From the IMG/VR virus record IMGVR_UViG_3300045988_047713, positions 1-30,652 of that record: a stretch of DNA of 30,652 nucleotides; one strand, 5' to 3'. The position numbers were made by a program, and so were the translations under genes. This document shows positions 1-30,652 of the stretch, piece after piece. Under the pieces are notes generated by a model. It saw only the letters and a program-made list of their open reading frames with translations. It was not told the DNA's origin and did not search any database. Position 1 is the first letter of the stretch; every line of letters starts with the position of its first letter. Source of the stretch: a virus (lineage: Duplodnaviria > Heunggongvirae > Uroviricota > Caudoviricetes).

Positions 1-399
1 ACCGTATTTATAATCCCATACGTAAAGCGTATCAGTATTAAAGTCATACCAGCGATAATCACAGGTTCCGTACTGACCGGGCAACAACCAGTCAATGTGA
101 ATGCGAACTTCTGAAAACAGCGGATCAAGTTTCGCACCAACTGAAAGAACATCTGCTATAAAGTCATCCGCGTAAATGTGCATGTCTTCAGTAACCTGAA
201 CACCGTTAGGAGCAAGACACGGCATTAATGGCGGTTTACCTTTAATCTTCTGTTCTAACACCCAGTGCCCGGCTGTACCTTCTTCAGCACTGGGTGACGA
301 TGGTTCTACATAGTCAATCCGCTGTGACAGTTGAACGCTACCCGGACAAGCTAACCAACGTTTTGATCCACTGGCACTAAAGGTAGCGTGACTTGTCAT
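1..399 (-). CDS. PD-(D/E)xK nuclease, Cas4/RecB-like (DUF2800-like); N-terminal 133 codons only, gene runs off the window start
   Basis: Minus-strand frame from ATG at 399-397 stays open to position 1; N-terminus MTSHATFSASGSKRWLACPGS...EEGTAGHW...GTCDYRWYD resembles phage Cas4-like exonucleases; ATGA overlap with upstream gene stop. Not in ORF track (truncated). Confidence 0.5.
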   Translation of the reverse strand, partial: MTSHATFSASGSKRWLACPGSVQLSQRIDYVEPSSPSAEEGTAGHWVLEQKIKGKPPLMPCLAPNGVQVTEDMHIYADDFIADVLSVGAKLDPLFSEVRIHIDWLLPGQYGTCDYRWYDFNTDTLYVWDYKYG

Positions 400-1169
400 C
401 AGAATGCCCCACCCATTTGTTTAACAGATTCAGCCTGACCAACAATGTTTTCAGCATCAGCCGGGGCCGCGTTAATGCGTTCAATCAGTTCGATGATAGA
501 TTTCAGTTTTACTGGGTCGTCAATCTGCATCACGTTCTGAGTTTCATACAGTCCCATGATTCGCTGACTTAATGGCGCAGCACGGTCACCCGTAATTTGT
601 CCAAACATCTGCATCAGTGCTGACTGAAGAACCTGTGTGTTATAAACTTTAGCCGGATCCGTGGTTACAGGTTGCTCGACAGGCGCGACTGGTGCAGCCG
701 GTGCTGCTGGTACAACTGGAGCTACCGGAGCGGCAGGAACCGCTGGAGCAGGATCAACAGGTGCTACATAACCTGGTGCAAGTTCTGCAGGTCCGGTATA
801 ACGCCCTGCTTCAACTGCTTCAGCGATAAGTTCACGTTTAACACCGTCAACAAACGCTTCATCCAGTCTTTTCTTTTGACGCCACAGACCATCACCTTTG
901 TTCAGGGATTTACTGTCAGTGTGGATACGCGGATCATGACGCAAACCCCATTTGTCGAACTCTTCAGTGCTGGTTTCATTATCATCAATATCTTCAGTTG
1001 GTGCAGATACAACAGGCAGTGATTCAGCAACGACAGTCACGGTTTCTTTAGTGATACCATCACCCTGAGCAGTCATGAGTGGTGCAGCACCAGTCGCAAT
1101 AGCATTTGCCAGATTGTTGATCGCAGTTTCCAGACCCGGAGCAGTTACAAGTAATTTAACTTCGAACAT
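399..1169 (-). CDS. hypothetical protein with Pro/Ala-rich central linker (PAAPVAPV repeats)
   Basis: 256-aa ORF; GAGGA RBS 7 nt upstream of ATG at 1169; preceded by two promoter copies; coupled to the downstream nuclease gene. Confidence 0.6.
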   Translation of the reverse strand: MFEVKLLVTAPGLETAINNLANAIATGAAPLMTAQGDGITKETVTVVAESLPVVSAPTEDIDDNETSTEEFDKWGLRHDPRIHTDSKSLNKGDGLWRQKKRLDEAFVDGVKRELIAEAVEAGRYTGPAELAPGYVAPVDPAPAVPAAPVAPVVPAAPAAPVAPVEQPVTTDPAKVYNTQVLQSALMQMFGQITGDRAAPLSQRIMGLYETQNVMQIDDPVKLKSIIELIERINAAPADAENIVGQAESVKQMGGAF

Positions 1170-1201
1170 TACGTTTTCCTCTTGTTGTTTGGTTGTCGCT
1201 A

Positions 1202-1244
1202 ACTTTAAAAGGTGTTGTGTAATCTGTCAAGAATTATTTTACAC
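1202..1244 (-). promoter_or_regulatory. conserved sigma70-type promoter, copy 1 (minus strand)
   Basis: -35 TTGACA (1230-1225), 17-bp spacer, -10 TAAAGT (1207-1202), AT-rich UP element TAAAATAATTC upstream of -35; about 30 nt upstream of the 1169 start. Confidence 0.55.
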
Positions 1245-1263
1245 TCGCCTTTCGTTGATGCAG

Positions 1264-1307
1264 ATGTTAGAGGAATAAGTTGCAATACGTCAAGAACTAT
1301 TTTAAAC
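1264..1307 (-). promoter_or_regulatory. conserved sigma70-type promoter, copy 2 (minus strand); possible divergent partner for the helicase gene
   Basis: -35 TTGACG (1293-1288), 18-bp spacer, -10 TAACAT (1269-1264). On the plus strand the same motif gives TTGCAA (1280-1285), 17 bp, TAAACT (1303-1308), about 30 nt upstream of ATG 1340. Confidence 0.45.
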
Positions 1308-1339
1308 TTTTTTCACGATTCGATATTACAGGGTAGAAA

Positions 1340-3001
1340 ATGAAAGCTCGTTATTATCAGACTGAAGCTATCAATAACGTATGTCAGGCATGGTCAAGCG
1401 GTGCTGACGACGTGATTCTTGTGCTTCCCACGGGGGCAGGAAAAACGTTCTGTATGTCTGAACTGGTAAAAACAAGAGACGGTGTAAAAGTCATCCAGGC
1501 ACACCGTAAAGAACTGGTTAGTCAAATCGCAATGGCTGTTGCTCGCCAGGGATTACCACACAGATTTATAGCGCAAAAAGATACTGTTAAGTTTGCAACT
1601 AATCAGCAGATGAAAACGCTTGGTTACAGTACCTATTCCCCCGGCGCTGACATCGTTATTACCAGTTCACAAACGTTAAGAACAAAACAGTACGAACGGT
1701 GGTACAACGATGTGTCTCTTGTATTCAGCGACGAAGCGCATCACCTGGTACGTGGCACACAGTGGGGAGACTGCCGGGAAAAATTCCCTAACGCTAAAGG
1801 TCTGGGTGTTACAGCTACACCGATCCGTGCTGACGGTAAAGGCCTGGGTCGTCATGCGTCAGGTTACGCAGATCAGATGATCATCGGTCCATCAATGCGT
1901 GAGTTAATCAGCCAACAACACCTGGCTGATTATCGCCTGATCATGGCTGAAACAGACCTGGAATTAACTGCAGAAATGATTTCCCATACTACGGGTGATT
2001 ACAAACCCTCTGCGTTAAAAAAAGCGATGGAAGATTCAAACATCGTTGGTGATACCGTCAGTACGTGGAAAACATATGCAGATGGTTTACTCACTGTTGT
2101 GTTTACGTGTGATGTGGATTCTGCTGAAGCACTGGCACAAGAATTTCGCGATGCGGGTATTCCAGCAGAGGCGATCAGCTCACGAAACAGCAATCAGGAA
2201 CGAGCGGATATCCTGGAACGTTTTGAACGACGTAAAACACTCGTGCTATGTAATAACGATTTATTCGGTGAAGGGTACGATTGCCCGGCAATGGAATGTG
2301 CTGTAATGGACCGTCCAACAGAATCTTACTCTTTGTTTGTACAACAGATGGGTCGTCCGTTGCGTTTCAAACCGGGTAAAAAAGCACTGATTATTGATAA
2401 AGTCGGTAATGTTCGTCGATTTCTGGCCCGTGGTTTTCCACTTCCCGATCAGCATTACAACTGGTCTTTAGACGACCGTGACCGTCGTTCATCAAACAGC
2501 AGTGGGAACAGTAACACAACATGTACAAACAAGGGTGATCCTGATAACGGTATTCCACCGTGTCTGAAGCCTTACCCATCTGGTCTACCGTGTTGCCCGT
2601 ATTGTGGTCATGTTCCTGAAAAAGCCGAACGCTCAGGCCCGGATCGTGTAGAAGGTAATTTGCGTGAACTGACACCTGAAGAACTGGAAGAATTACGCCG
2701 GGCAGTGGTAATAATCGACCGTGATCCTGTTGCGGTAAAAGAACAAATGTTGAACGCGGGTGCACCCCATGTTGCAGCTTACAGTGCAATGAAAAATATT
2801 CAGGCAATGAACGATGCACAGCGTAAGTTACGTAGCATGATTACCACATGGGCCGGTATTCAGCGTGACAAAGGTATACCCGTTGATGACGCTTACAAGA
2901 TGTTTTACAGGGTGTTTGGTGTTGATGTGCTCAGTGCTCAGGGATTACGTACTCGTGAAGCTAATGAACTCGCCGCAAGGGTTGCAAGTTCATTAATCTG
3001 A
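1340..3001 (+). CDS. superfamily-2 DNA helicase (DEAD/DEAH-type) with C-terminal Cys-rich zinc-ribbon-like segment
   Basis: 553 aa; N-terminal ARYYQ motif, Walker A LPTGAGKT, Walker B/DEAH-like FSDEAHH, Cys cluster CLKPYPSGLPCCPYCGH. Confidence 0.8.
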   Translation: MKARYYQTEAINNVCQAWSSGADDVILVLPTGAGKTFCMSELVKTRDGVKVIQAHRKELVSQIAMAVARQGLPHRFIAQKDTVKFATNQQMKTLGYSTYSPGADIVITSSQTLRTKQYERWYNDVSLVFSDEAHHLVRGTQWGDCREKFPNAKGLGVTATPIRADGKGLGRHASGYADQMIIGPSMRELISQQHLADYRLIMAETDLELTAEMISHTTGDYKPSALKKAMEDSNIVGDTVSTWKTYADGLLTVVFTCDVDSAEALAQEFRDAGIPAEAISSRNSNQERADILERFERRKTLVLCNNDLFGEGYDCPAMECAVMDRPTESYSLFVQQMGRPLRFKPGKKALIIDKVGNVRRFLARGFPLPDQHYNWSLDDRDRRSSNSSGNSNTTCTNKGDPDNGIPPCLKPYPSGLPCCPYCGHVPEKAERSGPDRVEGNLRELTPEELEELRRAVVIIDRDPVAVKEQMLNAGAPHVAAYSAMKNIQAMNDAQRKLRSMITTWAGIQRDKGIPVDDAYKMFYRVFGVDVLSAQGLRTREANELAARVASSLI

Positions 3002-3042
3002 TGGTAATCTGCATAGAAATATTTTAAACGTAAGGAACTGTA

Positions 3043-3549
3043 ATGCGTGATTTGATGGTTGACATTGAGACGTGTGGCACTAAACCAGGTTGTGCAGTGC
3101 TGTCAATTGGCGCTGTTTACTTTGATCGTCAGGGTAACATTGGTGAAACGTTTTACGCATCAATGGGTTTTAATGCGCTCGCTTACGGTCACACAGACCC
3201 TGACACTATGAAGTGGTGGTCGCAGCAGTCAGAACAAGCACAAAAAGATGCTTTTGGTGGTACTGCCGATCCTGTTCAGGTTGCTAAAGATTTTGCCAAA
3301 TTCATCTGGCACGATGCTAAACCGTGGGGCAATGGTTCCACATTCGATATCACTATTCTGGAAGCATGGTTTAATGCTGTTGGGGTTCGTTGCCCGTGGA
3401 AGTTCTGGAATGTTCGTGATGTTCGTACAGCTGTTGATTTGCTGGGTATTAACCCGAAAGAATTTACCCGTGACGGTACTTACCACAATGCGTTAGACGA
3501 CTGTTTACACCAAATTAAATATCTTACTAGTGGGACTAAAACATTATGA
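3043..3549 (+). CDS. DEDDh-family 3'-5' exonuclease (DnaQ/RNase T-like)
   Basis: 168 aa; Exo I motif MVDIETCG, Exo III motif YHNALDDC. Confidence 0.75.
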   Translation: MRDLMVDIETCGTKPGCAVLSIGAVYFDRQGNIGETFYASMGFNALAYGHTDPDTMKWWSQQSEQAQKDAFGGTADPVQVAKDFAKFIWHDAKPWGNGSTFDITILEAWFNAVGVRCPWKFWNVRDVRTAVDLLGINPKEFTRDGTYHNALDDCLHQIKYLTSGTKTL

Positions 3550-4037
3550 CAACGCTTGAACAATGGGCGATTCGTCACGGTATTAGTCAGATGGCGTTGT
3601 ACGAGTTATACGCGCTTTATCAGCCTGACGGAACACCACACGAAGACGGTGTAAGTGAAAGCGCCACCAGTAAAGAGTGTGAACTGATTGCGGCACGTGC
3701 CGGGCAACGTATCTGGCGTAATAACTCAGGTGCTCTGAAAAACGAAAAAGGAATGATGGTTCGTTATGGTCTTGGTAACACCAGTGCGAAAATCAACGCT
3801 GTTATGAAGTCAAGCGACTACATCGGCATTAAAACCAAAATCGTTACACCGGATATGATCGGTTCGAAAGTGGGTGTCTTTATTGCTGCCGAAATGAAAC
3901 GCCCTGGCTGGCACATGATCCCCAGTGATAAACGTGCACAAGCACAGGCCACTTTCGGTGCGATTGTTGAAAACGCAGGTGGTGAATTTCGTTTCATCAC
4001 TCACCCTTCACAATTTGAAAAATGGATTAAACAATGA
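3546..4037 (+). CDS. VRR-NUC-like nuclease (PD-(D/E)xK fold), tentative
   Basis: 163 aa; WRNNSGA ... SSDYIGI ... AAEMKRPG spacing matches the VRR-NUC D...E.K pattern; ATGA overlap with exonuclease gene. Confidence 0.5.
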   Translation: MTTLEQWAIRHGISQMALYELYALYQPDGTPHEDGVSESATSKECELIAARAGQRIWRNNSGALKNEKGMMVRYGLGNTSAKINAVMKSSDYIGIKTKIVTPDMIGSKVGVFIAAEMKRPGWHMIPSDKRAQAQATFGAIVENAGGEFRFITHPSQFEKWIKQ

Positions 4038-4207
4038 ATACTGAACGCATTGAACGTCTGCAAAAACTGATTGATAACCACGGTATTGAAGCTGTTGCCA
4101 AACGTCTGAACGTTACTGAAATTCATGTTAAACGTAATCTGCTTACCGGGCGATCTGCTATCAACCTGGTCAAACTGATGGCTGCTGAACGTCAGTTCGG
4201 AGCGTAA
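4034..4207 (+). CDS. small hypothetical protein (57 aa), possibly helix-turn-helix
   Basis: ATG overlapping the upstream TGA (ATGA); fills the gap between two genes; MNTERIERLQKLIDNHGIEAVAKRLNVTEIHVKR. Not in ORF track (<60 aa). Confidence 0.4.
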   Translation: MNTERIERLQKLIDNHGIEAVAKRLNVTEIHVKRNLLTGRSAINLVKLMAAERQFGA

Positions 4208-4210
4208 ATT

Positions 4211-6565
4211 ATGAAAGGGTTACTGAACCGTAAACAGTGGGTCATGTGGCGACTTGAGACAGTCGCCGATCGTCCAAAACCAACGAAAGTACCATACAGC
4301 CCGGTACACGGTTATAAAGCCAGTACCACTAACCCTAACGACTGGTCTGACTATCACACCGCGTTGGGTATGGCGCAAATGTACGGTATGTCTGGTGTTG
4401 GTTTCGTATTCACAGAAAACGACCCTTATTTCTTTATCGATGTTGATAACTGTCTGGTAGATCAGGCGACAGCTACGTGGTCACCTCTGGCGCATGAATT
4501 CGTAAACCGTTTCCCAAATGCTTACACTGAAGTAAGTCAGTCAGGAACAGGTTTACATATCATCTGTGCTTATACCAGCATACCGGAAGGTTTTAACAGT
4601 CTGAACGACCAGAAAACCGGGCTGGAAATGTACTGGCGTGATCGTTTCGTCGCGATGACGCTCACGGGTAATGGTGATGTTGATATTGATTATACCCAGG
4701 GTATTCATGATTCTATTGCCCGGTATGGTCGCATCCGTTCAGACCGTTCCGCACGCTGGACAACAGCACCCTGTGATGACTGGTCAGGCCCGGCAGACGA
4801 TGATGAACTGATTAAAATGGCGTTAAATTCGTCCAGTGCTGCTTCAGTATTTGGTAATAAAGCATCATTTGCGGATCTGTGGAATGCAAACGTTGAACGC
4901 CTGTCTGTGTCATATCCCAGCGACCAGGGAAAAGACTACAATGCATCTGCCGCTGATGCTGCCTTGTGCTCACACCTTGCGTTCTGGACCGGAAAAGATT
5001 GCGAACGTATTGAACGATTGTTTAACCGTTCCGGGCTGGTTCGTGGTAAATGGACAGATCGTCAGGATTACCGTGAAAACACAATTCTGGGCGCTGTGGA
5101 ACGTTGTGATACGGTTTATCGTAGTCAACCGACGCTGACACCAGAACTGATGAAAGCAGTCACACCAGCGCCTACCATCGTTCCTAATGGTGGAACACCT
5201 GCGTATATGAGTGTGAAACCCGGTGAAGGTGCATATGGTTCAAACCACACGGTTAACGCATCCACGTTCGTTAATAACTATTATCCGAACAACACATTAA
5301 TTTTCGTCCAGCAACAGCCGTACCGGTTTAATGGTCGTGTATGGGAACGTGTGAGTGAAGATGAACTGAAACATCAGATATCTATGGCAATGCTCGCCAG
5401 CGAACCAAAAGCTGACGTGATTAATGGTACGTACAAGGTATTGTCGTATTTATTCACACGGGCTGATCGTGAGCTTGGAACATGGCCCGGTGTTGATGTA
5501 TCACACTATATTGTTTGTCAGAACGGGATACTGGATGTACATACGGGTAAATGTGATGCACATAACCCGGATTTCTTTACGACCAGTATTTTACCATATA
5601 GCTATGATCCGTTTGCCCGTGCGCCAGCATTTGAACAGTTTCTTAATACAACTCTGGAAGGTGATCAGGAACGTATTGCACTGTTGCAAGAATGGCTTGG
5701 TTACATGCTTGTCAACTCGTATGACTATCAGAAAGCGATGCTGTTGATTGGTGCGCCACGTTCCGGTAAAGGTACGATCGGTCGTATTATTCAGGCACTG
5801 GTAGGTGACGAAGCATATGCAGGGATCACACTGGAGGGTTTAGCTAGTGATGCGGTACTTGAAACTGTGCTGGATAAATCTGTGCTGTTTATTGGTGATG
5901 CTCACAGTGTGTCCGGGCCTGATCGCAACCGAATTCTGGACCGTTTCAAATCTATTACAGGTTGTGATGCGATTCCGGTTAATCGTAAGTATAAAGGTGC
6001 ATGGAACGGTCGTTTACCGGGACGTATGACACTGGCTGCTAACAACATACCTGCATTTGCTGATGATTCAGGTGCAATGGCTAACCGTTTGCTGATCCTA
6101 CCATTCAACATTTCGTTCCTGGGTCGTGAAGATACCACTCTGGAAGCACGACTGATGAAAGAACTACCGGGGATCTGTAACTGGGCGATTGAAGGTTTGC
6201 AACGGTTACGTGCAAACGGACGGTTTACTGAACCAAAAGCAAGTCTGGAAGAACGTCAGGAAATTATGGATCAACAATCACCACTTAGAAGTTTTATCAG
6301 AGATTGTTGCGAATTGGTATCTGATGGTGAGGTGCACACTGAAGAACTATATGGTCGTTATCGTCTCTGGAAAACACAGGAAGGTGGTCCAGCAATGACT
6401 AAAACTGCATTTAGTCGGGCGTTTAAATCCACCCTTCGTGGTAAAGTGAAAAAAGACGTTGTTAATATAAATAACGTTCGACTAAACGGTTTCAGGGGTA
6501 TTCGTCTTCTCCCTTTTCAGTCAACAGCTAATGTAGTGCCTTTCCCACCTGCGAGTAACGGTTAG
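4211..6565 (+). CDS. DNA primase-helicase: PrimPol-type N-terminal domain fused to D5_N / P4-family SF3 helicase
   Basis: 784 aa; VHGYKASTTNPNDW...GVGFVF...FIDVDNC (bifunctional primase-polymerase motifs); Walker A LLIGAPRSGKGT; Walker B-like VLFIGDAHS. Confidence 0.8.
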   Translation: MKGLLNRKQWVMWRLETVADRPKPTKVPYSPVHGYKASTTNPNDWSDYHTALGMAQMYGMSGVGFVFTENDPYFFIDVDNCLVDQATATWSPLAHEFVNRFPNAYTEVSQSGTGLHIICAYTSIPEGFNSLNDQKTGLEMYWRDRFVAMTLTGNGDVDIDYTQGIHDSIARYGRIRSDRSARWTTAPCDDWSGPADDDELIKMALNSSSAASVFGNKASFADLWNANVERLSVSYPSDQGKDYNASAADAALCSHLAFWTGKDCERIERLFNRSGLVRGKWTDRQDYRENTILGAVERCDTVYRSQPTLTPELMKAVTPAPTIVPNGGTPAYMSVKPGEGAYGSNHTVNASTFVNNYYPNNTLIFVQQQPYRFNGRVWERVSEDELKHQISMAMLASEPKADVINGTYKVLSYLFTRADRELGTWPGVDVSHYIVCQNGILDVHTGKCDAHNPDFFTTSILPYSYDPFARAPAFEQFLNTTLEGDQERIALLQEWLGYMLVNSYDYQKAMLLIGAPRSGKGTIGRIIQALVGDEAYAGITLEGLASDAVLETVLDKSVLFIGDAHSVSGPDRNRILDRFKSITGCDAIPVNRKYKGAWNGRLPGRMTLAANNIPAFADDSGAMANRLLILPFNISFLGREDTTLEARLMKELPGICNWAIEGLQRLRANGRFTEPKASLEERQEIMDQQSPLRSFIRDCCELVSDGEVHTEELYGRYRLWKTQEGGPAMTKTAFSRAFKSTLRGKVKKDVVNINNVRLNGFRGIRLLPFQSTANVVPFPPASNG

Positions 6566-6581
6566 TCATTGCACAAGGATG

Positions 6582-6624
6582 TGTAAAATAATTCTTGACG
6601 AATTACAGATGTGTGCGCTATAGT
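6582..6624 (+). promoter_or_regulatory. conserved sigma70-type promoter, copy 3 (plus strand)
   Basis: UP element GTGTAAAATAATTC, -35 TTGACG (6595-6600), 18-bp spacer, -10 TATAGT (6619-6624); drives the operon 6656-8887. Confidence 0.6.
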
Positions 6625-6655
6625 CTGTACATCAAGTGAACAAGGAGTGATTGTT

Positions 6656-6853
6656 ATGAAAAACATATTTGACCGTTTAATTACTGTTATCGTATTTCTT
6701 GTGTCCGTAACGCTCGCGTCTTGTATTGTCGGACTAATGACCCGTGGTAATCATGCGGAAACTCCGTGGTGGTTTCTGGCAGGTATTGGGTTATTAGCGG
6801 CTGCTGCATCAATTGGCGCTTGCATGTGGGGAGTGAAAAACGATCATGACTGA
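6656..6853 (+). CDS. small membrane protein (65 aa, two predicted TM helices)
   Basis: AAGGAG RBS 8 nt upstream of ATG 6656; hydrophobic stretches LITVIVFLVSVTLASCIVGL and WWFLAGIGLLAAAASIGA. The track start at 6611 lies inside the promoter -10, so the internal ATG is preferred. Confidence 0.6.
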   Translation: MKNIFDRLITVIVFLVSVTLASCIVGLMTRGNHAETPWWFLAGIGLLAAAASIGACMWGVKNDHD

Positions 6854-7061
6854 GTTCGGTGCTGTAATCAAAAAAGAAGACCGTTATGCACATATTGATA
6901 CCCGAATTACCTGGGTTGATATCAGTGAAGCTACCCTGTTCAGTTCAACTTACATGGCTGGAGTTGCACTTAAAGCACTTCACGATCAGGGTTTCAATTG
7001 CAGAAAAATAACAATTGCGCCTGTTAAAATCACGCGGATCGTCGAGGAGACAGAAGGATGA
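6846..7061 (+). CDS. hypothetical protein (71 aa)
   Basis: ORF overlapping the upstream stop; same operon. Confidence 0.5.
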   Translation: MTEFGAVIKKEDRYAHIDTRITWVDISEATLFSSTYMAGVALKALHDQGFNCRKITIAPVKITRIVEETEG

Positions 7062-7762
7062 AAATTGTCTGGTCATTATTCGACGGTTCAGGGATTATGG
7101 GCTTACCGTGGGCTGAGGCTGGTTATCATGTTTATTGTTTTAATGCTGATGGTGCAGATCATGGACCATATGATAAATTTCATGCGAGATACATCCACGA
7201 GGGGCTTCATTATATAAATACATGGATAGATGTTAATTTTATGAATGCTGCGGTTGCGGGTATTTATGGGAAGCCGGATATTATATTTGCATTCCCCCCA
7301 TGTACAGACATGGCTGTAAGTGGTGCATCAGCGTTTGAATCTAAAAGGAAAAAAGATCCGTTATTTCAAGAAAAAGCAGCATTTACGGCAATGATTGCAA
7401 GTAGAATCGCTGACCATTTCAATATTCCGTATTTTGTTGAAAACCCGGTCAGTGTTCTTTCTACTTTTTGGCGAAAACCTGATTATATATTTAACCCGTG
7501 GGAATATGGTGGTTATCTACCTGAAAATGACATTCATCCTTTCTTTCCTGAGCATATTAACCCACGAGATGCTTACCCTAAGAAAACATGTTTATGGACA
7601 GGTAACGGTTTTATTATGCCAGAAAAGAAAATTGTCCCGGTTAAAAAAGGTTATTCAAACCAACATCTTAAATTAGGCGGAAAATCTACTAAAACAAAAG
7701 TCATCAGGTCATTAACCCCGCGTGGTTTTGCTCGCGCTGTATTTGAGGCTAACAAACAATGA
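7058..7762 (+). CDS. minimal DNA (cytosine-5)-methyltransferase-like protein, no recognisable target-recognition domain
   Basis: 234 aa; motif I LFDGSG (aa 7-12), motif IV FPPCTD (PC catalytic dipeptide, aa about 79-84), motif VI FVENP (aa about 126-130), C-terminal LTPRGFARAVF resembling motif IX; spacing of I/IV/VI matches classical C5-MTases but the protein ends at 234 aa. Confidence 0.6.
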   Translation: MKIVWSLFDGSGIMGLPWAEAGYHVYCFNADGADHGPYDKFHARYIHEGLHYINTWIDVNFMNAAVAGIYGKPDIIFAFPPCTDMAVSGASAFESKRKKDPLFQEKAAFTAMIASRIADHFNIPYFVENPVSVLSTFWRKPDYIFNPWEYGGYLPENDIHPFFPEHINPRDAYPKKTCLWTGNGFIMPEKKIVPVKKGYSNQHLKLGGKSTKTKVIRSLTPRGFARAVFEANKQ

Positions 7763-8031
7763 TAATCGTCGTCACAGGTGGTCGTGACTTCAACGACAGA
7801 ACAGCAGTGTTTTCAGCATTAGGGTTACTTCACAAACAATTCCCGGTTACCGAACTGATTGAAGGTGGTGCGTCAGGTGTTGATAACCTGTGTAAGCAAT
7901 GGGCGCAATTACACGGTATTCCTGTGCGTAGTTGCCCGGCAGCGTGGGACGATCTGACTGTACCTGGTGCGGTTGTAAAACAGGGTAAGCACGGGACATT
8001 GACCATTTATCACGGGCTGAACCTGTGGTGA
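7759..8031 (+). CDS. SLOG-superfamily (DUF2493/DprA-LOG-like) protein, apparently short or truncated
   Basis: 90 aa; MIIVVTGGRDFND...LIEGGASGVDNLCKQWAQLHGIPV matches the DUF2493 N-terminal Rossmann core; ATGA overlap with the MTase-like gene. Confidence 0.55.
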   Translation: MIIVVTGGRDFNDRTAVFSALGLLHKQFPVTELIEGGASGVDNLCKQWAQLHGIPVRSCPAAWDDLTVPGAVVKQGKHGTLTIYHGLNLW

Positions 8032-8279
8032 AAACTATAAAACTGTGTGATCTGCTGGATAACACATCTTCAATTGTCCGACACGATCCGAAGTTTGCTG
8101 TAACTTACCTGGCTGAAAAACAACTCATGCTTGCTCACCTGTCAGACGCCAGTAATCAGGAATTATACGCGCTTGTTGAGCGTGAATTGTTTAAAGCCAA
8201 ATACAAACTAACGAACGTCCAGTTGACAGCGTTTGACAAACACTACGACGCACTGATTAAAGCGATGGGGGAGTTGTGA
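8025..8279 (+). CDS. hypothetical protein (84 aa), GTG start overlapping the upstream stop
   Basis: ORF track frame; GTGGTGA start/stop overlap; no recognisable motifs. Confidence 0.4.
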   Translation: MVKTIKLCDLLDNTSSIVRHDPKFAVTYLAEKQLMLAHLSDASNQELYALVERELFKAKYKLTNVQLTAFDKHYDALIKAMGEL

Positions 8280-8281
8280 TT

Positions 8282-8536
8282 ATGAATAAAGCGTCGCCTG
8301 TAGAAATACGCAAGTGTCTTGAAATGGCAAACAGTCTTGCACATGCCGGGATTAGATTTGTCCCTGTACCGGTAACCAGTGATGATGAATTTAATTCGCT
8401 GGTTTCTCATTCTTACGGGATACTGGACAAAATAGCAGACGATTGTGATACGACTAACCGCCAGTTCGAAAGCCTCAGCAACCACAAACATCACTTCATC
8501 AACGGCACTTGCGTAGAGTGCCTGAAAAGTGAATAA
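8282..8536 (+). CDS. hypothetical protein with C-terminal CxxC (GTCVEC)
   Basis: ATG at 8282, 3 nt after the upstream stop; the track start at 8276 is a GTG two codons upstream. Confidence 0.5.
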   Translation: MNKASPVEIRKCLEMANSLAHAGIRFVPVPVTSDDEFNSLVSHSYGILDKIADDCDTTNRQFESLSNHKHHFINGTCVECLKSE

Positions 8537-8599
8537 CTACCTGTTCATACTATTCATCAGTGCGCTCTATGTGGCGCACGTTTTCTATGAGGTGTACCG

Positions 8600-8887
8600 A
8601 TGACCATAAGACGTGTTGTGTGTGCGGCAAATAAATATGAACTTAACGATGGTTCAACTAAGATTTTCACTGGTATCCGACACTATTGTCCCGTTATGCG
8701 TCAGAATATAGAGTTCTGGAAATTATCCATCAAACGTTCTACAGAAGTACAAGGCTTTGTAGATCAGTATGGTGTTTTCATGGACCGTTTTGAAGCACTT
8801 CAGGTTGCAAAAGATGCCGGGCAACTGAATATCGCCAGACCAAAAACATCACCTGAAGATCGGTTATTTAGCGAGGACTTATACTAA
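8600..8887 (+). CDS. hypothetical protein (95 aa)
   Basis: GAGGTG RBS 7 nt upstream of the ATG; last gene before a strong terminator. Confidence 0.55.
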   Translation: MTIRRVVCAANKYELNDGSTKIFTGIRHYCPVMRQNIEFWKLSIKRSTEVQGFVDQYGVFMDRFEALQVAKDAGQLNIARPKTSPEDRLFSEDLY

Positions 8888-8893
8888 CAAAAA

Positions 8894-8922
8894 AGCGGGG
8901 CTAACTACCCCGCTATCTTTAT
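8894..8922. terminator. bidirectional rho-independent terminator
   Basis: Hairpin AGCGGGG-CTAACTA-CCCCGCT (8894-8914), A-run upstream and T-rich run downstream, so it works on both strands; lies between convergent genes. Confidence 0.75.
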
Positions 8923-9737
8923 TGACCCATCATATCTTTATACATCATCAAAACAACATCATCCGGCATATTGTCTACATCACAATGTGGGTTATGCGAT
9001 AACGCATACAGTCTGATTTTCTCCTTCAAATCGCTGACATCGACTACAGGTGGTTCCACTCGTGCTACAGGTGGTTCCACTCGTGCTACAGGTGGTTCCA
9101 CTCGTGCTACAGGTGGTTCCACTCGTGCTACAGGTGGTTCCACTCGTGCTACAGGTGGTTCCACTCGTGCTACAGGTGGTTCACAAACCATCACGTTAAA
9201 CGGTGTACCGGTGCCTTCGTATTTTTCAAGCAAATCGACCATTACGTTTACACATTCCGGGATCCAACCCCGGCGCAAACCATTCTGAATCCAACTGTCA
9301 GTAATTGTGTGTTCGTTTAAATTTCTGCGTAACACGTATCTGGTACATTCAAAATTACCGCACATCGCCTCAAACCGTGTCCACACGTCGTGACCGTGAA
9401 CAGCTTCCAGGATCTGTGAATCAACATATCTGACACGTTGCCAGTAGTTATTAGCAAAACGCCTGTGTGGTAATTTCTGACGCAGTTCGGTAACCGGTAT
9501 TGTGCGTTTAAGAACAATGTTTTCGTCAGAATGTTGTACTGACAAGGGTGACAGTGTGAAGTCAGTAATCTCTTCAAGAATAATACTGATCGTTTCAATT
9601 TTAGGATGAAATCTACCGCTCAACCATTGGTTGTAACGACCAACAGTTACCTTAACACCTCGACGATTAAGGTATTCAACAGCATTTTGCACCCCGCCTT
9701 TTAAATCTATCAATTCGTCTAAAAGGTTCTTTTTCAT
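8919..9737 (-). CDS. hypothetical protein with N-terminal HTH-like segment and 7 tandem EPPVARV heptads
   Basis: 272 aa from ATG 9737 (AAGGTG RBS 7 nt upstream; the track start at 9773 is 12 codons further); internal perfect 21-bp nucleotide repeats; sits directly beside the operator array. Confidence 0.6.
   Translation of the reverse strand: MKKNLLDELIDLKGGVQNAVEYLNRRGVKVTVGRYNQWLSGRFHPKIETISIILEEITDFTLSPLSVQHSDENIVLKRTIPVTELRQKLPHRRFANNYWQRVRYVDSQILEAVHGHDVWTRFEAMCGNFECTRYVLRRNLNEHTITDSWIQNGLRRGWIPECVNVMVDLLEKYEGTGTPFNVMVCEPPVARVEPPVARVEPPVARVEPPVARVEPPVARVEPPVARVEPPVVDVSDLKEKIRLYALSHNPHCDVDNMPDDVVLMMYKDMMGQ
9044..9190. repeat. perfect tandem repeat, 21-bp unit CTACAGGTGGTTCCACTCGTG, about 6.7 copies, in-frame within a CDS
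   Basis: Read directly: identical units from 9044 to about 9184; encodes the EPPVARV heptads on the minus strand. Confidence 0.9.
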
Positions 9738-9780
9738 TATCACACCTTCTTTATTTAACCACGGATAAATCATAACTCGC

Positions 9781-9955
9781 GTTAGCAGCTAGTGCAAGAT
9801 GTGCTTTATATGTTAGTGCACTTACACCTAATACATATTGTGCTTTAACGGTTAGTGCAAGATGCACGTTGTGCATTAGCTGTTAGTGCACGTTGTGTAT
9901 CTATGTTGGTACAGTTAGTGCACGTTGTGTATTATATAGTGCACGTTATGCATTA
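9781..9955. promoter_or_regulatory. array of 5-7 palindromic operator/iteron-like sites (core TAGTGCACGTTGTGCATTA)
   Basis: Copies near 9790, 9812, 9861, 9885, 9917, 9938; each contains an inverted repeat TGCAC-N3-GTGCA; spacing about 25-35 bp. Confidence 0.6.
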
Positions 9956-9967
9956 AAGTTATACTTA

Positions 9968-10085
9968 ACATAGATTGCATCATGTTTATTTTTTAACCAA
10001 CCTTTCTCTATCTTATTCTTTTTATTACCTTTTTATAGATAACATAGAAAACATAGATAAATAGAAGAAGTAGTATAGAAAGATA
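9968..10085. repeat. AT-rich intergenic element, copy A of a ~105-110-bp duplicated sequence
   Basis: CATGTTTATTTTTTAACCAACCTTTCTCTATCTTATTCTTTTTATTACCTTTTTATAGA...ACATAGATAAATAGAAG is about 90 percent identical to 29201-29310. Confidence 0.8.
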
Positions 10086-10225
10086 GAGATAGTACATATA
10101 GTGTATTAGCTGTAAATAGAGCTAAAATAAAAGTCTGGGAGATACCTATTGTAATCTATGTTTTTATGCAAGTCTTTGAAATCATTGTGATTATTGGCTA
10201 CGTATTTATGTATGTGGTCGAAAAT

Positions 10226-10243
10226 TAGTGCATGTTGTGCATT
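10226..10243. promoter_or_regulatory. isolated operator copy (TTAGTGCATGTTGTGCATTA)
   Basis: Same palindromic core as the 9781-9955 array, about 100 bp upstream of TerS. Confidence 0.45.
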
Positions 10244-10348
10244 AACTGTAAACTTAATACTAACATTGTATTAGCTGTAAAACAGGGCGTGTAGACAACC
10301 CGTGGGTATCTGTGGGAAACTAATTTAAAATTTATGGGAGACAAATTT

Positions 10349-10984
10349 ATGAAAATTTCAGACCGGGCTAAAAGAGCTGCTCTGGAGTTAACAACCGATC
10401 AACTACGCTTCGCTAACCTGTGGTTAGATCGTGTCAATAACGGCTTCAGCAACGCTCAGTGCGTCTTACACGCTTATCCGGGGCATAAAGACCCTGACGC
10501 AGCTAAAGTCACCGCACACCGCCTCCTGTCGAATAGGAAGGTGTTGAACTATCTGGACGCGATGGGAAGTCATGCGCTTGAGTCTGTCGGGGAATCGTTA
10601 ACGAGTCGTGTCGAGTGGTGGAAACGAGCGGCAAGCACGGCTGAAGAATTACTGGAACCGTATTGTCAGCGCGTAATCGTCCCTGGTGAAGACGACACAG
10701 AAGCGAAACACCTGTGGGTGAACAGTACCGACGATATCCCCAGCCATCTTCAACAGTACGTAGTTTGCTACAAGCGTTACATGCTGGGCGGATACATTCT
10801 GGTGACGCGTGAATTGTTCGATCCGAAAACTCGTGCAAAAGCGTCTGAACAACTGGATAAAATCACCGGGAACAGTATCGACCGTGTGGAATTGTCTGGT
10901 GTGGTTGGTAACGTGGTTCAGAGTGTTCCTGAAGGTGCAACTATCGACGATATCGCGCAACTGTATCAGAAGGCGCTTAAATAG
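10349..10984 (+). CDS. terminase small subunit (TerS)
   Basis: 211 aa from ATG 10349 (GGGAGA RBS); N-terminus LTTDQLRFANLWLDRVNNGFSNAQCVLHAYPG...AHRLLSNRKVLNYL fits the small-terminase HTH pattern (LT.KQ.RF...A...AGYS...LL.N.KV). Confidence 0.65.
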   Translation: MKISDRAKRAALELTTDQLRFANLWLDRVNNGFSNAQCVLHAYPGHKDPDAAKVTAHRLLSNRKVLNYLDAMGSHALESVGESLTSRVEWWKRAASTAEELLEPYCQRVIVPGEDDTEAKHLWVNSTDDIPSHLQQYVVCYKRYMLGGYILVTRELFDPKTRAKASEQLDKITGNSIDRVELSGVVGNVVQSVPEGATIDDIAQLYQKALK

Positions 10985-10993
10985 GCGGTTGTT

Positions 10994-11028
10994 CCGGCTT
11001 AAATCGTGCCGGAAACCGTTTGCGTTTT
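10994..11028 (+). terminator. weak terminator-like hairpin downstream of TerS
   Basis: CCGGC-N9-GCCGG stem followed by a T-rich stretch (GCGTTTTCG); T-run is separated from the stem. Confidence 0.25.
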
Positions 11029-11098
11029 CGATAAACAAGGTTAGGTGGTGCAAGTGTACTGTTGAAGGTGTTAAGTTCGTCAGAGAGCGTTTTAGAAA

Positions 11099-11116
11099 GC
11101 CCGGAACTAACCGGGC
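11099..11116 (-). terminator. rho-independent terminator for the minus-strand rdgC operon
   Basis: Hairpin GCCCGG-AACTAA-CCGGGC; on the minus strand followed by TTTCTAAAA. Confidence 0.45.
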
Positions 11117-11178
11117 GTATGTTCATTATTCGTGATTATTACTACGTATCATCTGGTAGTTTTCAGCATCACTACGTT

Positions 11179-12093
11179 TCATCGTTTAGCCTCCCCACCC
11201 AAAGCAGTGATAAGTTGTTTGATCAGTGCCTGAAGTTCACCTGTCATCAGTACAAAATCAGCGTCAAATCGTGCCAGACTGTCTTCAAGGTCAATATCGT
11301 CGTTCTGGCACATCAGTTCGTCGCAGAATTTCACACGGTTTAACGTCATGCTGTCAGTTAGCGTAAACGTTACCCGCTGCTGCCAGTCCATCGCCAGCTT
11401 TGTAACGACTTTCCCGGCTTCAATATGCGTGGCTATTTCGTCACTGGTTAAATCCTGTTTTTTAACACGTGCAACACCGCCGTCAGTCAGGATCGCTTTC
11501 AGTTCCGCAGAATCACCCATTGTAAAACCTGTTGGCGCGTTTCCTGAACGTACCCACTCCGTTGTTGTCAGTTCAACAGGGTTTTCAGTTGTCAGTGGGA
11601 CTACAGGCAGACTACCCAGGGATTTACGCAACAGTGCTAATGCGTCTTCAGCCCGTTTAGCACTGGACGCATCAACCACGATCAACCTGTTAGTGATATC
11701 AATCCACAACTGTGTACGACTGTTTTTAACGAACGCTCGTGGTAACAGACTGTGTAACACTTCATCTTTCAGCGCGTCTTTCTCTGTTTTCTTCAGCTTA
11801 CGCGCCTGTTCAGCTTCCAGTTTGGCGATTCGCGCGTTCAGATGTTGTTTAATGACCGGACCCGGAATAATCTTTTCCTGTTTCTGGATGGTCAGCAGAT
11901 ATTGCCCGTTAGCCTGGTGAACCAGTGTATGATGTTGTTCAGTTGCCGGAACCCAACCAGTACGCGTCATATCCTGTGAACCGCACGGGGTAAATTGAAA
12001 CGCACACAGGCTGTCTTCCAGTGTTGGTAACTGGACCATTAATGCCATTGGGTTAGTCAGACGATAAATGATTGCGTTTTTAAAGAAGTTCAT
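11179..12093 (-). CDS. rdgC: recombination-associated protein RdgC homolog
   Basis: 304 aa; N-terminus [12 protein letters not shown] and overall length match bacterial RdgC (E. coli RdgC is about 303 aa, N-terminus MLWFKNLMVYRL as recalled); similarity judged from memory, not by search. Confidence 0.75.
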
Positions 12094-12290
12094 AGTTGTT
12101 TTCCTGTTATAACGTCAGTTAATGGTTTAAACGAATCATCGGTGATTGTTGAATTTAAATATTCGCAGACAGCTTTAACAATCCCAGCATGTGTCATTGG
12201 TTCATCTTTATATGACGACTCAAAACTAAACCCCGTGAATAGAATCTCACCACCATTATTAGTTACTGTTCCAAATCGTGTAATTTTCAT
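12090..12290 (-). CDS. hypothetical protein (66 aa)
   Basis: ORF with ATGA overlap to rdgC; same operon. Confidence 0.5.
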
Positions 12291-12292
12291 GA

Positions 12293-12487
12293 CTAGTCGA
12301 TATCCTGTGGATTGACTTTAACGGATGTTTGAATTGCTACAGAAGGTGAATAACCAATACAGGTAAACTCCACACATTCAGCTTCAACAATCAAACCTGT
12401 TTTAACAGCAGAGTTGATAGCCGTGTTTAATTCTGCTGTCAGACGTTTAATTTTATCCTGATGTTCTAATGCTTCAGACAGTTTCAT
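12293..12487 (-). CDS. hypothetical protein (64 aa)
   Basis: ATG at 12487 (MKLSEALEH...); the track start at 12496 is a TTG. Confidence 0.5.
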   Translation of the reverse strand: MKLSEALEHQDKIKRLTAELNTAINSAVKTGLIVEAECVEFTCIGYSPSVAIQTSVKVNPQDID

Positions 12488-12633
12488 GATAACCAATACC
12501 TCACTAAATTATTAGTTAGATTATCCAGCGCCAGAAAGAAATTGACAATGAATATGAGTCCTAACATTCCCACTAACCACGGTAATAGTTTAACGACCCA
12601 TAATGGTATTTTTGAAATCAGCCAGAAAATCAT
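12484..12633 (-). CDS. small membrane protein (49 aa)
   Basis: ATG 12633, hydrophobic MIFWLISKIPLWVVKLLPWLVGMLGLIFIV; ATGA coupling on both sides. Not in ORF track. Confidence 0.35.
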   Translation of the reverse strand: MIFWLISKIPLWVVKLLPWLVGMLGLIFIVNFFLALDNLTNNLVRYWLS

Positions 12634-12785
12634 TTCCTGTTCCTTCTTTTCTTCGCCTCGCGTCGGGCTTTTGCAATACCTGTTTTACGATGTGGTTGTT
12701 TACGGTCAGTAATAAGTCGTTGTGGTGGAATACCCCACAATGTGTTAGTGGAACTTAACAGTTTAATCGCGTAATCAAGAATCAT
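12630..12785 (-). CDS. small basic protein (51 aa)
   Basis: ATG 12785 with GGTGA RBS; C-terminal KARREAKKRRNRK. Not in ORF track. Confidence 0.3.
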   Translation of the reverse strand: MILDYAIKLLSSTNTLWGIPPQRLITDRKQPHRKTGIAKARREAKKRRNRK

Positions 12786-12892
12786 ACGTTCACCACTTTT
12801 AAATCAGGTGTCAGGCTACGATGGTCATGATGACCGTTCATGGTAAATGAGAAAGTGTAATCGCACTGTTCACCGTTGAACGTGAAGGGGAT

Positions 12893-13048
12893 TTAAAACC
12901 CTGTATCGTCAGTGATGCGAACTTTAACCGGGTATTCAGCTTGCGGATCGACCGCTACAACAGTACCGAACGGTTGAGATTTGCGACGTGCGAGAATTTC
13001 TAACAGTCGTGGACTGGTGATTTCTACGTGTTGACCAGTTTTAAACAT
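12893..13048 (-). CDS. small hypothetical protein (51 aa)
   Basis: Internal ATG 13048 with GGAG RBS; the track start at 13075 would lie at the predicted transcription start of promoter copy 4. Confidence 0.4.
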   Translation of the reverse strand: MFKTGQHVEITSPRLLEILARRKSQPFGTVVAVDPQAEYPVKVRITDDTGF

Positions 13049-13080
13049 GGTGATAACTCCAGTTGTTTTACACAAATTGA

Positions 13081-13124
13081 AGTCTATCTGATGATGTGTA
13101 AACCGTCAAGAATTATTTTAAATT
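13081..13124 (-). promoter_or_regulatory. conserved sigma70-type promoter, copy 4 (minus strand)
   Basis: -35 TTGACG (13109-13104), 17-bp spacer, -10 TAGACT (13086-13081), UP element TAAAATAATTC; drives the rdgC operon. Confidence 0.55.
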
Positions 13125-13299
13125 GTCCGTCACTGTCTGCAGCATAGCAAATGCCGTGACTGTATATTGTCGCAGTTCGTGTAATGCGTTGATAGTCTGA
13201 GCATTGGTTACGAACACGCAGGTCATACCCGGACTGTATAATCAGCCAGGTTGCAATGATGGCGAGTAATTTTAAAACGTATCTGAACATGTTCCACAC
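13084..13299 (-). CDS. small hydrophobic protein (71 aa), possible membrane/secreted
   Basis: AGGAG RBS upstream of ATG 13299; N-terminal hydrophobic LKLLAIIATWLIIQS. Confidence 0.5.
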   Translation of the reverse strand: MWNMFRYVLKLLAIIATWLIIQSGYDLRVRNQCSDYQRITRTATIYSHGICYAADSDGQFKIILDGLHIIR

Positions 13300-13351
13300 T
13301 CCTGTTTGATAGTTTCAGGGTAGTGTGGAACTGGTGAAGATGGTATAGGAT

Positions 13352-13750
13352 TTACGATAATTTAACAGTTAATCCGGCGTTGGTCAGAACGTTAGCGACA
13401 TCACGCACACCAGCTTCATATCCGTCTATAGGTGTTGCGGGTGATTTAACACAAATGCCAGCATGCTTTGGTAATTCAATTACCAACTGTTCCCGACTGG
13501 CTTTCCACATGTCCCACGCGCGATTCAAACGATCGCCTTCTTCCACGGTGTACTCGTCATCTTTCCTTAATTTTTCTAAGACGTTTTTTGGTGTTCCGTA
13601 TTTGTCTGAATAACACGCTTCAAACTGTTCACGACTCTTATCCACTTTTTCAACCCTCCACCCATATTTAGCACGATTCATAGCGGTCCGTTCATCATTC
13701 GTGGTGAACAGTACGCGCCCGGATTTATGACAAATGTTCCAAGTCGTCAT
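13352..13750 (-). CDS. hypothetical protein (132 aa)
   Basis: ORF track; no recognised motifs. Confidence 0.5.
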   Translation of the reverse strand: MTTWNICHKSGRVLFTTNDERTAMNRAKYGWRVEKVDKSREQFEACYSDKYGTPKNVLEKLRKDDEYTVEEGDRLNRAWDMWKASREQLVIELPKHAGICVKSPATPIDGYEAGVRDVANVLTNAGLTVKLS

Positions 13751-13802
13751 TTCGCTAATACACCAATAATGAAAATTAGCATGTAGAATAAAACATTACG
13801 GG

Positions 13803-13961
13803 TCATAATTCATAAACCTTAAAACTACCGCCTGAATAACGATGTTTATTACACAACTTACAACGGTGTTCCTGAGTGGCGTAATTACGTTCATCTCCGT
13901 GGATAGTACGATACAAATACCATTCGTGTTTGCAGAATAATCGTTTGAGAAATATCTTCAT
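13803..13961 (-). CDS. small Cys/His-containing protein (52 aa), zinc-finger-like
   Basis: ATG 13961 with AAGGTG RBS; CKHEW...HRCKLCNKH. Not in ORF track. Confidence 0.35.
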   Translation of the reverse strand: MKIFLKRLFCKHEWYLYRTIHGDERNYATQEHRCKLCNKHRYSGGSFKVYEL

Positions 13962-13968
13962 AGTTCAA

Positions 13969-14286
13969 TCACCTTTTTAACACATCACGACAATCACACA
14001 ATAGACGAACATATGTTAATTTACGTTCATCTAACAACGCCGCCATGTTGTTAGCCTCATTTGCGAGGAATTCTAGCGCGTCTTTTTCAGAACAAAAACA
14101 GTGATAAGAGTTTTTGAGTAATACACGACCTTTATCGCTGTAACGACATTTAACACGCCAACCTTTTGGTGTTTTATTTATAATCTCATATTGTTCAATA
14201 TAATGATGGACATCAAGAGCTTTATATTTATCACTACAAGTAGGTTTGCGGATAAACCACATGTTTTGGTTATCAGATACATTCAT
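13969..14286 (-). CDS. hypothetical protein (105 aa)
   Basis: Internal ATG at 14286 chosen because it overlaps the upstream stop; the track ORF extends to 14343. Confidence 0.45.
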   Translation of the reverse strand: MNVSDNQNMWFIRKPTCSDKYKALDVHHYIEQYEIINKTPKGWRVKCRYSDKGRVLLKNSYHCFCSEKDALEFLANEANNMAALLDERKLTYVRLLCDCRDVLKR

Positions 14287-14489
14287 TATTTGACTCCATG
14301 ACCTGGTGCAAAACAAACTGTATTGTTTTCTTTGAAAACCCAACCAGCTTTTTTAGCCTGTTTCAGACAATCACGAAAGTTTTTACCACCGAACGAAGTA
14401 ACCTCAGTTGCGAAAAATGGACCTTTAGGTTTTTTACATACGGCGCAATCACAGTAAAGGTCCATTGAATAACCACTAACAACCATCAA
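14286..14489 (-). CDS. small Cys-rich protein (67 aa)
   Basis: CDCAVCKK ... VCFAPGH; ATGA overlap with the upstream gene. Confidence 0.5.
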   Translation of the reverse strand: MMVVSGYSMDLYCDCAVCKKPKGPFFATEVTSFGGKNFRDCLKQAKKAGWVFKENNTVCFAPGHGVK

Positions 14490-14704
14490 TAACCCCTTTT
14501 AATCTTCCCCAATGCTTGTTGCACAATCTGCCAGGACGATAACATGAATAATTGCGCGTATTGTCCCAGTGCTAAATTTCGTGGTTTATCCTGGTAAGCG
14601 TAAATGGTCGCAATGTCATCAGCTTCCAGACGGATCCGCCACGGTGTCAGAGTTGGTTTATCACCCATGTTCGACGCGCTCCAGTAGTTCACGAATGTTT
14701 TCAA
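14486..14704 (-). CDS. hypothetical protein (72 aa; possible internal start at 14668)
   Basis: ORF track; overlaps the next ORF by 44 nt unless the internal Met is used. Confidence 0.45.
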   Translation of the reverse strand: MKTFVNYWSASNMGDKPTLTPWRIRLEADDIATIYAYQDKPRNLALGQYAQLFMLSSWQIVQQALGKIKRGY

Positions 14705-14984
14705 TTACACGTTGTTTTGTCTGAGTAGTGACACATACACCATCAGTGCGCCCAAAAGTTTCTAACACAGTTTGAAGTGCTTGATACATTTCAGGACTGT
14801 TTAACATTAATGACAGGTTACCCCGGAGTTCCTGGAGTTTTCCTTGTTCTTCGTTTGGTAAGTAACAAGGGTCTTCCATTTTAATAATCACTTGCGCGAT
14901 TGCCCCGTGGTCTGGTGATGAAATACTCACATGATTTTCAACCCATCCTTCATCTTTAAACCACGGTAATTGTGAACATTTCAT
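14661..14984 (-). CDS. hypothetical protein (107 aa)
   Basis: First gene downstream of promoter copy 5 on the minus strand. Confidence 0.5.
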   Translation of the reverse strand: MKCSQLPWFKDEGWVENHVSISSPDHGAIAQVIIKMEDPCYLPNEEQGKLQELRGNLSLMLNSPEMYQALQTVLETFGRTDGVCVTTQTKQRVIENIRELLERVEHG

Positions 14985-15214
14985 ACCTGTAACCCTCTTG
15001 TTTTTTGTTTAGTGACAAGATATCTCTTCAACCCGTCGCAACTAATTTCACAATCCCCGCAGGAACCACCATCCAACCAGATGATGCATAGTGTGTGATT
15101 TCGTGGGGTGAGTTACGCTTTATACTCACCGTAGCGCCTGACAATCAGCGGTATCTTCAGCCGGACAATTCCGGGTTACTACATACTTGGTCAGGTATCT
15201 TGTCTATGACAACA

Positions 15215-15258
15215 ACTATACAGATACATGAGCAATCTGTCAAGAATTATTTTAAACC
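15215..15258 (-). promoter_or_regulatory. conserved sigma70-type promoter, copy 5 (minus strand)
   Basis: -35 TTGACA (15243-15238), 17-bp spacer, -10 TATAGT (15220-15215), UP element; about 220-nt leader to ATG 14984. Confidence 0.55.
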
Positions 15259-15319
15259 TCTGTTACCACCTGTCACCCGTGGTAAACTGTACAGAACAGT
15301 TACAAACGGACCGATAATC

Positions 15320-17083
15320 ATGAATAAGTTTACTGGAAATATTCATAATTACCCGCGTTGGCGGGATGCCTACGCAAATGACGAACGTATCTGGCGAAAA
15401 GGTCAGCCACGACCGGATTATAAACAGTGTTACATTGACCGCATTAACCTGTTAAATCGTATGCGCACGGATCGGGCAATTGTCCCGGTGCTGAAAAAGT
15501 ATTACGAAACAAACCCGGTAGCGTTTATCCTCGACTGGGCGTTTACTTACGACCCGCGTAACGTCGGTACTGAGTACACGCCTAACATGCCTTTCTGCCT
15601 TTTCGAACGTCAGATCGACATGGTTCAGTTTGTTTATGAAGCGCTTGAAGACAAAGAGAAAGGACTTTGGGAAAAATCGCGAGACTATGGCGCGACCTGG
15701 GTAGCCTGTGGTTTGTCCGTATGGGCGTGGCTGTATCGTCCTGGTTCTTCAGTTGGCTGGGGATCACGTAAAGAACAGCTTGTTGATAAACTGGGCGACC
15801 CGGATAGTATTTTTGAAAAGATTCGCCAGATTATCCGCGCATTACCACCGGAATTACGCCCGGTCGGTCTGCGTGAAAAAGACCATCTGGTTTACATGAA
15901 ATGTATCAACCCAGAAAACGGTGCAACAATTACTGGTGAAGCTGGCGATAACATCGGTCGTGGTGGTCGTAAATCTGTCTATTTTCTCGACGAGGCAGCA
16001 CACGTAGATCGTCCTGAACTGATCGAAGCGTCGTTGTCAGCTAACACCAACGTTCGTATCGACATCAGTTCAGTTAACGGTGTTGGTAACGTTTTTTATC
16101 GTAATCGTAAAGCTGGTCTGGAATGGGAACCAGGTAAGAAATTACCCCGTGGTAAATTGCGTGTCATGGTTCTGGACTGGCGTGATCACCCGGCTAAAGA
16201 TGACGAATGGTATAAGCGAGAAAAACAATCGTTCGCTGAAAAAGGTTTACAGCATATTTTCGCACAGGAAGTTGACCGCGATTATGCCGCTGCTGTTCAG
16301 GGCGTGTTGATTAAAGCTGAATGGGTACGCGCTGCTTTTGACGCGTTCCGTGACACAGAATGGCGCAAAGCTAACGGACTACTTACACCAACAGGTCAGC
16401 GTATCGCCGGACAGGATGCCGCAGACGGTGGTGAAGACGCAAGCGCACTGGTAATTGCTCACGGTGTATTCCTGACACATCTGCAACTTGACCACAGGGG
16501 CGCTGAACTGGCTGCACCAGGAATGTTGACGATGGCTAATATGCTGGGTGTTGATGAATACTGGTACGAAGTTAACGGTGTTGGTACAGGCGTTAAAGTA
16601 GCGGCAAATGACCGGAAAGATACTCTACGCTTCCGTGTGCGCCCGTGGTTACCGAACGGAAAAGTGGTGGATCCAGGTGGTGATATTATCGGTGGTACGA
16701 AACCTGGCGATAAAGACCGTAAATCAAACAAAGATTATTTCTCAAATTATAAAGCACAGGCATCGTGGGCGTTACGCCTGCGATGTCAGCGAATTTATAA
16801 ATGGTATGTGGAAGGTCAACCACAGGATCCAGACGAAATTATTCTGATTGATCCATCACTGGAAAATGCACAACGGTTAGAGGCTGAGTTAAGTCAGCCA
16901 ACATATACCAGTAACGGTGCCGGGAAGATTGTGATCGACAAAAAACCAAATGGAAGTAAGTCGCCAAACTTTTTCGATGCTGCGGTTATTGCACTATCAC
17001 CAAAACGCACTGAATTTGTCGAAGAACCATTTACTGGTGGTGTGAATCCTGTTGGTACGCCTGATTACGGTGACATTTTTTAA
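15320..17083 (+). CDS. terminase large subunit (TerL)
   Basis: 587 aa from ATG 15320; ERQIDMV...GLWEKSRDYGATWVACGLSVWAWLY (Q-motif plus deviant Walker A), Walker B VYFLDEAAH, nuclease-domain acidic cluster GQDAADGGEDASALVIAHG. The in-frame extension to 15095 is rejected because it would encode across promoter copy 5. Confidence 0.8.
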   Translation: MNKFTGNIHNYPRWRDAYANDERIWRKGQPRPDYKQCYIDRINLLNRMRTDRAIVPVLKKYYETNPVAFILDWAFTYDPRNVGTEYTPNMPFCLFERQIDMVQFVYEALEDKEKGLWEKSRDYGATWVACGLSVWAWLYRPGSSVGWGSRKEQLVDKLGDPDSIFEKIRQIIRALPPELRPVGLREKDHLVYMKCINPENGATITGEAGDNIGRGGRKSVYFLDEAAHVDRPELIEASLSANTNVRIDISSVNGVGNVFYRNRKAGLEWEPGKKLPRGKLRVMVLDWRDHPAKDDEWYKREKQSFAEKGLQHIFAQEVDRDYAAAVQGVLIKAEWVRAAFDAFRDTEWRKANGLLTPTGQRIAGQDAADGGEDASALVIAHGVFLTHLQLDHRGAELAAPGMLTMANMLGVDEYWYEVNGVGTGVKVAANDRKDTLRFRVRPWLPNGKVVDPGGDIIGGTKPGDKDRKSNKDYFSNYKAQASWALRLRCQRIYKWYVEGQPQDPDEIILIDPSLENAQRLEAELSQPTYTSNGAGKIVIDKKPNGSKSPNFFDAAVIALSPKRTEFVEEPFTGGVNPVGTPDYGDIF

Positions 17084-17090
17084 ACAGTGT

Positions 17091-17120
17091 GGCGGGATTA
17101 TTCCCGTCATTTTCTTTTTT
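17091..17120 (+). terminator. rho-independent terminator after TerL
   Basis: Stem GGCGGGA / TCCCGTC (one G-U pair), 4-nt loop, followed by ATTTTCTTTTTT; the T-run doubles as the UP element of promoter copy 6. Confidence 0.5.
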
Positions 17121-17156
17121 AATTCTTGACAAATTACATTATAAATGTTTGTAAAT
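17112..17156 (+). promoter_or_regulatory. conserved sigma70-type promoter, copy 6 (plus strand), -10 ambiguous
   Basis: -35 TTGACA (17126-17131) with conserved flanking AATTC...AATTAC; candidate -10 TTGTAA/TGTAAA at 17149-17155. Confidence 0.45.
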
Positions 17157-17190
17157 TATCTGTTAGATTAATGTAACACGTCTATACTCC

Positions 17191-17207
17191 TGCAGGTAAC
17201 CAATCGG
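17191..17207 (+). promoter_or_regulatory. palindrome/hairpin in the 5' leader of the Gly-rich gene
   Basis: GGTAACC-AATC-GGTTAC (6-bp perfect arms), followed by the palindrome TTAATTAA; lies between the promoter and RBS CAGGAG. Confidence 0.35.
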
Positions 17208-17244
17208 TTACAGTTAATTAACATTCTCTCACAGGAGTTTCAAC

Positions 17245-17943
17245 ATGTCTGACATGACTTTAGTTCCCACTGGCGGTTTCGGCGGTGAAGCTGGCGCGGC
17301 TGCACTTGGTGGTGGTATCGGCGGTCTTATCGGTTCCTGGTTCGGTAACGGCTGGGGTGGTGCCGGTGGTTGGGGTGGTCGTGGTATTGGTGCTGCTGAA
17401 GGTGTTGTTGTTCAGAACTCTCTGGATACTAACGCTATTCTTCAGGCTATTAATGCGGCTTCACTGGCTAACATTCAGGGTCAGAATGGTACTAACCTGA
17501 CTGTTGAACGCTCAGCAGCTTCTACCTATAACGGTCTGACCCAACAAAACACACAAAACCTGCTGGCAAACGTTCAAGGTTTTGCAGGTCTGAACACGCA
17601 GATTCAACAGGGTACTAACACTGTGACCAATGCGATCTGTGCGTCTGAAACTGCTGCACTGACTCGTTCTTTCCAGGCACAGTTAGCGGCTGAGAAGTGT
17701 TGCTGCGAAACCAACCTGAATATCGAACGTCAGGCAGAAGCAACTCGTGCACTGATCCGTGACCAGTTCGCACAGTCTCAGGCTGTTCTGATTTGTGACC
17801 TGAAATCTCAGATTCAAACCCGTGACTTCCAGTTGTCTCAATTGTCACAAACGTCTCAGTTGGCGTGCAAAATTAACCAGGTCGATCAGCTTATTAACTT
17901 CAAGCTGCCTACTCCGCAAACTCCACCGACTGGCTGCTGCTAA
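17245..17943 (+). CDS. Gly-rich N-terminus / Gln-Asn-Thr-rich / Cys-cluster protein (unknown function)
   Basis: 232 aa; GGFGGEAGAAALGGGIGGLIGSWFGNGWGGAGGWGG glycine-zipper-like N-terminus, internal CCC, C-terminal PTGCC; CAGGAG RBS. Confidence 0.6.
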   Translation: MSDMTLVPTGGFGGEAGAAALGGGIGGLIGSWFGNGWGGAGGWGGRGIGAAEGVVVQNSLDTNAILQAINAASLANIQGQNGTNLTVERSAASTYNGLTQQNTQNLLANVQGFAGLNTQIQQGTNTVTNAICASETAALTRSFQAQLAAEKCCCETNLNIERQAEATRALIRDQFAQSQAVLICDLKSQIQTRDFQLSQLSQTSQLACKINQVDQLINFKLPTPQTPPTGCC

Positions 17944-17954
17944 TTGGTCAACTA

Positions 17955-17978
17955 AGCGCCTCTGTACGGGGCGCTTTA
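17955..17978 (+). terminator. weak terminator/attenuator-like hairpin between the Gly-rich and His-rich genes
   Basis: Stem AGCGCC / GGCGCT with 9-nt loop, followed by only TTT; may give partial termination or transcript stabilisation. Confidence 0.3.
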
Positions 17979-17993
17979 ACAGGAGATAAGAGT

Positions 17994-18353
17994 ATGCATT
18001 ACAAACCGTATTACGTTATCAAAAAAGACGATGATGACGATGAAGAGGAAGATGTAGAAATTCATCACCATCATCATTATCACCACGGGCATCACCCGGA
18101 CACGATGGGAGTATTTCATCATGATAGCTATGCTGGCGAACATGGTTCAGTTATGGCCCATGTTAAAGCACGTATGGATAACCCTCCTTCGACTTGGGCG
18201 TCGTACCACGATAAGCCCGGCGGGATGATGTCCATTGTTGAAATGGAATATCGCGAACTGATGGAAGAAAAAACCGAAGGTTCGACGTCTGGTATTAAAA
18301 AAGAGCTAACAGATCTGGCTGCCGCCTGTATCAACGCGCTTAAAAAGATGTAA
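17994..18353 (+). CDS. acidic His-rich protein (DDDDDEEED followed by HHHHHYHHGHH)
   Basis: 119 aa; AGGAG RBS; strongly biased composition read directly from the translation. Confidence 0.55.
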   Translation: MHYKPYYVIKKDDDDDEEEDVEIHHHHHYHHGHHPDTMGVFHHDSYAGEHGSVMAHVKARMDNPPSTWASYHDKPGGMMSIVEMEYRELMEEKTEGSTSGIKKELTDLAAACINALKKM

Positions 18354-18369
18354 CTAACAGGAAACCGAC

Positions 18370-18873
18370 ATGCAGAATATTAACGCAGGTATGGGTGTCA
18401 CCCAGTTTAACGGTATGAAACCGCGAAGCACTATTAACATTGGTGGTGTGGAGTGGTCGTTACGTCGGGATGCCACTGACTCAACAACAATGTTTCCTCA
18501 TCCGAAGGTAAGCTGGCTTAACGCTGGTTGTGAACCGATGGGTGATGGTCGTTTTCATTACTGTTGGATTTTGGGTGTGATTCCCCCGACACCGGGGACA
18601 ATCGAACGACCTGTTAATGTGATGTATGTTGGTTTCCATCAATTTAAAATTAATATCGCACCTAATTCAATTAGTCAGGCTGATTTAGACAGGATGCATG
18701 TTTATGTCAGCGATACTTCTCATTTTGCTGGTGAATTTGTCAGTAAGTTTTTAGGTACAGAACCTGAACCTGTGGAAACCCGTGAAAATATCAGTCCGTG
18801 GCCCCCGATGAATGATCCTCGTGAGCAACCAAAAGTAGCAAAAAATAAGGTAAACGAAGATGACGAAGAATGA
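18370..18873 (+). CDS. hypothetical protein (167 aa)
   Basis: AGGAA RBS; acidic C-terminus. Confidence 0.5.
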   Translation: MQNINAGMGVTQFNGMKPRSTINIGGVEWSLRRDATDSTTMFPHPKVSWLNAGCEPMGDGRFHYCWILGVIPPTPGTIERPVNVMYVGFHQFKINIAPNSISQADLDRMHVYVSDTSHFAGEFVSKFLGTEPEPVETRENISPWPPMNDPREQPKVAKNKVNEDDEE

Positions 18874-19114
18874 AGGGGTAGACAAAGTAATCGAAAGTCT
18901 GGGGTTACGCGCACACGTAATCGTAGACGAAGGTCACAGTCAAGAAGCGATCATGAAGTCGGCATTTAACGATTTTAAAGCGTTGGGTTCAATGAGTGGG
19001 ATCATGGCAGTGATGACTACCGGGAAATTGAGCCAGCAACAGTTAGACCTGGCGCAACGTATCGCTGTGAAAGTAATTGCCGTTTTAGGTCTTAAAGAGT
19101 CAGAAAAAGCGTAA
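18860..19114 (+). CDS. hypothetical protein (84 aa)
   Basis: ORF overlapping the upstream stop by 14 nt. Confidence 0.45.
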   Translation: MTKNEGVDKVIESLGLRAHVIVDEGHSQEAIMKSAFNDFKALGSMSGIMAVMTTGKLSQQQLDLAQRIAVKVIAVLGLKESEKA

Positions 19115-19128
19115 AAAAGGAGGTTGCT

Positions 19129-19293
19129 ATGTGTTGTAGAACATCGTGTTGTCTGGGAAGTCCTGCTACGCAATTTGGTCTTCTTCAATCACAGATTGCA
19201 CATACTCAGGCCGTTTTCAGAGGGTTTACCAGTCCGTTCATAGTACCATTACAGTTTTCCGCGTTCACGTTTAGGCCTTTTGTATTTTACTGA
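19129..19293 (+). CDS. small Cys-rich / Phe-rich peptide (54 aa)
   Basis: Perfect AAGGAGG RBS 5 nt upstream of the ATG; MCCRTSCCLGSP...FTFRPFVFY; ends just before the terminator. Not in ORF track. Confidence 0.4.
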   Translation: MCCRTSCCLGSPATQFGLLQSQIAHTQAVFRGFTSPFIVPLQFSAFTFRPFVFY

Positions 19294-19301
19294 TCGACTT
19301 T

Positions 19302-19327
19302 GCCCCGGAACTGTCCGGGGCTTTTTT
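19302..19327 (+). terminator. rho-independent terminator
   Basis: GCCCCGG-AACTGT-CCGGGGC followed by TTTTTT. Confidence 0.75.
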
Positions 19328-19602
19328 CAACGTCTGAAAGATGAAAGAACAGCGAGGCTAACAGAACCTAAACCGAATATGACGGCGTATGTTAACTGAT
19401 GTTGAAGTTTCACAAAACCGTAATAATCGCTTTGTAATTCCACGATATCAAAAGCAATTGAAAAACTGGTTACCAGCAACATGATTGAAAGAACACGAAT
19501 CAGAGCAACTGCTAATCCTATCACCCCTTGTTCTTTTTTCTCAGTTGTAATAACGACAACAATCATTAACAGAAGTGAAAAAGCAATGTACATGTATTCC
19601 AT
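19327..19602 (-). CDS. membrane protein (91 aa, about 3 TM helices)
   Basis: Hydrophobic segments throughout; ORF track. Confidence 0.55.
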   Translation of the reverse strand: MEYMYIAFSLLLMIVVVITTEKKEQGVIGLAVALIRVLSIMLLVTSFSIAFDIVELQSDYYGFVKLQHQLTYAVIFGLGSVSLAVLSSFRR

Positions 19603-19607
19603 AATGA

Positions 19608-19769
19608 TTAGTCCCGATAAACTTCAGTACACCCATAAACTTTACCAGGGTTGTAAGCCTGTTCAGCTTGTAAAGCACCCTGACACTGTTCGAACGTCAT
19701 GATACGTTCTGTCACAGGTTCAATAGTCACACCATGCAGAACAAGCACCAGTACATAACCAATTAACAT
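19608..19769 (-). CDS. small protein with N-terminal hydrophobic segment (53 aa)
   Basis: ATG 19769 overlapping the upstream stop; MLIGYVLVLVLHG... Not in ORF track. Confidence 0.3.
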   Translation of the reverse strand: MLIGYVLVLVLHGVTIEPVTERIMTFEQCQGALQAEQAYNPGKVYGCTEVYRD

Positions 19770-20098
19770 TTTCTTAGAGTCTCCCGCCAGTTCAGCCCGT
19801 GTAGGTTTACAGTTGCAAGCCTCACTTTTGGGATACCGTAACGACGATTATCCCAAAATTCATCACAGAGTTCTGGTTCACTAAAATACCCGTAAACACC
19901 CCCGTAACTATCCGTGGCTATATAGTCAATATCTTCAGGAACAGTTAAAGACAAACCAAAATAATTGACAGTTTTATAACAGTTAACATTAAACAGCGTC
20001 ATTTTACAATCTGGTGCTTCTTCGTGAATATCCCACGATTTACCACAATGCGAACATTGATATTCATCATTACAACGAATAGCGTTTACATGGTTCAT
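19763..20098 (-). CDS. hypothetical Cys-containing protein (111 aa)
   Basis: ORF track; CSHCGKS...C. Confidence 0.5.
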   Translation of the reverse strand: MNHVNAIRCNDEYQCSHCGKSWDIHEEAPDCKMTLFNVNCYKTVNYFGLSLTVPEDIDYIATDSYGGVYGYFSEPELCDEFWDNRRYGIPKVRLATVNLHGLNWRETLRKC

Positions 20099-20115
20099 GA
20101 TTGTTCTCCTGTTAT

Positions 20116-20316
20116 TCAGTTGACTAAGTAATAAATGTTATCACGGGCCAATTCATCAGCGTCTTCCTGACATTCGATTAAGGTGTTATCGTCATGCCAT
20201 TCTTTAGCACATTCACGCGCTTGTTTACGACGTTTTTTCTTACTGTTACGAAGGTCTAAAAATATTTTTAATTCTTTATCATAAGCTCTTACCATACGTT
20301 TCATTGTACTTTTCAT
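20116..20316 (-). CDS. hypothetical protein (66 aa)
   Basis: ORF track; ATGA coupling upstream. Confidence 0.45.
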   Translation of the reverse strand: MKSTMKRMVRAYDKELKIFLDLRNSKKKRRKQARECAKEWHDDNTLIECQEDADELARDNIYYLVN

Positions 20317-20600
20317 GATTGTTCTCCGATTGCTTTAGCAACAATAGTTTTCATTTTCATATAAATTTCATATTCAGAATTACGTTTTGCGATAGCTAAT
20401 TGTAAAACTTTTAACAGTTCCGGCGCTGCAGCGATTAATCGTGCGTTTGCTAATTGTTCTGTTTTGTCACCGTTATAAGTTGGTGTATATGCAATCTCAA
20501 CACCTGAGTCTGAAACAATATCGGGAGTATTATCATCATTGATAATAACTTTCCACGAACCTTTTGTACCTTTAAACTGGTTCATAATTATTACCCTCAT
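20313..20600 (-). CDS. hypothetical protein (95 aa)
   Basis: ORF track; coupled. Confidence 0.45.
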   Translation of the reverse strand: MRVIIMNQFKGTKGSWKVIINDDNTPDIVSDSGVEIAYTPTYNGDKTEQLANARLIAAAPELLKVLQLAIAKRNSEYEIYMKMKTIVAKAIGEQS

Positions 20601-20893
20601 TTATAATAAAGTTCTTTTTCAAGCCTGATGATTTCTTCTTTCAACCACGAAAGTTCTAAAAGAGTTTGTTTACCCCACGCCATCACTTCGGCATACCGTT
20701 TACACTCATAACTGTGTTTTTTACGCTCGTAACAGGTAAGCTGTCGTTGACAACGCGTGCTATTTAAAAGGTGAAACCTTATGTTTACACTAACGCGGTT
20801 TTCAATTAAATCATCATTTATACAATCGTTTACGTTGCGCCAGTCTTGTCGCATTTTAGCTAGTGCAACAAGTTTTTCAGCCCGTGTGGTCAT
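20597..20893 (-). CDS. hypothetical protein (98 aa)
   Basis: ORF track; coupled. Confidence 0.45.
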   Translation of the reverse strand: MTTRAEKLVALAKMRQDWRNVNDCINDDLIENRVSVNIRFHLLNSTRCQRQLTCYERKKHSYECKRYAEVMAWGKQTLLELSWLKEEIIRLEKELYYK

Positions 20894-21201
20894 TTAACTG
20901 TTTCCGGTACAAACCACATTGACGCGAGATACGCACACCCGGCAATTTTATGTTCGTGTTTAGGTTCGAAACTACCAAGAATTACATTGATGTGTGCATG
21001 GGCCTGTTTAAAGTTCACACCGTTAACAGCAACTGCGTATTCTTTCAGACCATTGAAAAACCATTTGCTGACCCACTGATTCCACGGGTTAGAATTTTCA
21101 AAAAATTCTTTCGGAATACTACCCATCGCCGGGAGAAATTCAGCAATGTTTTTAGGTCCAAAAGCAATATCCAGTTGTGTAATATTTTCATTCGGTTTCA
21201 T
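20890..21201 (-). CDS. hypothetical protein (103 aa)
   Basis: ATG 21201 with AAGGA RBS preferred over ATG 21210. Confidence 0.5.
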   Translation of the reverse strand: MKPNENITQLDIAFGPKNIAEFLPAMGSIPKEFFENSNPWNQWVSKWFFNGLKEYAVAVNGVNFKQAHAHINVILGSFEPKHEHKIAGCAYLASMWFVPETVK

Positions 21202-21232
21202 AGTTATCATCCTTCATTCATTTGATGACTAA

Positions 21233-21276
21233 AGCATAATCGCACGTTTGCAATCCGTCAAGAATTATTTTAACAC
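21233..21276 (-). promoter_or_regulatory. conserved sigma70-type promoter, copy 7 (minus strand)
   Basis: -35 TTGACG (21261-21256), 17-bp spacer, -10 TATGCT (21238-21233), UP element. Confidence 0.55.
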
Positions 21277-21295
21277 CGTGCAAAAAAACCATCAC

Positions 21296-21304
21296 TGATA
21301 TAAC
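21296..21304 (+). promoter_or_regulatory. candidate extended -10 promoter for the portal gene
   Basis: TG-A-TATAAC (TG 21296-21297, hexamer 21299-21304), about 40 nt upstream of ATG 21344; near-identical to TGATATAAT upstream of the MuF-like gene. Confidence 0.3.
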
Positions 21305-21343
21305 ATACGTTAAGAACCGTAAACCGTATGGAGCCTGTAAAAC

Positions 21344-22699
21344 ATGGCTGATCAACAATTCGAACAACTAGCCGTTGCCGGGTACAGTCGAACAGGCAAC
21401 CAGGTAAACGACGATTTCCTTCCTAAACTGAACGGTAAACAAGGCCGTCGTATTCTTCGTCAGATGGCTGAGAACGACGAAACGATCGGTGGTGTACTGT
21501 TTGCCATGAGTAGCGTTTATCGTTCTGTACAGTGGATTTTTGACCCGTCTGACAAAGATGATCCAGAAGCTATTCGTTATTCAGAATGGCTGCAGGACGC
21601 TATTGAAAATAAAATGGGTGATCCGCGTGGTGCACTCCCGGATGATACCTGGTCTGCGTTCGTTCAGACATGGACAGACGTTGATGTATTCGGCTGGGGT
21701 TGGTATGACATTTGGGTGAAAGACCTTGATGACGGTACAGTGGGTATTGCCCGTCTGGTTCCTGTAGCACCTGAAACGCTTGCTGGTTGGGATATTGAAG
21801 AACCGACAGGTTATGTTCGTGGTATTTATCAACGTTCACCTAACCAGGGTACAACGACGTTAATCACGCGTGACCGTTCGCTTCATTTGATTTCAAGTCC
21901 GAATAAAGGTAACCCGGAAGGTTTATCACTACTGCGCACAGCTTATCGCCCGTGGTACTACAAAAAAGTGAATATGGAAATCGAATCCATACTTGCCGAA
22001 CGTGGTACAGGGTTCCCGGTAATTACTGTTAACGCAGATATTAAGAAAGCGGCTAATGACCCCAACGTTCCTGAACAACAGCGTCAGGCAGCACAGGCGA
22101 TGATTGATAACTATGAAAACATCGTCGCTAATATCAAACGCAATGAACAATCAGGGCTGGTGATTTATTCTAAACCGTATATCACGGGTTATGATAACGA
22201 AACAGGTGTTACTACGTATGGTGGTGAACAACAGGTGAAACTGGAATTCGTTACACCTAACCAGACCAGTTCTGTGGATATTGACCGGACGATTAAACGC
22301 CTGGATACCAGTATTGCCCGTGCGTTACTGGCTGATTTCATGTTTTTCGGAACGGGTGGTAATACCGGGAATAATGCTAACCTGGGTAGTCGTACTGAAC
22401 TATGGATCCGCGCAATGCAATCACGTATTGACAGCATTGTAGAATGTGTTAATCGTCAGTTAATACCACAATTATGGTCATTAAACGCATTTCCTGATGA
22501 ATACCGCCCGTCGATTCGCGCCGGGTCAATCAGTAAAGACAGCATCGAGACGTTGACCACTGCACTTGCACGACTTGCACAAGCTGGTGCGCCTGTATTC
22601 CCGGATCCAGACCTTCAGGAATACGTATATAAAGAGGCGGGTCTACCTATTACGGGGATTGATAAAGCAGGGGACGGATTACCGTCTATTGACGACTGA
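21344..22699 (+). CDS. putative portal protein
   Basis: 451 aa; position between TerL and the MuF-like head morphogenesis gene and size typical of portals; no diagnostic motif recalled. Confidence 0.5.
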   Translation: MADQQFEQLAVAGYSRTGNQVNDDFLPKLNGKQGRRILRQMAENDETIGGVLFAMSSVYRSVQWIFDPSDKDDPEAIRYSEWLQDAIENKMGDPRGALPDDTWSAFVQTWTDVDVFGWGWYDIWVKDLDDGTVGIARLVPVAPETLAGWDIEEPTGYVRGIYQRSPNQGTTTLITRDRSLHLISSPNKGNPEGLSLLRTAYRPWYYKKVNMEIESILAERGTGFPVITVNADIKKAANDPNVPEQQRQAAQAMIDNYENIVANIKRNEQSGLVIYSKPYITGYDNETGVTTYGGEQQVKLEFVTPNQTSSVDIDRTIKRLDTSIARALLADFMFFGTGGNTGNNANLGSRTELWIRAMQSRIDSIVECVNRQLIPQLWSLNAFPDEYRPSIRAGSISKDSIETLTTALARLAQAGAPVFPDPDLQEYVYKEAGLPITGIDKAGDGLPSIDD

Positions 22700-22705
22700 A
22701 TGAAA

Positions 22706-22733
22706 AAGGGACCGTTACTGGTCCCTTAATTTT
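22706..22733. terminator. bidirectional rho-independent terminator
   Basis: AAGGGACC-GTTACT-GGTCCCTT flanked by A-run upstream and T-run downstream; between convergent genes. Confidence 0.7.
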
Positions 22734-23065
22734 TACTTAGTTTCAGGCTGCACGATTGACAGTAATTTACTCGCTTCATCAACCGCAGTCTGAATACGAG
22801 TCTGTAACGGATAACTGTTGTTGATCGCACGTTCCAGCGTTTTATCAAGCAGTTGCAGTTTGACTTCGTCATCGCCAGTGAACGCGTACATATCAGCAAC
22901 GACTTCCTTAAACTGTGATGCTTGCTCAACAATAGTCGTGGTTACAATGTATTTCCAAACTTTGTTTAACAGTTTAAATTTCACTTCGTTGTCAGCAACT
23001 GCATCAACCAGAATTTCAGCAGCAGTCTTGTCATATTTAACAAGCTCAAGAATTTCAAAACGCAT
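22733..23065 (-). CDS. hypothetical protein (110 aa)
   Basis: ORF track. Confidence 0.5.
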   Translation of the reverse strand: MRFEILELVKYDKTAAEILVDAVADNEVKFKLLNKVWKYIVTTTIVEQASQFKEVVADMYAFTGDDEVKLQLLDKTLERAINNSYPLQTRIQTAVDEASKLLSIVQPETK

Positions 23066-23080
23066 TTAAGTCTTCTCCTG

Positions 23081-23425
23081 TCAGTTAACATACTTCGCGA
23101 TCAGTTTATCACAGTCCTCGCGACAGGTAGCATACTTAAACAGGTCACTAGCTGCTTCTGCCCGGTAGTCAGTATCAATGGTGTAATGTTCATTGACATA
23201 ATTATAGGCTGCAAGGTAGTTGCTGAACATCCCTGTAGTTACCACTTTCGGTTGTTCCCTTACGACCTTACCGTTAAACAGATATGCGATTAGCAGAATC
23301 AGACCACCGATCACAGGACTTGTGAGAAATGCGATAAAGAACCATACACCAGGGTTACGACCTGTTTGTTTGGCAACACCCGCGACAACCAGAGAGAAAA
23401 GAATCCATAAGATAGTGAATAACAT
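23081..23425 (-). CDS. membrane protein (114 aa, two N-terminal TM helices)
   Basis: Perfect AAGGAGG RBS; MLFTILWILFSLVVAGV and WFFIAFLTSPVIGGLILLIAYLF. Confidence 0.55.
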   Translation of the reverse strand: MLFTILWILFSLVVAGVAKQTGRNPGVWFFIAFLTSPVIGGLILLIAYLFNGKVVREQPKVVTTGMFSNYLAAYNYVNEHYTIDTDYRAEAASDLFKYATCREDCDKLIAKYVN

Positions 23426-23455
23426 GATTGTGTCCTCCTTTGTTTTGATGTTTGT

Positions 23456-23499
23456 AGGTTACACGTCCTTGTGTAATCCGTCAAGAATTATTTTAAATT
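23456..23499 (-). promoter_or_regulatory. conserved sigma70-type promoter, copy 8 (minus strand)
   Basis: -35 TTGACG (23484-23479), 17-bp spacer, -10 TAACCT (23461-23456), UP element. Confidence 0.5.
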
Positions 23500-23736
23500 A
23501 TCGTAGACAGGCGGTAACCCCATTGCGGCCTGTACAGACCGTTTTTCGTATTCCTCCCGAAGTTTCTGAAGTCGTTCAATACCGATGTCACAACCACGCA
23601 TAATATCAGCGCACAGGTCGTTGTAGGTCGCTTCAGATTGCTTGCTGTGTGGGTAATCAACACAGGATGGATCTGTAATAATGACTTTCGGCAGATACGC
23701 GACAGTATCGCCCATTGCGTTTTTAAATATCGTCAT
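23488..23736 (-). CDS. hypothetical protein (82 aa)
   Basis: Internal ATG 23736 chosen; the track ORF start at 23847 would overlap the upstream gene by 110 nt. Confidence 0.45.
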   Translation of the reverse strand: MTIFKNAMGDTVAYLPKVIITDPSCVDYPHSKQSEATYNDLCADIMRGCDIGIERLQKLREEYEKRSVQAAMGLPPVYDNLK

Positions 23737-23737
23737 T

Positions 23738-24202
23738 TTAGCACCGGTGATTAAGTTCCTGACCTGGTTGAACACGAGTACCACAACATTTACAAACATA
23801 GCGCCACTCAAAACCGGGTTGTGCTGCATAGTTACGGTAACCAGCATCGTAAAGTTGCTCTATCGCGTGAATAACAGATGTATTGTTATAGTTAGTAACC
23901 GAATTTCTCATTTCATCAATAACCTTTTCACGTTCTTTCGGAATAGGTCTGAAGTTTTCCGCGTTACCTACAATAAACGATTGTGTACCGTCATCAGGCT
24001 TTAACCATGTATCATCACCATGATGACCTAATACCGTCACCTTTACCCAATCGTGATCAACGCTTGCTAACCACTCGCATACTGTACCGACAGGTGGTAA
24101 ACCTTCACCATCCCATTGTTGTTTTTCATTCACACAGTCAGGACAAATACCATGTTTTTGGTCACTGTTATCACGCATGTGTTTTTCACAAAAACTTTTC
24201 AT
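23738..24202 (-). CDS. Cys-rich protein (154 aa) with WDG..LPPVG domain
   Basis: CPDC...C near the N-terminus and CKCCGTRVQPGQELNHRC at the C-terminus; domain shared with the ORF at 27551-27781. Confidence 0.5.
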   Translation of the reverse strand: MKSFCEKHMRDNSDQKHGICPDCVNEKQQWDGEGLPPVGTVCEWLASVDHDWVKVTVLGHHGDDTWLKPDDGTQSFIVGNAENFRPIPKEREKVIDEMRNSVTNYNNTSVIHAIEQLYDAGYRNYAAQPGFEWRYVCKCCGTRVQPGQELNHRC

Positions 24203-24528
24203 AAATACGACCCCACAATTGCTGCACAGTTGACGATCGCTAAACGCGTTGCTTTTTCACGGTCTTCTCCGTGGTTAACTGGTTGCTTATAACTAACACC
24301 AGTGTCAGGGTTATTAACAGTCACTTCGTTGTCACGAACATCCAGATCCATGTACATGTTAACCATCAGACTGAAAGCATCCTCATTACGTGTAAGAGGG
24401 TTCCACAGGCGACCAATACCTATATCAATACCTTCGTTTATGTAACGTTCGTCGTACGCGACGTAATATTTACCCTGGATTTCAGCAGCCCGTGCTGCGT
24501 TGACTAATAAATCACGATTGTTCATCAT
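24199..24528 (-). CDS. hypothetical protein (109 aa)
   Basis: ORF track; coupled. Confidence 0.5.
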   Translation of the reverse strand: MMNNRDLLVNAARAAEIQGKYYVAYDERYINEGIDIGIGRLWNPLTRNEDAFSLMVNMYMDLDVRDNEVTVNNPDTGVSYKQPVNHGEDREKATRLAIVNCAAIVGSYL

Positions 24529-25028
24529 ACCCGTCCTGTTGATCCAAACCCGCCATTACGCTGACTATCAACATCTGGTAATTCTTCCACTTCAACCAGA
24601 TTAACAGGTTCAACACGTTCAACCATAAGCTGACAAACGCGTTCACCGTCTGCGATAGTCTGTAATTTCTGCCCGTGGTTAGTCAGCGTAACGTAGTATT
24701 CTTCTTTATAATCACGATCACCGATACCCACACAGTTGATCAGTGACAAACCATTTTTAAGACTCATGCCGGAACGCGGGTAGAATTTAATGCAATATCC
24801 GTTATCAACTGACATTTTCAGACCAGTGGGGATCATAGCGCGGTCGCCGGGCCATAATGCGATTGTTCCTGCAACAACCGGACGTTCCACTTTAGCGCCT
24901 GATTCTGTGAATATGGTTACCGATTCTTCCCACAGACAAGCACGAACGTCTAACCCTGCGCTGTCTGGTGTTGCACGTGTCGGAAGTTCAGCGTGGGGTG
25001 TTAGTTTTTTGATATACAGGTTAGTCAT
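24525..25028 (-). CDS. dut: dUTP diphosphatase (trimeric dUTPase)
   Basis: 167 aa; motifs AGLDV, YPRSGMS, GIGDRDY, C-terminal GGFGSTGR. Confidence 0.8.
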   Translation of the reverse strand: MTNLYIKKLTPHAELPTRATPDSAGLDVRACLWEESVTIFTESGAKVERPVVAGTIALWPGDRAMIPTGLKMSVDNGYCIKFYPRSGMSLKNGLSLINCVGIGDRDYKEEYYVTLTNHGQKLQTIADGERVCQLMVERVEPVNLVEVEELPDVDSQRNGGFGSTGRV

Positions 25029-25189
25029 TGTTTAATTCCTCTTGTTTTACTAGTAAAAAAATCAATTTCAAGAGAACCTTGTCGATCTAAAATCTCGGTG
25101 TATTTACGGACACGAATTGGTAAAAGTTCACCACTATCAATCAGATCCGCGATTTCTCGCAATTGTTTGGCAACATCTTCATTAGTCAT
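25025..25189 (-). CDS. small hypothetical protein (54 aa)
   Basis: ATG 25189 with GAGGA RBS; stop overlaps the dUTPase ATG. Not in ORF track. Confidence 0.35.
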   Translation of the reverse strand: MTNEDVAKQLREIADLIDSGELLPIRVRKYTEILDRQGSLEIDFFTSKTRGIKQ

Positions 25190-25223
25190 TGTTTGATTCC
25201 TCAGTGTGTTTCGTTCGTGACAA

Positions 25224-25268
25224 ATGTTAGTGTGATCGCTTGCAATGTGTCAAGAATTATTTTAAACT
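25224..25268 (-). promoter_or_regulatory. conserved sigma70-type promoter, copy 9 (minus strand); possible divergent partner for the gene at 25297
   Basis: -35 TTGACA (25253-25248), 18-bp spacer, -10 TAACAT (25229-25224). Plus strand: TTGCAA (25240-25245), 17 bp, TAAACT (25263-25268), about 30 nt upstream of ATG 25297. Confidence 0.5.
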
Positions 25269-25296
25269 TCTGTCAACGTTAACCAATGAGGAATAA

Positions 25297-26055
25297 ATGA
25301 TGTTTGAACATCCGTGGAACATACCTGCATATGATGCTGAAAGTGAAAAACAATCACTTGACTATCAAATGAAAACACAACAAGTAGACTGGAGTGAAGC
25401 GCCAGACTGGGCTACATGTGTTGTTCTTAATAAGACAACAAACACTTTTGCATGGTCTGATGGTTCAATGTACGCACCAATTTTAAGAAATCCGCCACAA
25501 ATTATGGAGAATGCTGATGACTTTGAAATCTTTGAAAAACGCCCTTGTGGTCCAGCAACACCTGTCAAAACAAAACTGTTAATGACACCGAAAGCCCGTG
25601 GTAATACTTACGAAGAATTCATTGCGACCGGGTGGAATGACGACCAGTTAGTCGAACATGGTTATGCTGTTCGTATTACAGACAAACGTTCCTGGTCACC
25701 AATGACCGTCGGAACTGAAACAATTACACCACCGTCAAACTGTCGGTGCACATTCACACCCGTTCAACAACCATCAACAGCGTCTGATTTACTGAAACAG
25801 GCTGAACAGCTACTGACAGAACGTGGTAAGCAGTATGACACGTCTAGTCAGGAACGTTCGTCAGCTAAAATAGTTGCTGCGTTTAACACAATTACCGGGC
25901 GCGATTTAACACCAGGTGAAGGATGGTTGTTCCTGATGTTGTTAAAAGCGGTTCGTTTCTATTCCAACACTGAAACACCACATCGTGACAGTCTGGAAGA
26001 CCTGATCAGCTATGCTGCATTACACGCAGAGGAATATCTTAACAATGAACGGTGA
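25297..26055 (+). CDS. hypothetical protein (252 aa)
   Basis: GAGGA RBS; no confidently recognised domain. Confidence 0.5.
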   Translation: MMFEHPWNIPAYDAESEKQSLDYQMKTQQVDWSEAPDWATCVVLNKTTNTFAWSDGSMYAPILRNPPQIMENADDFEIFEKRPCGPATPVKTKLLMTPKARGNTYEEFIATGWNDDQLVEHGYAVRITDKRSWSPMTVGTETITPPSNCRCTFTPVQQPSTASDLLKQAEQLLTERGKQYDTSSQERSSAKIVAAFNTITGRDLTPGEGWLFLMLLKAVRFYSNTETPHRDSLEDLISYAALHAEEYLNNER

Positions 26056-26227
26056 ACAAGCATTCGACCTTCTGGTTAAATACGACATTATTGTTATTCA
26101 CTGTGACCGTGAACAAATCGTTTTCACGGACGATCTTTGTTATGAAGAACCTTATGACGGTGATAAACGGTCTGCCACGATTCGGTTAATCGAACGTGTG
26201 GCACGTGACAGAGGGGAACTATTATAA
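26045..26227 (+). CDS. hypothetical protein (60 aa)
   Basis: ATG 26045 overlapping the upstream stop; the track ORF starts at an upstream in-frame codon. Confidence 0.4.
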   Translation: MNGEQAFDLLVKYDIIVIHCDREQIVFTDDLCYEEPYDGDKRSATIRLIERVARDRGELL

Positions 26228-26421
26228 TGGTTCAAACTATTTCTGAATTACTACCCACCGTTTATGGCAACGTGACAGAACTTGCCAGGCGGATTGGGTG
26301 TAACAAAGCGACAGTTTATAAATATATGGATGACACCAATGGTGAATTTCACGCGGTAGTGAATGGTAAGTTGATGGTCAGACCAGGTTTTAAAGGACGT
26401 TATACTCGTGACAAAAGATGA
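26227..26421 (+). CDS. small helix-turn-helix DNA-binding protein (64 aa)
   Basis: TELARRIGCNKATVYKYM resembles an HTH recognition helix pair. Confidence 0.5.
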   Translation: MVQTISELLPTVYGNVTELARRIGCNKATVYKYMDDTNGEFHAVVNGKLMVRPGFKGRYTRDKR

Positions 26422-26551
26422 AAAATTATTACGTGAACTTGAAATAGACTACGAACGAGCGCAAAAAGCGTTAAAGTTTCTGGAAGAACAGATCCGCGAA
26501 GTTAAGAACCGCATTCAGGGAACTGAAAAACGTAATCTTCCACGCCCGTAA
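26408..26551 (+). CDS. small coiled-coil-like peptide (47 aa), GTG start
   Basis: Open frame filling the gap before the terminator; LRELEIDYERAQKALKFLEEQIREVKNRI. Weak. Confidence 0.25.
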   Translation: MTKDEKLLRELEIDYERAQKALKFLEEQIREVKNRIQGTEKRNLPRP

Positions 26552-26555
26552 CACG

Positions 26556-26564
26556 TGATATAAT
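26556..26564 (+). promoter_or_regulatory. extended -10 promoter for the MuF-like gene
   Basis: TG-A-TATAAT (TG 26556-26557, TATAAT 26559-26564); predicted start falls inside the left arm of the adjacent terminator hairpin. Confidence 0.45.
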
Positions 26565-26566
26565 CG

Positions 26567-26594
26567 GCCTCAGTGTGTTAACTGAGGCTTTTTT
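26567..26594 (+). terminator. rho-independent terminator abutting the MuF-like start codon
   Basis: GCCTCAG-N8-CTGAGGC followed by TTTTTT, then ATG at 26595; the right arm contains the GAGG Shine-Dalgarno of the downstream gene. Confidence 0.6.
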
Positions 26595-27554
26595 ATGGCT
26601 ACTAAAGACCCATACCCGGATATTTCAGACAAGTATGACGCTCGCATTCGCGAAGCACTTGATGTTGTGTGGGAAAACGTGCGTCGTAGTGAGTCGTTAG
26701 CTAACCTGGAATACATCATTGAAACTCAGGGTATTACCGGGCTACTCCCCATTCTTGAAACACTCCCTGATGAACTTAGTGCACAGTTGCGCCCGGTTAT
26801 TGAAGACGCGATCGCCGAATCAGGTCGTGTAGTCGTTCAGGTTTTACCGAAAGCGGCTGTGACAGGTCCGGTTGTGTTCAGTCTGGTCACCCCACAGGTC
26901 AGTACATACATCAACAACTATGTCGGACAACTGATCCGTGAAGTCAGTGACGAAACAGTCAAAGCTGTTCAGATTGCTGTTAACCAGGGTGTGGTAACCG
27001 GACGAAATCCGCGTCAGATAGCCCGTGATTTTCGATCATCAATAGGGTTAACCACACGGCAAGAAATGACGGTTCAACGTCTGCGATCAGCACTGGAAAA
27101 AGGTGAAGCAGGTTATATGAACAGTCTGACCACTGTTACAGACAGTGCGAAGAACGCTGTAAGTGCCGGGAAACTATCACAGGCGAAGATTGACCAGATA
27201 ATCGAACAGACACGCTTGCGTTACGTAAAACAGCGTACAGAGACAATAGCGCGTACTGAATCACTTCGTGCTGTATCAGTTGGTCAGGATCAGGCAATAC
27301 GTCAGGGACAGATTACCGGGGCTGTTAGTAATGAATTGCTGAAGCGCTGGTTATATAGAAAGGATGGTCGGACACGTGATGCGCATATTTCCACGGGTGA
27401 AACGAACGGTTGGATACCAATGGACAGACCGTTTTCAACGCCGTTAGGACCACTTATGTTTCCTCGTGATCCTAACGGTAGTGCCGCTAACGTGATTAAT
27501 TGTCGTTGCAGGGTACAGTATAGTTTGCCGGAAGATATAGGTTCATTGGGTTAA
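26595..27554 (+). CDS. head morphogenesis protein, Mu F / SPP1 gp7 family
   Basis: 319 aa; C-terminal region ...NGWIPMDRPF...ANVINCRCRVQY matches the conserved end of MuF-like minor head proteins. Confidence 0.7.
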   Translation: MATKDPYPDISDKYDARIREALDVVWENVRRSESLANLEYIIETQGITGLLPILETLPDELSAQLRPVIEDAIAESGRVVVQVLPKAAVTGPVVFSLVTPQVSTYINNYVGQLIREVSDETVKAVQIAVNQGVVTGRNPRQIARDFRSSIGLTTRQEMTVQRLRSALEKGEAGYMNSLTTVTDSAKNAVSAGKLSQAKIDQIIEQTRLRYVKQRTETIARTESLRAVSVGQDQAIRQGQITGAVSNELLKRWLYRKDGRTRDAHISTGETNGWIPMDRPFSTPLGPLMFPRDPNGSAANVINCRCRVQYSLPEDIGSLG

Positions 27555-27781
27555 TCAGGTTCACGCCAGTCAAGAGGTCGCACATCACATAACAGACGAA
27601 CATTATCTTCAAATTTTATGTTTATCCTGTGATGTGCAGTATCATTTTCATAAACAGAAGGCCATATTTCATAACCCTGAACAGTTCGTGCCACCCACTT
27701 GTTAACGCTTGCCAGATGGATCAACACTTCACAACCAACTGGAGGAAGGTTTTTACCATCCCAAATCTGTTTCATTCCCAT
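27551..27781 (-). CDS. small protein with WDG..LPPVG domain (76 aa)
   Basis: QIWDGKNLPPVGCEV...W parallels QQWDGEGLPPVGTVCEW in the ORF at 23738-24202. Confidence 0.45.
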   Translation of the reverse strand: MGMKQIWDGKNLPPVGCEVLIHLASVNKWVARTVQGYEIWPSVYENDTAHHRINIKFEDNVRLLCDVRPLDWREPD

Positions 27782-27786
27782 AGCGG

Positions 27787-28062
27787 TTACTCCTGTTTTT
27801 CACCACAGAACGGACAATAAGACATTTTGATGTTGGTTCCCAGGCGTGTGAAGTTCTTCGCCAGTTCACCGTTTTTCTTTTTAGCACGGTATGCAAGACG
27901 ATATTTCAACATAACGTGAATTTTACCAGACGTCAGACCGAAACACTGATTATCCCAGCCCACTTTATCAAACAGGTTAGTGCTGACTTCCGAACCTACT
28001 GGTACTTTTTCCATCAGACGTTTTTGAAGTTCGTCACCAATTTTTTTCATACAATCACACAT
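27787..28062 (-). CDS. zinc-ribbon protein (91 aa)
   Basis: N-terminal CDC and C-terminal CPFCG; GAGGT RBS. Confidence 0.5.
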   Translation of the reverse strand: MCDCMKKIGDELQKRLMEKVPVGSEVSTNLFDKVGWDNQCFGLTSGKIHVMLKYRLAYRAKKKNGELAKNFTRLGTNIKMSYCPFCGEKQE

Positions 28063-28223
28063 TACGCGTACCTCGATAGTCGTCTTAATTTAACGATCAA
28101 CCTTGTGACTTTACTCCAGTCAGATTCAGTAAAATCGTCCACATCTTTAGCCCATAACTCATTGACATGTCGTGGGTTATATGGTTCTTTCTTGACAGGC
28201 TGTTTCCGTTTCTTTTTACCCAT
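28062..28223 (-). CDS. small basic protein (53 aa)
   Basis: ATG 28223; MGKKKRKQPVKK...; TAATG overlap with the downstream gene. Not in ORF track. Confidence 0.3.
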   Translation of the reverse strand: MGKKKRKQPVKKEPYNPRHVNELWAKDVDDFTESDWSKVTRLIVKLRRLSRYA

Positions 28224-28226
28224 AGG

Positions 28227-28610
28227 TTATTCCCCAGGGTGACGGATATTCAGATCCGGGAGAATTTGCATCGGGTTAAACGTAACACGATAACGATACT
28301 GATCTGTTGGTGAAGGGTCTATTTGTTCAATGAAATAAGTTACCTCCGTGGTTAACCCCATAAAGTGTTTCTTAACGTCGTTCGGACCAGTTTTACAGGT
28401 GATTTCGATCTCTTTGCTAGTGTTCTCACGGGCACAACGACCTTCGATAGACAAAAGATACTCACCGTTACGAACGTTATAGAAAACGATACGACGATTT
28501 ACTTCAAAGTTAGCTGCAGCGGTTGCAACGTTACGACTGGCAACATCAGCAGCATTATCACAGGCTGTCAAGGTTGTTGTCAGTAATGCACACAGGATCA
28601 GTTTCTTCAT
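28227..28610 (-). CDS. lipoprotein (127 aa)
   Basis: Signal peptide MKKLILCALLTTTLTAC with lipobox LTAC. Confidence 0.6.
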   Translation of the reverse strand: MKKLILCALLTTTLTACDNAADVASRNVATAAANFEVNRRIVFYNVRNGEYLLSIEGRCARENTSKEIEITCKTGPNDVKKHFMGLTTEVTYFIEQIDPSPTDQYRYRVTFNPMQILPDLNIRHPGE

Positions 28611-28625
28611 TTTAGTGTCTCGGAG

Positions 28626-29009
28626 TTATTTAATGATTAATGTTGGTTGTAAGTCTTCTTCGTACCACGTCCAACCAATACACGCACCATCTTCAGCATC
28701 AACATATGGTTTCAACCAATCGATAAATTGTTCAATCTCACCACCATAATTTTTAATATCACTACGACTAAAAACATATTGAGTATCGGTGAAATCAAAT
28801 TTAGGACAACTATTTATTACTTCCGGGTGATGATAAAAACTGCTACAACTACCAATAAAATTCCATCTGGGAAGACTGAAAAACTTATGTTGTGGTAGTT
28901 TCTCTGGTTCTTTTTCACCACAGAACATGTGTGCAATAATAGCTTTCACATCCACGGGTGCATCTACTTTAATCTGACACTTCAACACTAATTCGGTATA
29001 CATTCCCAT
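28626..29009 (-). CDS. hypothetical protein (127 aa)
   Basis: ATG 29009 with GAGGA RBS; the track start at 29084 lies inside promoter copy 10. Confidence 0.5.
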   Translation of the reverse strand: MGMYTELVLKCQIKVDAPVDVKAIIAHMFCGEKEPEKLPQHKFFSLPRWNFIGSCSSFYHHPEVINSCPKFDFTDTQYVFSRSDIKNYGGEIEQFIDWLKPYVDAEDGACIGWTWYEEDLQPTLIIK

Positions 29010-29055
29010 TTTCACATCCTCATTCACCAGCAACCCATTGTCGCTCCCTGTGATA

Positions 29056-29099
29056 AAGATATACCACAGTTTGCAATCCGTCAAGAATTATTTTAAAGA
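29056..29099 (-). promoter_or_regulatory. conserved sigma70-type promoter, copy 10 (minus strand)
   Basis: -35 TTGACG (29084-29079), 17-bp spacer, -10 TATCTT (29061-29056), UP element. Confidence 0.55.
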
Positions 29100-29101
29100 T
29101 A

Positions 29102-29188
29102 CAGCTAATACAGAACGTGTACTAACTGTACATGGTTTTACATAGGTTTCATGATTTTGAGTTGCAGCTAATACACGTTCTGTATTAG
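29102..29188. promoter_or_regulatory. two palindromic operator-like sites (CTAATACA-N5-TGTATTAG family)
   Basis: 29102-29128 (CAGCTAATACAGAACGTGTACTAA) and 29167-29188 (GCTAATACACGTTCTGTATTAG, perfect 8-bp arms); architecture related to the TAGTGCACGTTGTGCATTA sites at 9781-9955. Confidence 0.5.
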
Positions 29189-29200
29189 TAGATCATAAAT

Positions 29201-29310
29201 TCATAGATTTCGTCATGTTTATTTTTTAACCAACCCTTCTCTATCTTATTCTTTTTATTACCTTTTTATAGAAAACATAATAAACATAGATAAATAGAAG
29301 AGTAGTATAA
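29201..29310. repeat. AT-rich intergenic element, copy B of the duplicated sequence
   Basis: About 90 percent identical to 9968-10085 with two small indels. Confidence 0.8.
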
Positions 29311-29382
29311 GTAGTATAAGTTGCTGTAAGTAGGAGAGGTTTAAAAGGTATAGGGGGGTCGCATACTTCCCATGAATCTATA

Positions 29383-29424
29383 CGTAAAATAATTCTTGAC
29401 GGATTACACCGACACAACTACCCT
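29383..29424 (+). promoter_or_regulatory. conserved sigma70-type promoter, copy 11 (plus strand)
   Basis: UP element, -35 TTGACG (29396-29401), 17-bp spacer, -10 TACCCT (29419-29424). Confidence 0.5.
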
Positions 29425-29454
29425 GTGGTTAAGAGAACAAGAAGGGTTGAATGT

Positions 29455-29781
29455 ATGGATCCGAACATCAGAGTTGCTACAGACGAATTCATTCGTCGCG
29501 CCCGTAAAATTCACGGTGATCGTTACGACTACTCATTCAGCATTGTTGAAGATAGTTCCAGCACAGTGGTTATTATTGACCGTGAAACTAACACAGTGTT
29601 TTTCCAGGTTGTCGCTGAACATCTGGACGGTGTTGAACCGGTAACGACTGCTGTTGAACCGATCAAGAATCTTTCTGAGATATTCGGTAACGTCGTAAAC
29701 AGCGTGTATCACCAGTGCATTTATTCATCTGAAATGTTAGAATTTAGTCATGTTGAAACAATACGAGGACAATCCCCGTGA
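29455..29781 (+). CDS. hypothetical protein with degenerate HGD.YDYS-type N-terminal domain (108 aa)
   Basis: ATG 29455 with AAGGG RBS; FIRRARKIHGDRYDYSFS resembles a motif recalled from the N-termini of some phage endonuclease-associated proteins, but the usual Cys/His ligands are absent. Confidence 0.45.
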   Translation: MDPNIRVATDEFIRRARKIHGDRYDYSFSIVEDSSSTVVIIDRETNTVFFQVVAEHLDGVEPVTTAVEPIKNLSEIFGNVVNSVYHQCIYSSEMLEFSHVETIRGQSP

Positions 29782-30188
29782 TTAACGTAAAAGTTAATAA
29801 GGTTGACAACTCACTACGTATGGTATTCGGTTGGGGTAGTATCTGTAAAAAACGTAATCAGGAGACAGGCCAGTTAGAAATTTACACAGACACGGACAAC
29901 GAGCAATTTCCCGAGGATGTCACTCTGAAAGCATGGTTGGATTTCATGAATTCTGATCAGCGCATCATGGACAATATGCACAATGAACAACCTGTTGGGA
30001 AAGTTGTGTTTGCGTTTCCGATGACTGAAGACATTGCGGCAAGTTTTGGGCTGGTTGATAAACTGGATCAGACAGGCGTCATTGTTGGTACGTTGATAAC
30101 TGATGACGAAGTTTTGAAAAAGTTTCAGACTGGTGAATATACGGGATATAGTATCGGTGGAACTGCATATTATGAGGATGTGGAATAA
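29778..30188 (+). CDS. hypothetical head-assembly-associated protein (136 aa)
   Basis: ORF track; ATGA coupling; position in the head gene block. Confidence 0.5.
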   Translation: MINVKVNKVDNSLRMVFGWGSICKKRNQETGQLEIYTDTDNEQFPEDVTLKAWLDFMNSDQRIMDNMHNEQPVGKVVFAFPMTEDIAASFGLVDKLDQTGVIVGTLITDDEVLKKFQTGEYTGYSIGGTAYYEDVE

Positions 30189-30652
30189 TGCGTACAGATG
30201 GTACTAATCATTTACGCCGCGCTAAATCGATGAAGATCGGTTTTCTGTCCGGCGTGACAAAACCTGCTCACGAGGGAGCAAATGCTCTTGTTCTTAAATC
30301 ACATTCAGAACCGCCTGCTGTTGTTCTTTTAAAGTCAACATTTAGTGCAGCACTGGCTGAAAAAGAACTTGAACAGAAAGTTCGTGATTTCCTCTCTAAT
30401 TCGTGGATGTTGAACGATGCGCTTTATGAAGCAGCAGAGGATATTGCAAAAGATGATTCTGTTACCGATAAACAAGCAGCATTGCGTGACGCGGTAAATG
30501 AATATATTATAACGTTGCAACAGGCCGCTGGTATTTCGATGAATAAAGCGAAAGGTGGTAAAACTGAAGGCGGTGAAGTTTTCCCGGCATCTGATTATGC
30601 ATATGTACCAGATCCAGAAAAACCTTCAACCTGGAAACTTCGTTTAACAGCT
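30188..30652 (+). CDS. hypothetical head-assembly protein, 5' part only (runs off the window end)
   Basis: ATG 30188 in TAATG overlap; frame open to position 30652; FPASDYAYVPDPEKPSTWKLRL resembles motifs seen in phage scaffold/head proteins. Confidence 0.45.
   Translation, partial: MRTDGTNHLRRAKSMKIGFLSGVTKPAHEGANALVLKSHSEPPAVVLLKSTFSAALAEKELEQKVRDFLSNSWMLNDALYEAAEDIAKDDSVTDKQAALRDAVNEYIITLQQAAGISMNKAKGGKTEGGEVFPASDYAYVPDPEKPSTWKLRLTA

Follow-up and report, generated by a model that had tools for sequence, protein, structure and literature searches.

A deeply conserved but uncharacterised protein, coupled to a DUF2800 nuclease, heads a phage replication-recombination operon

A gene of a Sashavirus/9NA-like phage, here called X, encodes a deeply conserved yet uncharacterised protein of 256 amino acids, and stands first in an operon for phage replication and recombination that is itself conserved. 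It was analysed in a stretch of viral DNA of 30,652 nucleotides (hereafter the window), where it occupies positions 399..1169 of the minus strand, runs from an ATG start to the terminal residues MGGAF, and opens a leftward operon whose second gene encodes a DUF2800 PD-(D/E)XK ('Cas4-like') exonuclease. The protein carries a previously undescribed small basic domain, here called the WDxRIH mini-domain, which is a portable module. There is, in our judgement, about an even chance that X is a flexible adaptor between the nuclease and replication machinery on one side and DNA or a conserved hub protein on the other.

X and the nuclease are made from one mRNA via a 1-nt stop/start overlap, TGATG (397..401, minus strand), in which the A at position 399 is common to the X stop codon TGA (401-399) and the nuclease start codon ATG (399-397); an identical shared coordinate is found at this junction in the annotation of phage Bas82. 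The nuclease ATG is preceded at 7 nt by the G-rich sequence GGGTGGGG, and X has a Shine-Dalgarno sequence, AAGAGGA, 7 nt 5' of its own ATG (1177..1183 in plus-strand coordinates, on the minus strand). The preliminary description had claimed a coupled gene pair and a 256-aa reading frame with a Pro/Ala linker at 399-1169, and both are confirmed by the overlap of the two minus-strand genes and by translation. Such tight coupling speaks of co-expression, not of physical interaction. X is predicted to be expressed from two tandem copies of the stereotyped promoter-like element of this phage, both on the minus strand: P1 (1202..1230, TTGACA-17-TAAAGT, 10/12 matches) lies within one copy of the conserved element, and P2 (1264..1293, TTGACG-18-TAACAT) within the second. 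The 170-bp divergent region between X and the neighbouring helicase gene holds a 28-nt direct repeat, which counts among the 10 copies of a general promoter-like element scattered over the window. The homologues of X and its dN/dS indicate that the ORF is a real gene; relative to the orthologue in phage 9NA the ratio is 0.14 overall, 0.035 in the N-terminus, 0.076 in the motif region, 0.145 in the C-domain and 0.31 in the first linker. A 116-aa ORF on the plus strand (672-1022) was taken as a shadow of the Pro/Ala-coding region.

The window holds the N-terminal 133 codons of the nuclease gene (1..399, minus strand), as seen from translation and from Pfam and PHROG matches, and the rest of the gene lies beyond the window edge. 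The fragment matches phrog_69, 'exonuclease', and, over profile positions 1-140 of 368, the Pfam family DUF2800 (PF10926), where its E-value is 6.6e-18 and its score of 65.5 bits exceeds the cut-off of 21. The full-length nuclease of Bas82 (381 aa), which is 98% identical to the window gene, matches DUF2800 over profile positions 1-368 (E 5.3e-58) and also PDDEXK_1, so that the nuclease assignment made earlier holds on full-length comparison. E97, D114 and D129-x-K131 are the catalytic residues; they fall within the window fragment (as E97, D114 and D129-Y-K131) and are kept in 12/12 divergent homologues in the alignment. As to the cysteine cluster C...C-x2-C-x5-C of Cas4/AddB-type iron-sulfur nucleases, the full-length homologues share C214-x2-C217-x5-C223 (12/12), at positions beyond the window edge, and Cys18 (WLACPGS), within the window, is below 11/12 conservation in the alignment. 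Pfam scans of the fragment and of the Bas82 homologue gave only DUF2800 and PDDEXK_1, with no match to the Cas4 family proper (Cas_Cas4), and no solved relatives were found by PDB sequence search. The nuclease of the DUF2800-Gp2.5-polymerase module has been reported to trigger a bacterial defence system (bioRxiv 10.64898/2026.07.14.737667).

The operon of complete relatives consists of X, the DUF2800 nuclease, a Gp2.5-like SSB/annealase and a family-B polymerase, and is divergent from an SF2 helicase gene. In the window, the helicase gene (ResIII/DEAD, by Pfam and PHROG matches) occupies 1340..3001 on the plus strand, X lies between it and the DUF2800 gene, divergent from the former and directly upstream of the latter, and a Pfam scan located an NrS-1-like primase-polymerase gene at 4211-6565. 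The Gp2.5-like and polymerase genes are found downstream of the nuclease in Bas82, 9NA and many distant phages. The Gp2.5-like protein is phrog_7011, with the Pfam domain Enc34_ssDNA-bd (PF10991) in distant members, and this SSB has, in place of an acidic tail, a mini-domain at the C-terminus and a long tether of Pro/Ala repeats. The polymerase belongs to family B (PMC11348598), and no solved relative of it was detectable by PDB sequence search. Among 80 IMG/VR viral contigs picked solely by their similarity to X, 76 have a DUF2800 gene on the strand of X and downstream of it, which makes X an obligate companion of this nuclease; the estimated gap between the two is at most 15 nt in 60 of these 76 loci. 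Most of the 80 also have a helicase homologue close upstream of X, on the other strand. The order X then DUF2800 was also found in all four distant metagenomic members, in 7 isolates from different genera and in 14 of 22 genome-bin loci. The reading as a two-gene module without a recognised annealase, put forward as a possibility in the preliminary description, holds only in part: the two genes are coupled, but the operon of the relatives continues with the Gp2.5-like SSB/annealase and the polymerase, so the annealase slot is probably already filled, outside the window.

That X shows no recognisable motif of the known annealase families, as had been stated from the sequence alone, agrees with profile and structure-model searches of the 399-1169 product. 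X matches phrog_27827 ('unknown function') with an E-value of 5.4e-164, and belongs to the family phrog_27827/11133/29341; the aligned relatives match phrog_27827 in 60/60 cases and phrog_11133 in 55/60, and all three PHROGs are annotated as of 'unknown function'. Searches of X against Pfam (E<=0.1), NCBIfam, the PDB and the named PHROGs gave no family match, the PDB sequence matches being confined to low-complexity P/A linkers in proteins that are otherwise unrelated, such as myosin light chain, the lipoyl linkers of E2, and LpoB. When the full model of X was compared with the PDB by Foldseek, nothing was found at E<=0.001, the best match being a generic helical bundle (DAXX, E 0.17), and the comparison with BFVD returned family members only. 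A tblastn search of a phage collection found homologues with 65-99% amino acid identity in 23 phage records; full-length X reached close relatives only in this way, and other genera were reached by a consensus motif peptide. The family comprises 419 clusters at 50% identity, and the domain contexts of X and its mini-domain were surveyed by locus scans of IMG/VR and GTDB. Public labels on the homologues include RecT, recombinase, helicase, TonB receptor and RNase E/G.

Three parts of the protein are under constraint, and the spacers between them are disordered, one acidic and one rich in Pro/Ala (all on the minus strand). Residues 1-25 (1095..1169) form an N-terminal strand-helix element, MFEVKLLVTAPGLETAINNLANAIA, which is invariant in close relatives, with the low dN/dS given above; the AlphaFold2 (AF2) model has a helix at 13-26 with pLDDT 63-73, and an alternating hydrophobic start is present in 119/149 X-family representatives. 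Residues 26-65 (975..1094) form a variable, acidic, disordered linker, according to AF2 and to its dN/dS, with pLDDT below 50 at residues 32-48 and 63-67; across the family, the 25 aa preceding the motif have a median net charge of -4. The mini-domain, defined by AF2 and motif conservation, follows at residues 68-135 (765..968; FDKWGLRHDPRIHTDSKSLNKGDGLWRQKKRLDE...VKRELIAEA). Residues 136-174 (648..764) form a flexible Pro/Ala-rich linker with pLDDT 55-77; the translated Pro/Ala stretch at about residues 127-170 reads PAELAPGYVAPVDPAPAVPAAPVAPVVPAAPAAPVAPVEQPV, and Pro plus Ala make up a median of 55% of the 40 aa following the mini-domain in the family. Finally, residues 175-256 (402..647) are modelled by AF2 as a C-terminal four-helix bundle (helices 178-191, 197-207, 219-234 and 236-251, pLDDT ~93), the sequence of which is lineage-specific, and the C-termini are diverse among the family representatives.

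The core of the mini-domain spans about 45 residues, with the pattern D-x2-G-L-P-W-D-x-R-I-H...D-G-x-W-R-x-K-R-G...V-x-A-E-L, and is present in 140/149 X-family representatives under a strict pattern and in 149/149 under a relaxed one. D72, G75 and W96 are invariant, and D79, R81, I82, H83 and E113 are at least 90% conserved; the conserved basic and aromatic residues are R81, H83, K87, W96, R97, K99 and K100. The lineage of the window phage has R-H in place of P-W in the motif and R in place of G101, and its mini-domain has a net charge of only about +2, as counted from the sequence, which speaks against the adaptor reading. The invariance of D72, together with the conservation of D79 and the near-invariance of E113, could point away from DNA binding. 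Phages of many host classes carry the domain in almost unchanged form. It is modelled with pLDDT ~95 within full-length X and 90 alone, and Foldseek comparison of this model with the PDB gave 5 matches, all with E>3 and thus no structural counterpart. A reading of D-x-R-I-H as a His-Me-finger (DRGH-like) nuclease was considered and set aside as remote, there being no fold support for it in Foldseek.

The mini-domain is also found outside X. A permuted copy, with the halves reversed, occurs near the C-terminus of 7/60 complete cognate polymerases, where the aligned core residues read GTWKRK..V.AEL, then D..G.P.D.RIH.K. The IMG/VR loci show that phages with this insertion still encode X, and X is therefore not simply a trans-acting substitute for the insertion. 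In a Marichromatium gracile prophage, the mini-domain is fused behind a phrog_3657 RecT-like domain; the fusion gene adjoins a DUF3799/exonuclease VIII gene and RdgC, in a module without the family-B polymerase and without the helicase. This fusion represents a single lineage, as the two loci that carry it (L077 and L106) are 100% identical and one 86%-identical fragment was found elsewhere. In addition, one bacterial chromosome encodes a protein with the arrangement T5orf172-HTH-mini-domain-Sel1.

These contexts have no DUF2800 nuclease, phage SSB, polymerase or helicase in common, and the domain hardly varies between phages of different host classes. By elimination, DNA itself is the most likely ligand, or failing that a host hub of very high conservation, for instance the SSB tail or the beta clamp. 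The C-terminal mini-domain of the module SSB was also considered as the ligand and rejected, as several modules with canonical X have SSBs without it. In the adaptor reading, the C-terminal bundle and the N-terminal element would dock phage partners or self-associate, the co-translated nuclease being the prime candidate partner, and the acidic stretch ahead of the basic mini-domain may mask the latter until engagement. X would then act as a flexible tether keeping the nuclease, and through it the annealase and the polymerase, on DNA ends or forks, presumably in the setting of recombination-dependent replication.

Several other explanations of X have to be weighed against the adaptor. It had been suggested that X might be a novel single-strand annealing protein (SSAP) paired with the DUF2800 nuclease, or an accessory factor. 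The former would fit the position of X directly upstream of, and coupled to, a resection-type nuclease, the RecT or recombinase labels on several homologues, and the fusion of the mini-domain to a RecT-like protein in one prophage. The RecT label, however, goes back to a single weak BLAST match (E = 1e-4) to a protein named RecT (PMC4294664), and since Marichromatium gracile, whose prophage carries the fusion, belongs to the same genus as that match, the similarity probably lies in the mini-domain. X itself has no match at E<=0.1 to RecT/Redbeta (PF03837), Erf (PF04404), Rad52 (PF04098), Sak3 (PF06378), Sak4 (PF13479) or Gp2.5/Enc34 (PF10991), and the Pfam search of 60 diverse relatives (E<=0.01) returned no SSAP family either; three homologues that carry a RecT or recombinase label matched only PHROGs of unknown function, with no SSAP Pfam family at E<=1. 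Nor was any solved fold of the Rad52, Redbeta, RecT or gp2.5 type present among the best 50 of the 93 Foldseek matches (E<=10) of the full X model, or any SSAP structure among the matches of the mini-domain. Furthermore, the folded parts of X are small (about 65 and 80 aa), the signature domain also occurs inside polymerases, and the operon already has its Gp2.5-like SSB/annealase (PMC8093625). Nothing tested suggests that X is the missing annealing protein, and we regard this role as quite unlikely; that of an accessory factor is viable. A rather unlikely explanation is that X serves the polymerase or replisome, for example as a processivity or coupling subunit. It would bind the family-B polymerase, the helicase or the primase, and its coupling to the nuclease would be incidental. 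The insertion of the mini-domain near the C-terminus of some cognate polymerases, and the constant position of X between the helicase and the SSB/polymerase genes, argue for this, but X is kept in the phages with the insertion, the mini-domain occurs in a prophage module that has neither polymerase nor helicase, and it is the nuclease to which X is linked most tightly and most constantly.

An anti-host factor like lambda Gam, i.e. an inhibitor of RecBCD or another nuclease, or a decoy against defence, would fit X in some respects: X comes first in its operon, behind promoter-like sites, part of the protein is acidic and disordered, and the gam-bet-exo gene order offers an analogy. Its motif and synteny are nevertheless kept strictly in phages whose hosts are Alpha-, Beta- and Gammaproteobacteria and others, unlike those of typical fast-evolving counter-defence genes, and the signature domain is built into polymerases and a RecT-like protein; no match to lambda Gam or Mu Gam was seen in profile searches of X and 60 relatives or among the best 50 of the 93 Foldseek matches, and the chance of such a role appears slim. 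The 170-bp divergent region with its direct repeat, adjoining X, and an N-terminal strand-helix vaguely like DNA-binding ribbon motifs might instead suggest an origin-binding initiator or a transcription regulator. We consider this very improbable, as the repeat belongs to the general 10-copy element and is not an X-specific iteron, X and its 60 relatives have no HTH or RHH profile match, and the signature domain lies inside polymerases. With its ~250 aa and C-terminal four-helix bundle, X also resembles the layout of the phi29 terminal protein. A priming role of that type would go with a polymerase of family B (PMC11348598), but phage 9NA uses pac-site headful packaging and has a circular assembly (PMC4153490), an NrS-1-like primase-polymerase is encoded in the module, two genes separate X from the polymerase gene, and no terminal protein is found among the best 50 of the 93 Foldseek matches; this last explanation is hardly credible.

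The adaptor reading can be extended, with considerably more doubt, to a wider proposal: the WDxRIH mini-domain may be an undescribed fold binding DNA or a replisome hub, and X would be the essential fourth subunit of a widespread phage machine, in which it organises nuclease, annealase and polymerase for recombination-dependent replication, the fold having been built independently into family-B polymerases and, in one lineage, into a RecT-like protein. The DUF2800-Gp2.5-polymerase module is among the commonest replication/recombination cassettes of tailed phages, and the branch of it that bears X occurs in siphoviruses and myoviruses that infect Enterobacteria, Vibrio, Rhizobium, Burkholderia and numerous uncultured hosts. 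Defining the mini-domain would correct mislabelled public records and help to explain how these phages link end resection with annealing and synthesis, and could matter for portable recombineering systems built from the module. As Bas82, the 98% identical relative, infects E. coli K-12, the question of what X does is directly testable.

The closest known system is the published duf2800-gp2.5-pol module (PMC8093625), which, as cited in that paper, is credited to Steczkiewicz 2012 and Lopes 2010, and which is represented by ORF5-ORF6-ORF7 of phage Enc34 (PMC5686142). There, too, the gene for a PD-(D/E)XK DUF2800 nuclease precedes those for an OB-fold SSB/annealase of the T7 gp2.5 type and for a DNA polymerase, and a separate ssb gene is absent. 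What sets the branch studied here apart is a strictly conserved, co-translated extra gene: the X operon is led by X as a fourth constant gene, coupled to the nuclease, whereas Enc34 has two small unrelated ORFs at this position. The X operon also differs in its polymerase, which is of family B rather than PolA, and in its SSB, with the tether and mini-domain described above instead of the acidic tail.

In the gam-bet-exo order of lambda Red, an accessory gene (gam) stands ahead of the nuclease/annealase pair. The X operon resembles lambda Red and RecET in having a resection nuclease adjacent to and co-expressed with DNA-handling partners, with an accessory gene ahead, but neither the profile searches nor the Foldseek matches listed relate X to Gam, Bet or RecT, and the most likely annealase is the Gp2.5-like protein. 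The C-terminal domain of Redbeta binds lambda Exo and host SSB, and SSB itself has a linker plus an acidic tip. X shares with such docking tails a small interaction module ending a flexible linker, of a kind that organises nuclease, annealase and SSB traffic, and in the fusion prophage the X mini-domain stands exactly where other RecE-linked RecT-like proteins have an acidic tail ending in Phe; on the other hand, there is no sequence similarity to these tails, and in X the module is free-standing in a protein of its own. Accessory insertions are known from phage polymerases, i.e. the thioredoxin-binding loop of T7 gp5 and TPR2 of phi29. The polymerase copy of the mini-domain is likewise a small extra element near the C-terminal part of a replicative polymerase, present in some lineages only, and is set apart from these insertions by being the X mini-domain itself with its halves reversed.

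The phage from which the window derives is a siphophage of the Sashavirus/Nonanavirus (9NA-like) group, and bases 1-1340 show 98% identity to Escherichia phage KarinMuster_Bas82 (Bas82) and ~76% identity to Salmonella phage 9NA. The first gene of the leftward operon, hereafter X, is the minus-strand ORF 399..1169 (256 aa), with an AAGAGGA ribosome-binding site ahead of it, and its TGA shares one base with the ATG of the following nuclease gene in a TGATG overlap (401-397, minus strand). The nuclease gene, also on the minus strand, is cut by the window start, and its remaining 133 codons match Pfam DUF2800 (E 6.6e-18) and phrog_69 'exonuclease', with residues E97...D114...D129-x-K131 invariant across 12 divergent homologues. 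The full-length Bas82 nuclease (381 aa) matches DUF2800 over its whole length (E 5e-58) as well as PDDEXK_1, and contains C-x2-C-x5-C. These matches, the catalytic residues and the one-base overlap therefore confirm the nuclease call of the preliminary description and the coupling of the two genes: X and the nuclease share a transcript, and their translation is coupled. The term 'Cas4-like' used there is fair in a loose sense only, because the Cas4 profile of Pfam itself is not matched by the nuclease.

The X protein had been described as showing no recognised motif of the annealing-protein families (RecT, Erf or Sak type). Of 60 diverse members of its family, none matches any Pfam family, all 60 belong to phrog_27827, 11133 or 29341, which are annotated as 'unknown function', and searches against NCBIfam and PDB sequences matched only Pro/Ala low complexity. 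The family is large and uncharacterised; HMMER, run exhaustively over 1.84 billion cluster representatives (E<=0.001), found 419 proteins, nearly all of 160-340 aa among the matches listed. The members share a core motif with the consensus [LV]-D-[SK]-x-G-[LI]-P-W-D-x-R-I-H-[SA]-x2-K-x(3-5)-N-x-D-G-x-W-[RK]-x-[KR]-[RK]-G-[VL]-D-x(6)-V-x-A-E-L, in which D72, G75 and W96 are invariant, D79, R81, I82, H83 and E113 are conserved in at least 90%, and P-W is replaced by R-H in the Sashavirus/9NA lineage. The strict pattern is present in 140 of the 149 representatives listed and a relaxed one in all 149, the nine strict-pattern misses each having evident motif variants. An alternating-hydrophobic N-terminus is found in 119 of the 149, an acidic stretch (median net charge -4) precedes the motif family-wide, and a stretch of ~55% Pro+Ala follows it, leading to ~114 more residues whose sequences vary by lineage.

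Orthologues of X occur in 23 phage records. Its dN/dS against 9NA is 0.14 overall, with regional values of 0.035 (residues 1-25), 0.076 (66-139), 0.145 (171-256) and 0.31 (first linker). An AlphaFold2 model based on an alignment of 60 sequences confidently folds residues 68-135, the basic region that holds the motif (the mini-domain), into a set of beta-bridges followed by a helix at 104-121 (pLDDT ~95), and residues 175-256 into a C-terminal four-helix bundle (pLDDT ~93); the N-terminal helix has moderate confidence, and the acidic (26-67) and Pro/Ala (136-174) linkers are disordered. X consists of three constrained parts on flexible tethers. Modelled alone, the mini-domain has a pLDDT of 90, and a Foldseek search of this model against the PDB found nothing similar. 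Opposite the part of X that codes for the Pro/Ala stretch, the plus strand has a 116-aa ORF (672-1022), in all likelihood no gene but a shadow ORF caused by the GC-rich, repeat-like codons.

The minus-strand operon of Bas82 and 9NA runs from X through the DUF2800 nuclease and a 'Gp2.5-like ssDNA binding and annealing protein' (phrog_7011, E 1e-100) to a DNA polymerase (phrog_1252), and an SF2 helicase gene starting at window position 1340 is transcribed divergently. This gene set is the duf2800-gp2.5-pol module, known already from phages that infect Gram-positive or Gram-negative bacteria (PMC8093625); the structure of the Enc34 SSB has been published (PMC5686142), and the polymerase in X modules is of family B (BcepB1A annotation; PMC11348598). 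The two-gene recombination module that had been proposed is therefore real as a coupled pair, but in relatives the operon continues, and the annealase sought for it is most likely the Gp2.5-like protein encoded just outside the window; the observation stood, and its interpretation is supported in part. The Bas82 Gp2.5-like protein (7207-8238 of the Bas82 locus) has an OB domain, about ten tandem APTPAAAPVA repeats and, in place of an acidic tail, a small conserved C-terminal unit (GATYEQFISQGWNDEQLIANGYMV) found in some modules only. To the right of the helicase side, a rightward operon (window 3043-6565) encodes a Rv2179c-like 3'-5' exonuclease (3043-3549), a 163-aa protein with a phrog_93 'endonuclease' match and no Pfam match (3546-4037), and an NrS-1-like primase-polymerase fused with a D5-type helicase region (4211-6565).

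The synteny of X with the nuclease is nearly absolute. Of 80 IMG/VR loci selected for nothing but their similarity to X, 76 carry a same-strand DUF2800 homologue downstream, with an estimated gap of <=15 nt in 60 of these; of the four loci that lack one, three lie at a contig end. The gene order is also kept in isolates of seven groups, including siphoviruses and myoviruses, i.e. Stenotrophomonas B2, Proteus 2207-N35, Vibrio 142E35-1, Klebsiella JD001, Burkholderia BcepB1A, a Rhizobium phage and Escherichia PTXU04. In bacterial genome bins, mostly of Proteobacteria and in a few cases attributed to other phyla, X is followed by nuclease and SSB in 14 of 22 loci. Furthermore, four very distant members (23-28% identity to X) each have a DUF2800 gene directly downstream and a DEAD/ResIII helicase gene in divergent orientation; a ~300-aa gene, recognisable as Enc34_ssDNA-bd in one locus, follows the nuclease in three of them and after a small ORF in the fourth, and a polymerase-sized gene comes next in three, the contig of the remaining one ending before it.

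The mini-domain is portable, and recurs in other proteins of DNA metabolism. When the same loci were scanned with a motif profile, second matches appeared unexpectedly in the polymerase that the module itself encodes: of 60 complete polymerases, 7, those of PTXU04 (L032 9971-12136) and its relatives (L028, L029, L031, L033, L036 and L042), have a ~50-residue insertion near the C-terminus that holds both motif halves in reversed order (...GTWKRKNKITDQYYDSVIAELL...KLDAAGVPHDERIHTKNKSQ...). These phages still encode X; the Bas82/9NA polymerase is without the insertion. In JD001 a 507-aa polymerase ORF is followed by a distinct 136-aa ORF that holds the motif, an arrangement suggestive of a split gene. 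One X homologue carries two tandem copies of the motif. A prophage of Marichromatium gracile DSM 203 encodes a 468-aa fusion of a phrog_3657 domain, the mini-domain and a helical tail (L077 5014-6420 and the 100% identical L106 4978-6384; a second contig has an 86%-identical fragment), between a DUF3799/exonuclease VIII gene and rdgC (the RdgC-FtsK-gamma gene). Records of other phages name the phrog_3657 homologues 'RecE-linked protein' or 'RecT-like ssDNA binding protein', and the unfused ones have an acidic tail with a terminal Phe where the fusion continues. In Bordetella, Vibrio and Pseudomonas phages (L097-L099) this tail is long and acidic/Gln-rich, ending in ...KEVF, ...ITNF and ...NDVF, which recall the C-terminal tips of SSB and gp2.5. 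Two Magnetococcales proteins (141-153 aa) consist of the N-terminal element and the mini-domain and nothing else. The only non-phage context seen is a chromosomal 608-aa protein of a Burkholderiales bin (L110 4714-6540, between glyQS and a HAD phosphatase gene), composed of T5orf172/MUG113, HTH, mini-domain and Sel1 repeats.

The Marichromatium fusion is probably also the source of the 'RecT' names on X homologues. ORF15 of Pseudoalteromonas phage B8b was named RecT from a BLAST match of E = 1e-4 to a Marichromatium purpuratum protein called 'RecT protein' (PMC4294664), and because the M. gracile prophage encodes the fusion, this match probably fell on the mini-domain, not on an annealase domain. 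'RecT' or 'recombinase' is the label in B8b, Stenotrophomonas B2, Proteus 2207-N35 and Vibrio 142E35-1. Homologues so labelled match just the three PHROGs of the family, and a Pfam scan of three of them (E<=1) gave no match to a RecT profile. Others are labelled 'helicase' (AVIO78A, PJ16, PDP46), 'putative TonB receptor protein' (Solent) or 'ribonuclease E/G' (Rhizobium phages); all these identities are unsupported by profile searches and untenable for X.

The 170-bp divergent region contains a 28-nt direct repeat (1218-1245 and 1281-1308), each copy of which holds one of two minus-strand sigma-70-like sites revealed by scanning (TTGACA-17-TAAAGT and TTGACG-18-TAACAT). The core 16-mer GTCAAGAATTATTTTA, within the extended consensus TTG(C/T)AATnnGTCAAGAATTATTTTA(A/C)A, occurs 10 times in the window (nine exact copies and one that differs at a single base), where chance predicts 0.04, at 1226, 1289, 13105, 15239, 21257, 23480, 25249 and 29080 on the plus strand and at 6584 and 29385 on the minus strand. 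Read on the opposite strand, it gives an A/T-rich block, a TTGAC(G/A) -35 box and TAnnnT ~17 nt later, and in our reading every copy so oriented faces an adjacent gene on the appropriate strand. The element is probably the stereotyped promoter of this phage, or promoter plus operator, and is possibly bidirectional; with copies facing adjacent genes and two of them ahead of X, expression of X seems to depend on a tandem pair of this putative standard promoter.

As to the role of X, the motif is almost invariant across very different hosts, and the contexts of the mini-domain share no common phage partner, the Marichromatium prophage module being devoid of DUF2800, Gp2.5-like SSB, family-B polymerase and SF2 helicase. 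We therefore infer that the ligand is, in the simplest view, DNA or a host hub of high conservation, and the conserved Arg, His, Lys and Trp positions fit both alike. The mini-domain would engage this ligand, and phage-specific docking or self-association would fall to the N-terminal element and to the C-terminal bundle, which is lineage-specific; the co-translated nuclease is the obvious candidate partner. With these roles, X would be a flexible adaptor of the nuclease-annealase-polymerase machinery, a proposal to which we give an even chance.

All the rival readings were rated lower. That X is an accessory factor of the polymerase seems unlikely. That it is a novel annealase, as had been suggested, is less likely still, given that the Gp2.5-like protein most likely already serves the operon in this capacity and that the RecT-labelled homologues of X match no RecT profile; a Gam-like anti-host factor is just as doubtful. 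A role as initiator or regulator is very improbable, and a terminal protein, which conflicts with the pac-site headful packaging of 9NA (PMC4153490), is the least probable of all.

The adaptor role is thus a proposal, and the function of X is open to direct experiment, since a 98%-identical copy is carried by Bas82; because Bas82 is a phage of E. coli K-12 (PMC11990801), decisive experiments should be straightforward. Compared with what is already known, i.e. the nuclease and the duf2800-gp2.5-pol module, the new element is a fourth component, conserved and co-translated, whose small domain had not been described and is also present in polymerases and in one RecT-like fusion.

Follow-up and report, generated by a model that had tools for sequence, protein, structure and literature searches.

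Among the systems closest to the repeated cassette described here is the E. coli rrnB P1 type of promoter, whose upstream A/T region is the textbook UP element, a normally degenerate sequence. Compared in register with rrnB P1 (sequence checked upstream of the 16S gene), nine of the 13 bases preceding the −35 hexamer of the cassette match (TTTAAA, a T, and the TC abutting the −35), and both share a near-consensus −35 and a spacer of 17–18 bp. Unlike in rrnB P1, however, A/T conservation is here confined to the half next to the −35, where it is invariant rather than degenerate, the distal half not being conserved; the −10 is weak and varies between copies, and a conserved GATTRCA follows the −35. 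Phage T4 has about 40 early promoters that share an extended, phage-specific consensus. They resemble the cassette in being many copies of a host σ70 promoter with conservation past both hexamers into an A-rich upstream region, and both appear to head short early units of small genes. T4 early promoters combine a GTTTAC-like −35 with an extended −10, and T4 ADP-ribosylates α; the cassette differs in its canonical TTGAC −35, the lack of TGn and the lack of a known modifying enzyme.

Three further systems invite comparison. In Cronobacter phage CR3 (Certrevirus), similar blocks precede small genes (TTTAAAATAATGC-TTGACG and TGCAAAATAATTC-TTGACG), followed at a 17-bp spacer by CATAAT or TACAAT, but this phage is unrelated, its A/T block is more variable and its spacers are G+C-rich and palindromic instead of containing GATTRCA. 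PeSL (promoter-early stem-loop) cassettes are said to occur in T4-type phages; there, as here, a conserved and (in our case probably) early promoter bounds small, highly variable gene modules and homology breakpoints fall at the promoter, but our cassette comes without a conserved stem-loop (the sequence upstream carries no information), and hairpins stand at some operon ends only. T4 middle promoters, finally, pair a MotA box at −30 with AsiA-remodelled σ70. They share with the cassette a σ70 TAnnnT −10 and a phage-specific conserved block centred at about −30, whereas the canonical TTGAC −35 at 17–18 bp found here means that no σ appropriation would be needed. The cassette looks like a strong, standard promoter of the bacterial type, set before each of many short and probably early gene clusters, with the conserved GATTRCA stretch standing apart.

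A repeated cassette in a 9NA-like phage

The window, that is, the whole stretch of 30,652 nucleotides analysed here, derives from a 9NA-like siphophage (Nonanavirus/Sashavirus) with ~96% identity to Escherichia phages KarinMuster_Bas82 (hereafter Bas82) and AVIO78A. The original prediction of eleven copies of a promoter-like repeat was borne out: the 26-bp cassette (T)TTAAAATAATTC-TTGACR-GATTRCA is present in ten near-exact copies and a degenerate one. Allowing up to three mismatches, TAAAATAATTCTTGAC matched ten times (nine exact matches and one with a single mismatch), compared with a mean of 0.58 and a maximum of 3 in the shuffled window, and an independent de novo repeat finder returned the identical 11 sites as two families, D2 (eight on the minus strand) and D10 (three on the plus strand). 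The first T of TTGAC lies at 1230(−), 1293(−), 6595(+), 13109(−), 15243(−), 17126(+), 21261(−), 23484(−), 25253(−), 29084(−) and 29396(+), and the span 1202–29424 is bounded exactly by the −10 elements of the first and last copies. The degenerate copy, at 17126(+), retains AATTC-TTGACA-AATTACA, with TCTTTTTT instead of TTTAAAAT.

Promoter-like architecture and orientation

All eleven copies carry TTGACA or TTGACG, and among 44 distinct copies the positions 0–4 of this hexamer are invariant or conserved in 43 of 44. Ten of the eleven are followed 17–18 bp later by TAnnnT, against a 3.4% chance at a random window position; TAACAT and TATAGT occur twice each and six other hexamers once. Every hexamer listed in the original prediction was found at spacer 17 or 18, the copy at 17126 alone being without a properly spaced one. 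Over the window, Bas82, 9NA, Carvaje and PmiS-Isfahan combined, TAnnnT at 16–19 bp follows 45 of 54 copies (background, ~7%), and five of the remaining nine keep the A at hexamer position 2 and the T at position 6 (GATAAT twice, CATAAT, CATACT and CAGTAT). Information content in the 44 distinct copies amounts to 1.4–2.0 bits at −11 to +4 and at +7 to +12, save for the R position (+10; 1.04 bits), and drops to background level outside the motif except at the blurred −10.

Although the window is 86% coding, ten of the 11 cores contain no coding bases, and that of copy 23484 overlaps only the last 10 bases of the upstream ORF, stop codon included. As claimed, each copy points toward an adjacent gene start (11/11, with copy 1293 in tandem upstream of 1230). 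Seven copies have a start codon, preceded by a Shine-Dalgarno sequence, 59–64 nt past TTGAC; the distance to the start is 46 nt for 29084, 119 nt for 17126 and 259 nt for 15243.

Individual copies and the units behind them

Copy 1 (1202–1243, −; TGTAAAATAATTC-TTGACA-GATTACA, spacer 17, −10 TAAAGT) precedes ORF 399–1169, whose ATG lies 61 nt past TTGAC and which opens the leftward replication operon, comprising in Bas82 exonuclease, annealing protein and DNA polymerase. Copy 2 (1264–1306, −; TTTAAAATAGTTC-TTGACG-TATTGCA, spacer 18, TAACAT) repeats the cassette in tandem, 63 bp upstream of copy 1 and outside the stretch aligned to 9NA and Carvaje, whose BLAST alignments stop at window position 1241. 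After the primase gene, copy 3 (6582–6624, +; TGTAAAATAATTC-TTGACG-AATTACA, spacer 18, TATAGT; ATG 6656, 61 nt) heads a rightward small-gene cluster closed by a bidirectional intrinsic-terminator-like hairpin (8894–8914). Similar hairpins at 17089–17110(+), 19302–19321(+) and 22706–22727 (both strands) bound other units.

Copy 4 (13081–13122, −; TTTAAAATAATTC-TTGACG-GTTTACA, spacer 17, TAGACT; ATG 13048, 61 nt) is a putative internal promoter inside a leftward cluster. Copy 5 (15215–15256, −; TTTAAAATAATTC-TTGACA-GATTGCT, spacer 17, TATAGT) diverges from TerL, its ATG (14984) being the one 259 nt away. In the degenerate copy 6 (17113–17157, +; TCTTTTTTAATTC-TTGACA-AATTACA; ATG 17245), the T-run of the TerL terminator (17089–17110) occupies the place of TTTAAAAT; no TAnnnT stands at 16–19 bp, the nearest being TAAATT at 20 bp.

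Copy 7 (21233–21274, −; GTTAAAATAATTC-TTGACG-GATTGCA, spacer 17, TATGCT; ATG 21201, 60 nt) heads seven small leftward genes and diverges from the portal gene. Copy 8 (23456–23497, −; TTTAAAATAATTC-TTGACG-GATTACA, spacer 17, TAACCT; ATG 23425, 59 nt) carries the upstream ORF's stop codon within its A/T block, and its unit runs to the bidirectional terminator at 22706–22727. A dUTPase cluster lies behind copy 9 (25224–25266, −; TTTAAAATAATTC-TTGACA-CATTGCA, spacer 18, TAACAT; ATG 25189, 64 nt) and a leftward small-gene cluster behind copy 10 (29056–29097, −; TTTAAAATAATTC-TTGACG-GATTGCA, spacer 17, TATCTT; ATG 29038, 46 nt). Copy 11 (29383–29424, +; CGTAAAATAATTC-TTGACG-GATTACA, spacer 17, TACCCT; ATG 29455, 59 nt) stands in front of a 108-aa ORF overlapping the start of the head-gene operon.

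Conservation among relatives

The same 26 bp recur at 9–15 copies per genome in related phages of E. coli, Salmonella and Klebsiella. We counted 15 copies in Bas82, 10 in 9NA and 9 in Carvaje. Proteus phage PmiS-Isfahan, with just 61% identity in the portal protein, has 9 variant copies that show, in a lineage-consistent manner, ATAGC, ATGGC or AATGC in place of AATTC at −40 to −36. All 9NA-like records of the phage collection contain multiple copies, with 9–13 BLAST places per complete genome and fewer in the partial records SP069 and SP-062. In alignments of orthologous sites, the motif is an invariant island between diverged flanks, and the genes behind it are poorly conserved and often unique to one phage.

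Discussion

What reads these cassettes? We favor, at a probability of about 0.8, that they are the standard promoters of 9NA-like phages for the unmodified host holoenzyme (Eσ70), equipped with a UP-like block. Under this model, TTGACR would serve as the −35 and TAnnnT, 17–18 bp downstream, as the −10, while the invariant TTTAAAATAATTC just upstream of the −35 would act as a proximal UP element bound by the C-terminal domain of the α subunit. Transcription would start ~36 nt past the first T of TTGAC, giving an A/C-rich leader of ~25 nt, then the Shine-Dalgarno sequence and the first gene. The original prediction had likewise proposed strong σ70 promoters with a UP element, organizing the region into short operons. 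All sequence-level checks (anatomy, statistics, location, orientation and cross-genus conservation) agreed with it, save that an opposite-strand element, proposed alongside, is complete at two of five divergent sites only. Both "promoter" and "strong" are our reading of the DNA, and the missing properly spaced −10 of copy 17126 counts against that reading. A search of the literature on 9NA-like phages turned up no data on transcription starts, RNA polymerase binding or expression.

Sequences resembling the A/T block also precede TTGAC in unrelated phages, namely the Certrevirus CR3 (four sites in 50 kb) and the Uetakevirus BUCT711, as well as at toxin-antitoxin genes of E. coli prophages, loci that have no other sequence in common with the present phage. 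This recurrence speaks for the host enzyme as the one that recognizes the block. Yet the near-invariance of 13 bp across ~20% genome divergence exceeds what α-CTD binding alone is known to demand.

When would the cassettes be active? Wherever a leftward cluster of small accessory genes breaks into the rightward virion-gene series, a cassette stands at its head; cassettes also precede the replication operon, which runs leftward, and the rightward clusters lying downstream of the primase gene. An early or constitutive transcription class is therefore most likely, to judge from gene order. Copy 29396 reads into head genes, and the class is thus not cleanly "early only".

Other known types of element fit less well. 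A promoter for a T7-type single-subunit phage RNA polymerase was rejected because none of the 107 annotated genes of the complete relative Bas82 is named as such an enzyme and no RNA polymerase family was matched among the window ORFs. The 56 ORFs of the window gave no Pfam match to an RNA polymerase, σ, AsiA or MotA-like family; with a canonical −35 at the right spacing and neither AsiA nor MotA matched, a T4-type middle promoter was discarded as well. Likewise, no conserved sequence or dyad adjoins the motif as would be expected of a PeSL mobile cassette, terminator-like hairpins being found at some unit ends only, and Rfam covariance models matched nowhere in the window at gathering score.

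A less probable alternative attributes the uniformity of the cassettes mainly to recombination, with the 26 bp providing a homology "linker" for the exchange of gene modules between phages. Homology with Bas82, 9NA and Carvaje indeed breaks in or beside cassettes (15232–15234, 13096 and 1241, and further at 6645–6661, 21201/21217 and 23460), cassettes contain 15 of the 102 HSP ends where 2.9 would be expected, and invariant cassettes often precede genes found in one phage only. Mosaic phages usually break at gene boundaries, however, and within non-coding DNA alone the excess shrinks to ~2-fold (9 versus 4.7 expected, the events not being independent). Moreover, a linker accounts for the uniformity, but not for the orientation or the architecture of −35, −10 and Shine-Dalgarno sequence. 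Recombination is compatible with the promoter reading and no replacement for it.

Located at about −29 to −23 and nearly invariant in the 44 distinct copies, GATTRCA forms part of the cassette, but known σ70 contacts do not account for its role: to our knowledge, Eσ70 makes no base-specific contact in this region. As originally suggested, a phage factor may recognize the flanks, a proposal that the analysis neither supports nor excludes. In its full form, which we regard as unlikely, the cassette would combine a σ70 promoter with the operator of a 9NA-like phage factor reading GATTRCA and/or the invariant A/T block; such a factor could be a repressor closing early transcription, an activator or a polymerase-modifying system, and would account for flanks that vary less than the −10. 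In keeping with this, GATTRCA is kept in PmiS-Isfahan despite its divergent portal protein, and the lineage-consistent change at −40 to −36 in that phage fits co-evolution with a trans-acting factor, or else concerted evolution. That CR3 combines a similar A/T block and −35 with a different spacer further implies that the host does not generally require GATTRCA. On the other hand, no candidate protein emerged, Pfam returning only NinH and a marginal HTH_17 match for the 56 ORFs; the partial palindrome AATTC-N5-GGATT is absent from PmiS-Isfahan; and the exact 26-mer, GATTGCA included, precedes a hicAB-like operon in an otherwise dissimilar E. coli prophage.

Could the conserved flanks instead reflect the needs of the other strand? 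Here, the motif would be a bidirectional module whose TTGCAA −35 comes from GATTGCAA and whose TAAAnn −10 comes from the reverse complement of TTTAAAAT, both for the divergent gene, an idea we consider improbable. The opposite-strand TTGCAA-17-TAAACT element of the original prediction is complete, as a candidate divergent promoter, at 1280–1308(+) (TTGCAA 1280–1285, 17 bp, TAAACT 1303–1308), where it consists of the reverse complement of copy 2 and lies 31 nt before the helicase ATG (1340) of the helicase-primase operon, and at 25240–25268(+) (TTGCAA 25240–25245, 17 bp, TAAACT 25263–25268), 28 nt before the ATG (25297) of another operon. At the helicase site, the 9NA and Carvaje orthologues retain TTGCAA-17-TATGAT, in Carvaje ~30 nt ahead of gp071, while the second element reads TTGCAA-17-TAAAAT in Bas82, is weakened in 9NA (TTGTAA) and is lost in Carvaje. 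At 15243, 21261 and 29084, by contrast, the element is incomplete: its −35-like or −10-like hexamer fails, the latter lacking the final T at all three. TTGCAA is not retained in the 9NA and Carvaje orthologues of the portal, TerL and capsid-side sites, and the orthologous R is A in 9NA at the portal and on the capsid side, and in Bas82 at TerL and on the capsid side. A separate conserved element of the CGTGnTAnnnT type accompanies the TerL, portal and head-morphogenesis genes, and the flanks are equally invariant at copies without a divergent gene (6595, 13109, 23484 and 1230).

Finally, TAAAAT within the A/T block, invariant and a 5/6 match to TATAAT, might be the −10 of a −35-less late-type or phage-σ promoter with TTGACGGATTRCA as transcribed leader, but this is hardly credible given less than 0.3 bit at upstream positions −14 to −30, no TGn, and the correctly spaced TAnnnT after TTGACR in 45 of 54 copies that it leaves unexplained. 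The annotation of AVIO78A places a promoter at the sites orthologous to copies 6 and 9.

Genomic setting

By megablast, the window is part of the genome of a 9NA-like siphophage: Escherichia phage KarinMuster_Bas82 (Bas82) matches it at 95–96% identity across positions 1–11051, vB_EcoS_AVIO78A, PJ16 and two Sashavirus records at 95–96% from ~10074 onward, the Salmonella phages Sergei, Solent and 9NA at ~85–87%, and a group of Klebsiella phages at ~78%. The ORF list together with the annotation of relatives yields a layout of a leftward replication operon (minus strand, first ORF 399..1169), a helicase-to-primase operon on the plus strand (1340 to 6565) and the plus-strand virion genes TerS (from 10334), TerL (from 15320), portal (from 21344) and head morphogenesis (from 26595). 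Between successive rightward virion genes there lies, each time, a leftward cluster of small genes without assigned function. The same interleaving has already been reported for 9NA (Casjens et al. 2014), a phage from a group said to be biologically little known.

Eleven copies of one cassette

The original prediction, eleven copies of a conserved promoter-like repeat, was borne out in full. The repeat consists of an A/T block, TTGACR and GATTRCA (R, G or A). Named by the first T of TTGAC, ten near-exact copies lie at 1230(−), 1293(−), 6595(+), 13109(−), 15243(−), 21261(−), 23484(−), 25253(−), 29084(−) and 29396(+), and a degenerate eleventh at 17126(+) keeps AATTC-TTGACA-AATTACA, with the T-run of the TerL terminator in place of TTTAAAAT. 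At up to three mismatches, the 16-mer TAAAATAATTCTTGAC has 10 matches in the window (9 of them exact; mean in shuffles, 0.58), and a de novo repeat search arrived at the same sites through two families, D2 and D10, which together hold 11 copies. The shorter core TTGACGGATTRC gave 14 matches at up to two mismatches against 4.9 expected, among which those at 6189, 22671 and 27294 were discarded as noise, lying inside genes and without the upstream block.

All motif cores are intergenic in a window that is 86% coding, and every copy faces the next gene, as had been proposed. In seven copies the start codon follows 59–64 nt after the first T of TTGAC, behind an A/C-rich leader and a Shine-Dalgarno sequence. 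The suggested organisation into short operons agrees with terminator-like hairpins at 8894–8914, 17089–17110, 19302–19321 and 22706–22727, which bound several transcription units.

The leader behind 15243(−) is longer, ~220 nt (14990–15208, minus strand) to an ATG at 14984; it is well conserved with 9NA and missing from the same place in Bas82 and Klebsiella phage Carvaje. It holds no ORF of at least 50 aa, and a structured RNA was dismissed as a candidate: the predicted fold does not surpass that of shuffled sequences (z = −0.78), and neither the leader nor the window as a whole has an Rfam match.

Probable promoter architecture

What recognises this cassette? Judged from its sequence, the anatomy of the motif is that of a sigma-70 promoter, with a near-consensus −35, a 17–18 bp spacer and a −10 hexamer that retains its three most important bases. 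The −10 hexamers listed in the original prediction are all found where they were placed, at a spacing of 17 or 18, except for 17126, whose nearest TAnnnT lies at 20 bp; a TAnnnT spaced 17–18 bp turns up at 3.4% of random window positions. Across five genomes, 45 of 54 copies carry TAnnnT at 16–19 bp, and five of the remaining nine carry nAnnnT. A scan with the generic sigma-70 consensus was uninformative by itself, because its counts in the two halves of the window (25 and 34 sites) were near the ~31 expected in each. TAAAAT was rejected as a −10, having neither an upstream partner nor a TGn.

The A/T block ahead of the −35, TTTAAAATAATTC, is a candidate UP element. This reading draws on the likeness to rrnB P1, which shares with the phage block, in register, 9 of the 13 bases before the −35, and on a nearly identical block before TTGAC in unrelated elements: at four sites in a small-gene region of the Cronobacter phage CR3 (Certrevirus) and at one site in the Klebsiella phage BUCT711 (Uetakevirus; locus L141, 2001–2050). 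The rrnB P1 sequence used for this comparison was verified: each of the 5,426 E. coli genomes contains it at 100% identity, ~290 bp before a 16S gene and adjoining murI.

Other recognition systems were set aside. No single-subunit phage RNA polymerase is annotated in the complete relative Bas82, and no member of the sigma, AsiA or MotA families was detected among the 56 window ORFs. A sigma-54 type element (TGGCAC-N5-TTGC) was rejected by inspection: the spacing is wrong, a GG is lacking, and most copies have A as R.

The unrelated sites that back the UP reading with a nearly identical A/T block before TTGAC also include some in 8 of 5,426 E. coli genomes, one copy each, and the two examined lie in prophages of strains MB07152 (locus L139, 3001–3075) and A16 (locus L140, 3001–3110). 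One of these sites immediately precedes a DUF1902 gene, behind which lies a HicA toxin gene; the other precedes a small unannotated ORF and, behind it, a YafO toxin gene. The MB07152 prophage carries the full 26-mer, identical including GATTGCA, with the −10 and the ATG at the usual distances, and BLAST and tblastx found nothing else in common between this prophage and 9NA-like genomes. An exact 26-mer without other shared sequence speaks for a mobile cassette that needs no polymerase but the host's and can pass from one element to another.

Genes served and probable timing

In Bas82, the 15 copies are placed to serve all the leftward clusters of small genes, the leftward replication operon (where two copies stand in tandem), three rightward small-gene clusters, of which one follows TerL and two follow the primase gene, and a small ORF overlapping the first head gene. 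The motif does not directly serve TerS, TerL, portal, head morphogenesis or the tail genes in this phage. From this distribution of genes served, we infer that the motif class would be early.

Conservation among relatives

Four relatives were assembled from a phage collection, and whole-genome counting, a check proposed with the original prediction, gave 15 copies in Bas82, 10 in 9NA, 9 in Carvaje and 9 in Proteus phage PmiS-Isfahan. A 30-mer BLAST search hit 9–13 places per complete 9NA-like genome and fewer in SP069 and SP-062, whose records are partial; phages outside the group had single places only. Broader scans added little: an exact 16-mer scan of viral contigs returned more than 119 mostly single matches in unrelated contigs and was uninformative, and a 20-mer, searched for in a single genome from each species, gave 8 single matches in unrelated MAGs, about the estimated chance number.

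Over 44 distinct copies from enterobacterial phages, information content is 1.4–2.0 bits from −11 to +4 and from +7 to +12, counted from TTGAC, except at the R position (+10; 1.04 bits), and 0.8–0.9 bit at −13 and −12; these figures are somewhat inflated by the selection rule, yet most positions are identical in 44/44 copies, well above the threshold used. Further upstream the signal falls to background, and downstream just a blurred −10 and the A-rich leader rise above it. When the intergenic regions on the TerL and portal sides are aligned across four phages, the motif stands out as an invariant block.

PmiS-Isfahan, whose portal protein is 61% identical, has the form TTTAAAAT-ATAGC-TTGACA-GATTRCA with TAnnnT at 17 bp. 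Since it keeps TTTAAAAT, TTGAC and GATTRCA, these parts predate the genus; at −40 to −36 it departs from the enterobacterial phages in a lineage-consistent way. The motif was not found in Vibrio phages (portal ~43% identical). Genes behind the cassettes are far less conserved than the cassettes themselves, many being without a detectable homologue even in 9NA or Carvaje.

A weakened antisense copy, TAAAATAATTC-TAAACA-GATTACC, sits between the helicase and exonuclease genes of 9NA (45053, minus strand) and Carvaje (44706, minus strand); no counterpart was found in the window.

Divergent and late promoter candidates

An opposite-strand element, TTGCAA-17-TAAACT, had been proposed to serve divergent genes at several copies. 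It is complete at 1280–1308 and 25240–25268, and one hexamer fails at 15243, 21261 and 29084. The element is embedded in the cassette, which is in effect partly self-complementary: the reverse complement of GATTGCAA is TTGCAA, and that of TTTAAAAT gives TAAA 17 bp later. The two complete elements precede the helicase start codon by 31 nt and the 25297 start codon by 28 nt; at the helicase, 9NA and Carvaje retain the arrangement, as TTGCAA-17-TATGAT. Divergent promoters at these two sites are credible. At 15243, 21261 and 29084, the orthologous sites in other phages read GATTAC. We also considered R = G as a marker of divergent genes; it holds in the window (5/5 vs 0/6), yet fails at the orthologous sites of Bas82, 9NA and Carvaje.

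A second invariant plus-strand block, CGTGnTAnnnT, was seen in the four-phage intergenic alignments. Elements of this type precede TerL (CCCGTGGTAAACTGTACAGAAC, 15276–15297), portal (CTGATATAACATACGTTAAGAA, 21295–21316) and the head morphogenesis gene (CGTGATATAAT, 26554–26564), with a weaker one at 10299–10313, all on the plus strand and ~30–45 nt before start codons of rightward virion genes. Related sites stand before tail genes in Bas82 and 9NA, and CGTGATATACT occurs 8 times in a Vibrio relative, 5 of them before annotated gene starts in the virion-gene region. The element resembles an extended −10 (TGnTAnnnT) without a −35 and would be a better late-gene promoter candidate than the opposite-strand element.

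The GATTRCA block

GATTRCA falls at about −29 to −23, where E-sigma70 is not known to make base-specific contacts; CR3, with other spacers, does not need it. Its conservation may reflect homogenisation by recombination. In several instances, alignments with Bas82, 9NA or Carvaje begin or end within cassettes or at their margins (15232–15234, 13096, 1241, 6645–6661, 21201–21217 and 23460); at 15243, window and Bas82 are identical as far as TTGACAGATT and unrelated beyond. Within cassettes lie 15 of 102 alignment ends against 2.9 expected, although within non-coding DNA the excess shrinks to about two-fold, in events that are not independent of one another. Such breaks suggest that the cassette acts as a recombination joint for gene modules. 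Alternatively, the block may have an intrinsic spacer effect on promoter strength.

A phage factor may also account for the conservation. Phylogenetic profiling for a factor co-occurring with the motif gave no convincing small DNA-binding candidate, and a palindromic operator, AATTC-N5-GGATT, was dropped as evidence, not being kept in PmiS-Isfahan. We consider it improbable that GATTRCA, perhaps with the A/T block, is the site of a putative 9NA-like-specific regulator or polymerase modifier timing an early-to-late switch, with the exact prophage cassettes before hicAB-like and yafO toxin–antitoxin operons as promoter mimics and an infection-coupled trigger of abortive infection. If true, exact prophage cassettes would couple these modules to infection by 9NA-like phages.

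Earlier descriptions and significance

Phage-specific extended consensus sequences of early promoters are a familiar phenomenon. The motif string is absent from the open-access papers searched; the main 9NA-like genomics paper (Zeng et al. 2019, J Virol) may describe it. The motif copies checked in Sasha and Sergei carry no GenBank feature. The AVIO78A record marks only two of those in the window, as generic TTGACA-N-TATAAT matches, and the accompanying paper gives 7 generic promoters only. The phage 9g paper, considered as a prior description, deals with a different phage.

For a little-known phage group, these data offer a concrete predicted transcription map: ~10–15 identical putative promoters per genome, heading the leftward accessory clusters among rightward virion genes, the replication operon and the post-primase clusters. 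The cassette is a compact (~110 bp) promoter-plus-leader unit that looks portable, and hence a candidate part for strong constitutive expression in E. coli, Salmonella and Klebsiella. Invariant promoters before fast-changing cargo genes provide a convenient system for studying the exchange of small accessory genes, and the GATTRCA block poses a small, directly testable question on spacer recognition.

Other repeats

A 100-nt direct repeat (94% identity; T-rich, then ATAGA-rich) occupies 9969–10068 and 29202–29301, both in non-coding gaps of unusual length: the first lies upstream of TerS, the second between 29084(−) and 29396(+). Iteron-like repeats of ~24–29 nt (TAGTGCACGTTGTGCATTAGCTGT and variants) cluster in the 560-bp non-coding region before TerS (9793–9960 and 10090–10281), with one further copy at 29106–29132; the array is possibly a pac site, an origin or a binding array for a regulator. 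PmiS-Isfahan has its own families across the whole locus, ~10 copies of the 26-mer CTGTGTAACAGGTGCTTGTGACTGTG and 12 copies of TGTTTCACTTT, the latter resembling half of a parS site. Finally, ~8 units of the 21-bp tandem repeat CTACAGGTGGTTCCACTCGTG lie at 9023–9211, inside ORF 8919..9773(−), and encode a 7-residue protein repeat.

Follow-up and report, generated by a model that had tools for sequence, protein, structure and literature searches.

A short Dcm-like methyltransferase and a probable deletion scar in an accessory operon of a Sashavirus/9NA-like siphophage

Introduction

Does a short cytosine-5 methyltransferase (C5-MTase)-like gene that adjoins a gene for a SLOG-like protein represent a new DNA modification module? 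The question is raised by positions 6582-8922 of a 30,652-nt stretch of DNA (the window), which belongs to a Sashavirus/9NA-like siphophage. A preliminary description had read this region as a compact DNA or nucleotide modification or counter-defence module. Our analysis indicates that it is, in all probability, an ordinary accessory operon and not a new modification module, and that the 234-aa methyltransferase-like protein is very likely a short phage C5-MTase of PHROG 757 and the sole recognisable intact enzyme of the operon. The main value of the work is this correction, in which an apparent new module is resolved into a common, annotated methyltransferase family and what is probably a deletion scar.

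Results

An accessory operon downstream of the primase gene

The region is a variable accessory (early/replication-associated) unit downstream of the primase-helicase gene, with seven small genes under one promoter that are translationally coupled through ATGA/GTGA overlaps at the gene borders. All seven plus-strand ORFs of the preliminary description were found where it had placed them, as were its promoter and terminator. The sigma-70-like promoter lies downstream of the primase gene at 6595..6624 on the + strand (TTGACG, 18 nt, TATAGT; 10 of 12 matches), and a hairpin at 8894..8914 forms a bidirectional intrinsic terminator separating convergent genes, at the same place as an annotated terminator in phage Sasha. 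However, the promoter had been described as the third copy of a repeated element, and we found its 30-nt sequence once only in the window, with no further copy when up to three mismatches were allowed. The segment 6501-6661 is 99.4% identical to its counterparts in Sasha, PDP46 and 536P12. A second, terminator-like hairpin followed by a short T-run lies within the operon, upstream of the last gene (8560..8579, +). A megablast search of 5,426 complete E. coli genomes returned no match, and we are therefore not dealing with a resident prophage gene.

The first gene (6656..6853, +) encodes a 65-aa putative lipoprotein or small membrane protein, matching phrog_22517 ‘lipoprotein’ (E 2.6e-47) and containing the lipobox LASC; its Sasha counterpart, gp72, is annotated with a lipobox and two TMDs. 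The small membrane protein reported earlier is thus present, but the GTG start at 6611, which gives 80 aa, is probably too long: the phrog_22517 match begins at residue 16 of the 80-aa ORF, and a gene caller likewise predicted 65 aa for this product on contig L009. Translation most likely starts at the ATG at 6656, as judged from these matches. The next gene (6846..7061, +) encodes a 71-aa protein of phrog_26050, which is kept upstream of the methyltransferase gene in Sasha and 9NA, and is also found in 536P12, a phage without the methyltransferase.

Three small ORFs at the end of the operon had been listed as unknowns. The ORF at 8025-8279 corresponds to residues 106-189 of an HD_4-type hydrolase and is discussed below. 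The second (8282..8536, +) encodes an 84-aa DUF1382 protein (Pfam PF07131, E 5.9e-23; phrog_292), in agreement with the gene call on contig L009; an alternative GTG start at 8276 would give 86 aa. The third (8600..8887, +) encodes a 95-aa protein of phrog_839, which is T4_Y16D-like by precomputed Pfam annotation.

The 234-aa protein belongs to a widespread family of short methyltransferases

At 7058..7762 (+) lies the gene for the 234-aa protein, a short orphan DNA cytosine-5 methyltransferase that falls into PHROG 757, the ‘Dcm-like’ family of phages. The protein matched phrog_757 ‘DNA methyltransferase’ over its full length (residues 1-233, E 9.6e-90), and homologues were present in 1519 of 50,697 phage records. 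The family comprises 5683 clusters at 90% identity, and a search with the family profile returned 2067 clusters at 50% identity, the best 150 of which were almost all 200-280 aa long and matched end to end. Among the matches listed, homologues were mostly of 225-252 aa, and a precomputed PF00145 match accompanied 3 of 120 listed. A fusion with a D12 Dam-type DNA methyltransferase occurs in one homologue, and genes of the family usually lie next to those for helicases, primases or further DNA methyltransferases; both features suggest a DNA-directed role. The novelty proposed for the protein falls away, since the family is already known and hundreds of phage genomes carry it under the annotation Dcm or C5 methylase. 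In addition, LC-MS evidence of 5-methylcytosine (5mC) formation on DNA has been published for an enzyme closely related to a homologue of 56% identity. The preliminary description had itself considered that the protein might turn out to be a complete, ordinary short C5-MTase with a defined target. This is largely what emerged, with shortness as the family norm, while a defined target did not emerge.

We then considered whether the catalytic motifs reported earlier are real. Motifs I (F8-D-G-S-G12, FxGxG), IV (P80-P81-C82) and VI (ENV in the classical enzymes, E128-N129-P130 here) are present, and C82 and E128-N129-P130 are invariant in 26 family members that are merely 34-56% identical to the window protein, while G12, P80, R139 and K175 are conserved in at least 90% of this set. 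Such conservation across divergent members shows that the LFDGSG, PPCTD and FVENP segments are not chance matches. The AlphaFold model (pLDDT 91) adopts a C5-MTase fold closest to DNMT3A/B. The catalytic core is complete, with the FxGxG SAM loop, the PPC nucleophile C82, E128 of ENP, the conserved R139 and a fold-closing C-terminal helix. The recognition part, as in DNMT3 enzymes, is reduced to about 60-70 Lys/Arg-rich residues (approximately 150-220) between the core and the C-terminal helix (222-232), and is strongly conserved in sequence (YPKKTCLWTGNGF, LGGKSxKTKxIRSLTPRGF). A C5-MTase-like protein with a very reduced recognition domain, as first described, is therefore upheld.

Sequence searches gave a fainter picture of the relation to classical enzymes. 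The protein scored 16.0 bits against Pfam PF00145, below the cut-off of 22, with a match confined to residues 5-105 (motifs I-IV). HMMER searches of PDB sequences, with either the single protein or the family profile, gave no meaningful match, NCBIfam gave no match for the methyltransferase, and PADLOC returned only weak matches to Type II methyltransferases (E 0.005-0.013). When the family alignment was compared with E. coli K-12 Dcm by hhalign, 24 columns around motif IV were aligned, with a probability of 0.8%; ‘Dcm-like’ is therefore a functional label and does not denote close homology. Taken together, the sub-threshold PF00145 score, the absence of a PDB match and the alignment restricted to motif IV mean that it is structure prediction and motifs that connect the protein with classical C5-MTases.

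A tested relative reportedly methylates DNA

The orthologue in Sasha is gp74, annotated as a C-5 cytosine DNA methylase, which is 95.7% identical and occupies the same place after the lipoprotein and 71-aa genes. A divergent allele is found at the same locus in 9NA (gp78) and PDP46 (PDP46_0085), 51-53% identical to the window protein, with near-identity limited to the first ~30 and last ~20 residues; it carries PDC instead of PPC and lacks the WRKPD segment. Outside this group, bas06_0055 of phage KarlJaspers (Bas06), a 711-bp gene encoding 236 aa, shares 56% identity with the window protein along its whole length (E 3e-92), and C82, E128, K175 and K176 of the window protein align to the same positions in it.

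This last relative matters in view of experiments on phage K42, whose genome is 95.4% identical to that of Bas06 and whose orthologous dcm gene is likewise 711 bp (bioRxiv 10.1101/2023.08.16.553469, later published as Wang et al., Cell Rep 2024;43:114857). K42 Dcm is reported to place 5mC on the msDNA of retron Ec86, as detected by LC-MS, and to trigger the defence of this retron (Ec86/Eco1), an effect lost in the C82A/E128A/K175A/K176A mutant. Escaper phages with dcm deleted were viable, so that dcm is dispensable for growth, and the phage Dcm was said to be toxic when expressed. CCWGG specificity was assumed from E. coli Dcm, supported by msDNA mutants only and with no target mapping; mutation of CCTGG in the msDNA stem abolished defence. 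In dcm+ MG1655 controls the msDNA carried low 5mC, compared with high 5mC in the presence of phage Dcm (bioRxiv 10.1101/2023.08.16.553469). The phage enzyme therefore acts on the msDNA stem-loop in a way that the host Dcm does not.

These data bear on an alternative that we consider rather unlikely, namely that the window protein is a real DNA C5-MTase but one of low specificity or specific for structure (preferring hairpins or ssDNA, or acting as a DNMT3-like dimer), and not an equivalent of the CCWGG-specific Dcm. The short stretch available for recognition is consistent with such an enzyme, as is the resemblance to DNMT3A/B, which have the smallest target recognition domains (TRDs) among the solved C5-MTases matched. 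DNMT3A/B contact DNA through the dimer interface. However, DNMT3 enzymes are specific for CpG although their TRDs are small, and the strong conservation of the recognition segment is as expected of a defined DNA contact surface. The lack of detectable sequence kinship to E. coli Dcm beyond motif IV, the toxicity seen in the K42 study and the activity of K42 Dcm on the msDNA stem-loop, which the host Dcm does not match, all lean towards low specificity, but the loss of defence on mutation of CCTGG fits dependence on a site. It would be similarly surprising if the short family as a whole were DNMT3-like, dimeric and of low specificity or hairpin/ssDNA-preferring instead of a CCWGG Dcm, with Sasha-type and 9NA-type alleles perhaps differing in specificity. 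No direct study of the specificity of the short family was found in the literature reached, and a search for work on 9NA and cytosine methyltransferase found nothing. Approximately 3% of sequenced phages carry this family, and its recognition sequence and the way in which so small a recognition domain reads DNA are one point of residual interest.

The SLOG-like gene and its downstream neighbour are probably remnants of a deletion

The ORF that follows the methyltransferase gene (7759..8031, +) encodes 90 aa and was described earlier as a SLOG-like protein. The assignment holds for its N-terminal part, which matched Pfam YAcAr/SLOG (PF10686) over residues 1-64 with 69.7 bits (cut-off 28.2). The ORF is, however, a truncated chimera, in which codons 1-79 derive from a 131-aa SLOG (YAcAr/DUF2493) gene, after which 11 codons are read out of frame up to a stop. 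Over these 79 residues Sasha gp75 and PDP46_0086, both of 131 aa, are 88-89% identical to it, and the alignment showed that the C-terminal ~50 residues, including PGGRGT, are gone; similarity at the DNA level stops at 7995. Near-full-length proteins are the rule, with 642 of 651 phage SLOG homologues covering at least 80% of the 131-aa query and full-length members having about 125-131 aa, which contradicts a history in which the 90-aa ORF came first and the 131-aa genes arose by fusion. The product of a 128-aa gene downstream of dcm in KarlJaspers/swan01 was also considered as a SLOG protein and was rejected, having no Pfam match and only a spurious 26% alignment.

The sequence immediately downstream (7996..8279, +) is a 3' remnant: of an HD_4 (RelA/SpoT-hydrolase-type) gene only the last third is left, and the HD catalytic part is missing. 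The 84-aa ORF within it (8025-8279) shares 98% identity with the C-terminal part (residues 106-189) of PDP46_0095, a protein of 189 aa. The full-length hydrolase matches Pfam HD_4 over residues 5-127 (E 2.9e-15) and is intact in PDP46_0095 and in a 189-aa ORF of 536P12, whereas the window lacks the N-terminal 105 residues carrying the HD motifs. Between the two remnants, at 7987..7995, lies a 9-bp microhomology (AAGCACGGG) common to the SLOG and HD-hydrolase genes of relatives, and at this junction the window is shorter than 536P12 by 1894 bp and than PDP46 by 2878 bp, as for a deletion of 1.9-2.9 kb. Downstream of the methyltransferase gene Sasha carries genes for an intact 131-aa SLOG protein, an HNH endonuclease and a ParB-like protein, which are lost in the window. 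Five metagenome contigs encode this 90-aa chimera too, with the three places shown representing three samples.

Comparison with these relatives suggests, with good confidence, that the 90-aa ORF and the ORF after it are two stumps of a microhomology-mediated deletion and not enzyme partners. The deletion would have removed the 3' third of the SLOG gene and the 5' part of the HD hydrolase gene, which encodes its catalytic portion, together with the accessory genes that lie between the two, among them a ParB-like gene in relatives. More generally, the locus downstream of the primase gene shows gain, swap and loss of accessory genes via short microhomologies.

We can now return to the idea of a functional pair, in which the SLOG protein and the short methyltransferase would together make up an undescribed compact module for DNA/nucleotide modification or counter-defence, and the substrate would be a SLOG-bound nucleotide or otherwise non-duplex. 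The two ORFs do adjoin, coupled by an ATGA overlap at 7759-7762, the adjacency recurs in Sasha and PDP46, and SLOG domains are nucleotide-binding according to the Pfam annotation of the YAcAr family. However, the window SLOG ORF ends after residue 79, without the PGGRGT region, and each gene is found without the other. Phage 536P12 has the SLOG gene and lacks the methyltransferase, while 9NA, KarlJaspers, slur05, AlexBoehm and PVP-SE1 have the methyltransferase and no SLOG gene in the DNA fetched (50 of 51.5 kb for KarlJaspers). Among the phages compared, the adjacency is limited to Sashavirus. The 651 SLOG-carrying phage records sampled came largely from other groups, such as Ackermannviridae-sized myophages, Seuratvirus, vibriophages and mycobacteriophages. 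The methyltransferase relative for which there are experiments uses DNA as its substrate. The proposed module is already largely refuted, and we regard it as very improbable.

Discussion

The reading that we prefer is that the window methyltransferase is an ordinary short C5-MTase that, on the strength of its intact catalytic residues and its tested relative, quite probably forms 5mC in DNA. The enzyme would flip the target cytosine out, C82 would attack C6 of the flipped base, and the methyl group of SAM would be transferred to C5. Its substrate would be the phage DNA as well as whatever other DNA the infected cell contains; nothing points to a free nucleotide, which had been suggested earlier, and K42 Dcm acts on DNA. 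It is reasonable to assign it a role in DNA modification, probably as a means of counter-defence. Methylation could shield phage DNA from 5mC-sensitive restriction, and the price would be exposure to retron Eco1 and to methylation-dependent restriction. In the BASEL study, resistance to restriction showed no simple relation to the methyltransferase genes of the phages, and the anti-restriction benefit is therefore one that we infer. CCWGG occurs 55 times in the window compared with about 70 expected, neither notable avoidance nor enrichment, and counts of palindromes and CCWGG in the window were uninformative in this respect.

That the methyltransferase-like protein is inert or repurposed here (for example as a DNA-binding protein or decoy), in an operon without a modification function, is scarcely credible, for although the 9NA/PDP46 allele with PDC for PPC and no WRKPD indicates that some alleles may be drifting, the window allele retains all invariant and near-invariant residues, including C82, E128/N129/P130, R139 and K175, and remains nearly identical to Sasha gp74.

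The operon holding the methyltransferase gene is non-essential. A phage that carries the gene is predicted to be sensitive to retron Eco1 (Ec86), and may be sensitive to methylation-dependent restriction as well, a point to consider in the choice of Sashavirus phages for therapy or biocontrol.

How does this operon compare with known systems? In phage DNA hypermodification clusters tailoring enzymes lie beside the base-modifying enzyme, whereas the window unit is without them: Pfam, PHROGs, NCBIfam and PADLOC searches of all ORFs of the unit detected no hydroxymethylase, TET, glycosyl- or aminotransferase or DpdA/Que domain, in agreement with the preliminary description. Unlike classical type II C5-MTases, the methyltransferase has no partner restriction enzyme in the unit, and compared with M.HhaI, M.HaeIII and E. 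coli Dcm (PF00145) it is about 100-240 residues shorter and appears to lack a separate small TRD domain. The catalytic domains of DNMT3A and DNMT3B are closest in fold, yet share just 10-15% sequence identity with it; the DNMT3 catalytic domain has about 280 aa and works with regulatory partners. A close parallel is bas06_0055/K42 Dcm. KarlJaspers is a member of the Drexlerviridae whereas the window is from a Sashavirus, the gene neighbourhoods are unlike, and with 44% of residues differing the target sequence need therefore not match. Both proteins are nevertheless products of dispensable accessory genes of virulent siphophages.

Genomic context and organization of the accessory operon

By megablast, the window belongs with the Sashavirus/9NA-like phages, a group of virulent siphophages that infect Salmonella and E. 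coli; it crosses the ends of the deposited Sasha genome at 10073/10074. The accessory operon (6582-8922, + strand) has the same primase gene in front of it in Sasha, PDP46, 536P12 and 9NA, and was absent from the complete E. coli genomes searched by megablast. The upstream primase-helicase gene (4211-6565) encodes a 784-aa replication protein with NrS-1-type primase-polymerase helix-bundle, D5_N and DUF5906 (D5-like helicase) domains, matching phrog_1829 (E 1.9e-229). Directly after it lies a good match to a sigma-70-type promoter (6595-6624, +; TTGACG, 18 nt, TATAGT), whose 30-nt sequence occurs once in the window when up to 3 mismatches are allowed. Between the unit and a convergent gene for a 284-aa protein lies a bidirectional hairpin terminator (8894-8914), and a second terminator-like hairpin is found inside the unit (8560-8579). 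All seven + strand ORFs named in the preliminary description were present, and ATGA/GTGA overlaps between the genes indicate that they are translationally coupled.

Four of the + strand ORFs encode a 65-aa lipoprotein-like membrane protein (6656-6853; phrog_22517, lipobox LASC), a 71-aa protein (6846-7061; phrog_26050), a DUF1382 protein (8282-8536; Pfam E 5.9e-23) and a 95-aa protein (8600-8887; phrog_839, T4_Y16D in the precomputed annotation). Searches of Pfam, PHROGs, NCBIfam and PADLOC found no modification-related domain in these four. The 70-aa gene gp71, which lies between the promoter and the lipoprotein gene in Sasha, PDP46 and 9NA, is absent from the window. The gap is a clean 208 bp at a shared ATGAAA (window 6656-6661; Sasha, L001, 3581-3788), and therefore the lipoprotein gene sits at the gp71 start-codon position.

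Downstream of the unit, the - strand ORF of the 284-aa protein (8919-9773; phrog_25538) contains seven tandem copies of a 21-bp repeat (9023-9211) encoding PVARVEP units. The Sasha orthologue carries an annotated 282-bp 'direct tandem repeat region', and on metagenome contigs the protein is 237 aa long; the repeat copy number therefore varies between isolates. The intergenic region 9793-10281 holds about 10 imperfect copies of a ~25-nt motif resembling TAGTGCACGTTGTGCATTA, shortly ahead of position 10073/10074, at which the deposited Sasha sequence stops and begins again. These copies could be protein-binding sites, serving for example regulation, replication or packaging.

A short C5-methyltransferase from a very large phage family

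The 234-aa protein (7058-7762) has a complete, conserved C5-methyltransferase core with a minimal recognition segment, and belongs to a very large phage family. Its match to Pfam PF00145 was limited to residues 5-105 and scored 16 bits, short of the threshold of 22, and HMMER found no match among PDB sequences; PHROG 757 ("DNA methyltransferase") covered it end to end (E 9.6e-90). Homologues formed 5683 clusters at 90% identity, the members listed being mostly 225-252 aa long, and 2067 clusters at 50% identity, the best 150 of which were almost all 200-280 aa and matched profile positions ~2-233. Since the homologues are likewise short, a length of 234 aa is typical of the family and does not reflect truncation. 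A homologue occurred in 1519 of 50,697 phage records, and carriers included Drexlerviridae, Dhillonvirus, Vequintavirinae, Seunavirus, Klebsiella siphophages and the ~150 kb phages anhysbys and nepoznato. The usual annotations are "Dcm", "C-5 cytosine-specific DNA methylase" and "DNA methyltransferase". The novelty proposed earlier for the module is not supported.

Among members 34-56% identical to the window protein, C82 and E128-N129-P130 were invariant, and G12, P80, R139 and K175 were at least 90% conserved. The preliminary domain calls were accurate, and this conservation indicates that the C5-methyltransferase motifs they rested on are under selection. Fusions and extensions also occur. 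P0260, a natural 563-aa fusion, carries the N-terminal part of the short profile (positions 3-194) at residues 5-178 and a D12-class N6-adenine (Dam-type) DNA methyltransferase at residues 303-546, and the ~400-aa homologues P0248 and P0252 have a ~175-residue N-terminal extension lacking a Pfam match.

An AlphaFold2 model built with 32 homologues was confident (pLDDT 91.3, pTM 0.89). The top 46 Foldseek matches in the PDB were all DNMT3A/B/C, and BFVD matches comprised the same short family, other short phage methylases and helicase fusions. The predicted fold is that of a complete C5-methyltransferase catalytic core, its recognition segment apparently cut down to ~70 residues (about 150-220). 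In the model, the fold is closed after this segment by a C-terminal helix (222-232).

PDP46 (L002, 4660-5340) and 9NA (L012, 4400-5086) carry at this position a second, divergent allele of the methyltransferase. It is 51-53% identical to the window allele, with the first ~30 and last ~20 residues nearly identical, a pattern that suggests cassette exchange at this locus. PDC replaces the PPC catalytic motif and the WRKPD segment is missing, so the activity or specificity of this allele may differ.

The SLOG ORF is a deletion stump

The preliminary description paired the methyltransferase with a SLOG protein encoded by the 90-aa ORF (7759-8031). Blastn against the relatives resolved this region into two adjoining blocks: 7759-7995 corresponds to the first 237 nt of a 396-nt SLOG gene (Sasha gp75, PDP46_0086), and 7987-8617 to the 3'-terminal portion of PDP46_0095 ("RelA/SpoT family") together with the DUF1382 gene. 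The blocks overlap by 9 bp at 7987-7995 (AAGCACGGG), common to both parental sequences. Compared with 536P12 and PDP46, the window is missing 1894 and 2878 bp, respectively. One microhomology deletion created both truncated genes. Joined out of frame, the ORF encodes 79 SLOG residues and 11 unrelated ones, and lacks the C-terminal ~50 SLOG residues including the PGGRGT stretch; it is thus a stump and not an intact partner gene. Full length is the norm elsewhere: of 651 phage records bearing a SLOG homologue, 642 matched the 131-aa query over 80% or more of its length.

The adjacent ORF (8025-8279) shares 98% identity with residues 106-189 of a 189-aa HD_4 (RelA/SpoT-hydrolase-type) protein, intact in 536P12 (L003, 5724-6293) and PDP46 (L002, 8166-8735), and lacks the HD catalytic half, the Pfam HD_4 match being to residues 5-127 of the intact protein. 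The intact form carries HGDQLR and HDVVED motifs and could act as a small alarmone hydrolase. The exact chimeric 90-aa protein was encoded on five ENA metagenome contigs (the three places shown come from three samples), the longer of which had the window's gene order. The chimera therefore marks a circulating lineage and not a one-off assembly error.

Either gene also occurs without the other, which, with the truncation, argues against a methyltransferase-SLOG module. 536P12 has retained the genes for the lipoprotein, the 71-aa protein and a full SLOG protein, with ~200 bp where the methyltransferase gene would be; in 9NA, a 65-aa gene and an HNH gene come after the methyltransferase, with no SLOG gene in the DNA compared. 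Using tblastn, the Sasha SLOG protein found nothing in 50 of 51.5 kb of KarlJaspers (Bas06), or near the methyltransferase genes of swan01, slur05, AlexBoehm and PVP-SE1. In these five phages the neighbours are helicase, primase or other methyltransferase genes, and the sampled SLOG-bearing phages came largely from other groups. The product of the 128-aa gene that follows dcm in Drexlerviridae was ruled out as a SLOG protein.

Proposed activity and comparison with a tested relative

The window allele would methylate phage and cellular DNA in a SAM-dependent reaction through a covalent mechanism at C82. This could shield phage DNA from 5mC-sensitive restriction, at the probable price of being recognised by retron Eco1 and type IV restriction systems. 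In BASEL, phage methyltransferase genes showed no simple correlation with restriction resistance.

A relative has been studied with retron Ec86 (bioRxiv 10.1101/2023.08.16.553469; later Wang et al., Cell Rep 2024;43:114857). The Dcm of K42, a KarlJaspers relative with 95.4% genome identity, forms 5mC on DNA, is dispensable for growth and triggers retron Eco1 (bioRxiv 10.1101/2023.08.16.553469). All four K42 escapers carried lesions within the 711-bp dcm gene or immediately upstream of it; one had lost 2,262 bp, so the gene is dispensable, and co-expression of Dcm and the retron impaired growth (bioRxiv 10.1101/2023.08.16.553469). By LC-MS, 5mC in msDNA was high when Dcm was present and low for the C82A/E128A/K175A/K176A mutant and the empty vector; the authors had identified these residues by overlaying an AlphaFold model onto DNMT3A (bioRxiv 10.1101/2023.08.16.553469). 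CCWGG specificity was assumed from E. coli Dcm, its sole support being msDNA stem mutants, and dcm+ control cells had low msDNA methylation (bioRxiv 10.1101/2023.08.16.553469). The scientific interest now lies in the family's sequence specificity and in how so small an enzyme reads DNA.

Beyond motif IV, E. coli Dcm has no recognisable homology to this family. KarlJaspers (MZ501090) bas06_0055, a 711-bp "Dcm-like C5 cytosine methyltransferase" gene, encodes a product 56% identical to the window protein over its whole length (E 3e-92), with C82, E128, K175 and K176 aligned position for position. The window protein is therefore a member of a family for which DNA 5mC formation has been published.

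Follow-up and report, generated by a model that had tools for sequence, protein, structure and literature searches.

In lambdoid phages, the 19-bp dyad iterons of the replication origin are type-specific, as is the N-terminal half of the O protein, and the AT-rich region is conserved, as is the C-terminal half of O. SPP1 has two origins bound by G38P, oriL and oriR, and in SaPI origins the iterons flank an AT-rich region. For the 9NA-like phages (Nonanavirus, Sashavirus and their Klebsiella relatives), which are used for biocontrol and are present in the BASEL collection, we know of no origin, initiator or regulatory circuit that has been described. Packaging cuts of 9NA were reportedly mapped by Zeng et al. 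2019 (J Virol 93:e00848-19) to a cleavage zone of 170 bp, and our search of the literature on Sashavirus and the Klebsiella relatives found no description of termini, origin or repeats. 9NA itself packages its DNA by a pac-directed headful mechanism (PMC4153490).

Here we report on a locus contained in a stretch of 30,652 nucleotides of phage DNA (IMG/VR record IMGVR_UViG_3300045988_047713, hereafter the window), where a sequence-only reading had proposed a candidate origin, packaging region or late-gene control region immediately upstream of terS. Our results suggest that this locus (site A), together with its cognate protein, might be an iteron-type replication origin with an autoregulated initiator, a reading to which we assign a probability of roughly 0.4 and which we favour because the anatomy of the locus follows the logic of the lambdoid ori/O, SPP1 oriL/oriR and SaPI origins.

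Results

Phage identity and setting of the locus

Judging from its sequence, the phage of the window is a Sashavirus, a 9NA-like virulent siphovirus. Positions 8800-11000 are 94% identical to Escherichia phage KarinMuster_Bas82 and to the Salmonella phages Sasha, Sergei and Solent, and the match of 9NA itself to this interval is limited to terS, at 80%. The replication module lies upstream on the plus strand, with a helicase, an exonuclease and a primase-polymerase/SF3-helicase fusion at 4211-6565 that has no evident origin-binding domain of its own; no replication initiator is annotated in any of the relatives examined. Minus-strand blocks of small genes alternate with virion genes throughout the window, and the gap of roughly 4 kb (10985-15094) from terS to terL (about 15095-17083) holds minus-strand genes, an RdgC-like gene at 11179-12093 included.

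The intergenic region was taken as 9738-10348, since the neighbouring gene begins at ATG 9737. The terS start is most likely ATG 10349, with its SD at 10336, rather than 10334. In Bas82 the annotated terS product (Bas82_0095, L002 4284-5036) has 250 aa and begins upstream, within the intergenic repeats; we favour the 211-aa form over that annotation because of the TerS alignment and the position of the SD. The features of site A and its neighbours are the following.

8894-8914, minus strand: intrinsic-terminator-like hairpin with a T-run, just downstream of gene 8919-9737
8919-9737, minus strand: candidate binding-protein gene, 272 aa, phrog_25538, orphan family; start ATG 9737 by alignment
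9769-9797, minus strand: putative sigma-70 promoter of gene 8919-9737; -35 TTGCAC, 17-nt spacer, -10 TATGAT
9790-9955, plus strand: left array in a single orientation; 9790-9808, half-site 9814-9821, 9829-9847 (weak), overlapping pair 9853/9860-9878, 9884-9902, 9916-9934 and 9937-9955
9956-10089, no strand: AT-rich core of site A; T-rich half, then A-rich half with YATAGATAR repeats at a 9-bp period
10090-10116, plus strand: weak or degenerate putative site with conserved flank (TAGTACATATAGTGTATTA-GCTGTAAA), right bound of the AT core
10117-10225, no strand: spacer, with hardly any variation among close relatives; pac or another nucleoprotein function might be located here
10226-10281, plus strand: right-hand sites; strong 10226-10244 with flank, weak 10255-10273 with flank
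10290-10348, plus strand: terS leader, with the conserved motif ACCCGTGGGTATCTGTGGGAAACTA at 10298-10322 and the SD GGGAG
10349-10984, plus strand: terS, 211 aa, phrog_51

Repeats and AT-rich core at site A

Within 9790-10281, six copies of the motif TAGTGCAC-GTT-GTGCATTA are strong and three more are weak, where 0.02 would be expected by chance; the array of five to seven copies about 30 bp apart that had first been read from the sequence is therefore real, the distance between repeat centres in the left array being 21-39 bp. Two of the weak copies (9829 and 10090) came from a weight-matrix scan, at 14-15 bits, and the third (10255) from repeat family D3. When TAGTGCACGTTGTGCATTA was searched for with at most three mismatches, six matches were found in 9790-10244, all on the plus strand, and one more at 29106 on the minus strand, where 0.02 are expected per window by chance and seven were reached in none of 100 shuffles. 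The 19-bp site had been called palindromic. A dyad is indeed there (TGCAC-GTT-GTGCA), but its symmetry is imperfect and the copies are oriented, each one carrying the 3' flank RCTGT(A/T)A. A further operator copy had also been placed past the AT tract, and it can be identified with the strong site at 10226, which is joined by the weak one at 10255. Sites equivalent to 10090-10116 lie to the right of the tract in 9NA, in the relative L036 and in Klebsiella phage KP13-27 as well.

Within the spacer, an IHF-like match made by eye, TTTCAAnnnnTTG, lies on the minus strand at about 10170-10182. Elements resembling the IHF consensus, TTTCAAnnnnTTR, were likewise seen by eye between the AT tract and terS in the window, 9NA, L036 and KP13-27; the one in L036 is a perfect match, TATCAATGATTTA, and the one in 9NA lies within a 19-bp direct repeat, TGTTTTCAATAACTTAAAG, that occurs twice (161-179 and 213-231), both again judged by eye.

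GC content over 9900-10199 is 0.265. About 250 bp of very AT-rich DNA had been described here; the AT-rich tract was recovered, but its core measures about 135-175 bp. The short ATAGA-type repeats reported within it were borne out, with eight copies in 9956-10130 against 0.55 expected from composition (0/2000 shuffles), four of them at an 8-9-bp period. The core, made up of a T-rich half, YATAGATAR repeats and a TAAAAG…AATCTATGAT block, is conserved in sequence at this site, at the second site described below and in the Salmonella, E. coli and Klebsiella phages. In 9NA the tract lies at 52,850 to about 150. Among close relatives the tract is about 97-98% identical, with substitutions mostly in the operator centres. 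Ranked by duplex stability, the 100-bp windows of the two AT tracts come last in all five genomes tested, with z between 3.6 and 4.8.

Phage of the window: tracts z 4.3 (site A) and 4.1 (site B); next window 2.85
9NA: tracts z 4.0 and 3.6; next window 3.3
Bas82: tracts z 4.3 and 4.1; next window 3.65
KP13-27: tracts z 4.7 and 4.3; next window 3.2
Sergei: tracts z 4.8 and 4.15; next window 3.8

With no stretch of the genome less stable than the tract, the proposed anatomy of iterons plus an unwinding element is supported. The conservation of the tract goes well beyond AT-richness, and could equally mean that RNA polymerase, TerS or another conserved protein reads it. We rejected the idea that the tract or spacer contains a gene for an RNA or a peptide, as the best fold of the tract was a weak, imperfect hairpin (z -2.3), neither a tRNA nor any Rfam family was detected, the tract has stops in all frames, and the small ORFs of the spacer are not conserved between 9NA and the window phage. 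The viral contigs matched in a scan with the 16-mer ATAGATAAATAGAAGA were for the most part AT-rich and unrelated. The element was absent from all 5,426 complete E. coli genomes and all 72,556 plasmids searched, and hence there is no evidence in these collections of satellites or defence elements borrowing it.

A second copy of the element

The unit of repeats and AT core occurs twice per genome, at site A and at a second place 19 kb away, site B (29100-29330), which lies between two divergent copies of a promoter that is dispersed over the genome.

29056-29095, minus strand: leftward standard sigma-70 promoter of site B, AAAATAATTCTTGACG…TATCTT
29106-29124 (minus strand, TAGTACACGTTCTGTATTA) and 29169-29187 (plus strand, TAATACACGTTCTGTATTA): variant sites in inverted orientation
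29202-29330, no strand: AT-rich core, second copy, then a degenerate site with flank GCTGTAAG
29385-29424, plus strand: rightward standard promoter, which drives the head-gene block

Between the two cores, 9969-10068 and 29202-29301 are 94% identical over 100 nt. The same two-locus layout was found in 9NA, Bas82, Sergei and KP13-27. Sites of at least 18 bits are confined to the A and B loci in the window and in 98% of the Bas82 genome, and a restriction of strong sites to two loci per genome holds for 9NA, KP13-27 and Sergei too.

The adjacent protein

The 272-aa product of gene 8919-9737 begins with a variable N-terminal HTH (residues ~1-60). A second, HTH-like domain (~75-185) is conserved, as is the C-terminal tail, which comes after a (PPVARVE)n linker. 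A confident four-helix-bundle model was obtained for the N-terminal 60 residues, whose only compact structural matches are of the XRE/Cro HTH type and are not significant; the full-length AlphaFold model was poor outside this domain, and the central domain was modelled alone. Overall, the fold neighbours of these predicted structures are generic HTH domains. The DNA of the linker is a perfect 21-bp tandem repeat (9044-9182, 6.6 copies) whose copy number differs among close relatives, and this heptad linker, as it can also be described, is absent from the 9NA and Klebsiella types. In the Klebsiella-phage homologues (299-308 aa; KP13-27 L048 1798-2724 and P0011), the conserved central domain is tandemly duplicated.

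The orphan family is small, with 10 clusters among 5.8 billion sequences and 13 matches among 1.84 billion representatives, and homology searches against Pfam, NCBIfam, PADLOC, PHROGs annotation and PDB profiles, along with word-indexed and exhaustive profile searches, found nothing beyond the family itself. Sequence and fold searches placed the protein in none of the known initiator families (O, Rep, DnaA, G38P/DnaD-like), and for this reason we claim a likeness in working to these systems and not membership in any of them.

Because of the terminator-like hairpin just downstream, gene 8919-9737 is taken as a monocistronic unit; the Sergei annotation has a terminator at the equivalent position. 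Some 9NA-type relatives have the protein gene at the centre of a three-gene unit, flanked by unannotated genes of 88 and 91 aa (L038 2238-2504 and 3220-3495; L039 has the same layout), and annotation searches with these co-transcribed small genes came back empty.

At site A, repeat classes follow the protein and not TerS

Four repeat classes could be distinguished, and the class found at site A matches the N-terminal HTH region of the adjacent protein in 5/5 lineages. Between classes, identity is 29-42% in the N-terminal region and 47-91% in the central domain. In 9NA, where gp84 (41% identical) faces terS at site A and site B is the gp36/gp37 junction, the repeat is TAACAC-GTT-GTGTTA plus nAC-rAAACTA, and nine of the ten genome-wide matches to this pattern are at the two loci; metagenomic relatives with proteins 38-40% identical also have the 9NA-type repeat. 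The fourth type is that of KP13-27 (protein 35% identical), CTTACCA-AAC-TGGTAAG plus CYGWAAC, which has five copies at site A and two at site B, and none with the flank elsewhere in that genome. Phage BDX09P1 and contig L040 encode a protein with a central domain 91% identical and an N-terminal 65-residue region only 42% identical, and in both exactly the left array has changed, to TAATACTAT-C-ATAGTATTA. On comparison of the aligned DNA and proteins, the HTH and the left array have been exchanged jointly in these two by natural recombination, and the boundaries of the swapped cassette fall within the tract and within the conserved domain. The bipartite repeat, with its variable dyad and conserved flank, seems to be mirrored by the variable HTH and the conserved HTH-like domain of the protein.

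Across these same classes TerS is 81-93% identical, with a nearly invariant N-terminal region. The 19-bp repeats are consequently very unlikely to be TerS sites, which speaks against packaging recognition, one of the functions first suggested for this region, as far as the repeats are concerned; the AT tract and the spacer do stay conserved along with TerS. The suggestion that the adjacent HTH-like protein could be the binding factor fared better. With repeat class tracking the HTH at site A in every lineage, it is strongly supported that the 19-bp repeats are the predicted binding sites of the 272-aa protein.

At site B, the repeats are mismatched to the resident protein in two of the five lineages, Sergei and BDX09P1. 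The Sergei protein and its site A belong to class 1, and the site B repeats (L051 16255-16350, corresponding to 18755-18850 of the Sergei record) are class-4-like, that is of Klebsiella type; this mismatch points to a mosaic exchange of the region upstream of the head genes that took place independently of the protein. In BDX09P1, site B and the right-hand part of site A have retained class-1-like sites. It is accordingly not essential at site B that the variable HTH bind specifically; there, either the conserved flank and its domain suffice, or the site works without the protein, or it is dispensable.

Promoters and transcription

A highly conserved sigma-70 promoter, AAAATAATTCTTGAC-N17-TATAGT-like, is dispersed over the window, its 13-nt core AATAATTCTTGAC having 10 matches against 0.06 expected. 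Its form, TAAAATAATTCTTGAC(G/A)GATTACA-N-TATAGT-like (UP-like tract, -35, 17-nt spacer and -10), is conserved in 9NA, and it stands at the head of the majority of gene blocks, chiefly those of small minus-strand genes. Site A itself contains no copy.

1226, 1289, 6587, 13105, 15239, 21257, 23480, 25249, 29080 and 29388 (also 17114): dispersed promoter positions

In a generic sigma-70 scan, promoter-like sites were no more frequent in regions A and B than in shuffles. TTGCAC-N17-TATGAT is the putative promoter of gene 8919-9737 itself. Its -35 is the reverse complement of 9792-9797, inside the first repeat, and its -10 that of 9769-9774; it agrees with the consensus at 8/12 positions, which is below the scan threshold, and both hexamers are invariant in the alignment of close relatives. 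In 9NA and KP13-27, the first repeat overlaps the 5'UTR/RBS of the protein gene. As the first repeat lies over either the -35 or the 5'UTR/RBS, autoregulation is likely in all classes. Overlap of operator and promoter is thus seen at the gene's own putative promoter or 5'UTR, and is absent at the recognised promoters of site B.

TAGACA-N18-GAAACT, in the terS leader, might be a weak promoter. The 10-mer CCCGTGGTTA is over-represented in the window, with two exact copies (16642 and 24672) where 0.05 are expected; relative genomes have 4-5 each (2149, 11910, 16170 and 49534 in 9NA, and several in Bas82), and some copies lie inside coding regions. Near-copies lie at 10298 and 29420, and at sites A and B alike the first rightward gene is preceded, at 30-50 nt, by related motifs, ACCCGTGG(G/T)TA. 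The tract was also considered as a general late promoter and rejected, as the terL, portal, gp29 and tail blocks do not have it, and the late-gene control proposed for this region is disfavoured in this general form, other late blocks being without tract and repeats.

Cumulative and per-block GC skew of 9NA follows the coding strand, at +0.05 to +0.17 in every block, and is uninformative on replication since it tracks the coding strand only.

Discussion

If site A and its protein are an origin and its initiator, site A (9790-10281) would be the main origin, adjoining the initiator gene, and site B (29106-29330) a second, weaker copy. The protein would be made early from its own sigma-70-like promoter, the dyads would be bound by dimers through the variable N-terminal HTH, and the conserved flank (CTGTAAA / CTGAAAC) would be contacted by the conserved second HTH-like domain. 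Copies bound on both sides of the tract could then deform and melt the least stable DNA of the genome, with divergent transcription and possibly IHF aiding the melting, and the conserved C-terminal tail, tethered by the linker, could recruit the primase-helicase (4211-6565); the site over the gene's -35 would account for autoregulation. From the layout of repeats, tract and protein we infer physical binding, melting, helicase recruitment and origin activity. Several observations speak against this reading: the searches gave no homology to a known initiator, the GC skew contains no replication signal, the site B repeats are mismatched in Sergei and BDX09P1, the tract is conserved in more than its AT-richness, and the location just before terS is typical of pac. 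This reading and the three main ones that compete with it, namely a transcription switch, a pac region and an architectural role, are not mutually exclusive.

The first of these, which is possible though we regard it as doubtful, is that the protein acts as a Cro/XRE-type regulator, made early and controlling its own gene. Its operator clusters would lie in the two regions where early and late units diverge, and by binding them it would silence the early promoters that point leftward and adjust the rightward expression of terS at site A and of the head-gene block at site B, with the curved AT-rich tract serving as architectural DNA, broadly like the A2c/A2b-A3 region of phi29 p4. The modelled HTH folds and the autoregulation discussed above would fit such a regulator, as would the placement of both sites between divergent units, with early-type sigma-70 promoters leftward and late genes rightward; in 9NA-type phages, moreover, a site lies immediately upstream of the terS RBS. 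However, KP13-27 has no site near terS, the operators of site B overlap neither recognised promoter, and the distance from the operator centre to the leftward -35 varies, from about 25 nt in 9NA to about 31 nt in the window. The late blocks of terL, portal and tail have neither operators nor tract, and six to nine oriented sites flanking the least stable DNA are not the usual layout of operators. The mismatched site B repeats of Sergei and BDX09P1, finally, would deregulate the head genes if regulation through them mattered.

The second is a pac region. Here TerS would read the AT tract with its ATAGATA repeats, or 10117-10348, the terminase that initiates a packaging series would cut there, and the 19-bp repeats would either be unrelated, serving autoregulation only, or be bound by the HTH protein as a type-specific accessory factor. 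We consider this unlikely, in spite of several observations that agree with it. IHF sites are known from lambda cos and P1 pac, and the IHF-like sites noted by eye between the tract and terS would be in keeping with them. The position immediately upstream of terS is the classic one for pac, the tract and spacer are conserved together with TerS, and several database records are linearised inside the tract, which may however be a mere numbering convention. Packaging of 9NA is pac-directed (PMC4153490), and in a family-level relative, TayeBlu, a single coverage terminus was placed just upstream of terS/terL (PMC12772287); because of this terminus, pac may still apply to the AT tract and the spacer (10117-10348). 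Against it, the 19-bp repeats change class in spite of the conservation of TerS, its N-terminal region included, and a single locus would be expected where tract and flanking repeats occur twice per genome. With a further tract upstream of the head genes, two packaging series would be expected, but the report on 9NA describes one pac fragment (PMC4153490).

A further proposal, which we hold to be improbable, is that the variable HTH and the repeat array are a swappable self-recognition cassette, by which the DNA of the phage is labelled as its own for a conserved machinery that works at the AT core. In one version of it, the two-HTH protein may be a type-specific adaptor that recruits TerS and the terminase through its conserved tail, and packaging cuts might then be initiated across the AT tract, with initiation of replication and of packaging perhaps coupled. 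If true, this would be a mode of pac recognition in which specificity resides outside TerS.

Also improbable, in our opinion, is another architectural role of the AT units, as a hotspot of recombination or synapsis or a target of host nucleoid proteins, with the repeats doing no more than autoregulate the adjacent gene, since in spite of an invariant tract beside dyads that can be mismatched at site B, of two copies kept 94% identical within a genome (which fits gene conversion or pairing) and of cassette boundaries that fall in the tract and the conserved domain, no specific evidence favours it and it leaves unexplained why bipartite repeats of the same grammar flank the tract at both loci in every lineage.

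Whichever of these readings holds, what is gained is a candidate two-copy cis element, a predicted cognate protein that belongs to an orphan family and has two HTH-like domains, a set of four specificity classes found in nature and a natural cassette swap. If the element is an origin, the protein would represent a new initiator family that has converged on a logic like that of lambda O; if it serves instead in pac recognition through an adaptor or in switching from early to late genes, this would account for the way in which these phages maintain distinct self-recognition during co-infection.

Comparison with known systems

Regulatory regions such as those of phi29 p4 and the Cro/XRE operators resemble this locus in the small HTH protein, the dyad sites, the divergent early/late region with AT-rich bent DNA and the likely autoregulation. 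They differ from it in that here the sites are more numerous, oriented and placed around the tract, not at the site B promoters, and the other late operons are not covered. With the packaging sites of SPP1 (pacL-pacC-pacR) and P1 (pac), the locus shares its location on the 5' side of terS, repeats around a bendable AT-rich zone and a possible IHF site; here, however, it is the neighbouring protein, and not TerS, with which the repeats covary, and the second copy is far from the terminase genes.

Among origins, those of SaPIs and other PICIs also have iterons on both sides of an AT segment, and in both cases the specificities of protein and iteron have diversified in matched pairs from one relative to another, although the SaPI specificity determinant is part of the Rep helicase and here it would be a separate small protein with two HTH-like domains. 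SPP1, with oriL, oriR and G38P, is a virulent pac-type siphovirus as well, and has two distant loci of initiator boxes and AT-rich DNA, of which one is close to the gene of the initiator and one is surrounded by late genes, which recalls sites A and B. The proteins are nevertheless not homologous, box sequences and layout differ, and in the phages studied here the second locus is mismatched in two of five lineages.

The lambdoid ori/O system is unlike ours in several respects. O has no sequence relationship or detectable fold relationship to the 272-aa protein; the repeats stand here in intergenic DNA beside the gene and not inside it, at two loci, and are bipartite, to go with a second HTH-like domain; and the window phage is virulent, with a primase-helicase of its own. 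In spite of these differences, both systems have several 19-bp repeats with an internal dyad beside an AT-rich region, type specificity in the repeats and in the N-terminal DNA-binding part of the protein, conservation in the AT region and in the C-terminal part, and a flexible linker that splits the DNA-binding part from the partner-binding part.

Follow-up and report, generated by a model that had tools for sequence, protein, structure and literature searches.

Genomic context of the repeated element

The window analysed here (the whole stretch of 30,652 nucleotides, IMG/VR record IMGVR_UViG_3300045988_047713) derives from a 9NA-like siphophage (Sashavirus/Nonanavirus). Within it, a near-identical AT-rich element (the core) occurs at two intergenic loci situated about 19 kb apart, as had already been noticed from the letters of the sequence, and each of the cores sits between divergently oriented genes. 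The genes, promoters and cores considered below are:

8919-9773, minus strand: gpL (name used here), next to locus 1; phrog_25538, annotated as function unknown
9969-10072, no strand: AT-rich core copy 1 (locus 1, upstream of terS)
10334-10984, plus strand: terS, small terminase (phrog_51; annotated as terS in relatives), downstream of locus 1
29056-29098, minus strand: leftward sigma-70-type promoter with the family motif TAAAATAATTCTTGACGGATTGCA, left boundary of locus 2
29202-29305, no strand: AT-rich core copy 2 (locus 2, upstream of the head-assembly operon)
29384-29430, plus strand: rightward copy of the TAAAATAATTCTTGACGGATTGCA promoter motif, ahead of a DUF723-like ORF
29778-30188, plus strand: XkdF-like prohead protease (PF14550, E = 9e-8), the first conserved head-operon gene past locus 2

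The element at locus 1 ends approximately 250 bp upstream of terS, and locus 2 does not neighbour this gene. The ORF starting at 29455, taken for a head gene by the sequence-only reading, is instead a small DUF723-like ORF inserted ahead of the prohead protease (the label comes from the annotation of the relative PDP46; the ORF has no Pfam match in this window). Promoters on both sides of a core (leftward and rightward) were found at locus 2 only: the leftward one is conserved in all the relatives compared, and the rightward one is restricted to the E. coli-phage group (i.e. absent from locus 2 of Sasha, 9NA and the Klebsiella phages). Direct reading of the sequences highlighted a TATGAT/TATGTT box (10157-10162), which all lineages conserve at both loci; the E. 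coli-phage group has it degraded to TATACG at locus 2, where a consensus sigma-70 promoter was gained just downstream.

Sequence and stability of the cores

The repeat finder matched 9969-10068 with 29202-29301 (100 nt, 94% identity, ungapped), and the pairwise alignment of the two cores extended the match to about 10072/29305, beyond which there is a 20-nt indel and then a less similar part with a degenerate palindrome (29303-29321). The repeat itself was thus correctly recognised beforehand, but the ends proposed for it (10085 and 29310) overrun the ungapped match. As the core repeat is longer and more closely matched than all the other two-copy families of the window (at most 34 nt, 63-84% identity, none near the core repeat), we consider that it did not arise by chance. 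A search for further copies, as had been recommended, recovered only two in the complete genome of the relative AVIO78A (57.8 kb).

The first half of core copy 1 (21% GC) is rich in T/C (approximately 9985-10030; purine fraction 0.20), the second in purines, with ATAGA repeats from 10035 onwards (purine fraction 0.71). The repeats of this copy are spaced 9, 9, 8, 14 and 8 nt; it holds 8 of the window's 22 plus-strand ATAGA motifs, and the two cores together hold 12 of the 22, about 9 bp apart. The duplex is extremely unstable here: by nearest-neighbour calculation per 100-bp stretch, core copy 1 represents the window minimum (-104 kcal/mol; mean -134.4, sd 7.0) and core copy 2 the second lowest value (-105.6 kcal/mol). 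The cores are also the two most AT-rich 100-bp stretches of the window, and in AVIO78A they are again the two least stable and most AT-rich ones (z = 4.5 and 4.4).

A small RNA or micro-peptide gene would be in line with the long intergenic region and with the 47-aa ORF annotated over locus 2 in the relative Bas82. However, the RNA folds of the cores are no better than those of shuffled sequences (z from -1.7 to +0.5), the consensus fold across 8 diverse core copies contains 0 pairs, Rfam gave no match for the core at the gathering threshold or at E up to 1, no terminator-like site is present in the core, and both copies carry stop codons in all six frames. This makes such a gene scarcely credible. 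Sigma-70 promoter-like matches are no commoner in the core than in shuffles (none being common to both cores), and the element accompanies just two rightward late gene clusters out of six or more, those of terL, portal and tail lacking it in the complete AVIO78A genome. Hence, of the four functions suggested from sequence inspection, the small RNA is not supported and the general late-promoter element is weakened; the regulator-binding platform and the duplicated origins stand. The core thus fails as an RNA, as a peptide gene and as a plain sigma-70 promoter (folds, Rfam, six-frame stops, shuffles), and the 100-bp repeat acts in cis as DNA, being neither RNA nor protein-coding.

Dyads flanking the cores

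The palindromes reported near both copies turned out to be more numerous than first seen, as the pattern TARTRCA-N5-TGYAYTA (<=2 mismatches) has 11 matches in the window versus 1.8 expected. These 19-bp dyads are confined to the two loci (9 at 9790-10273, 2 at 29106 and 29169):

9790-9955, no strand: left array of six 19-bp dyads (starts 9790, 9829, 9860, 9884, 9916 and 9937), between the gpL start and the core
10090-10108, no strand: right-flank dyad, directly after core copy 1 and followed by GCTGTAAA
10226-10273, no strand: two terS-proximal dyads (10226-10244 and 10255-10273), with CTGTAAA after each
29106-29187, no strand: two locus-2 dyads (29106-29124 and 29169-29187), between the leftward promoter and core copy 2
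29303-29321, no strand: degenerate remnant of the locus-2 right-flank dyad (TAGTATA-AGTAG-TATAAGT), followed by TGCTGTAAG; it aligns with the dyad at 10090-10108

Throughout the AVIO78A genome dyad arrays adjoin the cores and are found nowhere else. The left array is also present in 9NA, in the Klebsiella-type phages and in three further lineages (with differing dyad sequences), the right-flank site has an equivalent in 9NA, L033 and L031, and type-matched dyads occupy positions equivalent to the locus-2 pair in relatives.

Specificity types of gpL

The gpL protein (likely start: ATG at 9737) has a variable N-terminal XRE/Cro-like helix-turn-helix (HTH) domain of about 60 aa; its middle part and its C-terminus are conserved, with an EPPVARV x7 linker between them. 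The model of its N-domain (pLDDT ~90) gave weak fold matches, all of them to XRE-type HTH domains, and searches for initiators among Pfam, PDB sequences and significant fold matches were negative; neither a peptidase nor another known repressor C-terminal domain was detected in gpL. The family is tiny (12 representatives among 1.84 billion).

The dyad sequence co-varies with the HTH type of gpL, six types (A-F) being distinguishable, each with its own dyad; TerS, the AT core and gpL outside this domain are conserved throughout. In P0003/L038 the N-domain and the dyads alone were swapped, with type-A sequence kept on both sides, a pattern that is known from the O/ori specificity pairs of lambda-type phages. 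As they co-vary with the HTH domain of the adjacent gene, the palindromes behave like the sites of a regulator-like DNA-binding protein, which bears out the proposed regulator-binding platform; from sequence, gpL is the candidate dyad-binding protein. At locus 2 (unlinked, 19 kb away) four of five lineages (E. coli group, 9NA, L033/L026 and Klebsiella phages) carry dyads whose type agrees with that of their own gpL. Sasha, Sergei and Solent have locus-2 dyads that mismatch their gpL type, indicating that site matching at this locus is dispensable.

Linkage could contribute to the dyad-gpL match at locus 1; the match at locus 2 is an unlinked one.

Conservation in related phages

The two-locus layout is shared, in syntenic positions, by Salmonella, E. 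coli and Klebsiella relatives, and the suggested functional role of this non-coding DNA is supported, as is its conservation in related phages. The parts of the modules follow each other in the same order: the type-specific dyads come first, a conserved T-rich tract next and three 9-bp ATAGATAGT-type repeats last. A syntenic core copy 2 was recovered in 9NA, SP069, Sasha and the Klebsiella phages, locus 2 being the more widely detectable copy among relatives. No fixed difference separates the locus-1 from the locus-2 copies in the E. coli/Sasha group, and 6 polymorphisms are shared between them, which points to recent sequence exchange between them and would suit a functionless duplication or gene-conversion tract. 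Nevertheless, the T-rich tract and the ATAGATAGT repeats were kept at both loci even in the Klebsiella phages and two further metagenomic lineages, in which the dyads are completely changed; synteny and part order are conserved as well, and conservation across genera disfavours a neutral duplication, which we regard as very improbable. The core is best explained as the conserved, easily melted centre of a composite protein-binding module that every 9NA-like phage has at two syntenic intergenic loci.

A putative pair of replication origins

Taken together, the two modules look most like a pair of sites of the replication-origin type, with a role in gene regulation or DNA packaging as possible alternatives, and duplicated origins are the option that best accounts for all features together. 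More specifically, we tentatively propose an origin-like module of the iteron-plus-DUE kind, occurring in two copies, in which the core would act as the unwinding element and gpL as the specificity factor. Dimers of gpL would bind the type-specific dyads on both sides of the core, and divergent transcription, which would concentrate negative supercoiling on the core, may act with the bound array to open the strands (the T-rich tract, then the three ATAGATAGT-type repeats); the phage D5-type primase-helicase would then be loaded at the opened core, where replication would start.

This proposal is favoured by the cores being the two least stable and most AT-rich stretches (in both the window and AVIO78A), by the dyad arrays adjoining them and being absent elsewhere in AVIO78A, by their strand asymmetry and short tandem repeats, and by the six HTH/dyad pairings with a type match at the unlinked locus in four of five lineages. 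It is further favoured by the location of the cores between divergent genes, by the failure of the RNA, peptide and plain sigma-70 readings, and by a gene content that includes a primase-polymerase/D5-type helicase and an SF2 helicase, with no recognisable initiator among the encoded proteins. Of the features typical of origins, a cluster of binding sites and an exceptionally unstable AT-rich neighbour are both present; gpL shows no kinship to a known initiator family, the dyad co-variation being its sole link to the module. The GC skew just follows gene orientation and is uninformative on an origin either way.

Several observations argue against an origin. As an XRE-type HTH protein without homology to known initiators, gpL belongs to a class made up mostly of transcription regulators; the dyads beside the terS ribosome-binding region (10226-10273) fit gene control better; the locus-2 dyads of Sasha, Sergei and Solent mismatch the gpL type; and the conserved blocks that in relatives run on from the locus-2 core to the start of the downstream gene suggest a promoter or leader role. 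We weighed an early/late switch, in which an autoregulated gpL would control, through the operator arrays, its own leftward promoter together with the rightward terS and head-operon promoters. The core would here be bendable or upstream-activating DNA, or an unconventional promoter, between operators that interact by looping. The arrangement of an XRE-like gene divergent from terS, with operators in between, resembles that of a repressor, its operators and the lytic genes, and multiple dyad operators with matched specificity types do adjoin the HTH gene. In every type operators adjoin the terS ribosome-binding region, the right-flank operator (10090-10108) lies about 70 bp upstream of the TATGAT/TATGTT box conserved at both loci, the degraded box of the E. 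coli group is accompanied by a new consensus sigma-70 promoter, and both module copies are oriented alike relative to the downstream late gene. On the other hand, a switch leaves the conservation of the core sequence itself unexplained, no -35/-10 pair above chance is found in the core, the other late clusters (terL, portal and tail) are without the element, and the viable mismatch of the Sasha type fits poorly with an activator role at locus 2. A switch seems possible, though we hold it to be the more doubtful proposal.

The packaging alternative sees the core as a TerS binding/bending platform, with locus 1 as the pac site of a headful series and locus 2 as an uncleaved TerS-binding copy or a relic. 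Pac sites usually lie immediately upstream of terS, as locus 1 does, and TerS and the core are both conserved across lineages in which the dyads vary. In SPP1-type phages pacL, pacC and pacR are located upstream of and inside the small terminase gene; the likeness consists in AT-rich DNA with repeated motifs immediately upstream of terS in a headful-packaging phage, whereas here the shared element recurs at the head operon, at a distance of 19 kb, and the variable dyads do not track TerS. Zeng et al. (2019) are said to have mapped the packaging of 9NA. For 9NA, Sasha, Sergei, Solent and Carvaje (at least three groups) the GenBank record is opened in the locus-1 core or no more than 60 bp from it. 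The opening points, up to about 170 bp apart, may be arbitrary, or they may reflect a mapped pac site, which would speak against an origin. Phage 9NA is reported to package by headful from a pac site and shows one pac fragment (PMC4153490), as opposed to an element found twice per genome instead of at a single cleavage locus; a shared core that occurs twice is not sufficient for cleavage. As locus 2 is, moreover, the more widely detectable copy, we consider packaging unlikely to be the function of the core.

Comparison with known systems

The origin-type interpretation finds its closest analogies in ori-lambda, where four dyad-symmetric O-protein iterons stand beside an AT-rich region and O/ori specificity types exist. 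In both systems an array of ~19-bp dyads directly adjoins a strand-asymmetric AT-rich region, and the sites change jointly with the N-terminal DNA-binding domain while the AT-rich part and the remainder of the protein are conserved. The 9NA-like sites differ in lying outside the gene (inside it in lambda) and on both sides of the core, in a module that is present twice per genome and whose origin role is putative; gpL has no sequence similarity to O-type initiators, and the helicase is the phage D5-type primase-helicase rather than the host DnaB.

Origins with two loci are known from SPP1 (oriL/oriR) and P4 (ori/crr), and the SaPI ori consists of iterons flanking an AT-rich region. The present phages have likewise two separated regions of candidate initiator sites and AT-rich DNA per genome, and share with SaPI the sites on both sides of the AT-rich segment and the specificity-matched pairing (Rep/ori in SaPI). 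P4 and SaPI use the helicase-primase itself to bind the iterons, a task for which the candidate here is a separate HTH protein.

With the cI/Cro-type immunity module the loci have in common a divergent XRE-like HTH gene beside multiple dyad operators, and a DNA-binding domain that is exchanged between phages, with its sites, as a cassette. They differ from it in the number of sites (9-12 versus 3), in having a second, unlinked site cluster, and in a gpL without a peptidase or other known repressor C-terminal domain. A further difference is that the 9NA-like family is reported to be virulent (PMC4153490).

Implications for 9NA-like phages

The 9NA-like phages are siphophages of Salmonella, E. 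coli and Klebsiella, some of which were proposed for biocontrol, and their molecular biology is essentially unstudied; the literature, as far as accessible, defines no origin, late-gene control element or regulator for them. The present analysis provides a conserved two-locus cis module together with a named candidate trans factor, gpL, whose six natural specificity variants represent ready-made swap experiments.

On a speculative and rather improbable note, the N-terminal HTH of gpL and the dyads might form a swappable address cassette that gates the conserved core ahead of terS and the head operon, coupling replication initiation to the onset of packaging and head-gene expression, with the types (at least six) driven by competition between co-infecting relatives or by site-hijacking satellites. 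If true, a family of lytic phages would possess an origin- or pac-specificity (incompatibility-like) system whose protein component belongs to a family without known relatives.

Should the cores prove to be origins or a pac platform, they would provide rules for engineering 9NA-like phages and for predicting recombination or interference between co-infecting relatives. They would also be a guide to reading assemblies, since those of the relatives break exactly at the two copies of the element.

A two-copy element and its two settings

The window matches the 9NA-like siphophages (Sashavirus/Nonanavirus), its nearest relatives being the E. coli phages AVIO78A, BDX09P1, PJ16 and KarinMuster_Bas82 (96-97% identity), followed by the Salmonella phages Sasha, Sergei, Solent, SP069 and 9NA (84-87%) and a set of Klebsiella phages (~81%). 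The sequence-only reading had described an AT-rich intergenic element of about 105 bp, present twice and flanked by related palindromes, and both parts of this description held. The two copies (hereafter, cores) share 94% identity over 100 ungapped nucleotides; the match extends to ~10072/29305, where it meets a 20-nt indel, past which a weaker similarity runs through a degenerate palindrome (29303-29321). No comparable second repeat was found in the window, where the remaining two-copy families are <= 34 nt. The palindromes generalise to the dyad TARTRCA-N5-TGYAYTA, which (at <= 2 mismatches) gave 11 matches in the window versus 1.8 expected, all of them confined to the two loci:

8919-9773, leftward: solitary gene for gpL (phrog_25538, function unknown), followed by the 560-bp gap of locus 1
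9790-10273: nine dyad matches, locus 1
9969-10068: core, copy 1
10334: terS (phrog_51), end of the locus-1 gap
29056-29098, leftward: strongly conserved sigma-70-type promoter motif, driving the leftward operon that borders locus 2
29106 and 29169: dyad matches, locus 2
29202-29301: core, copy 2
29455, rightward: small DUF723-like ORF with its own promoter-motif copy
29778, rightward: XkdF-like prohead protease, then the head genes

The gene at 29455, initially read as a head gene, is thus the small DUF723-like ORF, and the head genes follow the protease. A search for further copies in the complete 57.8 kb genome of AVIO78A placed dyads and core motif at these two loci only. No description of the element was found in the literature searched; an earlier one is possible, most likely in Zeng et al. 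2019 (J Virol 93:e00848-19).

The short-read and 454 assemblies of several relatives break exactly at the two copies (L023/L034, from IMG/VR 3300030464; SP-062 contigs KC139633/35/36; L038) because of the 100-bp repeat, and one relative's genome is divided into two contigs (41.8 and 15.7 kb) with their ends at locus 2 and locus 1.

Conservation of the two-locus module

Conservation in related phages had been proposed as a check, and it was found: the locus-2 intergenic region aligns among E. coli, Salmonella and Klebsiella phages, with its parts in a fixed order.

Order of parts at locus 2
1: leftward promoter motif
2: two sites of ~15-19 bp, their sequence varying by phage lineage, with a conserved CTG(A/T)AAC after each
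3: ACATAGAT
4: T-rich tract (TTTTTATTA..TTTT)
5: three 9-bp units of TATAGATAG type
6: more conserved blocks, down to the protease gene

BLAST of the window against the Klebsiella phages detected the core and the promoter motif, and not the intervening sites. At locus 1 a common architecture (lineage-specific sites arrayed on the left, the AT core, one site on its right flank and another next to the ribosome-binding region of terS) recurs in 9NA, its metagenomic relative L033, the Klebsiella-type L031, L035 and Carvaje, and two further lineages (L048, L049). The core is somewhat shorter in 9NA, L033, the Klebsiella type, L048 and L049, with the same ATAGATAGT repeats. The two-locus module thus goes back to the ancestor of the group. 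Within the E. coli/Sasha lineage the copies have, in addition, been homogenised between loci: 15 copies show no fixed differences between loci and six shared polymorphisms.

A distant relative (L027/L051, IMGVR_UViG_3300036785_000282), whose protease is 72% identical, is without the leftward operon upstream of the protease gene. The layout there is similar all the same: its gap between head-morphogenesis and protease genes holds three ATACCG-N3-CGGTAT dyads, many GTGAAAC/GTTTCAC (TGAAAC) heptamers and an AT-rich centre, and a pattern scan for the L027 dyads matched this single locus, upstream of the protease gene.

Nature of the core

With a GC content of 21%, the cores hold the two least stable 100-bp stretches of the window (-104 and -105.6 kcal/mol; mean -134.4, sd 7.0) and likewise of the entire AVIO78A genome (z = 4.5 and 4.4). 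Each is pyrimidine-rich in its first half and purine-rich in its second (purine fraction rising from 0.20 to 0.65-0.71), and 12 of the 22 plus-strand copies of ATAGA in the window fall within them, spaced ~9 bp apart. The 100-bp stretch of AVIO78A that ranks third for low stability (50731-50830, z = 3.7) lies between genes in the early rightward region and could be one more candidate for an unwinding site.

The suggestion that the core encodes a small RNA did not survive folding: single-sequence folds on both strands were no better than shuffles, the RNAalifold consensus of eight diverse copies contained no pairs, and Rfam gave no match at the gathering threshold (two chance miRNA matches at E up to 1). 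A peptide was rejected as well, given six-frame stops in both copies; a TTG-initiated frame of 29 codons at locus 1 lacks a start codon at locus 2. Taken jointly, RNA or peptide genes and a neutral duplication are highly improbable. The late-promoter idea was weakened, as sigma-70 promoter and terminator scans of the core returned counts no higher than shuffles (none common to both copies), and other late clusters do without the element. GC skew was discarded as an origin indicator, since it tracks gene orientation only. We conclude that the core acts at the DNA level, and that the element is very probably a functional, cis-acting, protein-bound DNA module kept across the family.

gpL and the dyad types

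In the highly conserved TerS, the few differences near the N-terminus do not sort by dyad type, which rules TerS out as the reader of the dyads. A ParB-like protein, encoded in some relatives, cannot be the common binder because the window lacks it. The N-terminal domain of gpL, by comparison, does track dyad type, in six pairings:

gpL N-domain/dyad types
A (window, Sasha, relative L028): TAGTGCA-N5-TGCATTA
B (9NA, L033): TAACAC-N3-5-GTGTTA
C (Klebsiella type): CTTACCA-N3-TGGTAAG
D (gpL protein P0003, genome L038): TAATACTAT-N-ATAGTRTTA
E (gpL protein P0012, genome L048): AACCAA-N3-TGGTT
F (gpL protein P0013, genome L049): ATACCAGATGTGTAT

The AT core and the remainder of gpL are conserved across all six, and type D amounts to a clean cassette swap, differing from type A in the N-domain and dyads only. 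Physical linkage could account for the pairing at locus 1. The locus-2 dyads, 19 kb away, agree with the gpL type of their genome in four of five lineages; the exception (Sasha, Sergei and Solent, which pair type A at locus 1 with locus-2 sites like those of SP069) indicates that matching at locus 2 is common but not essential.

The gpL model is confident for residues 1-60 only, a four-helix domain for which Foldseek returned nothing at E < 0.2 and weak matches exclusively to XRE/Cro-type HTH domains. No match to any known family emerged: a profile search of PDB sequences returned noise, as did Pfam at E up to 10 (a 16-residue 'DNA_Packaging_2' match was discounted as such), and an exhaustive profile search recovered the family itself, with no homologues outside the 9NA-like group. 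A perfect 21-bp tandem repeat (x7, 9023-9211) inside the gene encodes a linker, EPPVARV x7, whose copy number among relatives ranges from 4 to 8.

An XRE-type protein is what a gpL-controlled switch would call for, and such a switch would also explain why operators adjoin the ribosome-binding region of terS and why both loci have, ~70 bp downstream of their right-flank operator, a conserved TATGAT/TATGTT box (at about 10157-10162 in locus 1). The switch leaves the conserved core unexplained, however, and the other late clusters lack the element. We hold it to be somewhat less likely than the origin reading given below.

Packaging offers another explanation, in which the element is a platform for TerS at the pac site. 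The phage 9NA is described (PMC4153490) as virulent, with headful packaging that starts from a pac site. A TerS platform would suit the place of locus 1 and the conservation of TerS, and the GenBank entries for 9NA, Sasha, Sergei, Solent and Carvaje all open in or beside the locus-1 element; no pac coordinates were found in other papers that cite Zeng et al. 2019. Yet the shared core occurs in two copies and 9NA shows one pac fragment (PMC4153490), so a pac determinant, if here, must lie in the locus-1-specific part. We judge a pac role for the element unlikely.

We tentatively favour, as a possibility well short of established, an origin-type module, because it alone accounts for dyads, core and duplication together. 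Here gpL, as a specificity-swappable protein, would bind a dyad iteron array adjoining the most meltable DNA of the genome. The short tandem repeats of the core, its strand asymmetry and its position between divergent transcription units are the features invoked; the phage encodes a D5-type primase-helicase, and no recognisable initiator was found in it. Precedents are the lambda O/ori specificity pairs, SPP1 oriL/oriR, P4 ori/crr and the SaPI ori. In kind, the element belongs with the familiar AT-rich cores that have specific binding sites on their flanks; what sets it apart is a private protein family that swaps its predicted DNA-binding domain together with the sites, as a cassette.

A promoter motif and a possible leader motif

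A 26-33-nt motif, TAAAATAATTCTTGACGGATTACA, occurs in 11 copies in the window and 14 in the AVIO78A genome:

1216, 1279, 13095, 15229, 21247, 23470, 25239 and 29070: leftward
6583, 17114 and 29384: rightward

Its -35 hexamer (TTGACR) is accompanied by an A/T-rich, UP-like tract and has a -10 hexamer 17 nt downstream. The spacer is conserved too, which hints at an additional bound factor, and several copies also read TTGCAA-N17-TAAACT on the opposite strand.

A second motif, ACCCGTGG (7 occurrences in the window versus 0.9 expected), may belong to the leaders or promoters of late genes. Two intergenic copies, at 10298-10305 and 15275-15282, are found 23-45 nt ahead of the start codons of terS and terL, and a one-base variant, ACCCTGTGG, stands about as far upstream of the locus-2 operon (29421-29429). 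In 9NA, Sasha and the Klebsiella phages it is the exact motif that lies before the protease gene. In the E. coli-phage group, the DUF723-like ORF (29455-29781; also in the relative L021) is an insertion in front of the head operon. It contains PVTTAVE-type tandem repeats of 21 bp, in numbers that differ from genome to genome; 9NA, Sasha and the Klebsiella phages have neither this ORF nor its promoter.

For terL, the mechanical ORF (15095-17083) is an overcall: the start annotated in relatives corresponds to ~15320, and the leftward promoter motif at 15229 falls inside the ORF. The leftward recombination operon is separated from terL by a GC-rich non-coding stretch of 245 bp (14985-15228) with hairpin-like sequence.

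Follow-up and report, generated by a model that had tools for sequence, protein, structure and literature searches.

An interleaved layout of the packaging and head genes has previously been reported for phage 9NA (Casjens et al.), which is a virulent phage. The DNA analysed here, a stretch of 30,652 nt referred to as the window, is 9NA-like, with 95.7% identity to the E. coli phage AVIO78A and 84% to 9NA. It comes from a virulent 9NA-like (Nonanavirus/Sashavirus) siphophage of E. coli and covers the replication module and the packaging and early-head region. Classic morons are a concept from temperate phages.

Structural genes and the slots between them

The canonical order of TerS, TerL, portal, MuF and head operon is retained on one strand, and family matches agree with the positions that a sequence-only reading had given for the first four genes on the plus strand: the small terminase TerS at 10349-10984 (phrog_51 at 1.3e-11; 87-100% identity to the annotated TerS of relatives, and 82-100% across the relatives compared), the large terminase TerL at 15320-17083 (phrog_2 at 4.9e-17), the portal at 21344-22699 (Portal_Mu at 6.6e-24) and the MuF-like head morphogenesis protein at 26595-27554 (Phage_Mu_F at 6.1e-11). 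A longer TerL ORF starting at 15095 was rejected because a promoter repeat falls within it. The same reading placed the head genes from 29455 onwards, which has to be corrected. The plus-strand ORF at 29455-29781 (H1) was rejected as a head gene: it is an accessory gene that descends from the N-terminal repeat module of a homing endonuclease and is patchy among relatives (6/17). It carries its own promoter copy and a single FIxRARxxHGDxYDYS module, of which the homing endonuclease of Sasha has three copies (E 6e-11). The recognisable head genes, which form a contiguous operon, begin at 29778 with a plus-strand gene for an XkdF-like protease domain protein (29778-30188), followed on the same strand by a conserved 420-aa protein, of which the first 154 aa lie before the window end at 30652.

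The gene map also agrees with the earlier description of small-gene blocks, mainly on the minus strand, between each adjacent pair of these genes. The four slots, A to D, measure 4.3, 4.3, 3.9 and 2.2 kb, in total 14.7 kb compared to 5.1 kb of structural genes, and hold about 41 small genes. Slot A contains a minus-strand cassette (11179-14984) of RdgC (11179-12093; family match 1.9e-115) and about ten small genes. Slot B starts with a plus-strand sub-cassette (17118-19321) made up of a class-E-type promoter (17118-17131; see below), B01-B05 and a terminator (19302-19321). The earlier label of a Gly/His/Cys cassette is justified by the clusters of Cys in the Gly-rich B01 and by the His tract of B02. 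A minus-strand cassette of seven genes follows (19327-21210), in which B07 and B08 are near-universal and B09-B11 patchy. In slot C the minus-strand cassette (22733-25189) comprises C01-C05, the dUTPase (24525-25028; 1.4e-18) and C07, the last bracketed by the two copies (25021 and 25182) of a 21-nt RBS repeat, and a further class-E promoter lies inside the cassette (23456-23502); the plus-strand sub-cassette (25297-26551) encodes a DUF6378 protein, C09, NinH, the identity of which was verified, and C11. The minus-strand cassette of slot D (27551-29009) comprises D01-D03, the lipoprotein D04 (28227-28610) and D05, whose correct start codon is the ATG at 29009. D04 is a VG64-type lipoprotein (Phage_VG64 at 3.9e-46) with the lipobox LTAC, and the names earlier given to the rdgC, dUTPase and lipoprotein cassettes are thus borne out by family matches and lipobox.

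A few ORFs are doubtful: D06 (29241-29417) and a long form of D05 are without homologues or overlap the promoter, and the composition of B05 is odd. They are what could be cited for an annotation artefact, i.e. spurious minus-strand ORFs in long intergenic spacers between the structural genes. This reading is, however, refuted by the family matches of RdgC, dUTPase and VG64 on the minus strand, by protein-level conservation across genera and by the matches of small ORFs to PHROG families. GC skew also tracks the strand, the cassettes having negative skew and reduced GC in line with minus-strand coding, and we regard an artefact as extremely improbable.

Conservation and turnover of the slots

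All 9NA-like genomes examined, whether from E. coli, Salmonella or Klebsiella or from uncultivated contigs, show the interleaved order, as do Proteus PmiS-Isfahan, Tbat2_2 and Vibrio 1.268.B (60% and 43% portal identity). The same slots are kept in 16/16 close relatives as well as in the Proteus, bat-gut and Vibrio relatives, and no empty slot was found among the relatives examined, down to 43% portal identity. The size of the slots varies among relatives, from 0.9 to 5.4 kb for A, 1.7 to 5.7 kb for B, 3.0 to 4.9 kb for C and 1.1 to 3.5 kb for D. Eleven of the 41 cassette ORFs (~27%) are universal, 16 (39%) are intermediate and 14 (34%) are rare, each of the latter occurring in at most 6 of 17 relatives. 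The genes conserved in all relatives are A06 in slot A, B07/B08 in slot B, C02, C03, C05, dUTPase, C08, C09 and C11 in slot C, and D02 in slot D. Given that no slot is empty and that each contains universal genes, the interleaving is an ancestral architecture that has been maintained, with a core of its own, and not a build-up of recent insertions.

The region had been described from sequence alone as a hotspot of moron-like insertions, and a comparison of synteny had been proposed; the comparison gave the same order lineage-wide with core genes in the cassettes, which largely speaks against that description. The corresponding explanation is that the cassettes are morons, i.e. independent and fairly recent insertions of dispensable cargo into a once contiguous late operon. 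It can draw on moron-like sub-units in which promoter, genes and terminator come and go as one block, for example B01-B05, H1 and C07. B01-B05, with their own promoter and terminator, are gained or lost together (L013-L015 lack 17107-19210), contigs whose portal is 100% identical do not have them, and H1 comes with its promoter copy. C07, A02 and A09 are essentially restricted to the window, the latter two being absent or nearly absent from relatives, and the GC content of the cassettes is 0.38-0.42 compared to 0.47-0.50 for TerS, TerL, portal and MuF. A one-gene unit is also found between the genes for the tail tube and the chaperone in AVIO78A. The filled slots and universal genes nevertheless make this explanation unlikely, as do the DNA-metabolism enzymes in the cargo (RdgC, dUTPase) and the promoter shared with a DNA polymerase operon. 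Furthermore, there is no prophage state for moron expression because the phage is virulent. What stands of the hotspot description is the high gene turnover and the block-wise sub-units; the interleaving itself is ancestral, and each slot has core genes.

Two classes of promoter-like elements

A near-identical putative promoter with UP and -35 elements, TAAAATAATTCTTGACRGATTRCA, is located at the head of each cassette. The sequence AATAATTCTTGAC, with up to two mismatches, has 11 copies compared to 1.27 +/- 1.07 expected, and 0/100 shuffles reached 11, so that the conserved promoter earlier claimed for each cassette is a repeat far above chance. Every copy stands at the start of a gene block, and all but one of the 11 are followed by a TAnnnT hexamer after 17-18 nt. 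The consensus of this class E, TAAAATAATTCTTGAC(R)GATT(R)CA, 17-18 nt, TAnnnT, is of a strong sigma-70 type with an UP-like element and canonical -35/-10 geometry. Minus-strand copies head slot A (15215-15261; UP, TTGACA, 17 nt, TATAGT; 11/12 consensus positions), the minus-strand cassettes of slot B (21233-21279; TTGACG, 17 nt, TATGCT) and slot C (25224-25271; TTGACA, 18 nt, TAACAT), and slot D (29056-29102; TTGACG, 17 nt, TATCTT), and another lies within slot A (13081-13127; UP, TTGACG, 17 nt, TAGACT). A plus-strand copy (29388-29433; TTGACG, 17 nt, TACCCT) is fused to a class-L-like ACCCTGTGGTTAAG (29420-29433), so that the head operon also has a class-E copy (29388) and the division between the two classes is not strict. 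A generic promoter scan was overall at chance (43 vs 43.2).

The class-E repeat is at the same positions in seven annotated relatives, and the cassettes of Tbat2_2 and PmiS-Isfahan are headed by lineage-specific versions of it, two copies being identical over 66 nt. In AVIO78A, copies of it precede the DNA polymerase operon, which reads leftward, as well as small-gene blocks and a single minus-strand gene that stands alone in the tail module; none heads a capsid, tail or lysis gene. The promoter in common with the DNA polymerase operon points to the cassettes being ordinary early transcription units.

Each structural gene is preceded by a conserved promoter-like box unlike class E, of the extended -10 type and without a -35 (class L). 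The separate promoter claimed earlier for each structural gene thus has a counterpart in these candidate promoters. On the plus strand, ACCCGTGGGTATCT (10298-10311), 38 nt upstream of the TerS ATG, is conserved in 8 genomes and is a candidate late promoter; ACCCGTGGTAAACT (15275-15288), 32 nt upstream of the TerL ATG, is invariant across 8 genomes and has no other exact match in the window; and the invariant CTGATATAACATACGTTAAGAA (21295-21316) upstream of the portal includes an extended -10-like TGATATAAC. Boxes of the ACCCGTGGTAAACT type precede TerS and TerL, that of the head operon is a close variant, and the portal and MuF have TGATATAAY; all five islands are invariant across 8 genomes and their flanks variable. 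With up to three mismatches ACCCGTGGTWAACT has 21 matches compared to 5.1 expected, and class-L boxes also occur inside ORFs, e.g. at 6740, 7494 and 16145. Upstream of TerS there is an AT-rich (32% GC) control region (9774-10348) with about ten palindromic T[GA]CACGTT[GC]TG[CT]A repeats. A block of 100-109 nt from it (9969-10077) is repeated at 29202-29309, within an AT-rich (31% GC) region before the head operon (29103-29384) which also contains an inverted operator-like pair (29105-29128 / 29165-29188).

The claim that each cassette has its own terminator was in part confirmed. Hairpins with T-tracts follow TerS (10982-11034, plus strand, with a U-rich tail; -20.9 kcal/mol, z -2.85), TerL (17089-17110, plus strand, forming a PeSL-like composite terminator-promoter with the next promoter), B05, the portal (22706-22727, bidirectional, shared with C01) and C11, but a hairpin terminator looked for at the convergence of MuF and D01 was not found. 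The hairpin after RdgC is weak, and a generic terminator scan was overall at chance (16 vs 18.5). At MuF a composite plus-strand element (26555-26594) combines the extended -10 GTGATATAAT with a hairpin (26566-26589; -19.2 kcal/mol, z -4.2) and a T tract. The MuF Shine-Dalgarno GAGG lies in the 3' arm of the hairpin, which is conserved with a variable loop sequence, and the same design recurs in Tbat2_2, PmiS and Vibrio. The MuF terminator hairpin lies directly against the -10 box and also occludes the ribosome-binding site. Transcripts from upstream would therefore be expected to end there, while one initiated at the box would be missing the 5' arm and could be translated.

It could be argued that the structural genes are read in long late transcripts from one or two promoters, e.g. 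in the AT-rich regions before TerS and the head operon, which would pass through the slots by antitermination, antisense to the cassettes, and that the boxes are regulator-binding or RNA-processing sites. Elaborate, co-evolving upstream regions are found only before TerS and the head operon, TerL, portal and MuF having just short boxes without a -35, and there are plus-strand class-L-like matches inside minus-strand cassettes (24267 and 28344). However, intrinsic terminators are located after TerS, TerL, B05 and portal and before MuF, the boxes have the extended -10 form (TGnTAnAAT) at a promoter-like distance of 18-41 nt from the ATG, and extended -10-like equivalents precede the same genes in Tbat2_2, PmiS and Vibrio despite diverged surrounding sequence. 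No antiterminator homologue was noticed in an unsystematic look, and overall we find such read-through improbable.

The promoter repeat as a proposed site of exchange

The largest indels between relatives join exactly inside the class-E repeat. Sasha 1-1741 corresponds to Sergei 1-1741 at 99.9% identity and Sasha 1717-3569 to Sergei 6249-8101; the 25-nt overlap of the alignments is the promoter, so the difference of 4.5 kb and 13 genes is bounded by two direct copies. Similarly, a 27-nt overlap bounds the RdgC block of 2.1-2.2 kb, which 9NA lacks and AVIO78A and PJ16 have. The homing-endonuclease insert of Sasha is 6-13 nt from a promoter copy. Of the predicted promoter-to-promoter joints 22/269 exist in other genomes, compared to 0-1/~266 for shifted controls, although part of this signal comes from paralogous promoter-proximal flanks and not from independent events.

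It is conceivable, if doubtful, that the repeat is a promoter only, and that junctions coincide with it through an island of conservation and breakpoint-tolerant intergenic sites. Clean promoter-bounded deletions are limited to two independent cases, most small, single-gene indels are at gene boundaries away from promoter copies, with 4-21 nt of microhomology, and the paralogous flanks can account for many of the 22 joints. On the other hand, the flank alignments of Sasha/Sergei and 9NA/AVIO78A overlap by exactly the repeat, direct copies flank the extra segment of the longer genome, which is the specific footprint of repeat-mediated deletion or insertion, identity switches from 99.9% to 90.4% at the Sasha/Sergei joint, and the shifted controls yield next to no matches. 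The junctions resemble those of the PeSL hyperplastic regions of T4-type phages; the likeness is partial because the canonical stem-loop is directly upstream of only one promoter copy in the window (17118).

We therefore favour, with moderate confidence, an explanation in which the slots are permanent sites of early-type units, the structural genes are driven by class-L elements and the promoter repeat serves as an exchange site. The slots would be non-structural and, judging from promoter type and gene content, probably early transcription units, each starting from a class-E copy and most directed opposite to the structural genes. Because the structural genes are split up by the slots, most of which have terminators at their borders, each structural gene has its own promoter-like element. 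The class-L boxes are presumably later-acting or dependent on a phage factor. Host RNA polymerase can by itself use an extended -10 promoter, which is why the two classes need not act at separate times. Interleaving is an old, lineage-wide feature known from 9NA, and not a series of recent insertions. Each slot combines a conserved core with genes of fast turnover, and the repeated promoter may act as a portable patch of homology by which blocks are deleted, inserted and swapped between slots, as in the PeSL regions of T4-type phages.

Phage identity and layout of the packaging and head region

The window is from a member of the 9NA-like phages (Nonanavirus/Sashavirus), based on nucleotide similarity and on the syntenic order TerS-TerL-portal-MuF-protease/scaffold/capsid with small genes interspersed. 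In megablast, 10300-30652 matched 52 phage records. The best was E. coli phage vB_EcoS_AVIO78A (86 % covered, 95.7 % identity), followed by other Nonanavirus/Sashavirus phages from E. coli, Salmonella and Klebsiella: the Salmonella phages Sergei, Solent, Sasha, SP069 and 9NA were 84-87 % identical and the Klebsiella phages about 81 %. With 9NA, 52 % of 10300-30652 aligned, at 84 % identity. Position 10300 equals 227 in the numbering of the deposited genomes, whose 'gene 1' is the TerS gene at 10349, and 1-10300 is the end of the replication module, with a helicase (1340-3001), an exonuclease (3043-3549) and a primase-polymerase/D5 helicase (4211-6565).

It is known that the packaging and head genes of phage 9NA are interleaved with other genes, that relatives of 9NA are mosaically related, and that 9NA is virulent with pac-type headful packaging (Casjens et al. 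2014, PMC4153490). No integrase or repressor was noticed among the genes of the window. The interleaving is thus a published peculiarity of 9NA-like phages and not a discovery of this study. Literature on AVIO78A, PDP46, Sergei and BASEL contained nothing on the interleaving or on the promoters of the group, and the promoter repeat, the second class of boxes and the promoter-bounded indels described below are absent from the later papers on E. coli members. A comparison by Zeng et al. in 2019 reportedly defined a 40-gene core for seven phages and discussed mosaicism. The reading of regulation and recombination developed here is plausibly an addition, of uncertain novelty.

The four genes named in the sequence-only reading were confirmed by PHROG and Pfam matches, all on the plus strand: TerS (10349-10984; phrog_51 at 1.3e-11), TerL (15320-17083; phrog_2 at 4.9e-17), portal (21344-22699; Portal_Mu at 6.6e-24) and MuF (26595-27554; Phage_Mu_F at 6.1e-11). 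Pfam gave no match for TerS and a sub-threshold one for TerL, and both were settled by the PHROGs. The spaces TerS-TerL, TerL-portal, portal-MuF and MuF-head operon, here slots A, B, C and D, are 4335, 4260, 3895 and 2223 bp long, and across the region 14.7 kb of non-structural sequence stands against 5.1 kb of structural sequence. About 41 small ORFs, numbered by slot (A01, B01 and so on), fill the slots, the majority on the minus strand. A long TerL ORF from 15095 was rejected for having a promoter copy inside it, and so was a TTG start of D05 at 29084, with which the reading would cross a promoter copy. Scans of the window for tRNA and Rfam families found nothing.

The statement that the head genes begin at 29455 was wrong for the first gene. 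The ORF 29455-29781 (H1) is one copy of a module of about 50 aa, FIxRARxxHGDxYDYS, of which the Sasha homing endonuclease has three copies in its N-terminal part (E 6e-11), and H1 is also similar to a T5orf172-type gene of a Vibrio phage. As a homing-endonuclease module present in only 6 of 17 relatives, H1 was rejected as a head gene. The head genes start at 29778 with a gene (29778-30188) that has a Pfam match to the XkdF-type prohead protease domain (Peptidase_S78_2 at 9e-8) and heads the capsid operon. Its homologues are named 'DNA methyltransferase' in RefSeq (9NA gp37, Sasha gp33) and in PHROG 1530, a name probably inherited from fusion proteins. The Sasha homing endonuclease is encoded by a free-standing 1.55-kb gene on the minus strand (3569-5174 of Sasha), which sits between the TerL terminator and a plus-strand promoter copy and was found in Sasha only; H1 stems from the family of the triple repeat at the N-terminus of this endonuclease.

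The slot ORFs are real genes. Family matches were obtained for RdgC (1.9e-115), dUTPase (1.4e-18), NinH (1.6e-18) and a VG64-type lipoprotein (3.9e-46), small slot ORFs matched PHROG families, conservation at the protein level spans genera, and the GC skew goes negative in each minus-strand block. The descriptive labels given earlier to cassettes (Gly/His/Cys, lipoprotein) also hold: B01 contains 29 Gly residues as well as Cys clusters, B02 contains the tract HHHHHYHHGHH and D04 the lipobox LTAC. The GC content of the slots is 0.38-0.42 compared to 0.47-0.50 for TerS, TerL, portal and MuF, a modest gap, with the plus-strand block B01-B05 at 0.45. Eight of the universal cassette genes, plus A11 and B08, match PHROGs of unknown function only, and PADLOC models matched none of ten of the larger cassette proteins, i.e. 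there was no recognisable defence cargo among them. B05 (19129-19293), a 54-aa ORF of odd Cys/Phe-rich composition, has its 3' third kept in contigs without the remainder of the B01-B05 block, and may be a non-coding leader or terminator sequence instead of a gene.

Conservation of the slots

The window genes were compared by tblastn with seven annotated 9NA-like genomes, ten viral-contig loci (which include 9NA itself and one probable chimera) and four outgroups. A single-protein search of the viral contigs returned close relatives only, and the outgroups were taken from tblastn against a phage collection. The structural genes were present wherever the locus extends to them, with identities of 82-100 % in the group, 31-63 % in Proteus phage PmiS-Isfahan (Gorganvirus) and Flyfo phage Tbat2_2, and 39-43 % in the Vibrio phage. 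Every genome compared had genes in each of the four slots, the sizes of which range over 0.9-5.4 (A), 1.7-5.7 (B), 3.0-4.9 (C) and 1.1-3.5 kb (D). One contig, L018 (IMGVR_UViG_3300022758_000167), had seemed to be without slot A. This was rejected, as in this contig TerS and slot A stand in inverted orientation and run into a truncated TerL, which starts at residue 191 (about 2800-8400); the contig is probably an assembly chimera and not a real rearrangement, and was disregarded.

Eleven of the 41 cassette ORFs (27 %) occurred in at least 15 of the 17 loci, namely A06, B07, B08, C02, C03, C05, dUTPase, C08, C09, C11 and D02, and since these are spread over the slots, every slot has a core. Sixteen ORFs (39 %) were intermediate, including RdgC and NinH at 12 of 17, and 14 (34 %) were found in at most 6 loci. 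B01, B02, B09-B11, D04 and D05 were rare, A02 had no counterpart among the 17 relatives, and A09 and C07 had one relative each.

The 9NA-like cluster (84-96 % nucleotide identity) has the same gene order as the window and the same four slots of mostly opposite-strand small genes; the window, an E. coli member, differs in having its own cargo, with H1 before the head operon and without the distal slot-A sub-cassette. The outgroups retain the slots but not the slot content. PmiS-Isfahan and Tbat2_2, like the window, have opposite-strand cassettes in all slots and dUTPase after the portal, and their cassettes are headed by a repeated UP/TTGAC promoter of their own. In the Vibrio phage (1.268.B-type), seven small genes lie between TerL and portal, co-directional unlike those of the window; a mixed block precedes the MuF-like gene, and a single gene stands in front of the head genes. 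In Arthrobacter phage Salgado (Laroyevirus; 31 % portal identity), five genes still separate TerL from portal and six separate the portal-adjacent protease from the capsid genes, but in contrast to the window every block is co-directional and portal lies next to MuF/protease. Common to the window and all four distant portal relatives are non-structural blocks that separate TerL from portal, and portal or MuF from the capsid genes; the cassette content of these relatives is almost wholly unlike that of the window.

The sequence-only reading had regarded the region as a hotspot of accessory insertions and proposed synteny comparison as the check. The outcome half refutes it: the interleaved order is kept throughout the lineage, the slots are never empty and 11 of 41 ORFs are near-universal, while the rest of the cargo does turn over fast. 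The observation itself is confirmed with two corrections, on the first head gene and on the terminators, and its interpretation is supported in part, by the turnover, the separate promoters and some moron-like sub-units. The layout is nonetheless ancestral, with slots that are always filled and in part core, and the cassettes resemble ordinary early operons of a virulent phage. The core genes A06, B07, C02, C03, C05, C09, C11 and D02, which are without known function and maintained across genera, are candidates for host-takeover functions.

Predicted promoters, boxes and terminators

The conserved cassette promoter described earlier proved to be the strongest signal in the region. The motif AATAATTCTTGAC, with at most two mismatches, has 11 copies in the window compared to 1.27 ± 1.07 expected from shuffling, and not one of 100 shuffled sequences had as many. 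Conservation extends over some 25-33 nt, TAAAATAATTCTTGAC(R)GATT(R)CA, with up to 100 % identity between two copies across 25 nt. In gene-wise orientation an AT-rich UP-like element is followed by a -35 TTGAC(A/G), with a TAnnnT hexamer 17-18 nt downstream in 10 of the 11 copies. Minus-strand copies are located at the head of slot A (15239-15251), of the minus-strand parts of slots B (21257) and C (25249) and of slot D (29080), those at 13105 and 23480 are internal to cassettes, and two more are found at 1226 and 1289. Plus-strand copies head the B01-B05 block (17118), H1 (29388) and the small-gene block after the primase (6587). Generic sigma-70 and terminator scans of 10000-29999 were at chance level overall, and the signal came only from motif-specific and comparative analysis.

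AVIO78A, PJ16, Sergei, Sasha, SP069, 9NA and Klebsiella phage VLCpiS10a carry the motif at matching positions. Across the complete AVIO78A genome, the leftward operon with the DNA polymerase and two small-gene blocks are also headed by full copies, and no copy precedes any capsid, tail or lysis gene. Based on this distribution, we infer that the repeat represents the early promoter class of the phage, used by the host RNA polymerase. A literature search for transcription data on the 9NA-like group gave nothing relevant.

No copy of the repeat faces TerS, TerL, portal, C08 or MuF in the window scan. When the upstream regions of eight genomes were aligned, short invariant islands appeared within variable spacers: ACCCGTGGGTATCT before TerS (10298-10311), ACCCGTGGTAAACTGTACAGAACAGTTACAAA before TerL (15275-15288), CTGATATAACATACGTTAAGAA before portal (21295-21316) and GTGATATAAT before MuF (26555-26564). 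The head-operon box is ACCCGTGGTTAACTCGCGAGGAA in genomes without H1 and ACCCTGTGGTTAAG in the window (29420-29433), where it lies behind a copy of the cassette promoter. All boxes have an extended -10 form (TGnTAnAAY) without a -35 and are 18-41 nt from the start codon. The sequence ACCCGTGGTWAACT, with at most three mismatches, gave 21 matches against 5.1 ± 2.0 expected, the sole exact match being the one before TerL. Tbat2_2, PmiS-Isfahan and the Vibrio phage have equivalent boxes before the same genes, i.e. TGTATAAT or CGTATAAT before TerL, CGCTATACT, CGTTATACT or TGTTATACT before portal and ACCCTGTGGTAAACT, TGTGCTAAGAT or TGCTACAAT before MuF. These conserved boxes support the earlier expectation that each structural gene has a separate promoter, of a class differing from the cassette promoters, which may act late or depend on a phage factor. 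A hairpin of the conserved TerL leader (AACTGT/ACAGTT) was dropped as an RNA structure, being without compensation in the Klebsiella phage.

A similar box is found on the minus strand at 9753-9766, 15 nt upstream of ATG 9737, the probable true start of an ORF ending at 8919, and because of this box the ORF may belong to the late class. The ORF (8919-9737/9773) contains a perfect 21-nt × 6.6 tandem repeat, CTACAGGTGGTTCCACTCGTG, at 9044-9182, which encodes a 7-aa repeat in a protein of about 270 aa and unknown function.

The AT-rich regions before TerS and before the head operon have a long repeat in common within each genome. The copies are at 9969-10077 and 29202-29309 in the window (109 nt, 93.6 %) and at 5352-5748 and 19698-20093 in Tbat2_2 (398 nt, 92.7 %), and the paired repeat is shorter in 9NA, SP069 and Klebsiella S10a. 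As the sequence differs between lineages and matches within a genome, the two elements evolve in concert. A late-operon control platform, an origin and a packaging-related role are the candidates for their function. About a dozen copies of the palindromic T[GA]CACGTT[GC]TG[CT]A, an operator- or iteron-like motif often within GTTAGTGCACGTTGTGCATTAGCTGT, are confined to these two regions (9793-9953, 10224-10281 and 29100-29190), and Tbat2_2 has TGCAAC-type iterons at the equivalent place.

The claim of an own terminator for each cassette stood only in part. Hairpins with a U tract follow TerS (10982-11034), TerL (17089-17110), B05 (19302-19321) and C11 (26566-26589), and a bidirectional one lies between portal and C01 (22706-22727). 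The plus-strand blocks B01-B05 and C08-C11 thus have terminators and portal and C01 share one, but slot D has none, the MuF/D01 convergence being without a terminator hairpin, and in slot A the hairpin after RdgC is weak.

In front of MuF, a -10-like box (TGATATAAT) is followed at once by the hairpin at 26566-26589 (-19.2 kcal/mol, z -4.2), a T tract and the ATG. The sole Shine-Dalgarno sequence of MuF (GAGG) is inside the 3' arm of this hairpin, of which the stem is kept among relatives and the loop is variable. Transcripts arriving from C08-C11 would terminate at the hairpin, with the ribosome site hidden. A start about 7 nt past the box would fall inside the 5' arm, and in MuF's own transcript the hairpin could not form. 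It is possible that box and hairpin together act as a compact insulator, as far as can be read from sequence. The same succession of box, hairpin, T tract and ATG is also seen ahead of another gene in Tbat2_2 and PmiS-Isfahan, and ahead of gene 08 in the Vibrio phage.

Turnover of cargo and comparison with known systems

The left parts of Sasha and Sergei are 99.9 % identical, and slot A is 0.9 kb in the former compared to 5.4 kb in the latter. The alignments Sasha 1-1741/Sergei 1-1741 and Sasha 1717-3569/Sergei 6249-8101 overlap by exactly the 25-nt promoter repeat. The extra 4.5 kb of Sergei contains 13 genes, including RdgC, with a direct promoter copy at each end, and to the right of the joint the identity goes down to 90.4 %. 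In a pairwise indel scan covering eight genomes, 9NA lacked a 2.1-2.2 kb RdgC block compared to AVIO78A and PJ16, with the same footprint (27-nt overlap), and the 1.6-kb homing-endonuclease insert of Sasha lay at a distance of 6-13 nt from a promoter copy. Indels of single genes (C04, C07, A02, 9NA gp23 and others) were at gene boundaries with microhomologies of 4-21 nt and not at promoter copies. The 140-bp segment with C07 (25025-25189) is flanked by the 21-nt direct repeat TTAGTCATTGTTTRATTCCTC at 25021-25041 and 25182-25202, a duplicated ribosome-site and start region; among the 17 relatives C07 is found in locus L013 only.

The predicted recombination joint was built for each same-strand promoter pair. 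Of 269 predicted joints, 22 are present in another genome, with the match spanning the junction, a count inflated by paralogous similarity of the promoter-proximal flanks; controls shifted by 100-600 nt gave 0, 1, 0, 0 and 0 of about 266. Only some of the 22 joints are deletions. In others, the transcribed flank of a slot-A promoter lies behind the slot-B promoter of another genome, i.e. there is exchange between slots. The heads of slots A and B in PmiS-Isfahan share a stretch of 66 identical nt, to which the leader and the ribosome site belong.

This turnover corresponds to the behaviour described for PeSL (promoter-early stem-loop) cassettes, which occur in hyperplastic regions of T4-type myoviruses (Arbiol et al. 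2010, PMC2839356; Comeau et al. 2014, PMC4122927). In both systems, conserved core blocks flank variable regions with many small non-essential genes, and these regions carry a repeated, near-identical strong sigma-70-like early promoter, its activity being predicted for the 11 copies of the window (1.27 expected). The larger indels and replacements between close relatives are likewise bounded by repeats, from which the small indels here deviate. A PeSL-style stem-loop beside every promoter copy was sought but found at one of 11: unlike in PeSL cassettes, a canonical terminator (17089-17110) is directly upstream of the copy at 17118 and of none of the 10 others. The AVIO78A annotation has one further terminator-promoter pair (1451-1491). 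The window also differs in belonging to an unrelated siphovirus lineage with another motif sequence, and its slots split packaging and head genes one by one, while PeSL regions lie between large core blocks.

Morons are typically single genes, expressed from the prophage and located within otherwise contiguous late operons. They were reportedly described by Juhala et al. in 2000 for lambdoid and HK97-type temperate phages. The B01-B05 block, H1, C07 and AVIO78A gene 057 resemble them as extra genes that are variably present between neighbouring morphogenesis genes, with own promoter and terminator and lower GC. Gene 057 (26533-26805 of the AVIO78A record, outside the window) is a minus-strand unit of one gene that has its own full copy of the promoter repeat as well as a bidirectional terminator; it lies between the genes for the tail tube and the tail assembly chaperone, and it is the cleanest moron-like unit of that genome. 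Every cassette has a promoter, a good terminator is present for some cassettes only, and the slots have the lower GC content (0.38-0.42 compared to 0.47-0.50 for structural genes). B01-B05, H1 and C07 are cleanly absent in some relatives, but whole slots are never empty. The slots are also, unlike morons, multi-gene, permanently occupied and partly core, they share their promoter with replication genes, and the 9NA group is described as virulent, in contrast to the temperate carriers of morons, so that the idea of expression from a repressed prophage does not carry over directly. The moron-like interpretation applies to some sub-units and not to the slots as wholes.

Taken as a whole, the region may be read as four fixed slots with a two-class promoter code, in which the cassette promoter is also a recombination linker, a tentative reading that we consider somewhat more open to doubt than to trust. 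The slots would have been kept open in a virulent siphophage lineage from a time that predates the divergence of the enterobacterial, Proteus and Vibrio branches. The repeated UP/-35 early promoter would serve the cassettes and a -10-only box (ACCCGTGGTAAACT / TGATATAAT) each structural gene, with overlaps of -10 box and terminator acting as insulators and the paired AT-rich elements upstream of TerS and the head operon forming part of the same control circuit. The early promoter would in addition delete, insert and move cassettes between slots.

If this reading is correct, a PeSL-like system would exist outside the T4 superfamily, and if the promoter is both a regulatory signal and a homology patch, the mechanism of T4-type PeSL cassettes would contribute more generally to the plasticity of phage genomes. 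With 9NA-like phages being isolated for biocontrol of E. coli, Salmonella and Klebsiella, the blocks that can be removed or swapped, and the joints between them, would provide a guide for the engineering of such phages.

Follow-up and report, generated by a model that had tools for sequence, protein, structure and literature searches.

The rdgC locus analyzed here raises the question of what a virulent phage would do with a gene for a protein that its host already makes; the RdgC of the host itself leaves the benefit of a further, phage-borne copy unclear. Members of the RdgC family bind DNA without sequence specificity and inhibit RecA strand exchange, the RecA ATPase, and LexA cleavage (PMC2965237; PMC11077077), and no experimental study of the function of a phage RdgC was found in the literature searched. 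The window, the whole stretch of 30,652 nucleotides that was analyzed, belongs to a virulent siphophage of the E. coli/Salmonella type and of the Nonanavirus/Sashavirus kind.

Family identity and functional residues

By every sequence test applied, the gene at 11179-12093 (minus strand) is a genuine RdgC homologue carried by a phage. Its 304-aa product, a full-length RdgC-family DNA-binding protein by sequence, matched the RdgC family (Pfam PF04381, COG2974) from end to end (E 1.9e-115; 385.7 bits, with the cutoff at 25; residues 3-301 aligned to positions 2-298 of the 298-position model), PHROG 724 (E 8.6e-128), and the E. coli RdgC entry 2OWL in the PDB (E 8e-127, residues 2-304). Identity to E. 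coli RdgC was 65.6% over 302 columns, and the N-terminus matched that of the E. coli protein (MLWFKNLMVYRL in E. coli). A preliminary description of this DNA had proposed an RdgC-like product from its length and N-terminus, and the significant similarity found in the profile and identity searches bore this out. Among the NCBIfam models, the protein passed the equivalog NF001462 ('recombination-associated protein RdgC'; 416.5 bits against a cutoff of 330) and the subfamily NF001464 (330.9 bits against 227), while it missed the best-scoring equivalog, NF001460 (469.3 bits against 501). This shortfall agrees with the NJ tree described below, where the phage clade lies outside the chromosomal Enterobacterales cluster. 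The rdgC genes of Nonanavirus/Sashavirus phages had already been annotated, as close relatives label the gene RdgC or "recombination-associated protein".

Several GenBank relatives, as well as Pfam and PHROG, name the protein 'RdgC exonuclease' or 'putative exonuclease', and these labels constitute the evidence that the phage RdgC would act as an exonuclease. Moore et al. reportedly found in 2003 that purified E. coli RdgC has no nuclease activity. RdgC is described as a RecA-modulating, DNA-binding ring in two papers where nuclease activity is unmentioned (PMC2965237; PMC11077077). The exonuclease label looks historical, and such an activity is hardly credible for the phage protein.

Mutagenesis of E. 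coli RdgC had established the basic fingertip residues R97/K98/K100/K101, the gate residues R118/F120, and the horseshoe residues Q212/E218/H222/K227 (PMC2965237). All ten, which by mutagenesis matter for DNA loading and for the interfaces of the dimer, recur unchanged in the window protein (R98, K99, K101, K102, R119, F121, Q213, E219, H223, and K228), and they are nearly invariant across 121 members of the phage clade. Given the full-length identity to 2OWL, the window RdgC would be expected to form a ring-shaped homodimer; it is also predicted to bind DNA and may antagonize RecA.

The drift from the host proteins was assessed over 149 host-invariant columns, defined by a residue shared by 95% or more of 77 RdgCs from Enterobacterales. 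The phage clade retained the same residue in 116 (78%) of these columns, and only six host-invariant positions were fixed differently in the clade (W3F, R14N, E71Q, K87R, A142S, and I207A). Neo-functionalization was rejected because the six fixed changes are few and mostly conservative.

Transcription unit and small ORFs

Outside the replication module, terS and terL, the genes for the small and the large terminase, enclose an accessory island; rdgC is located there and closes a leftward run of small genes. The island is highly mosaic among relatives. The gene had been thought to head an operon of small proteins, which proved wrong: all genes of the unit are read from the minus strand, with rdgC in the distal, 3'-most position as the last intact one. 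Beyond it are only an 18-aa remnant ORF (11126-11182, minus strand), which overlaps the rdgC stop and resembles the N-terminus of the 85-aa Solent_006, and a terminator-like hairpin. A 111-aa gene found 3' of rdgC in most relatives is missing from the window. The hairpin (11094-11116, minus strand; GCCCGG-UUAGUU-CCGGGC followed by UUUCU) folds at -13.3 kcal/mol with a z of -1.9. It fails the T-run rule of the terminator scan and is a weak match to the consensus, while window positions 11096-11132 match AVIO78A positions 1471-1507, which makes the hairpin homologous to the rho-independent terminator annotated in AVIO78A at 1464-1491.

Upstream of the unit, a pattern-based search identified a putative sigma-70-type promoter (13081-13119, minus strand) with a -35 element TTGACG (13109-13104), a 17-nt spacer, a -10 element TAGACT (13086-13081), and an A/T-rich upstream stretch (AAAATAATTC), located within the 3' end of the preceding 71-aa ORF (13299-13084). 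The motif AAAATAATTCTTGAC, with at most two mismatches, occurs 10 times in the window against an expectation of 0.14, and the aligned copies each show a -10-like hexamer at 17-18 nt. This pattern suggests that the repeated motif may function as a promoter. The copy upstream of the unit is the fourth along the window, as had been described, and it is kept in six relatives (PJ16, BDX09P1, Bas82, AVIO78A, SP069, and Solent). A longer leftward run of genes, beginning at another copy near 15248, contains this copy, and the scan found no minus-strand terminator between the two.

Five small ORFs separate the promoter copy from rdgC and follow one another with ATGA overlaps or spacings of a few bases. 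Their number was as previously described. The first, ORF A (12893-13048, minus strand), encodes the N-terminal 51 aa of a conserved 88-aa gene, which is interrupted here by a nonsense mutation at codon 52 (CAA to TAA, 12895-12893) where six aligned relatives have CAA. The other 36 codons (12892-12785) keep the reading frame and overlap ORF B at their end by an ATGA, hence the apparent 108-nt gap after ORF A is the remainder of the same gene. The 88-aa form was present in all 14 relatives compared. ORF B (12630-12785, minus strand; 51 aa) has a basic C-terminal tail (KARREAKKRRNRK), to which its weak PHROG matches are confined, and homologues occupy the same position in 12 of the 14 relatives. 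ORF C (12484-12633, minus strand; 49 aa) is hydrophobic, with an ATGA overlap at each end, and is by sequence probably a membrane peptide. The expectation of membrane or basic products among the small ORFs thus held for ORFs C and B. No tblastn match to ORF C was found among GenBank phages, and its sole recurrence in the 14 relatives was a homologue of 58% identity at the same relative position of one viral contig (L100).

ORF D (12293-12487, minus strand; 64 aa) begins at an ATG overlapping the ORF C stop and belongs to the phrog_26258 family, which lies directly upstream of rdgC in 10 of the 14 relatives. In other phage groups, the family adjoins unrelated genes. An AF2 model from a 10-sequence alignment (pLDDT 84) consists of one long helix and a beta-hairpin. 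A Foldseek search of this model against the PDB and BFVD returned nothing at E <= 0.001, the best match being an uncharacterized protein of Escherichia phage Halfdan (E 0.06). The 'radical SAM' label that PHROG gives to this family was rejected as misleading, and it probably originated from the Seuratvirus homologues, which are encoded between queE and queC. The neighbors of the family in other phages were also rejected as specific evidence of a recombination partner, as a Sak4-like neighbor was found only for a match at E 3e-3 (Pseudomonas Septimatrevirus), while the Seuratvirus neighbors are queuosine genes.

ORF E (12090-12290, minus strand; 66 aa), the stop of which overlaps the rdgC start in an ATGA, had no match among the 14 compared relatives. 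Klebsiella phage KP13-16 encodes a hypothetical protein of 59% identity to it, and phages of Klebsiella, Raoultella, and Stenotrophomonas with ~250-kb genomes encode proteins of 41-43% identity. Its single-sequence AF2 model was poor (pLDDT 61) and was judged unusable. Across the 14 relatives, the stretch from ORF B to rdgC differs in its ORFs, which are exchanged, missing, or replaced by others; for example, rdgC immediately follows ORF B in Bas82 and in two further relatives (L096 and L097). Synteny supports only weakly the suggestion that the five small ORFs are dedicated partners of RdgC, the ORF D family being the only one often encoded directly before rdgC.

None of the small ORFs matched a known domain in Pfam, NCBIfam, or PADLOC, and their PHROG matches, apart from the label of ORF D, were to function-less families. 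These neighbors bear on a RexA-like role, in which the protein would bind DNA in phage exclusion or in a regulatory switch, as has been suggested for some lambdoid RdgC homologues. No RexB-like partner was identified among the adjacent small ORFs, and neither RdgC nor its six neighboring small ORFs matched a PADLOC defense model (E <= 0.01). Similarly, no lysogeny functions were found in the annotation of the relative PJ16 (the first 50 of 57.8 kb), which leaves a lysis-lysogeny switch without an obvious place. As the protein is additionally 65.6% identical to a true RdgC and shows no change at any tested residue of the ring interfaces or the finger, a RexA-like role was considered highly improbable.

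Distribution, ancestry, and selection

RdgC homologues were found in 504 of 50,697 GenBank phage records (~1%), including P1-like phages and ICP1. The phages bearing them comprise temperate ones (P1-like and lambdoid), ICP1, and the Nonanavirus group. The phage RdgC clade includes more than 120 protein clusters of 78-96% identity, and the longest contigs carrying them are 55-61 kb.

The window RdgC is equidistant, at 60-66% identity, from the Enterobacterales-type RdgCs of 80 retrieved loci, which have a median identity of 78.5% among themselves. In the NJ tree, which was built without bootstrap and is indicative in topology only, the phage clade splits off close to the base of the RdgCs of Enterobacterales. 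A recent capture from the current host was rejected based on this equidistance and, indicatively, the basal branching. The position of the clade near the base suggests that the phage lineage is old and was not freshly captured from a host.

No rdgC-sized gene was found in the same terS-terL island of 9NA and Sasha, which makes the gene accessory there and dispensable for this type of phage. Together with the mosaicism of the island and the non-essentiality of P1 hrdC, this absence would suit a nearly neutral passenger of host origin that persists without contributing to fitness. P1 hrdC, also of the RdgC family, was non-essential in a CRISPRi screen (PMC10695390), and a literature search for P1 'HrdC' by name found nothing experimental beyond that screen. 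However, seven phage rdgC genes, compared pairwise, gave dN/dS values of 0.10-0.22 in each of the 21 pairs, at dS of up to 0.78. Judged by these sequence comparisons, the phage RdgC clade is under purifying selection, which argues for sustained selection on the protein. The retention of all functional residues across more than 120 sequence clusters and the placement of the clade as an old lineage (NJ, no bootstrap) also speak against a passenger, which was regarded as improbable.

Proposed role and comparison with known systems

The best explanation, and a reasonably probable one, is that the window encodes an accessory true RdgC, a ring dimer that raises the cellular level of RdgC and restrains host RecA. 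The leftward run of small genes would be driven by the repeated sigma-70-type promoter, with its strong -35 element and A/T-rich upstream stretch. By homology, the ring homodimer would load onto double-stranded DNA through its basic finger, irrespective of sequence. The phage copy would increase the amount of RdgC in the infected cell until DNA becomes coated, and the coating would hinder host RecA both in strand exchange and in the LexA cleavage of the SOS response. Host recombination and SOS would thereby be kept off replicating phage DNA. In the relative PJ16, the genes for a DUF2800 PD-(D/E)XK nuclease and an Enc34-type ssDNA-binding protein adjoin the DNA polymerase gene, and their presence was counted in favor of this explanation. 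This restraint would act early in infection, a timing assumed from the promoter type only. The preliminary description had offered the tuning of host recombination or the protection of phage DNA as possible roles, which appears reasonable from the biochemistry of E. coli RdgC. The RdgC of Neisseria favors pilin variation, a process that depends on recombination (PMC2965237), hence even the direction of its effect on recombination is uncertain.

A related proposal is that the phage RdgC supports the replication fork, by stabilizing stalled or collapsed phage forks, preventing RecFOR from loading RecA at gaps, and supporting fast replication. In E. coli, priA strains, which lack PriA-dependent replication restart, cannot do without rdgC, and the gene counters the RecFOR loading of RecA (PMC2965237). 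A helicase, a primase, and nucleases are encoded by the phage itself. The conservation of residues and fold as in host RdgC also favors a fork role. In contrast, rdgC is placed in the accessory island rather than in the replication module, and 9NA and Sasha lack it there. The fork role also overlaps mechanistically with the best explanation, as its effect would still be through limiting RecA. As a separate explanation, it was considered rather unlikely.

A more specific version of RecA restraint, tentative and somewhat doubtful, is that the phage protein is a dedicated early inhibitor of host RecA, the coating of DNA blocking SOS and RecA-dependent processes. Resident prophage induction, RecA-triggered immunity, and concatemer branching before headful packaging were named as such processes. 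Mixed dimers with host RdgC might form, since all ring-interface residues are conserved, and ORF D could be a co-factor, since its family usually lies directly upstream of rdgC. If this reading were true, it would provide the first assigned function, in the literature searched, for a gene family that ~1% of sequenced phage records contain. The window RdgC is very close to the biochemically and structurally characterized E. coli protein, and Bas82, from the BASEL collection, is a K-12-compatible member of the same phage group; the two together would make a convenient model for why phages carry a RecA modulator. Beyond that question, the finding of rdgC is routine annotation.

Among known systems, E. 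coli RdgC (2OWL) is of nearly the same length as the window protein (303 and 304 aa) and can be aligned with it end to end, but the gene for the window copy belongs to the accessory island of a virulent phage, behind a putative phage promoter. AVIO78A_005, PJ16_006, Bas82_0099, Solent_007, and the 'RdgC exonuclease' of SP069 are orthologues at the same terS-terL position with 85-96% protein identity. The window differs from these Nonanavirus/Sashavirus relatives in having ORFs C and E and a nonsense codon in ORF A, and in lacking the downstream 111-aa gene. P1 HrdC and the RdgCs of P1-like phages (e.g., RCS47 rdgC) are likewise phage-borne, ~300 aa long, and 58% identical to the window protein, while they belong to temperate plasmid-prophages, their genes adjoin the dmt methyltransferase gene, and they form a separate branch of the tree. 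Lambda RexA, a phage-encoded, dimeric, non-specific DNA binder, is a distant structural relative of RdgC (PMC11077077), although no sequence similarity between RexA and the window RdgC was detected. RexA works with RexB in a prophage, whereas the window protein is by its sequence a true RdgC in a lytic phage.

RdgC family membership and genomic setting

The 304-aa ORF at 12093..11179 on the minus strand almost certainly encodes a functional RdgC-family protein. Its product matched the Pfam RdgC model from end to end (PF04381; E = 1.9e-115), PHROG 724 (E = 8.6e-128), and the RdgC structures of E. coli (2OWL; E = 8e-127, residues 2-304) and P. aeruginosa (2OWY; E = 2e-65); it is 65.6% identical to the E. 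coli protein, and 41% identical to its Pseudomonas counterpart. It also passed the NCBIfam equivalog NF001462 (416 bits; cutoff, 330), and its top-scoring NCBIfam model, NF001460, gave 469 bits, slightly under the cutoff of 501. The preliminary description had recognized a phage RdgC homolog and a likeness to the bacterial N-terminus. The models and the 2OWL structure agree with the former, and the latter is real, as 12 residues of the protein align with E. coli MLWFKNLMVYRL; the similarity search that it had named as a means of refutation clearly returned significant RdgC similarity instead. The identification is correct but ordinary, being already annotated in close relatives under the labels "RdgC exonuclease", "recombination-associated protein", and "exonuclease recombination-associated protein".

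A megablast search with positions 10000-14500 placed the window among E. coli and Salmonella siphophages of the Nonanavirus/Sashavirus group. Top matches were Sashavirus BDX09P1 (95%) and AVIO78A, PDP46, PJ16, and KarinMuster_Bas82 (93-95%), and Solent and Sergei matched at 88%. The relatives carry a leftward-transcribed island of small genes between the small and large terminase genes, and the rdgC of the window lies within this island, between terS (10334..10984, plus strand) and terL (15095..17083, plus strand). No rdgC-sized gene was found in the islands of phages 9NA and Sasha, and rdgC is therefore accessory for this phage type.

Two repeat sets were also observed (9793-10281 and 29100-29301), one of them just upstream of terS. 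Each consists of clusters of a ~26-nt TAGTGCACGTTGTGCATTAGCTGT-like repeat with inverted repeats, beside a copy of a 100-nt direct repeat (9969-10068 and 29202-29301; 94% identical), and such arrays could serve in regulation, as an origin, or in packaging. A 284-aa ORF (9773..8919, minus strand; phrog_25538) contains about seven copies of a perfect 21-nt tandem repeat, CTACAGGTGGTTCCACTCGTG, at 9023-9211 within its coding region, which yields a 7-residue peptide repeat. The SNF2/ResIII-type helicase (1340-3001, plus strand; 553 aa) lacks an intein, whereas its 97% identical orthologue in PJ16 (44677-47355; 892 aa) has its P-loop split after LVLPTG by a Hint plus LAGLIDADG intein.

Organization of the transcription unit

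All genes of the unit are on the minus strand, so that transcription proceeds from high to low coordinates. The putative promoter (13119..13081; AAAATAATTC, then TTGACG, 17 nt, and TAGACT) is followed by ORF A (13048..12893; 51 aa), ORF B (12785..12630; 51 aa, with a basic tail), the hydrophobic ORF C (12633..12484; 49 aa), ORF D (12487..12293; 64 aa), ORF E (12290..12090; 66 aa), rdgC, a remnant ORF of 18 aa (11182..11126), and a hairpin (11116..11099; GCCCGG/CCGGGC, then UUUCU) that aligns with an annotated terminator of AVIO78A. ATGA start/stop overlaps occur at B/C, C/D, E/rdgC, and rdgC/remnant. Given this gene order and the terminator-like hairpin downstream, rdgC is the last gene of the unit and does not head it, and the earlier account of the operon is to be corrected in this respect.

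The promoter-like motif, AAAATAATTCTTGAC plus GATTRCA, had ten near-identical sites in both orientations of the window against 0.14 expected, and is thus not a chance match. The sites are at 1226-1303, 6585-6599, 13105-13119, 15239-15253, 21257-21271, 23480-23494, 25249-25263, 29080-29094, and 29386-29400, with a -10-like hexamer about 17-18 nt past the -35, most clearly at 6590, 13114, 15248, 21266, 29089, and 1235. Gene blocks of alternating direction make up this genome, and the sites mark where these blocks start. The copy at 13119..13081 is the fourth along the window, as previously described, and is conserved in six relatives. It lies within the 3' end of an upstream 71-aa ORF (13084-13299, minus strand; phrog_38795) with a hydrophobic N-terminus, whose last codons double as promoter sequence (A/T-rich upstream stretch, -35, and -10); relatives conserve the protein as well as the overlapping promoter. 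Since no minus-strand terminator was found between this promoter and the next upstream copy (~15248), the sequence makes read-through from the latter into the rdgC unit likely.

ORF A corresponds to the N-terminal portion of an 88-aa gene, which six aligned relatives carry intact. Its codon 52 is TAA in the window (12893-12895, minus strand) and CAA in these relatives, and the remaining 36 codons continue in frame, so that the apparent 108-nt gap is the rest of the truncated gene; the TAA reflects either a genuine nonsense mutation or an error in sequencing. Across the window and 14 related genomes, a stable frame was observed, composed of the 71-aa ORF, A, B, a variable slot, rdgC, a second variable slot, a 111-aa gene, and the terminator. 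The ORF D family adjoins rdgC upstream in 10 of the 14 relatives, and rdgC directly follows B in Bas82 and two other relatives (L096 and L097) without ORF D. ORF C recurred in one viral contig only, and ORF E turned up in none of the 14 relatives; Klebsiella phage KP13-16 encodes a homologue of it, as do phages of Klebsiella, Raoultella, and Stenotrophomonas with genomes of ~250 kb. In most relatives, rdgC is followed by the 111-aa gene. Comparison with AVIO78A (window 11094-11182 versus AVIO78A 1464-1836) showed that the window has lost this gene, along with two or three small genes that lie between terminator and terS; the 18-aa remnant, similar to the start of Solent_006, is the sole leftover after rdgC.

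Weak homologues of ORF D (37-39% identity) were found immediately behind the gene for a Sak4-like annealing protein in Septimatrevirus phages (as in Pseudomonas phage PSA-KC1; L092 2501-2698), and between queE and queC in Seuratvirus phages (as in Hafnia phage yong3; L093 2501-2701). The PHROG label of this family, "radical SAM domain-containing protein", looks like an annotation carry-over. The AF2 model of ORF D (pLDDT 84) is a helix plus hairpin, for which no informative structural neighbour was found. No small ORF of the unit matched Pfam, NCBIfam, or PADLOC models, and the proposal that these ORFs encode dedicated RdgC partners is not supported; ORF D is a weak candidate for such a role.

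Origin and conservation of the phage RdgC

Scanning one genome per species gave 80 bacterial RdgC loci, almost all from Enterobacterales. The phage protein shared 60-66% identity with these throughout, and the median identity among the bacterial proteins was 78.5%. In a neighbour-joining tree rooted with P. aeruginosa, which had no bootstrap and is indicative only, the Nonanavirus clade (the RdgCs of phages related to the window) clustered with mobile copies from the lambdoid "Flyfo siphovirus", "Pseudomonas phage 15b", and the P1-like RCS47, and with second copies from Serratia and a MAG. This group took a basal position in the Enterobacterales cluster, outside Escherichia and Salmonella. The phage clade is large, with over 120 clusters (78-96% identity), and in many of these the longest contig measures 55-61 kb. 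From these comparisons, the gene appears to belong to an RdgC lineage long established in phages. A fresh capture from a host is disfavoured by the 60-66% identity to all bacterial loci and by the basal branching in the tree.

Contigs from genome records labelled Vagococcus sp. WN89Y (a Firmicute; L004) and Pseudomonas lundensis I31 (L018) encode typical Enterobacterales RdgCs that cluster with Kosakonia and Serratia, suggesting that these assemblies are contaminated or mislabelled.

Mutagenesis has defined three residue sets in RdgC: the basic fingertip required for ring loading onto circular DNA (R97, K98, K100, and K101), the gate (R118 and F120), and the horseshoe interface (Q212, E218, H222, and K227) (Briggs et al., 2010; PMC2965237). 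The window protein shares all ten of these residues, which hardly vary among 121 members of the phage clade. An alignment with 77 Enterobacterales RdgCs had 149 columns in which the conservation among the latter was 95% or more. In 116 of these columns, 95% or more of the phage clade has kept the bacterial residue, and only six were fixed to a different one (W3F, R14N, E71Q, K87R, A142S, and I207A). Pairwise dN/dS among seven phage rdgC genes was 0.10-0.22, with dS up to 0.78. Together with the residue conservation, these values show that the protein is under sustained purifying selection, with no sign of change in the core function. By homology, the window protein would form a ring dimer, bind DNA, and antagonize RecA.

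Possible role and comparison with known systems

The functional idea put forward in the preliminary description, that a phage copy could tune host recombination or protect replicating phage DNA, appears reasonable. The phage RdgC may be expressed early in infection and load on DNA as a ring dimer, where it would dampen both the strand exchange activity of host RecA and the induction of SOS, and leave phage DNA replication and packaging undisturbed; we give this scheme as a whole an even chance of being right. Known RdgC biochemistry, the conserved residues, and the nuclease and ssDNA-binding module encoded by the relative PJ16 count in its favour. Against it are the dispensability of rdgC in relatives, the host's own RdgC, the opposite, recombination-promoting effect of Neisseria RdgC (PMC2965237), and the non-essentiality of P1 hrdC in a CRISPRi screen (PMC10695390).

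No experimental work on a phage RdgC was found in the literature searched. RdgC homologues were identified by tblastn in 504 of 50,697 GenBank phage records, with carriers among Vibrio phages (including ICP1), Pseudomonas, Klebsiella, and Proteus phages, and P1-like phages. The annotation of Solent already remarks on a resemblance to P1 HrdC, a few lambdoid phages carry RdgC homologues (PMC12315714), and RexA of lambda is distantly related to RdgC in structure (PMC11077077).
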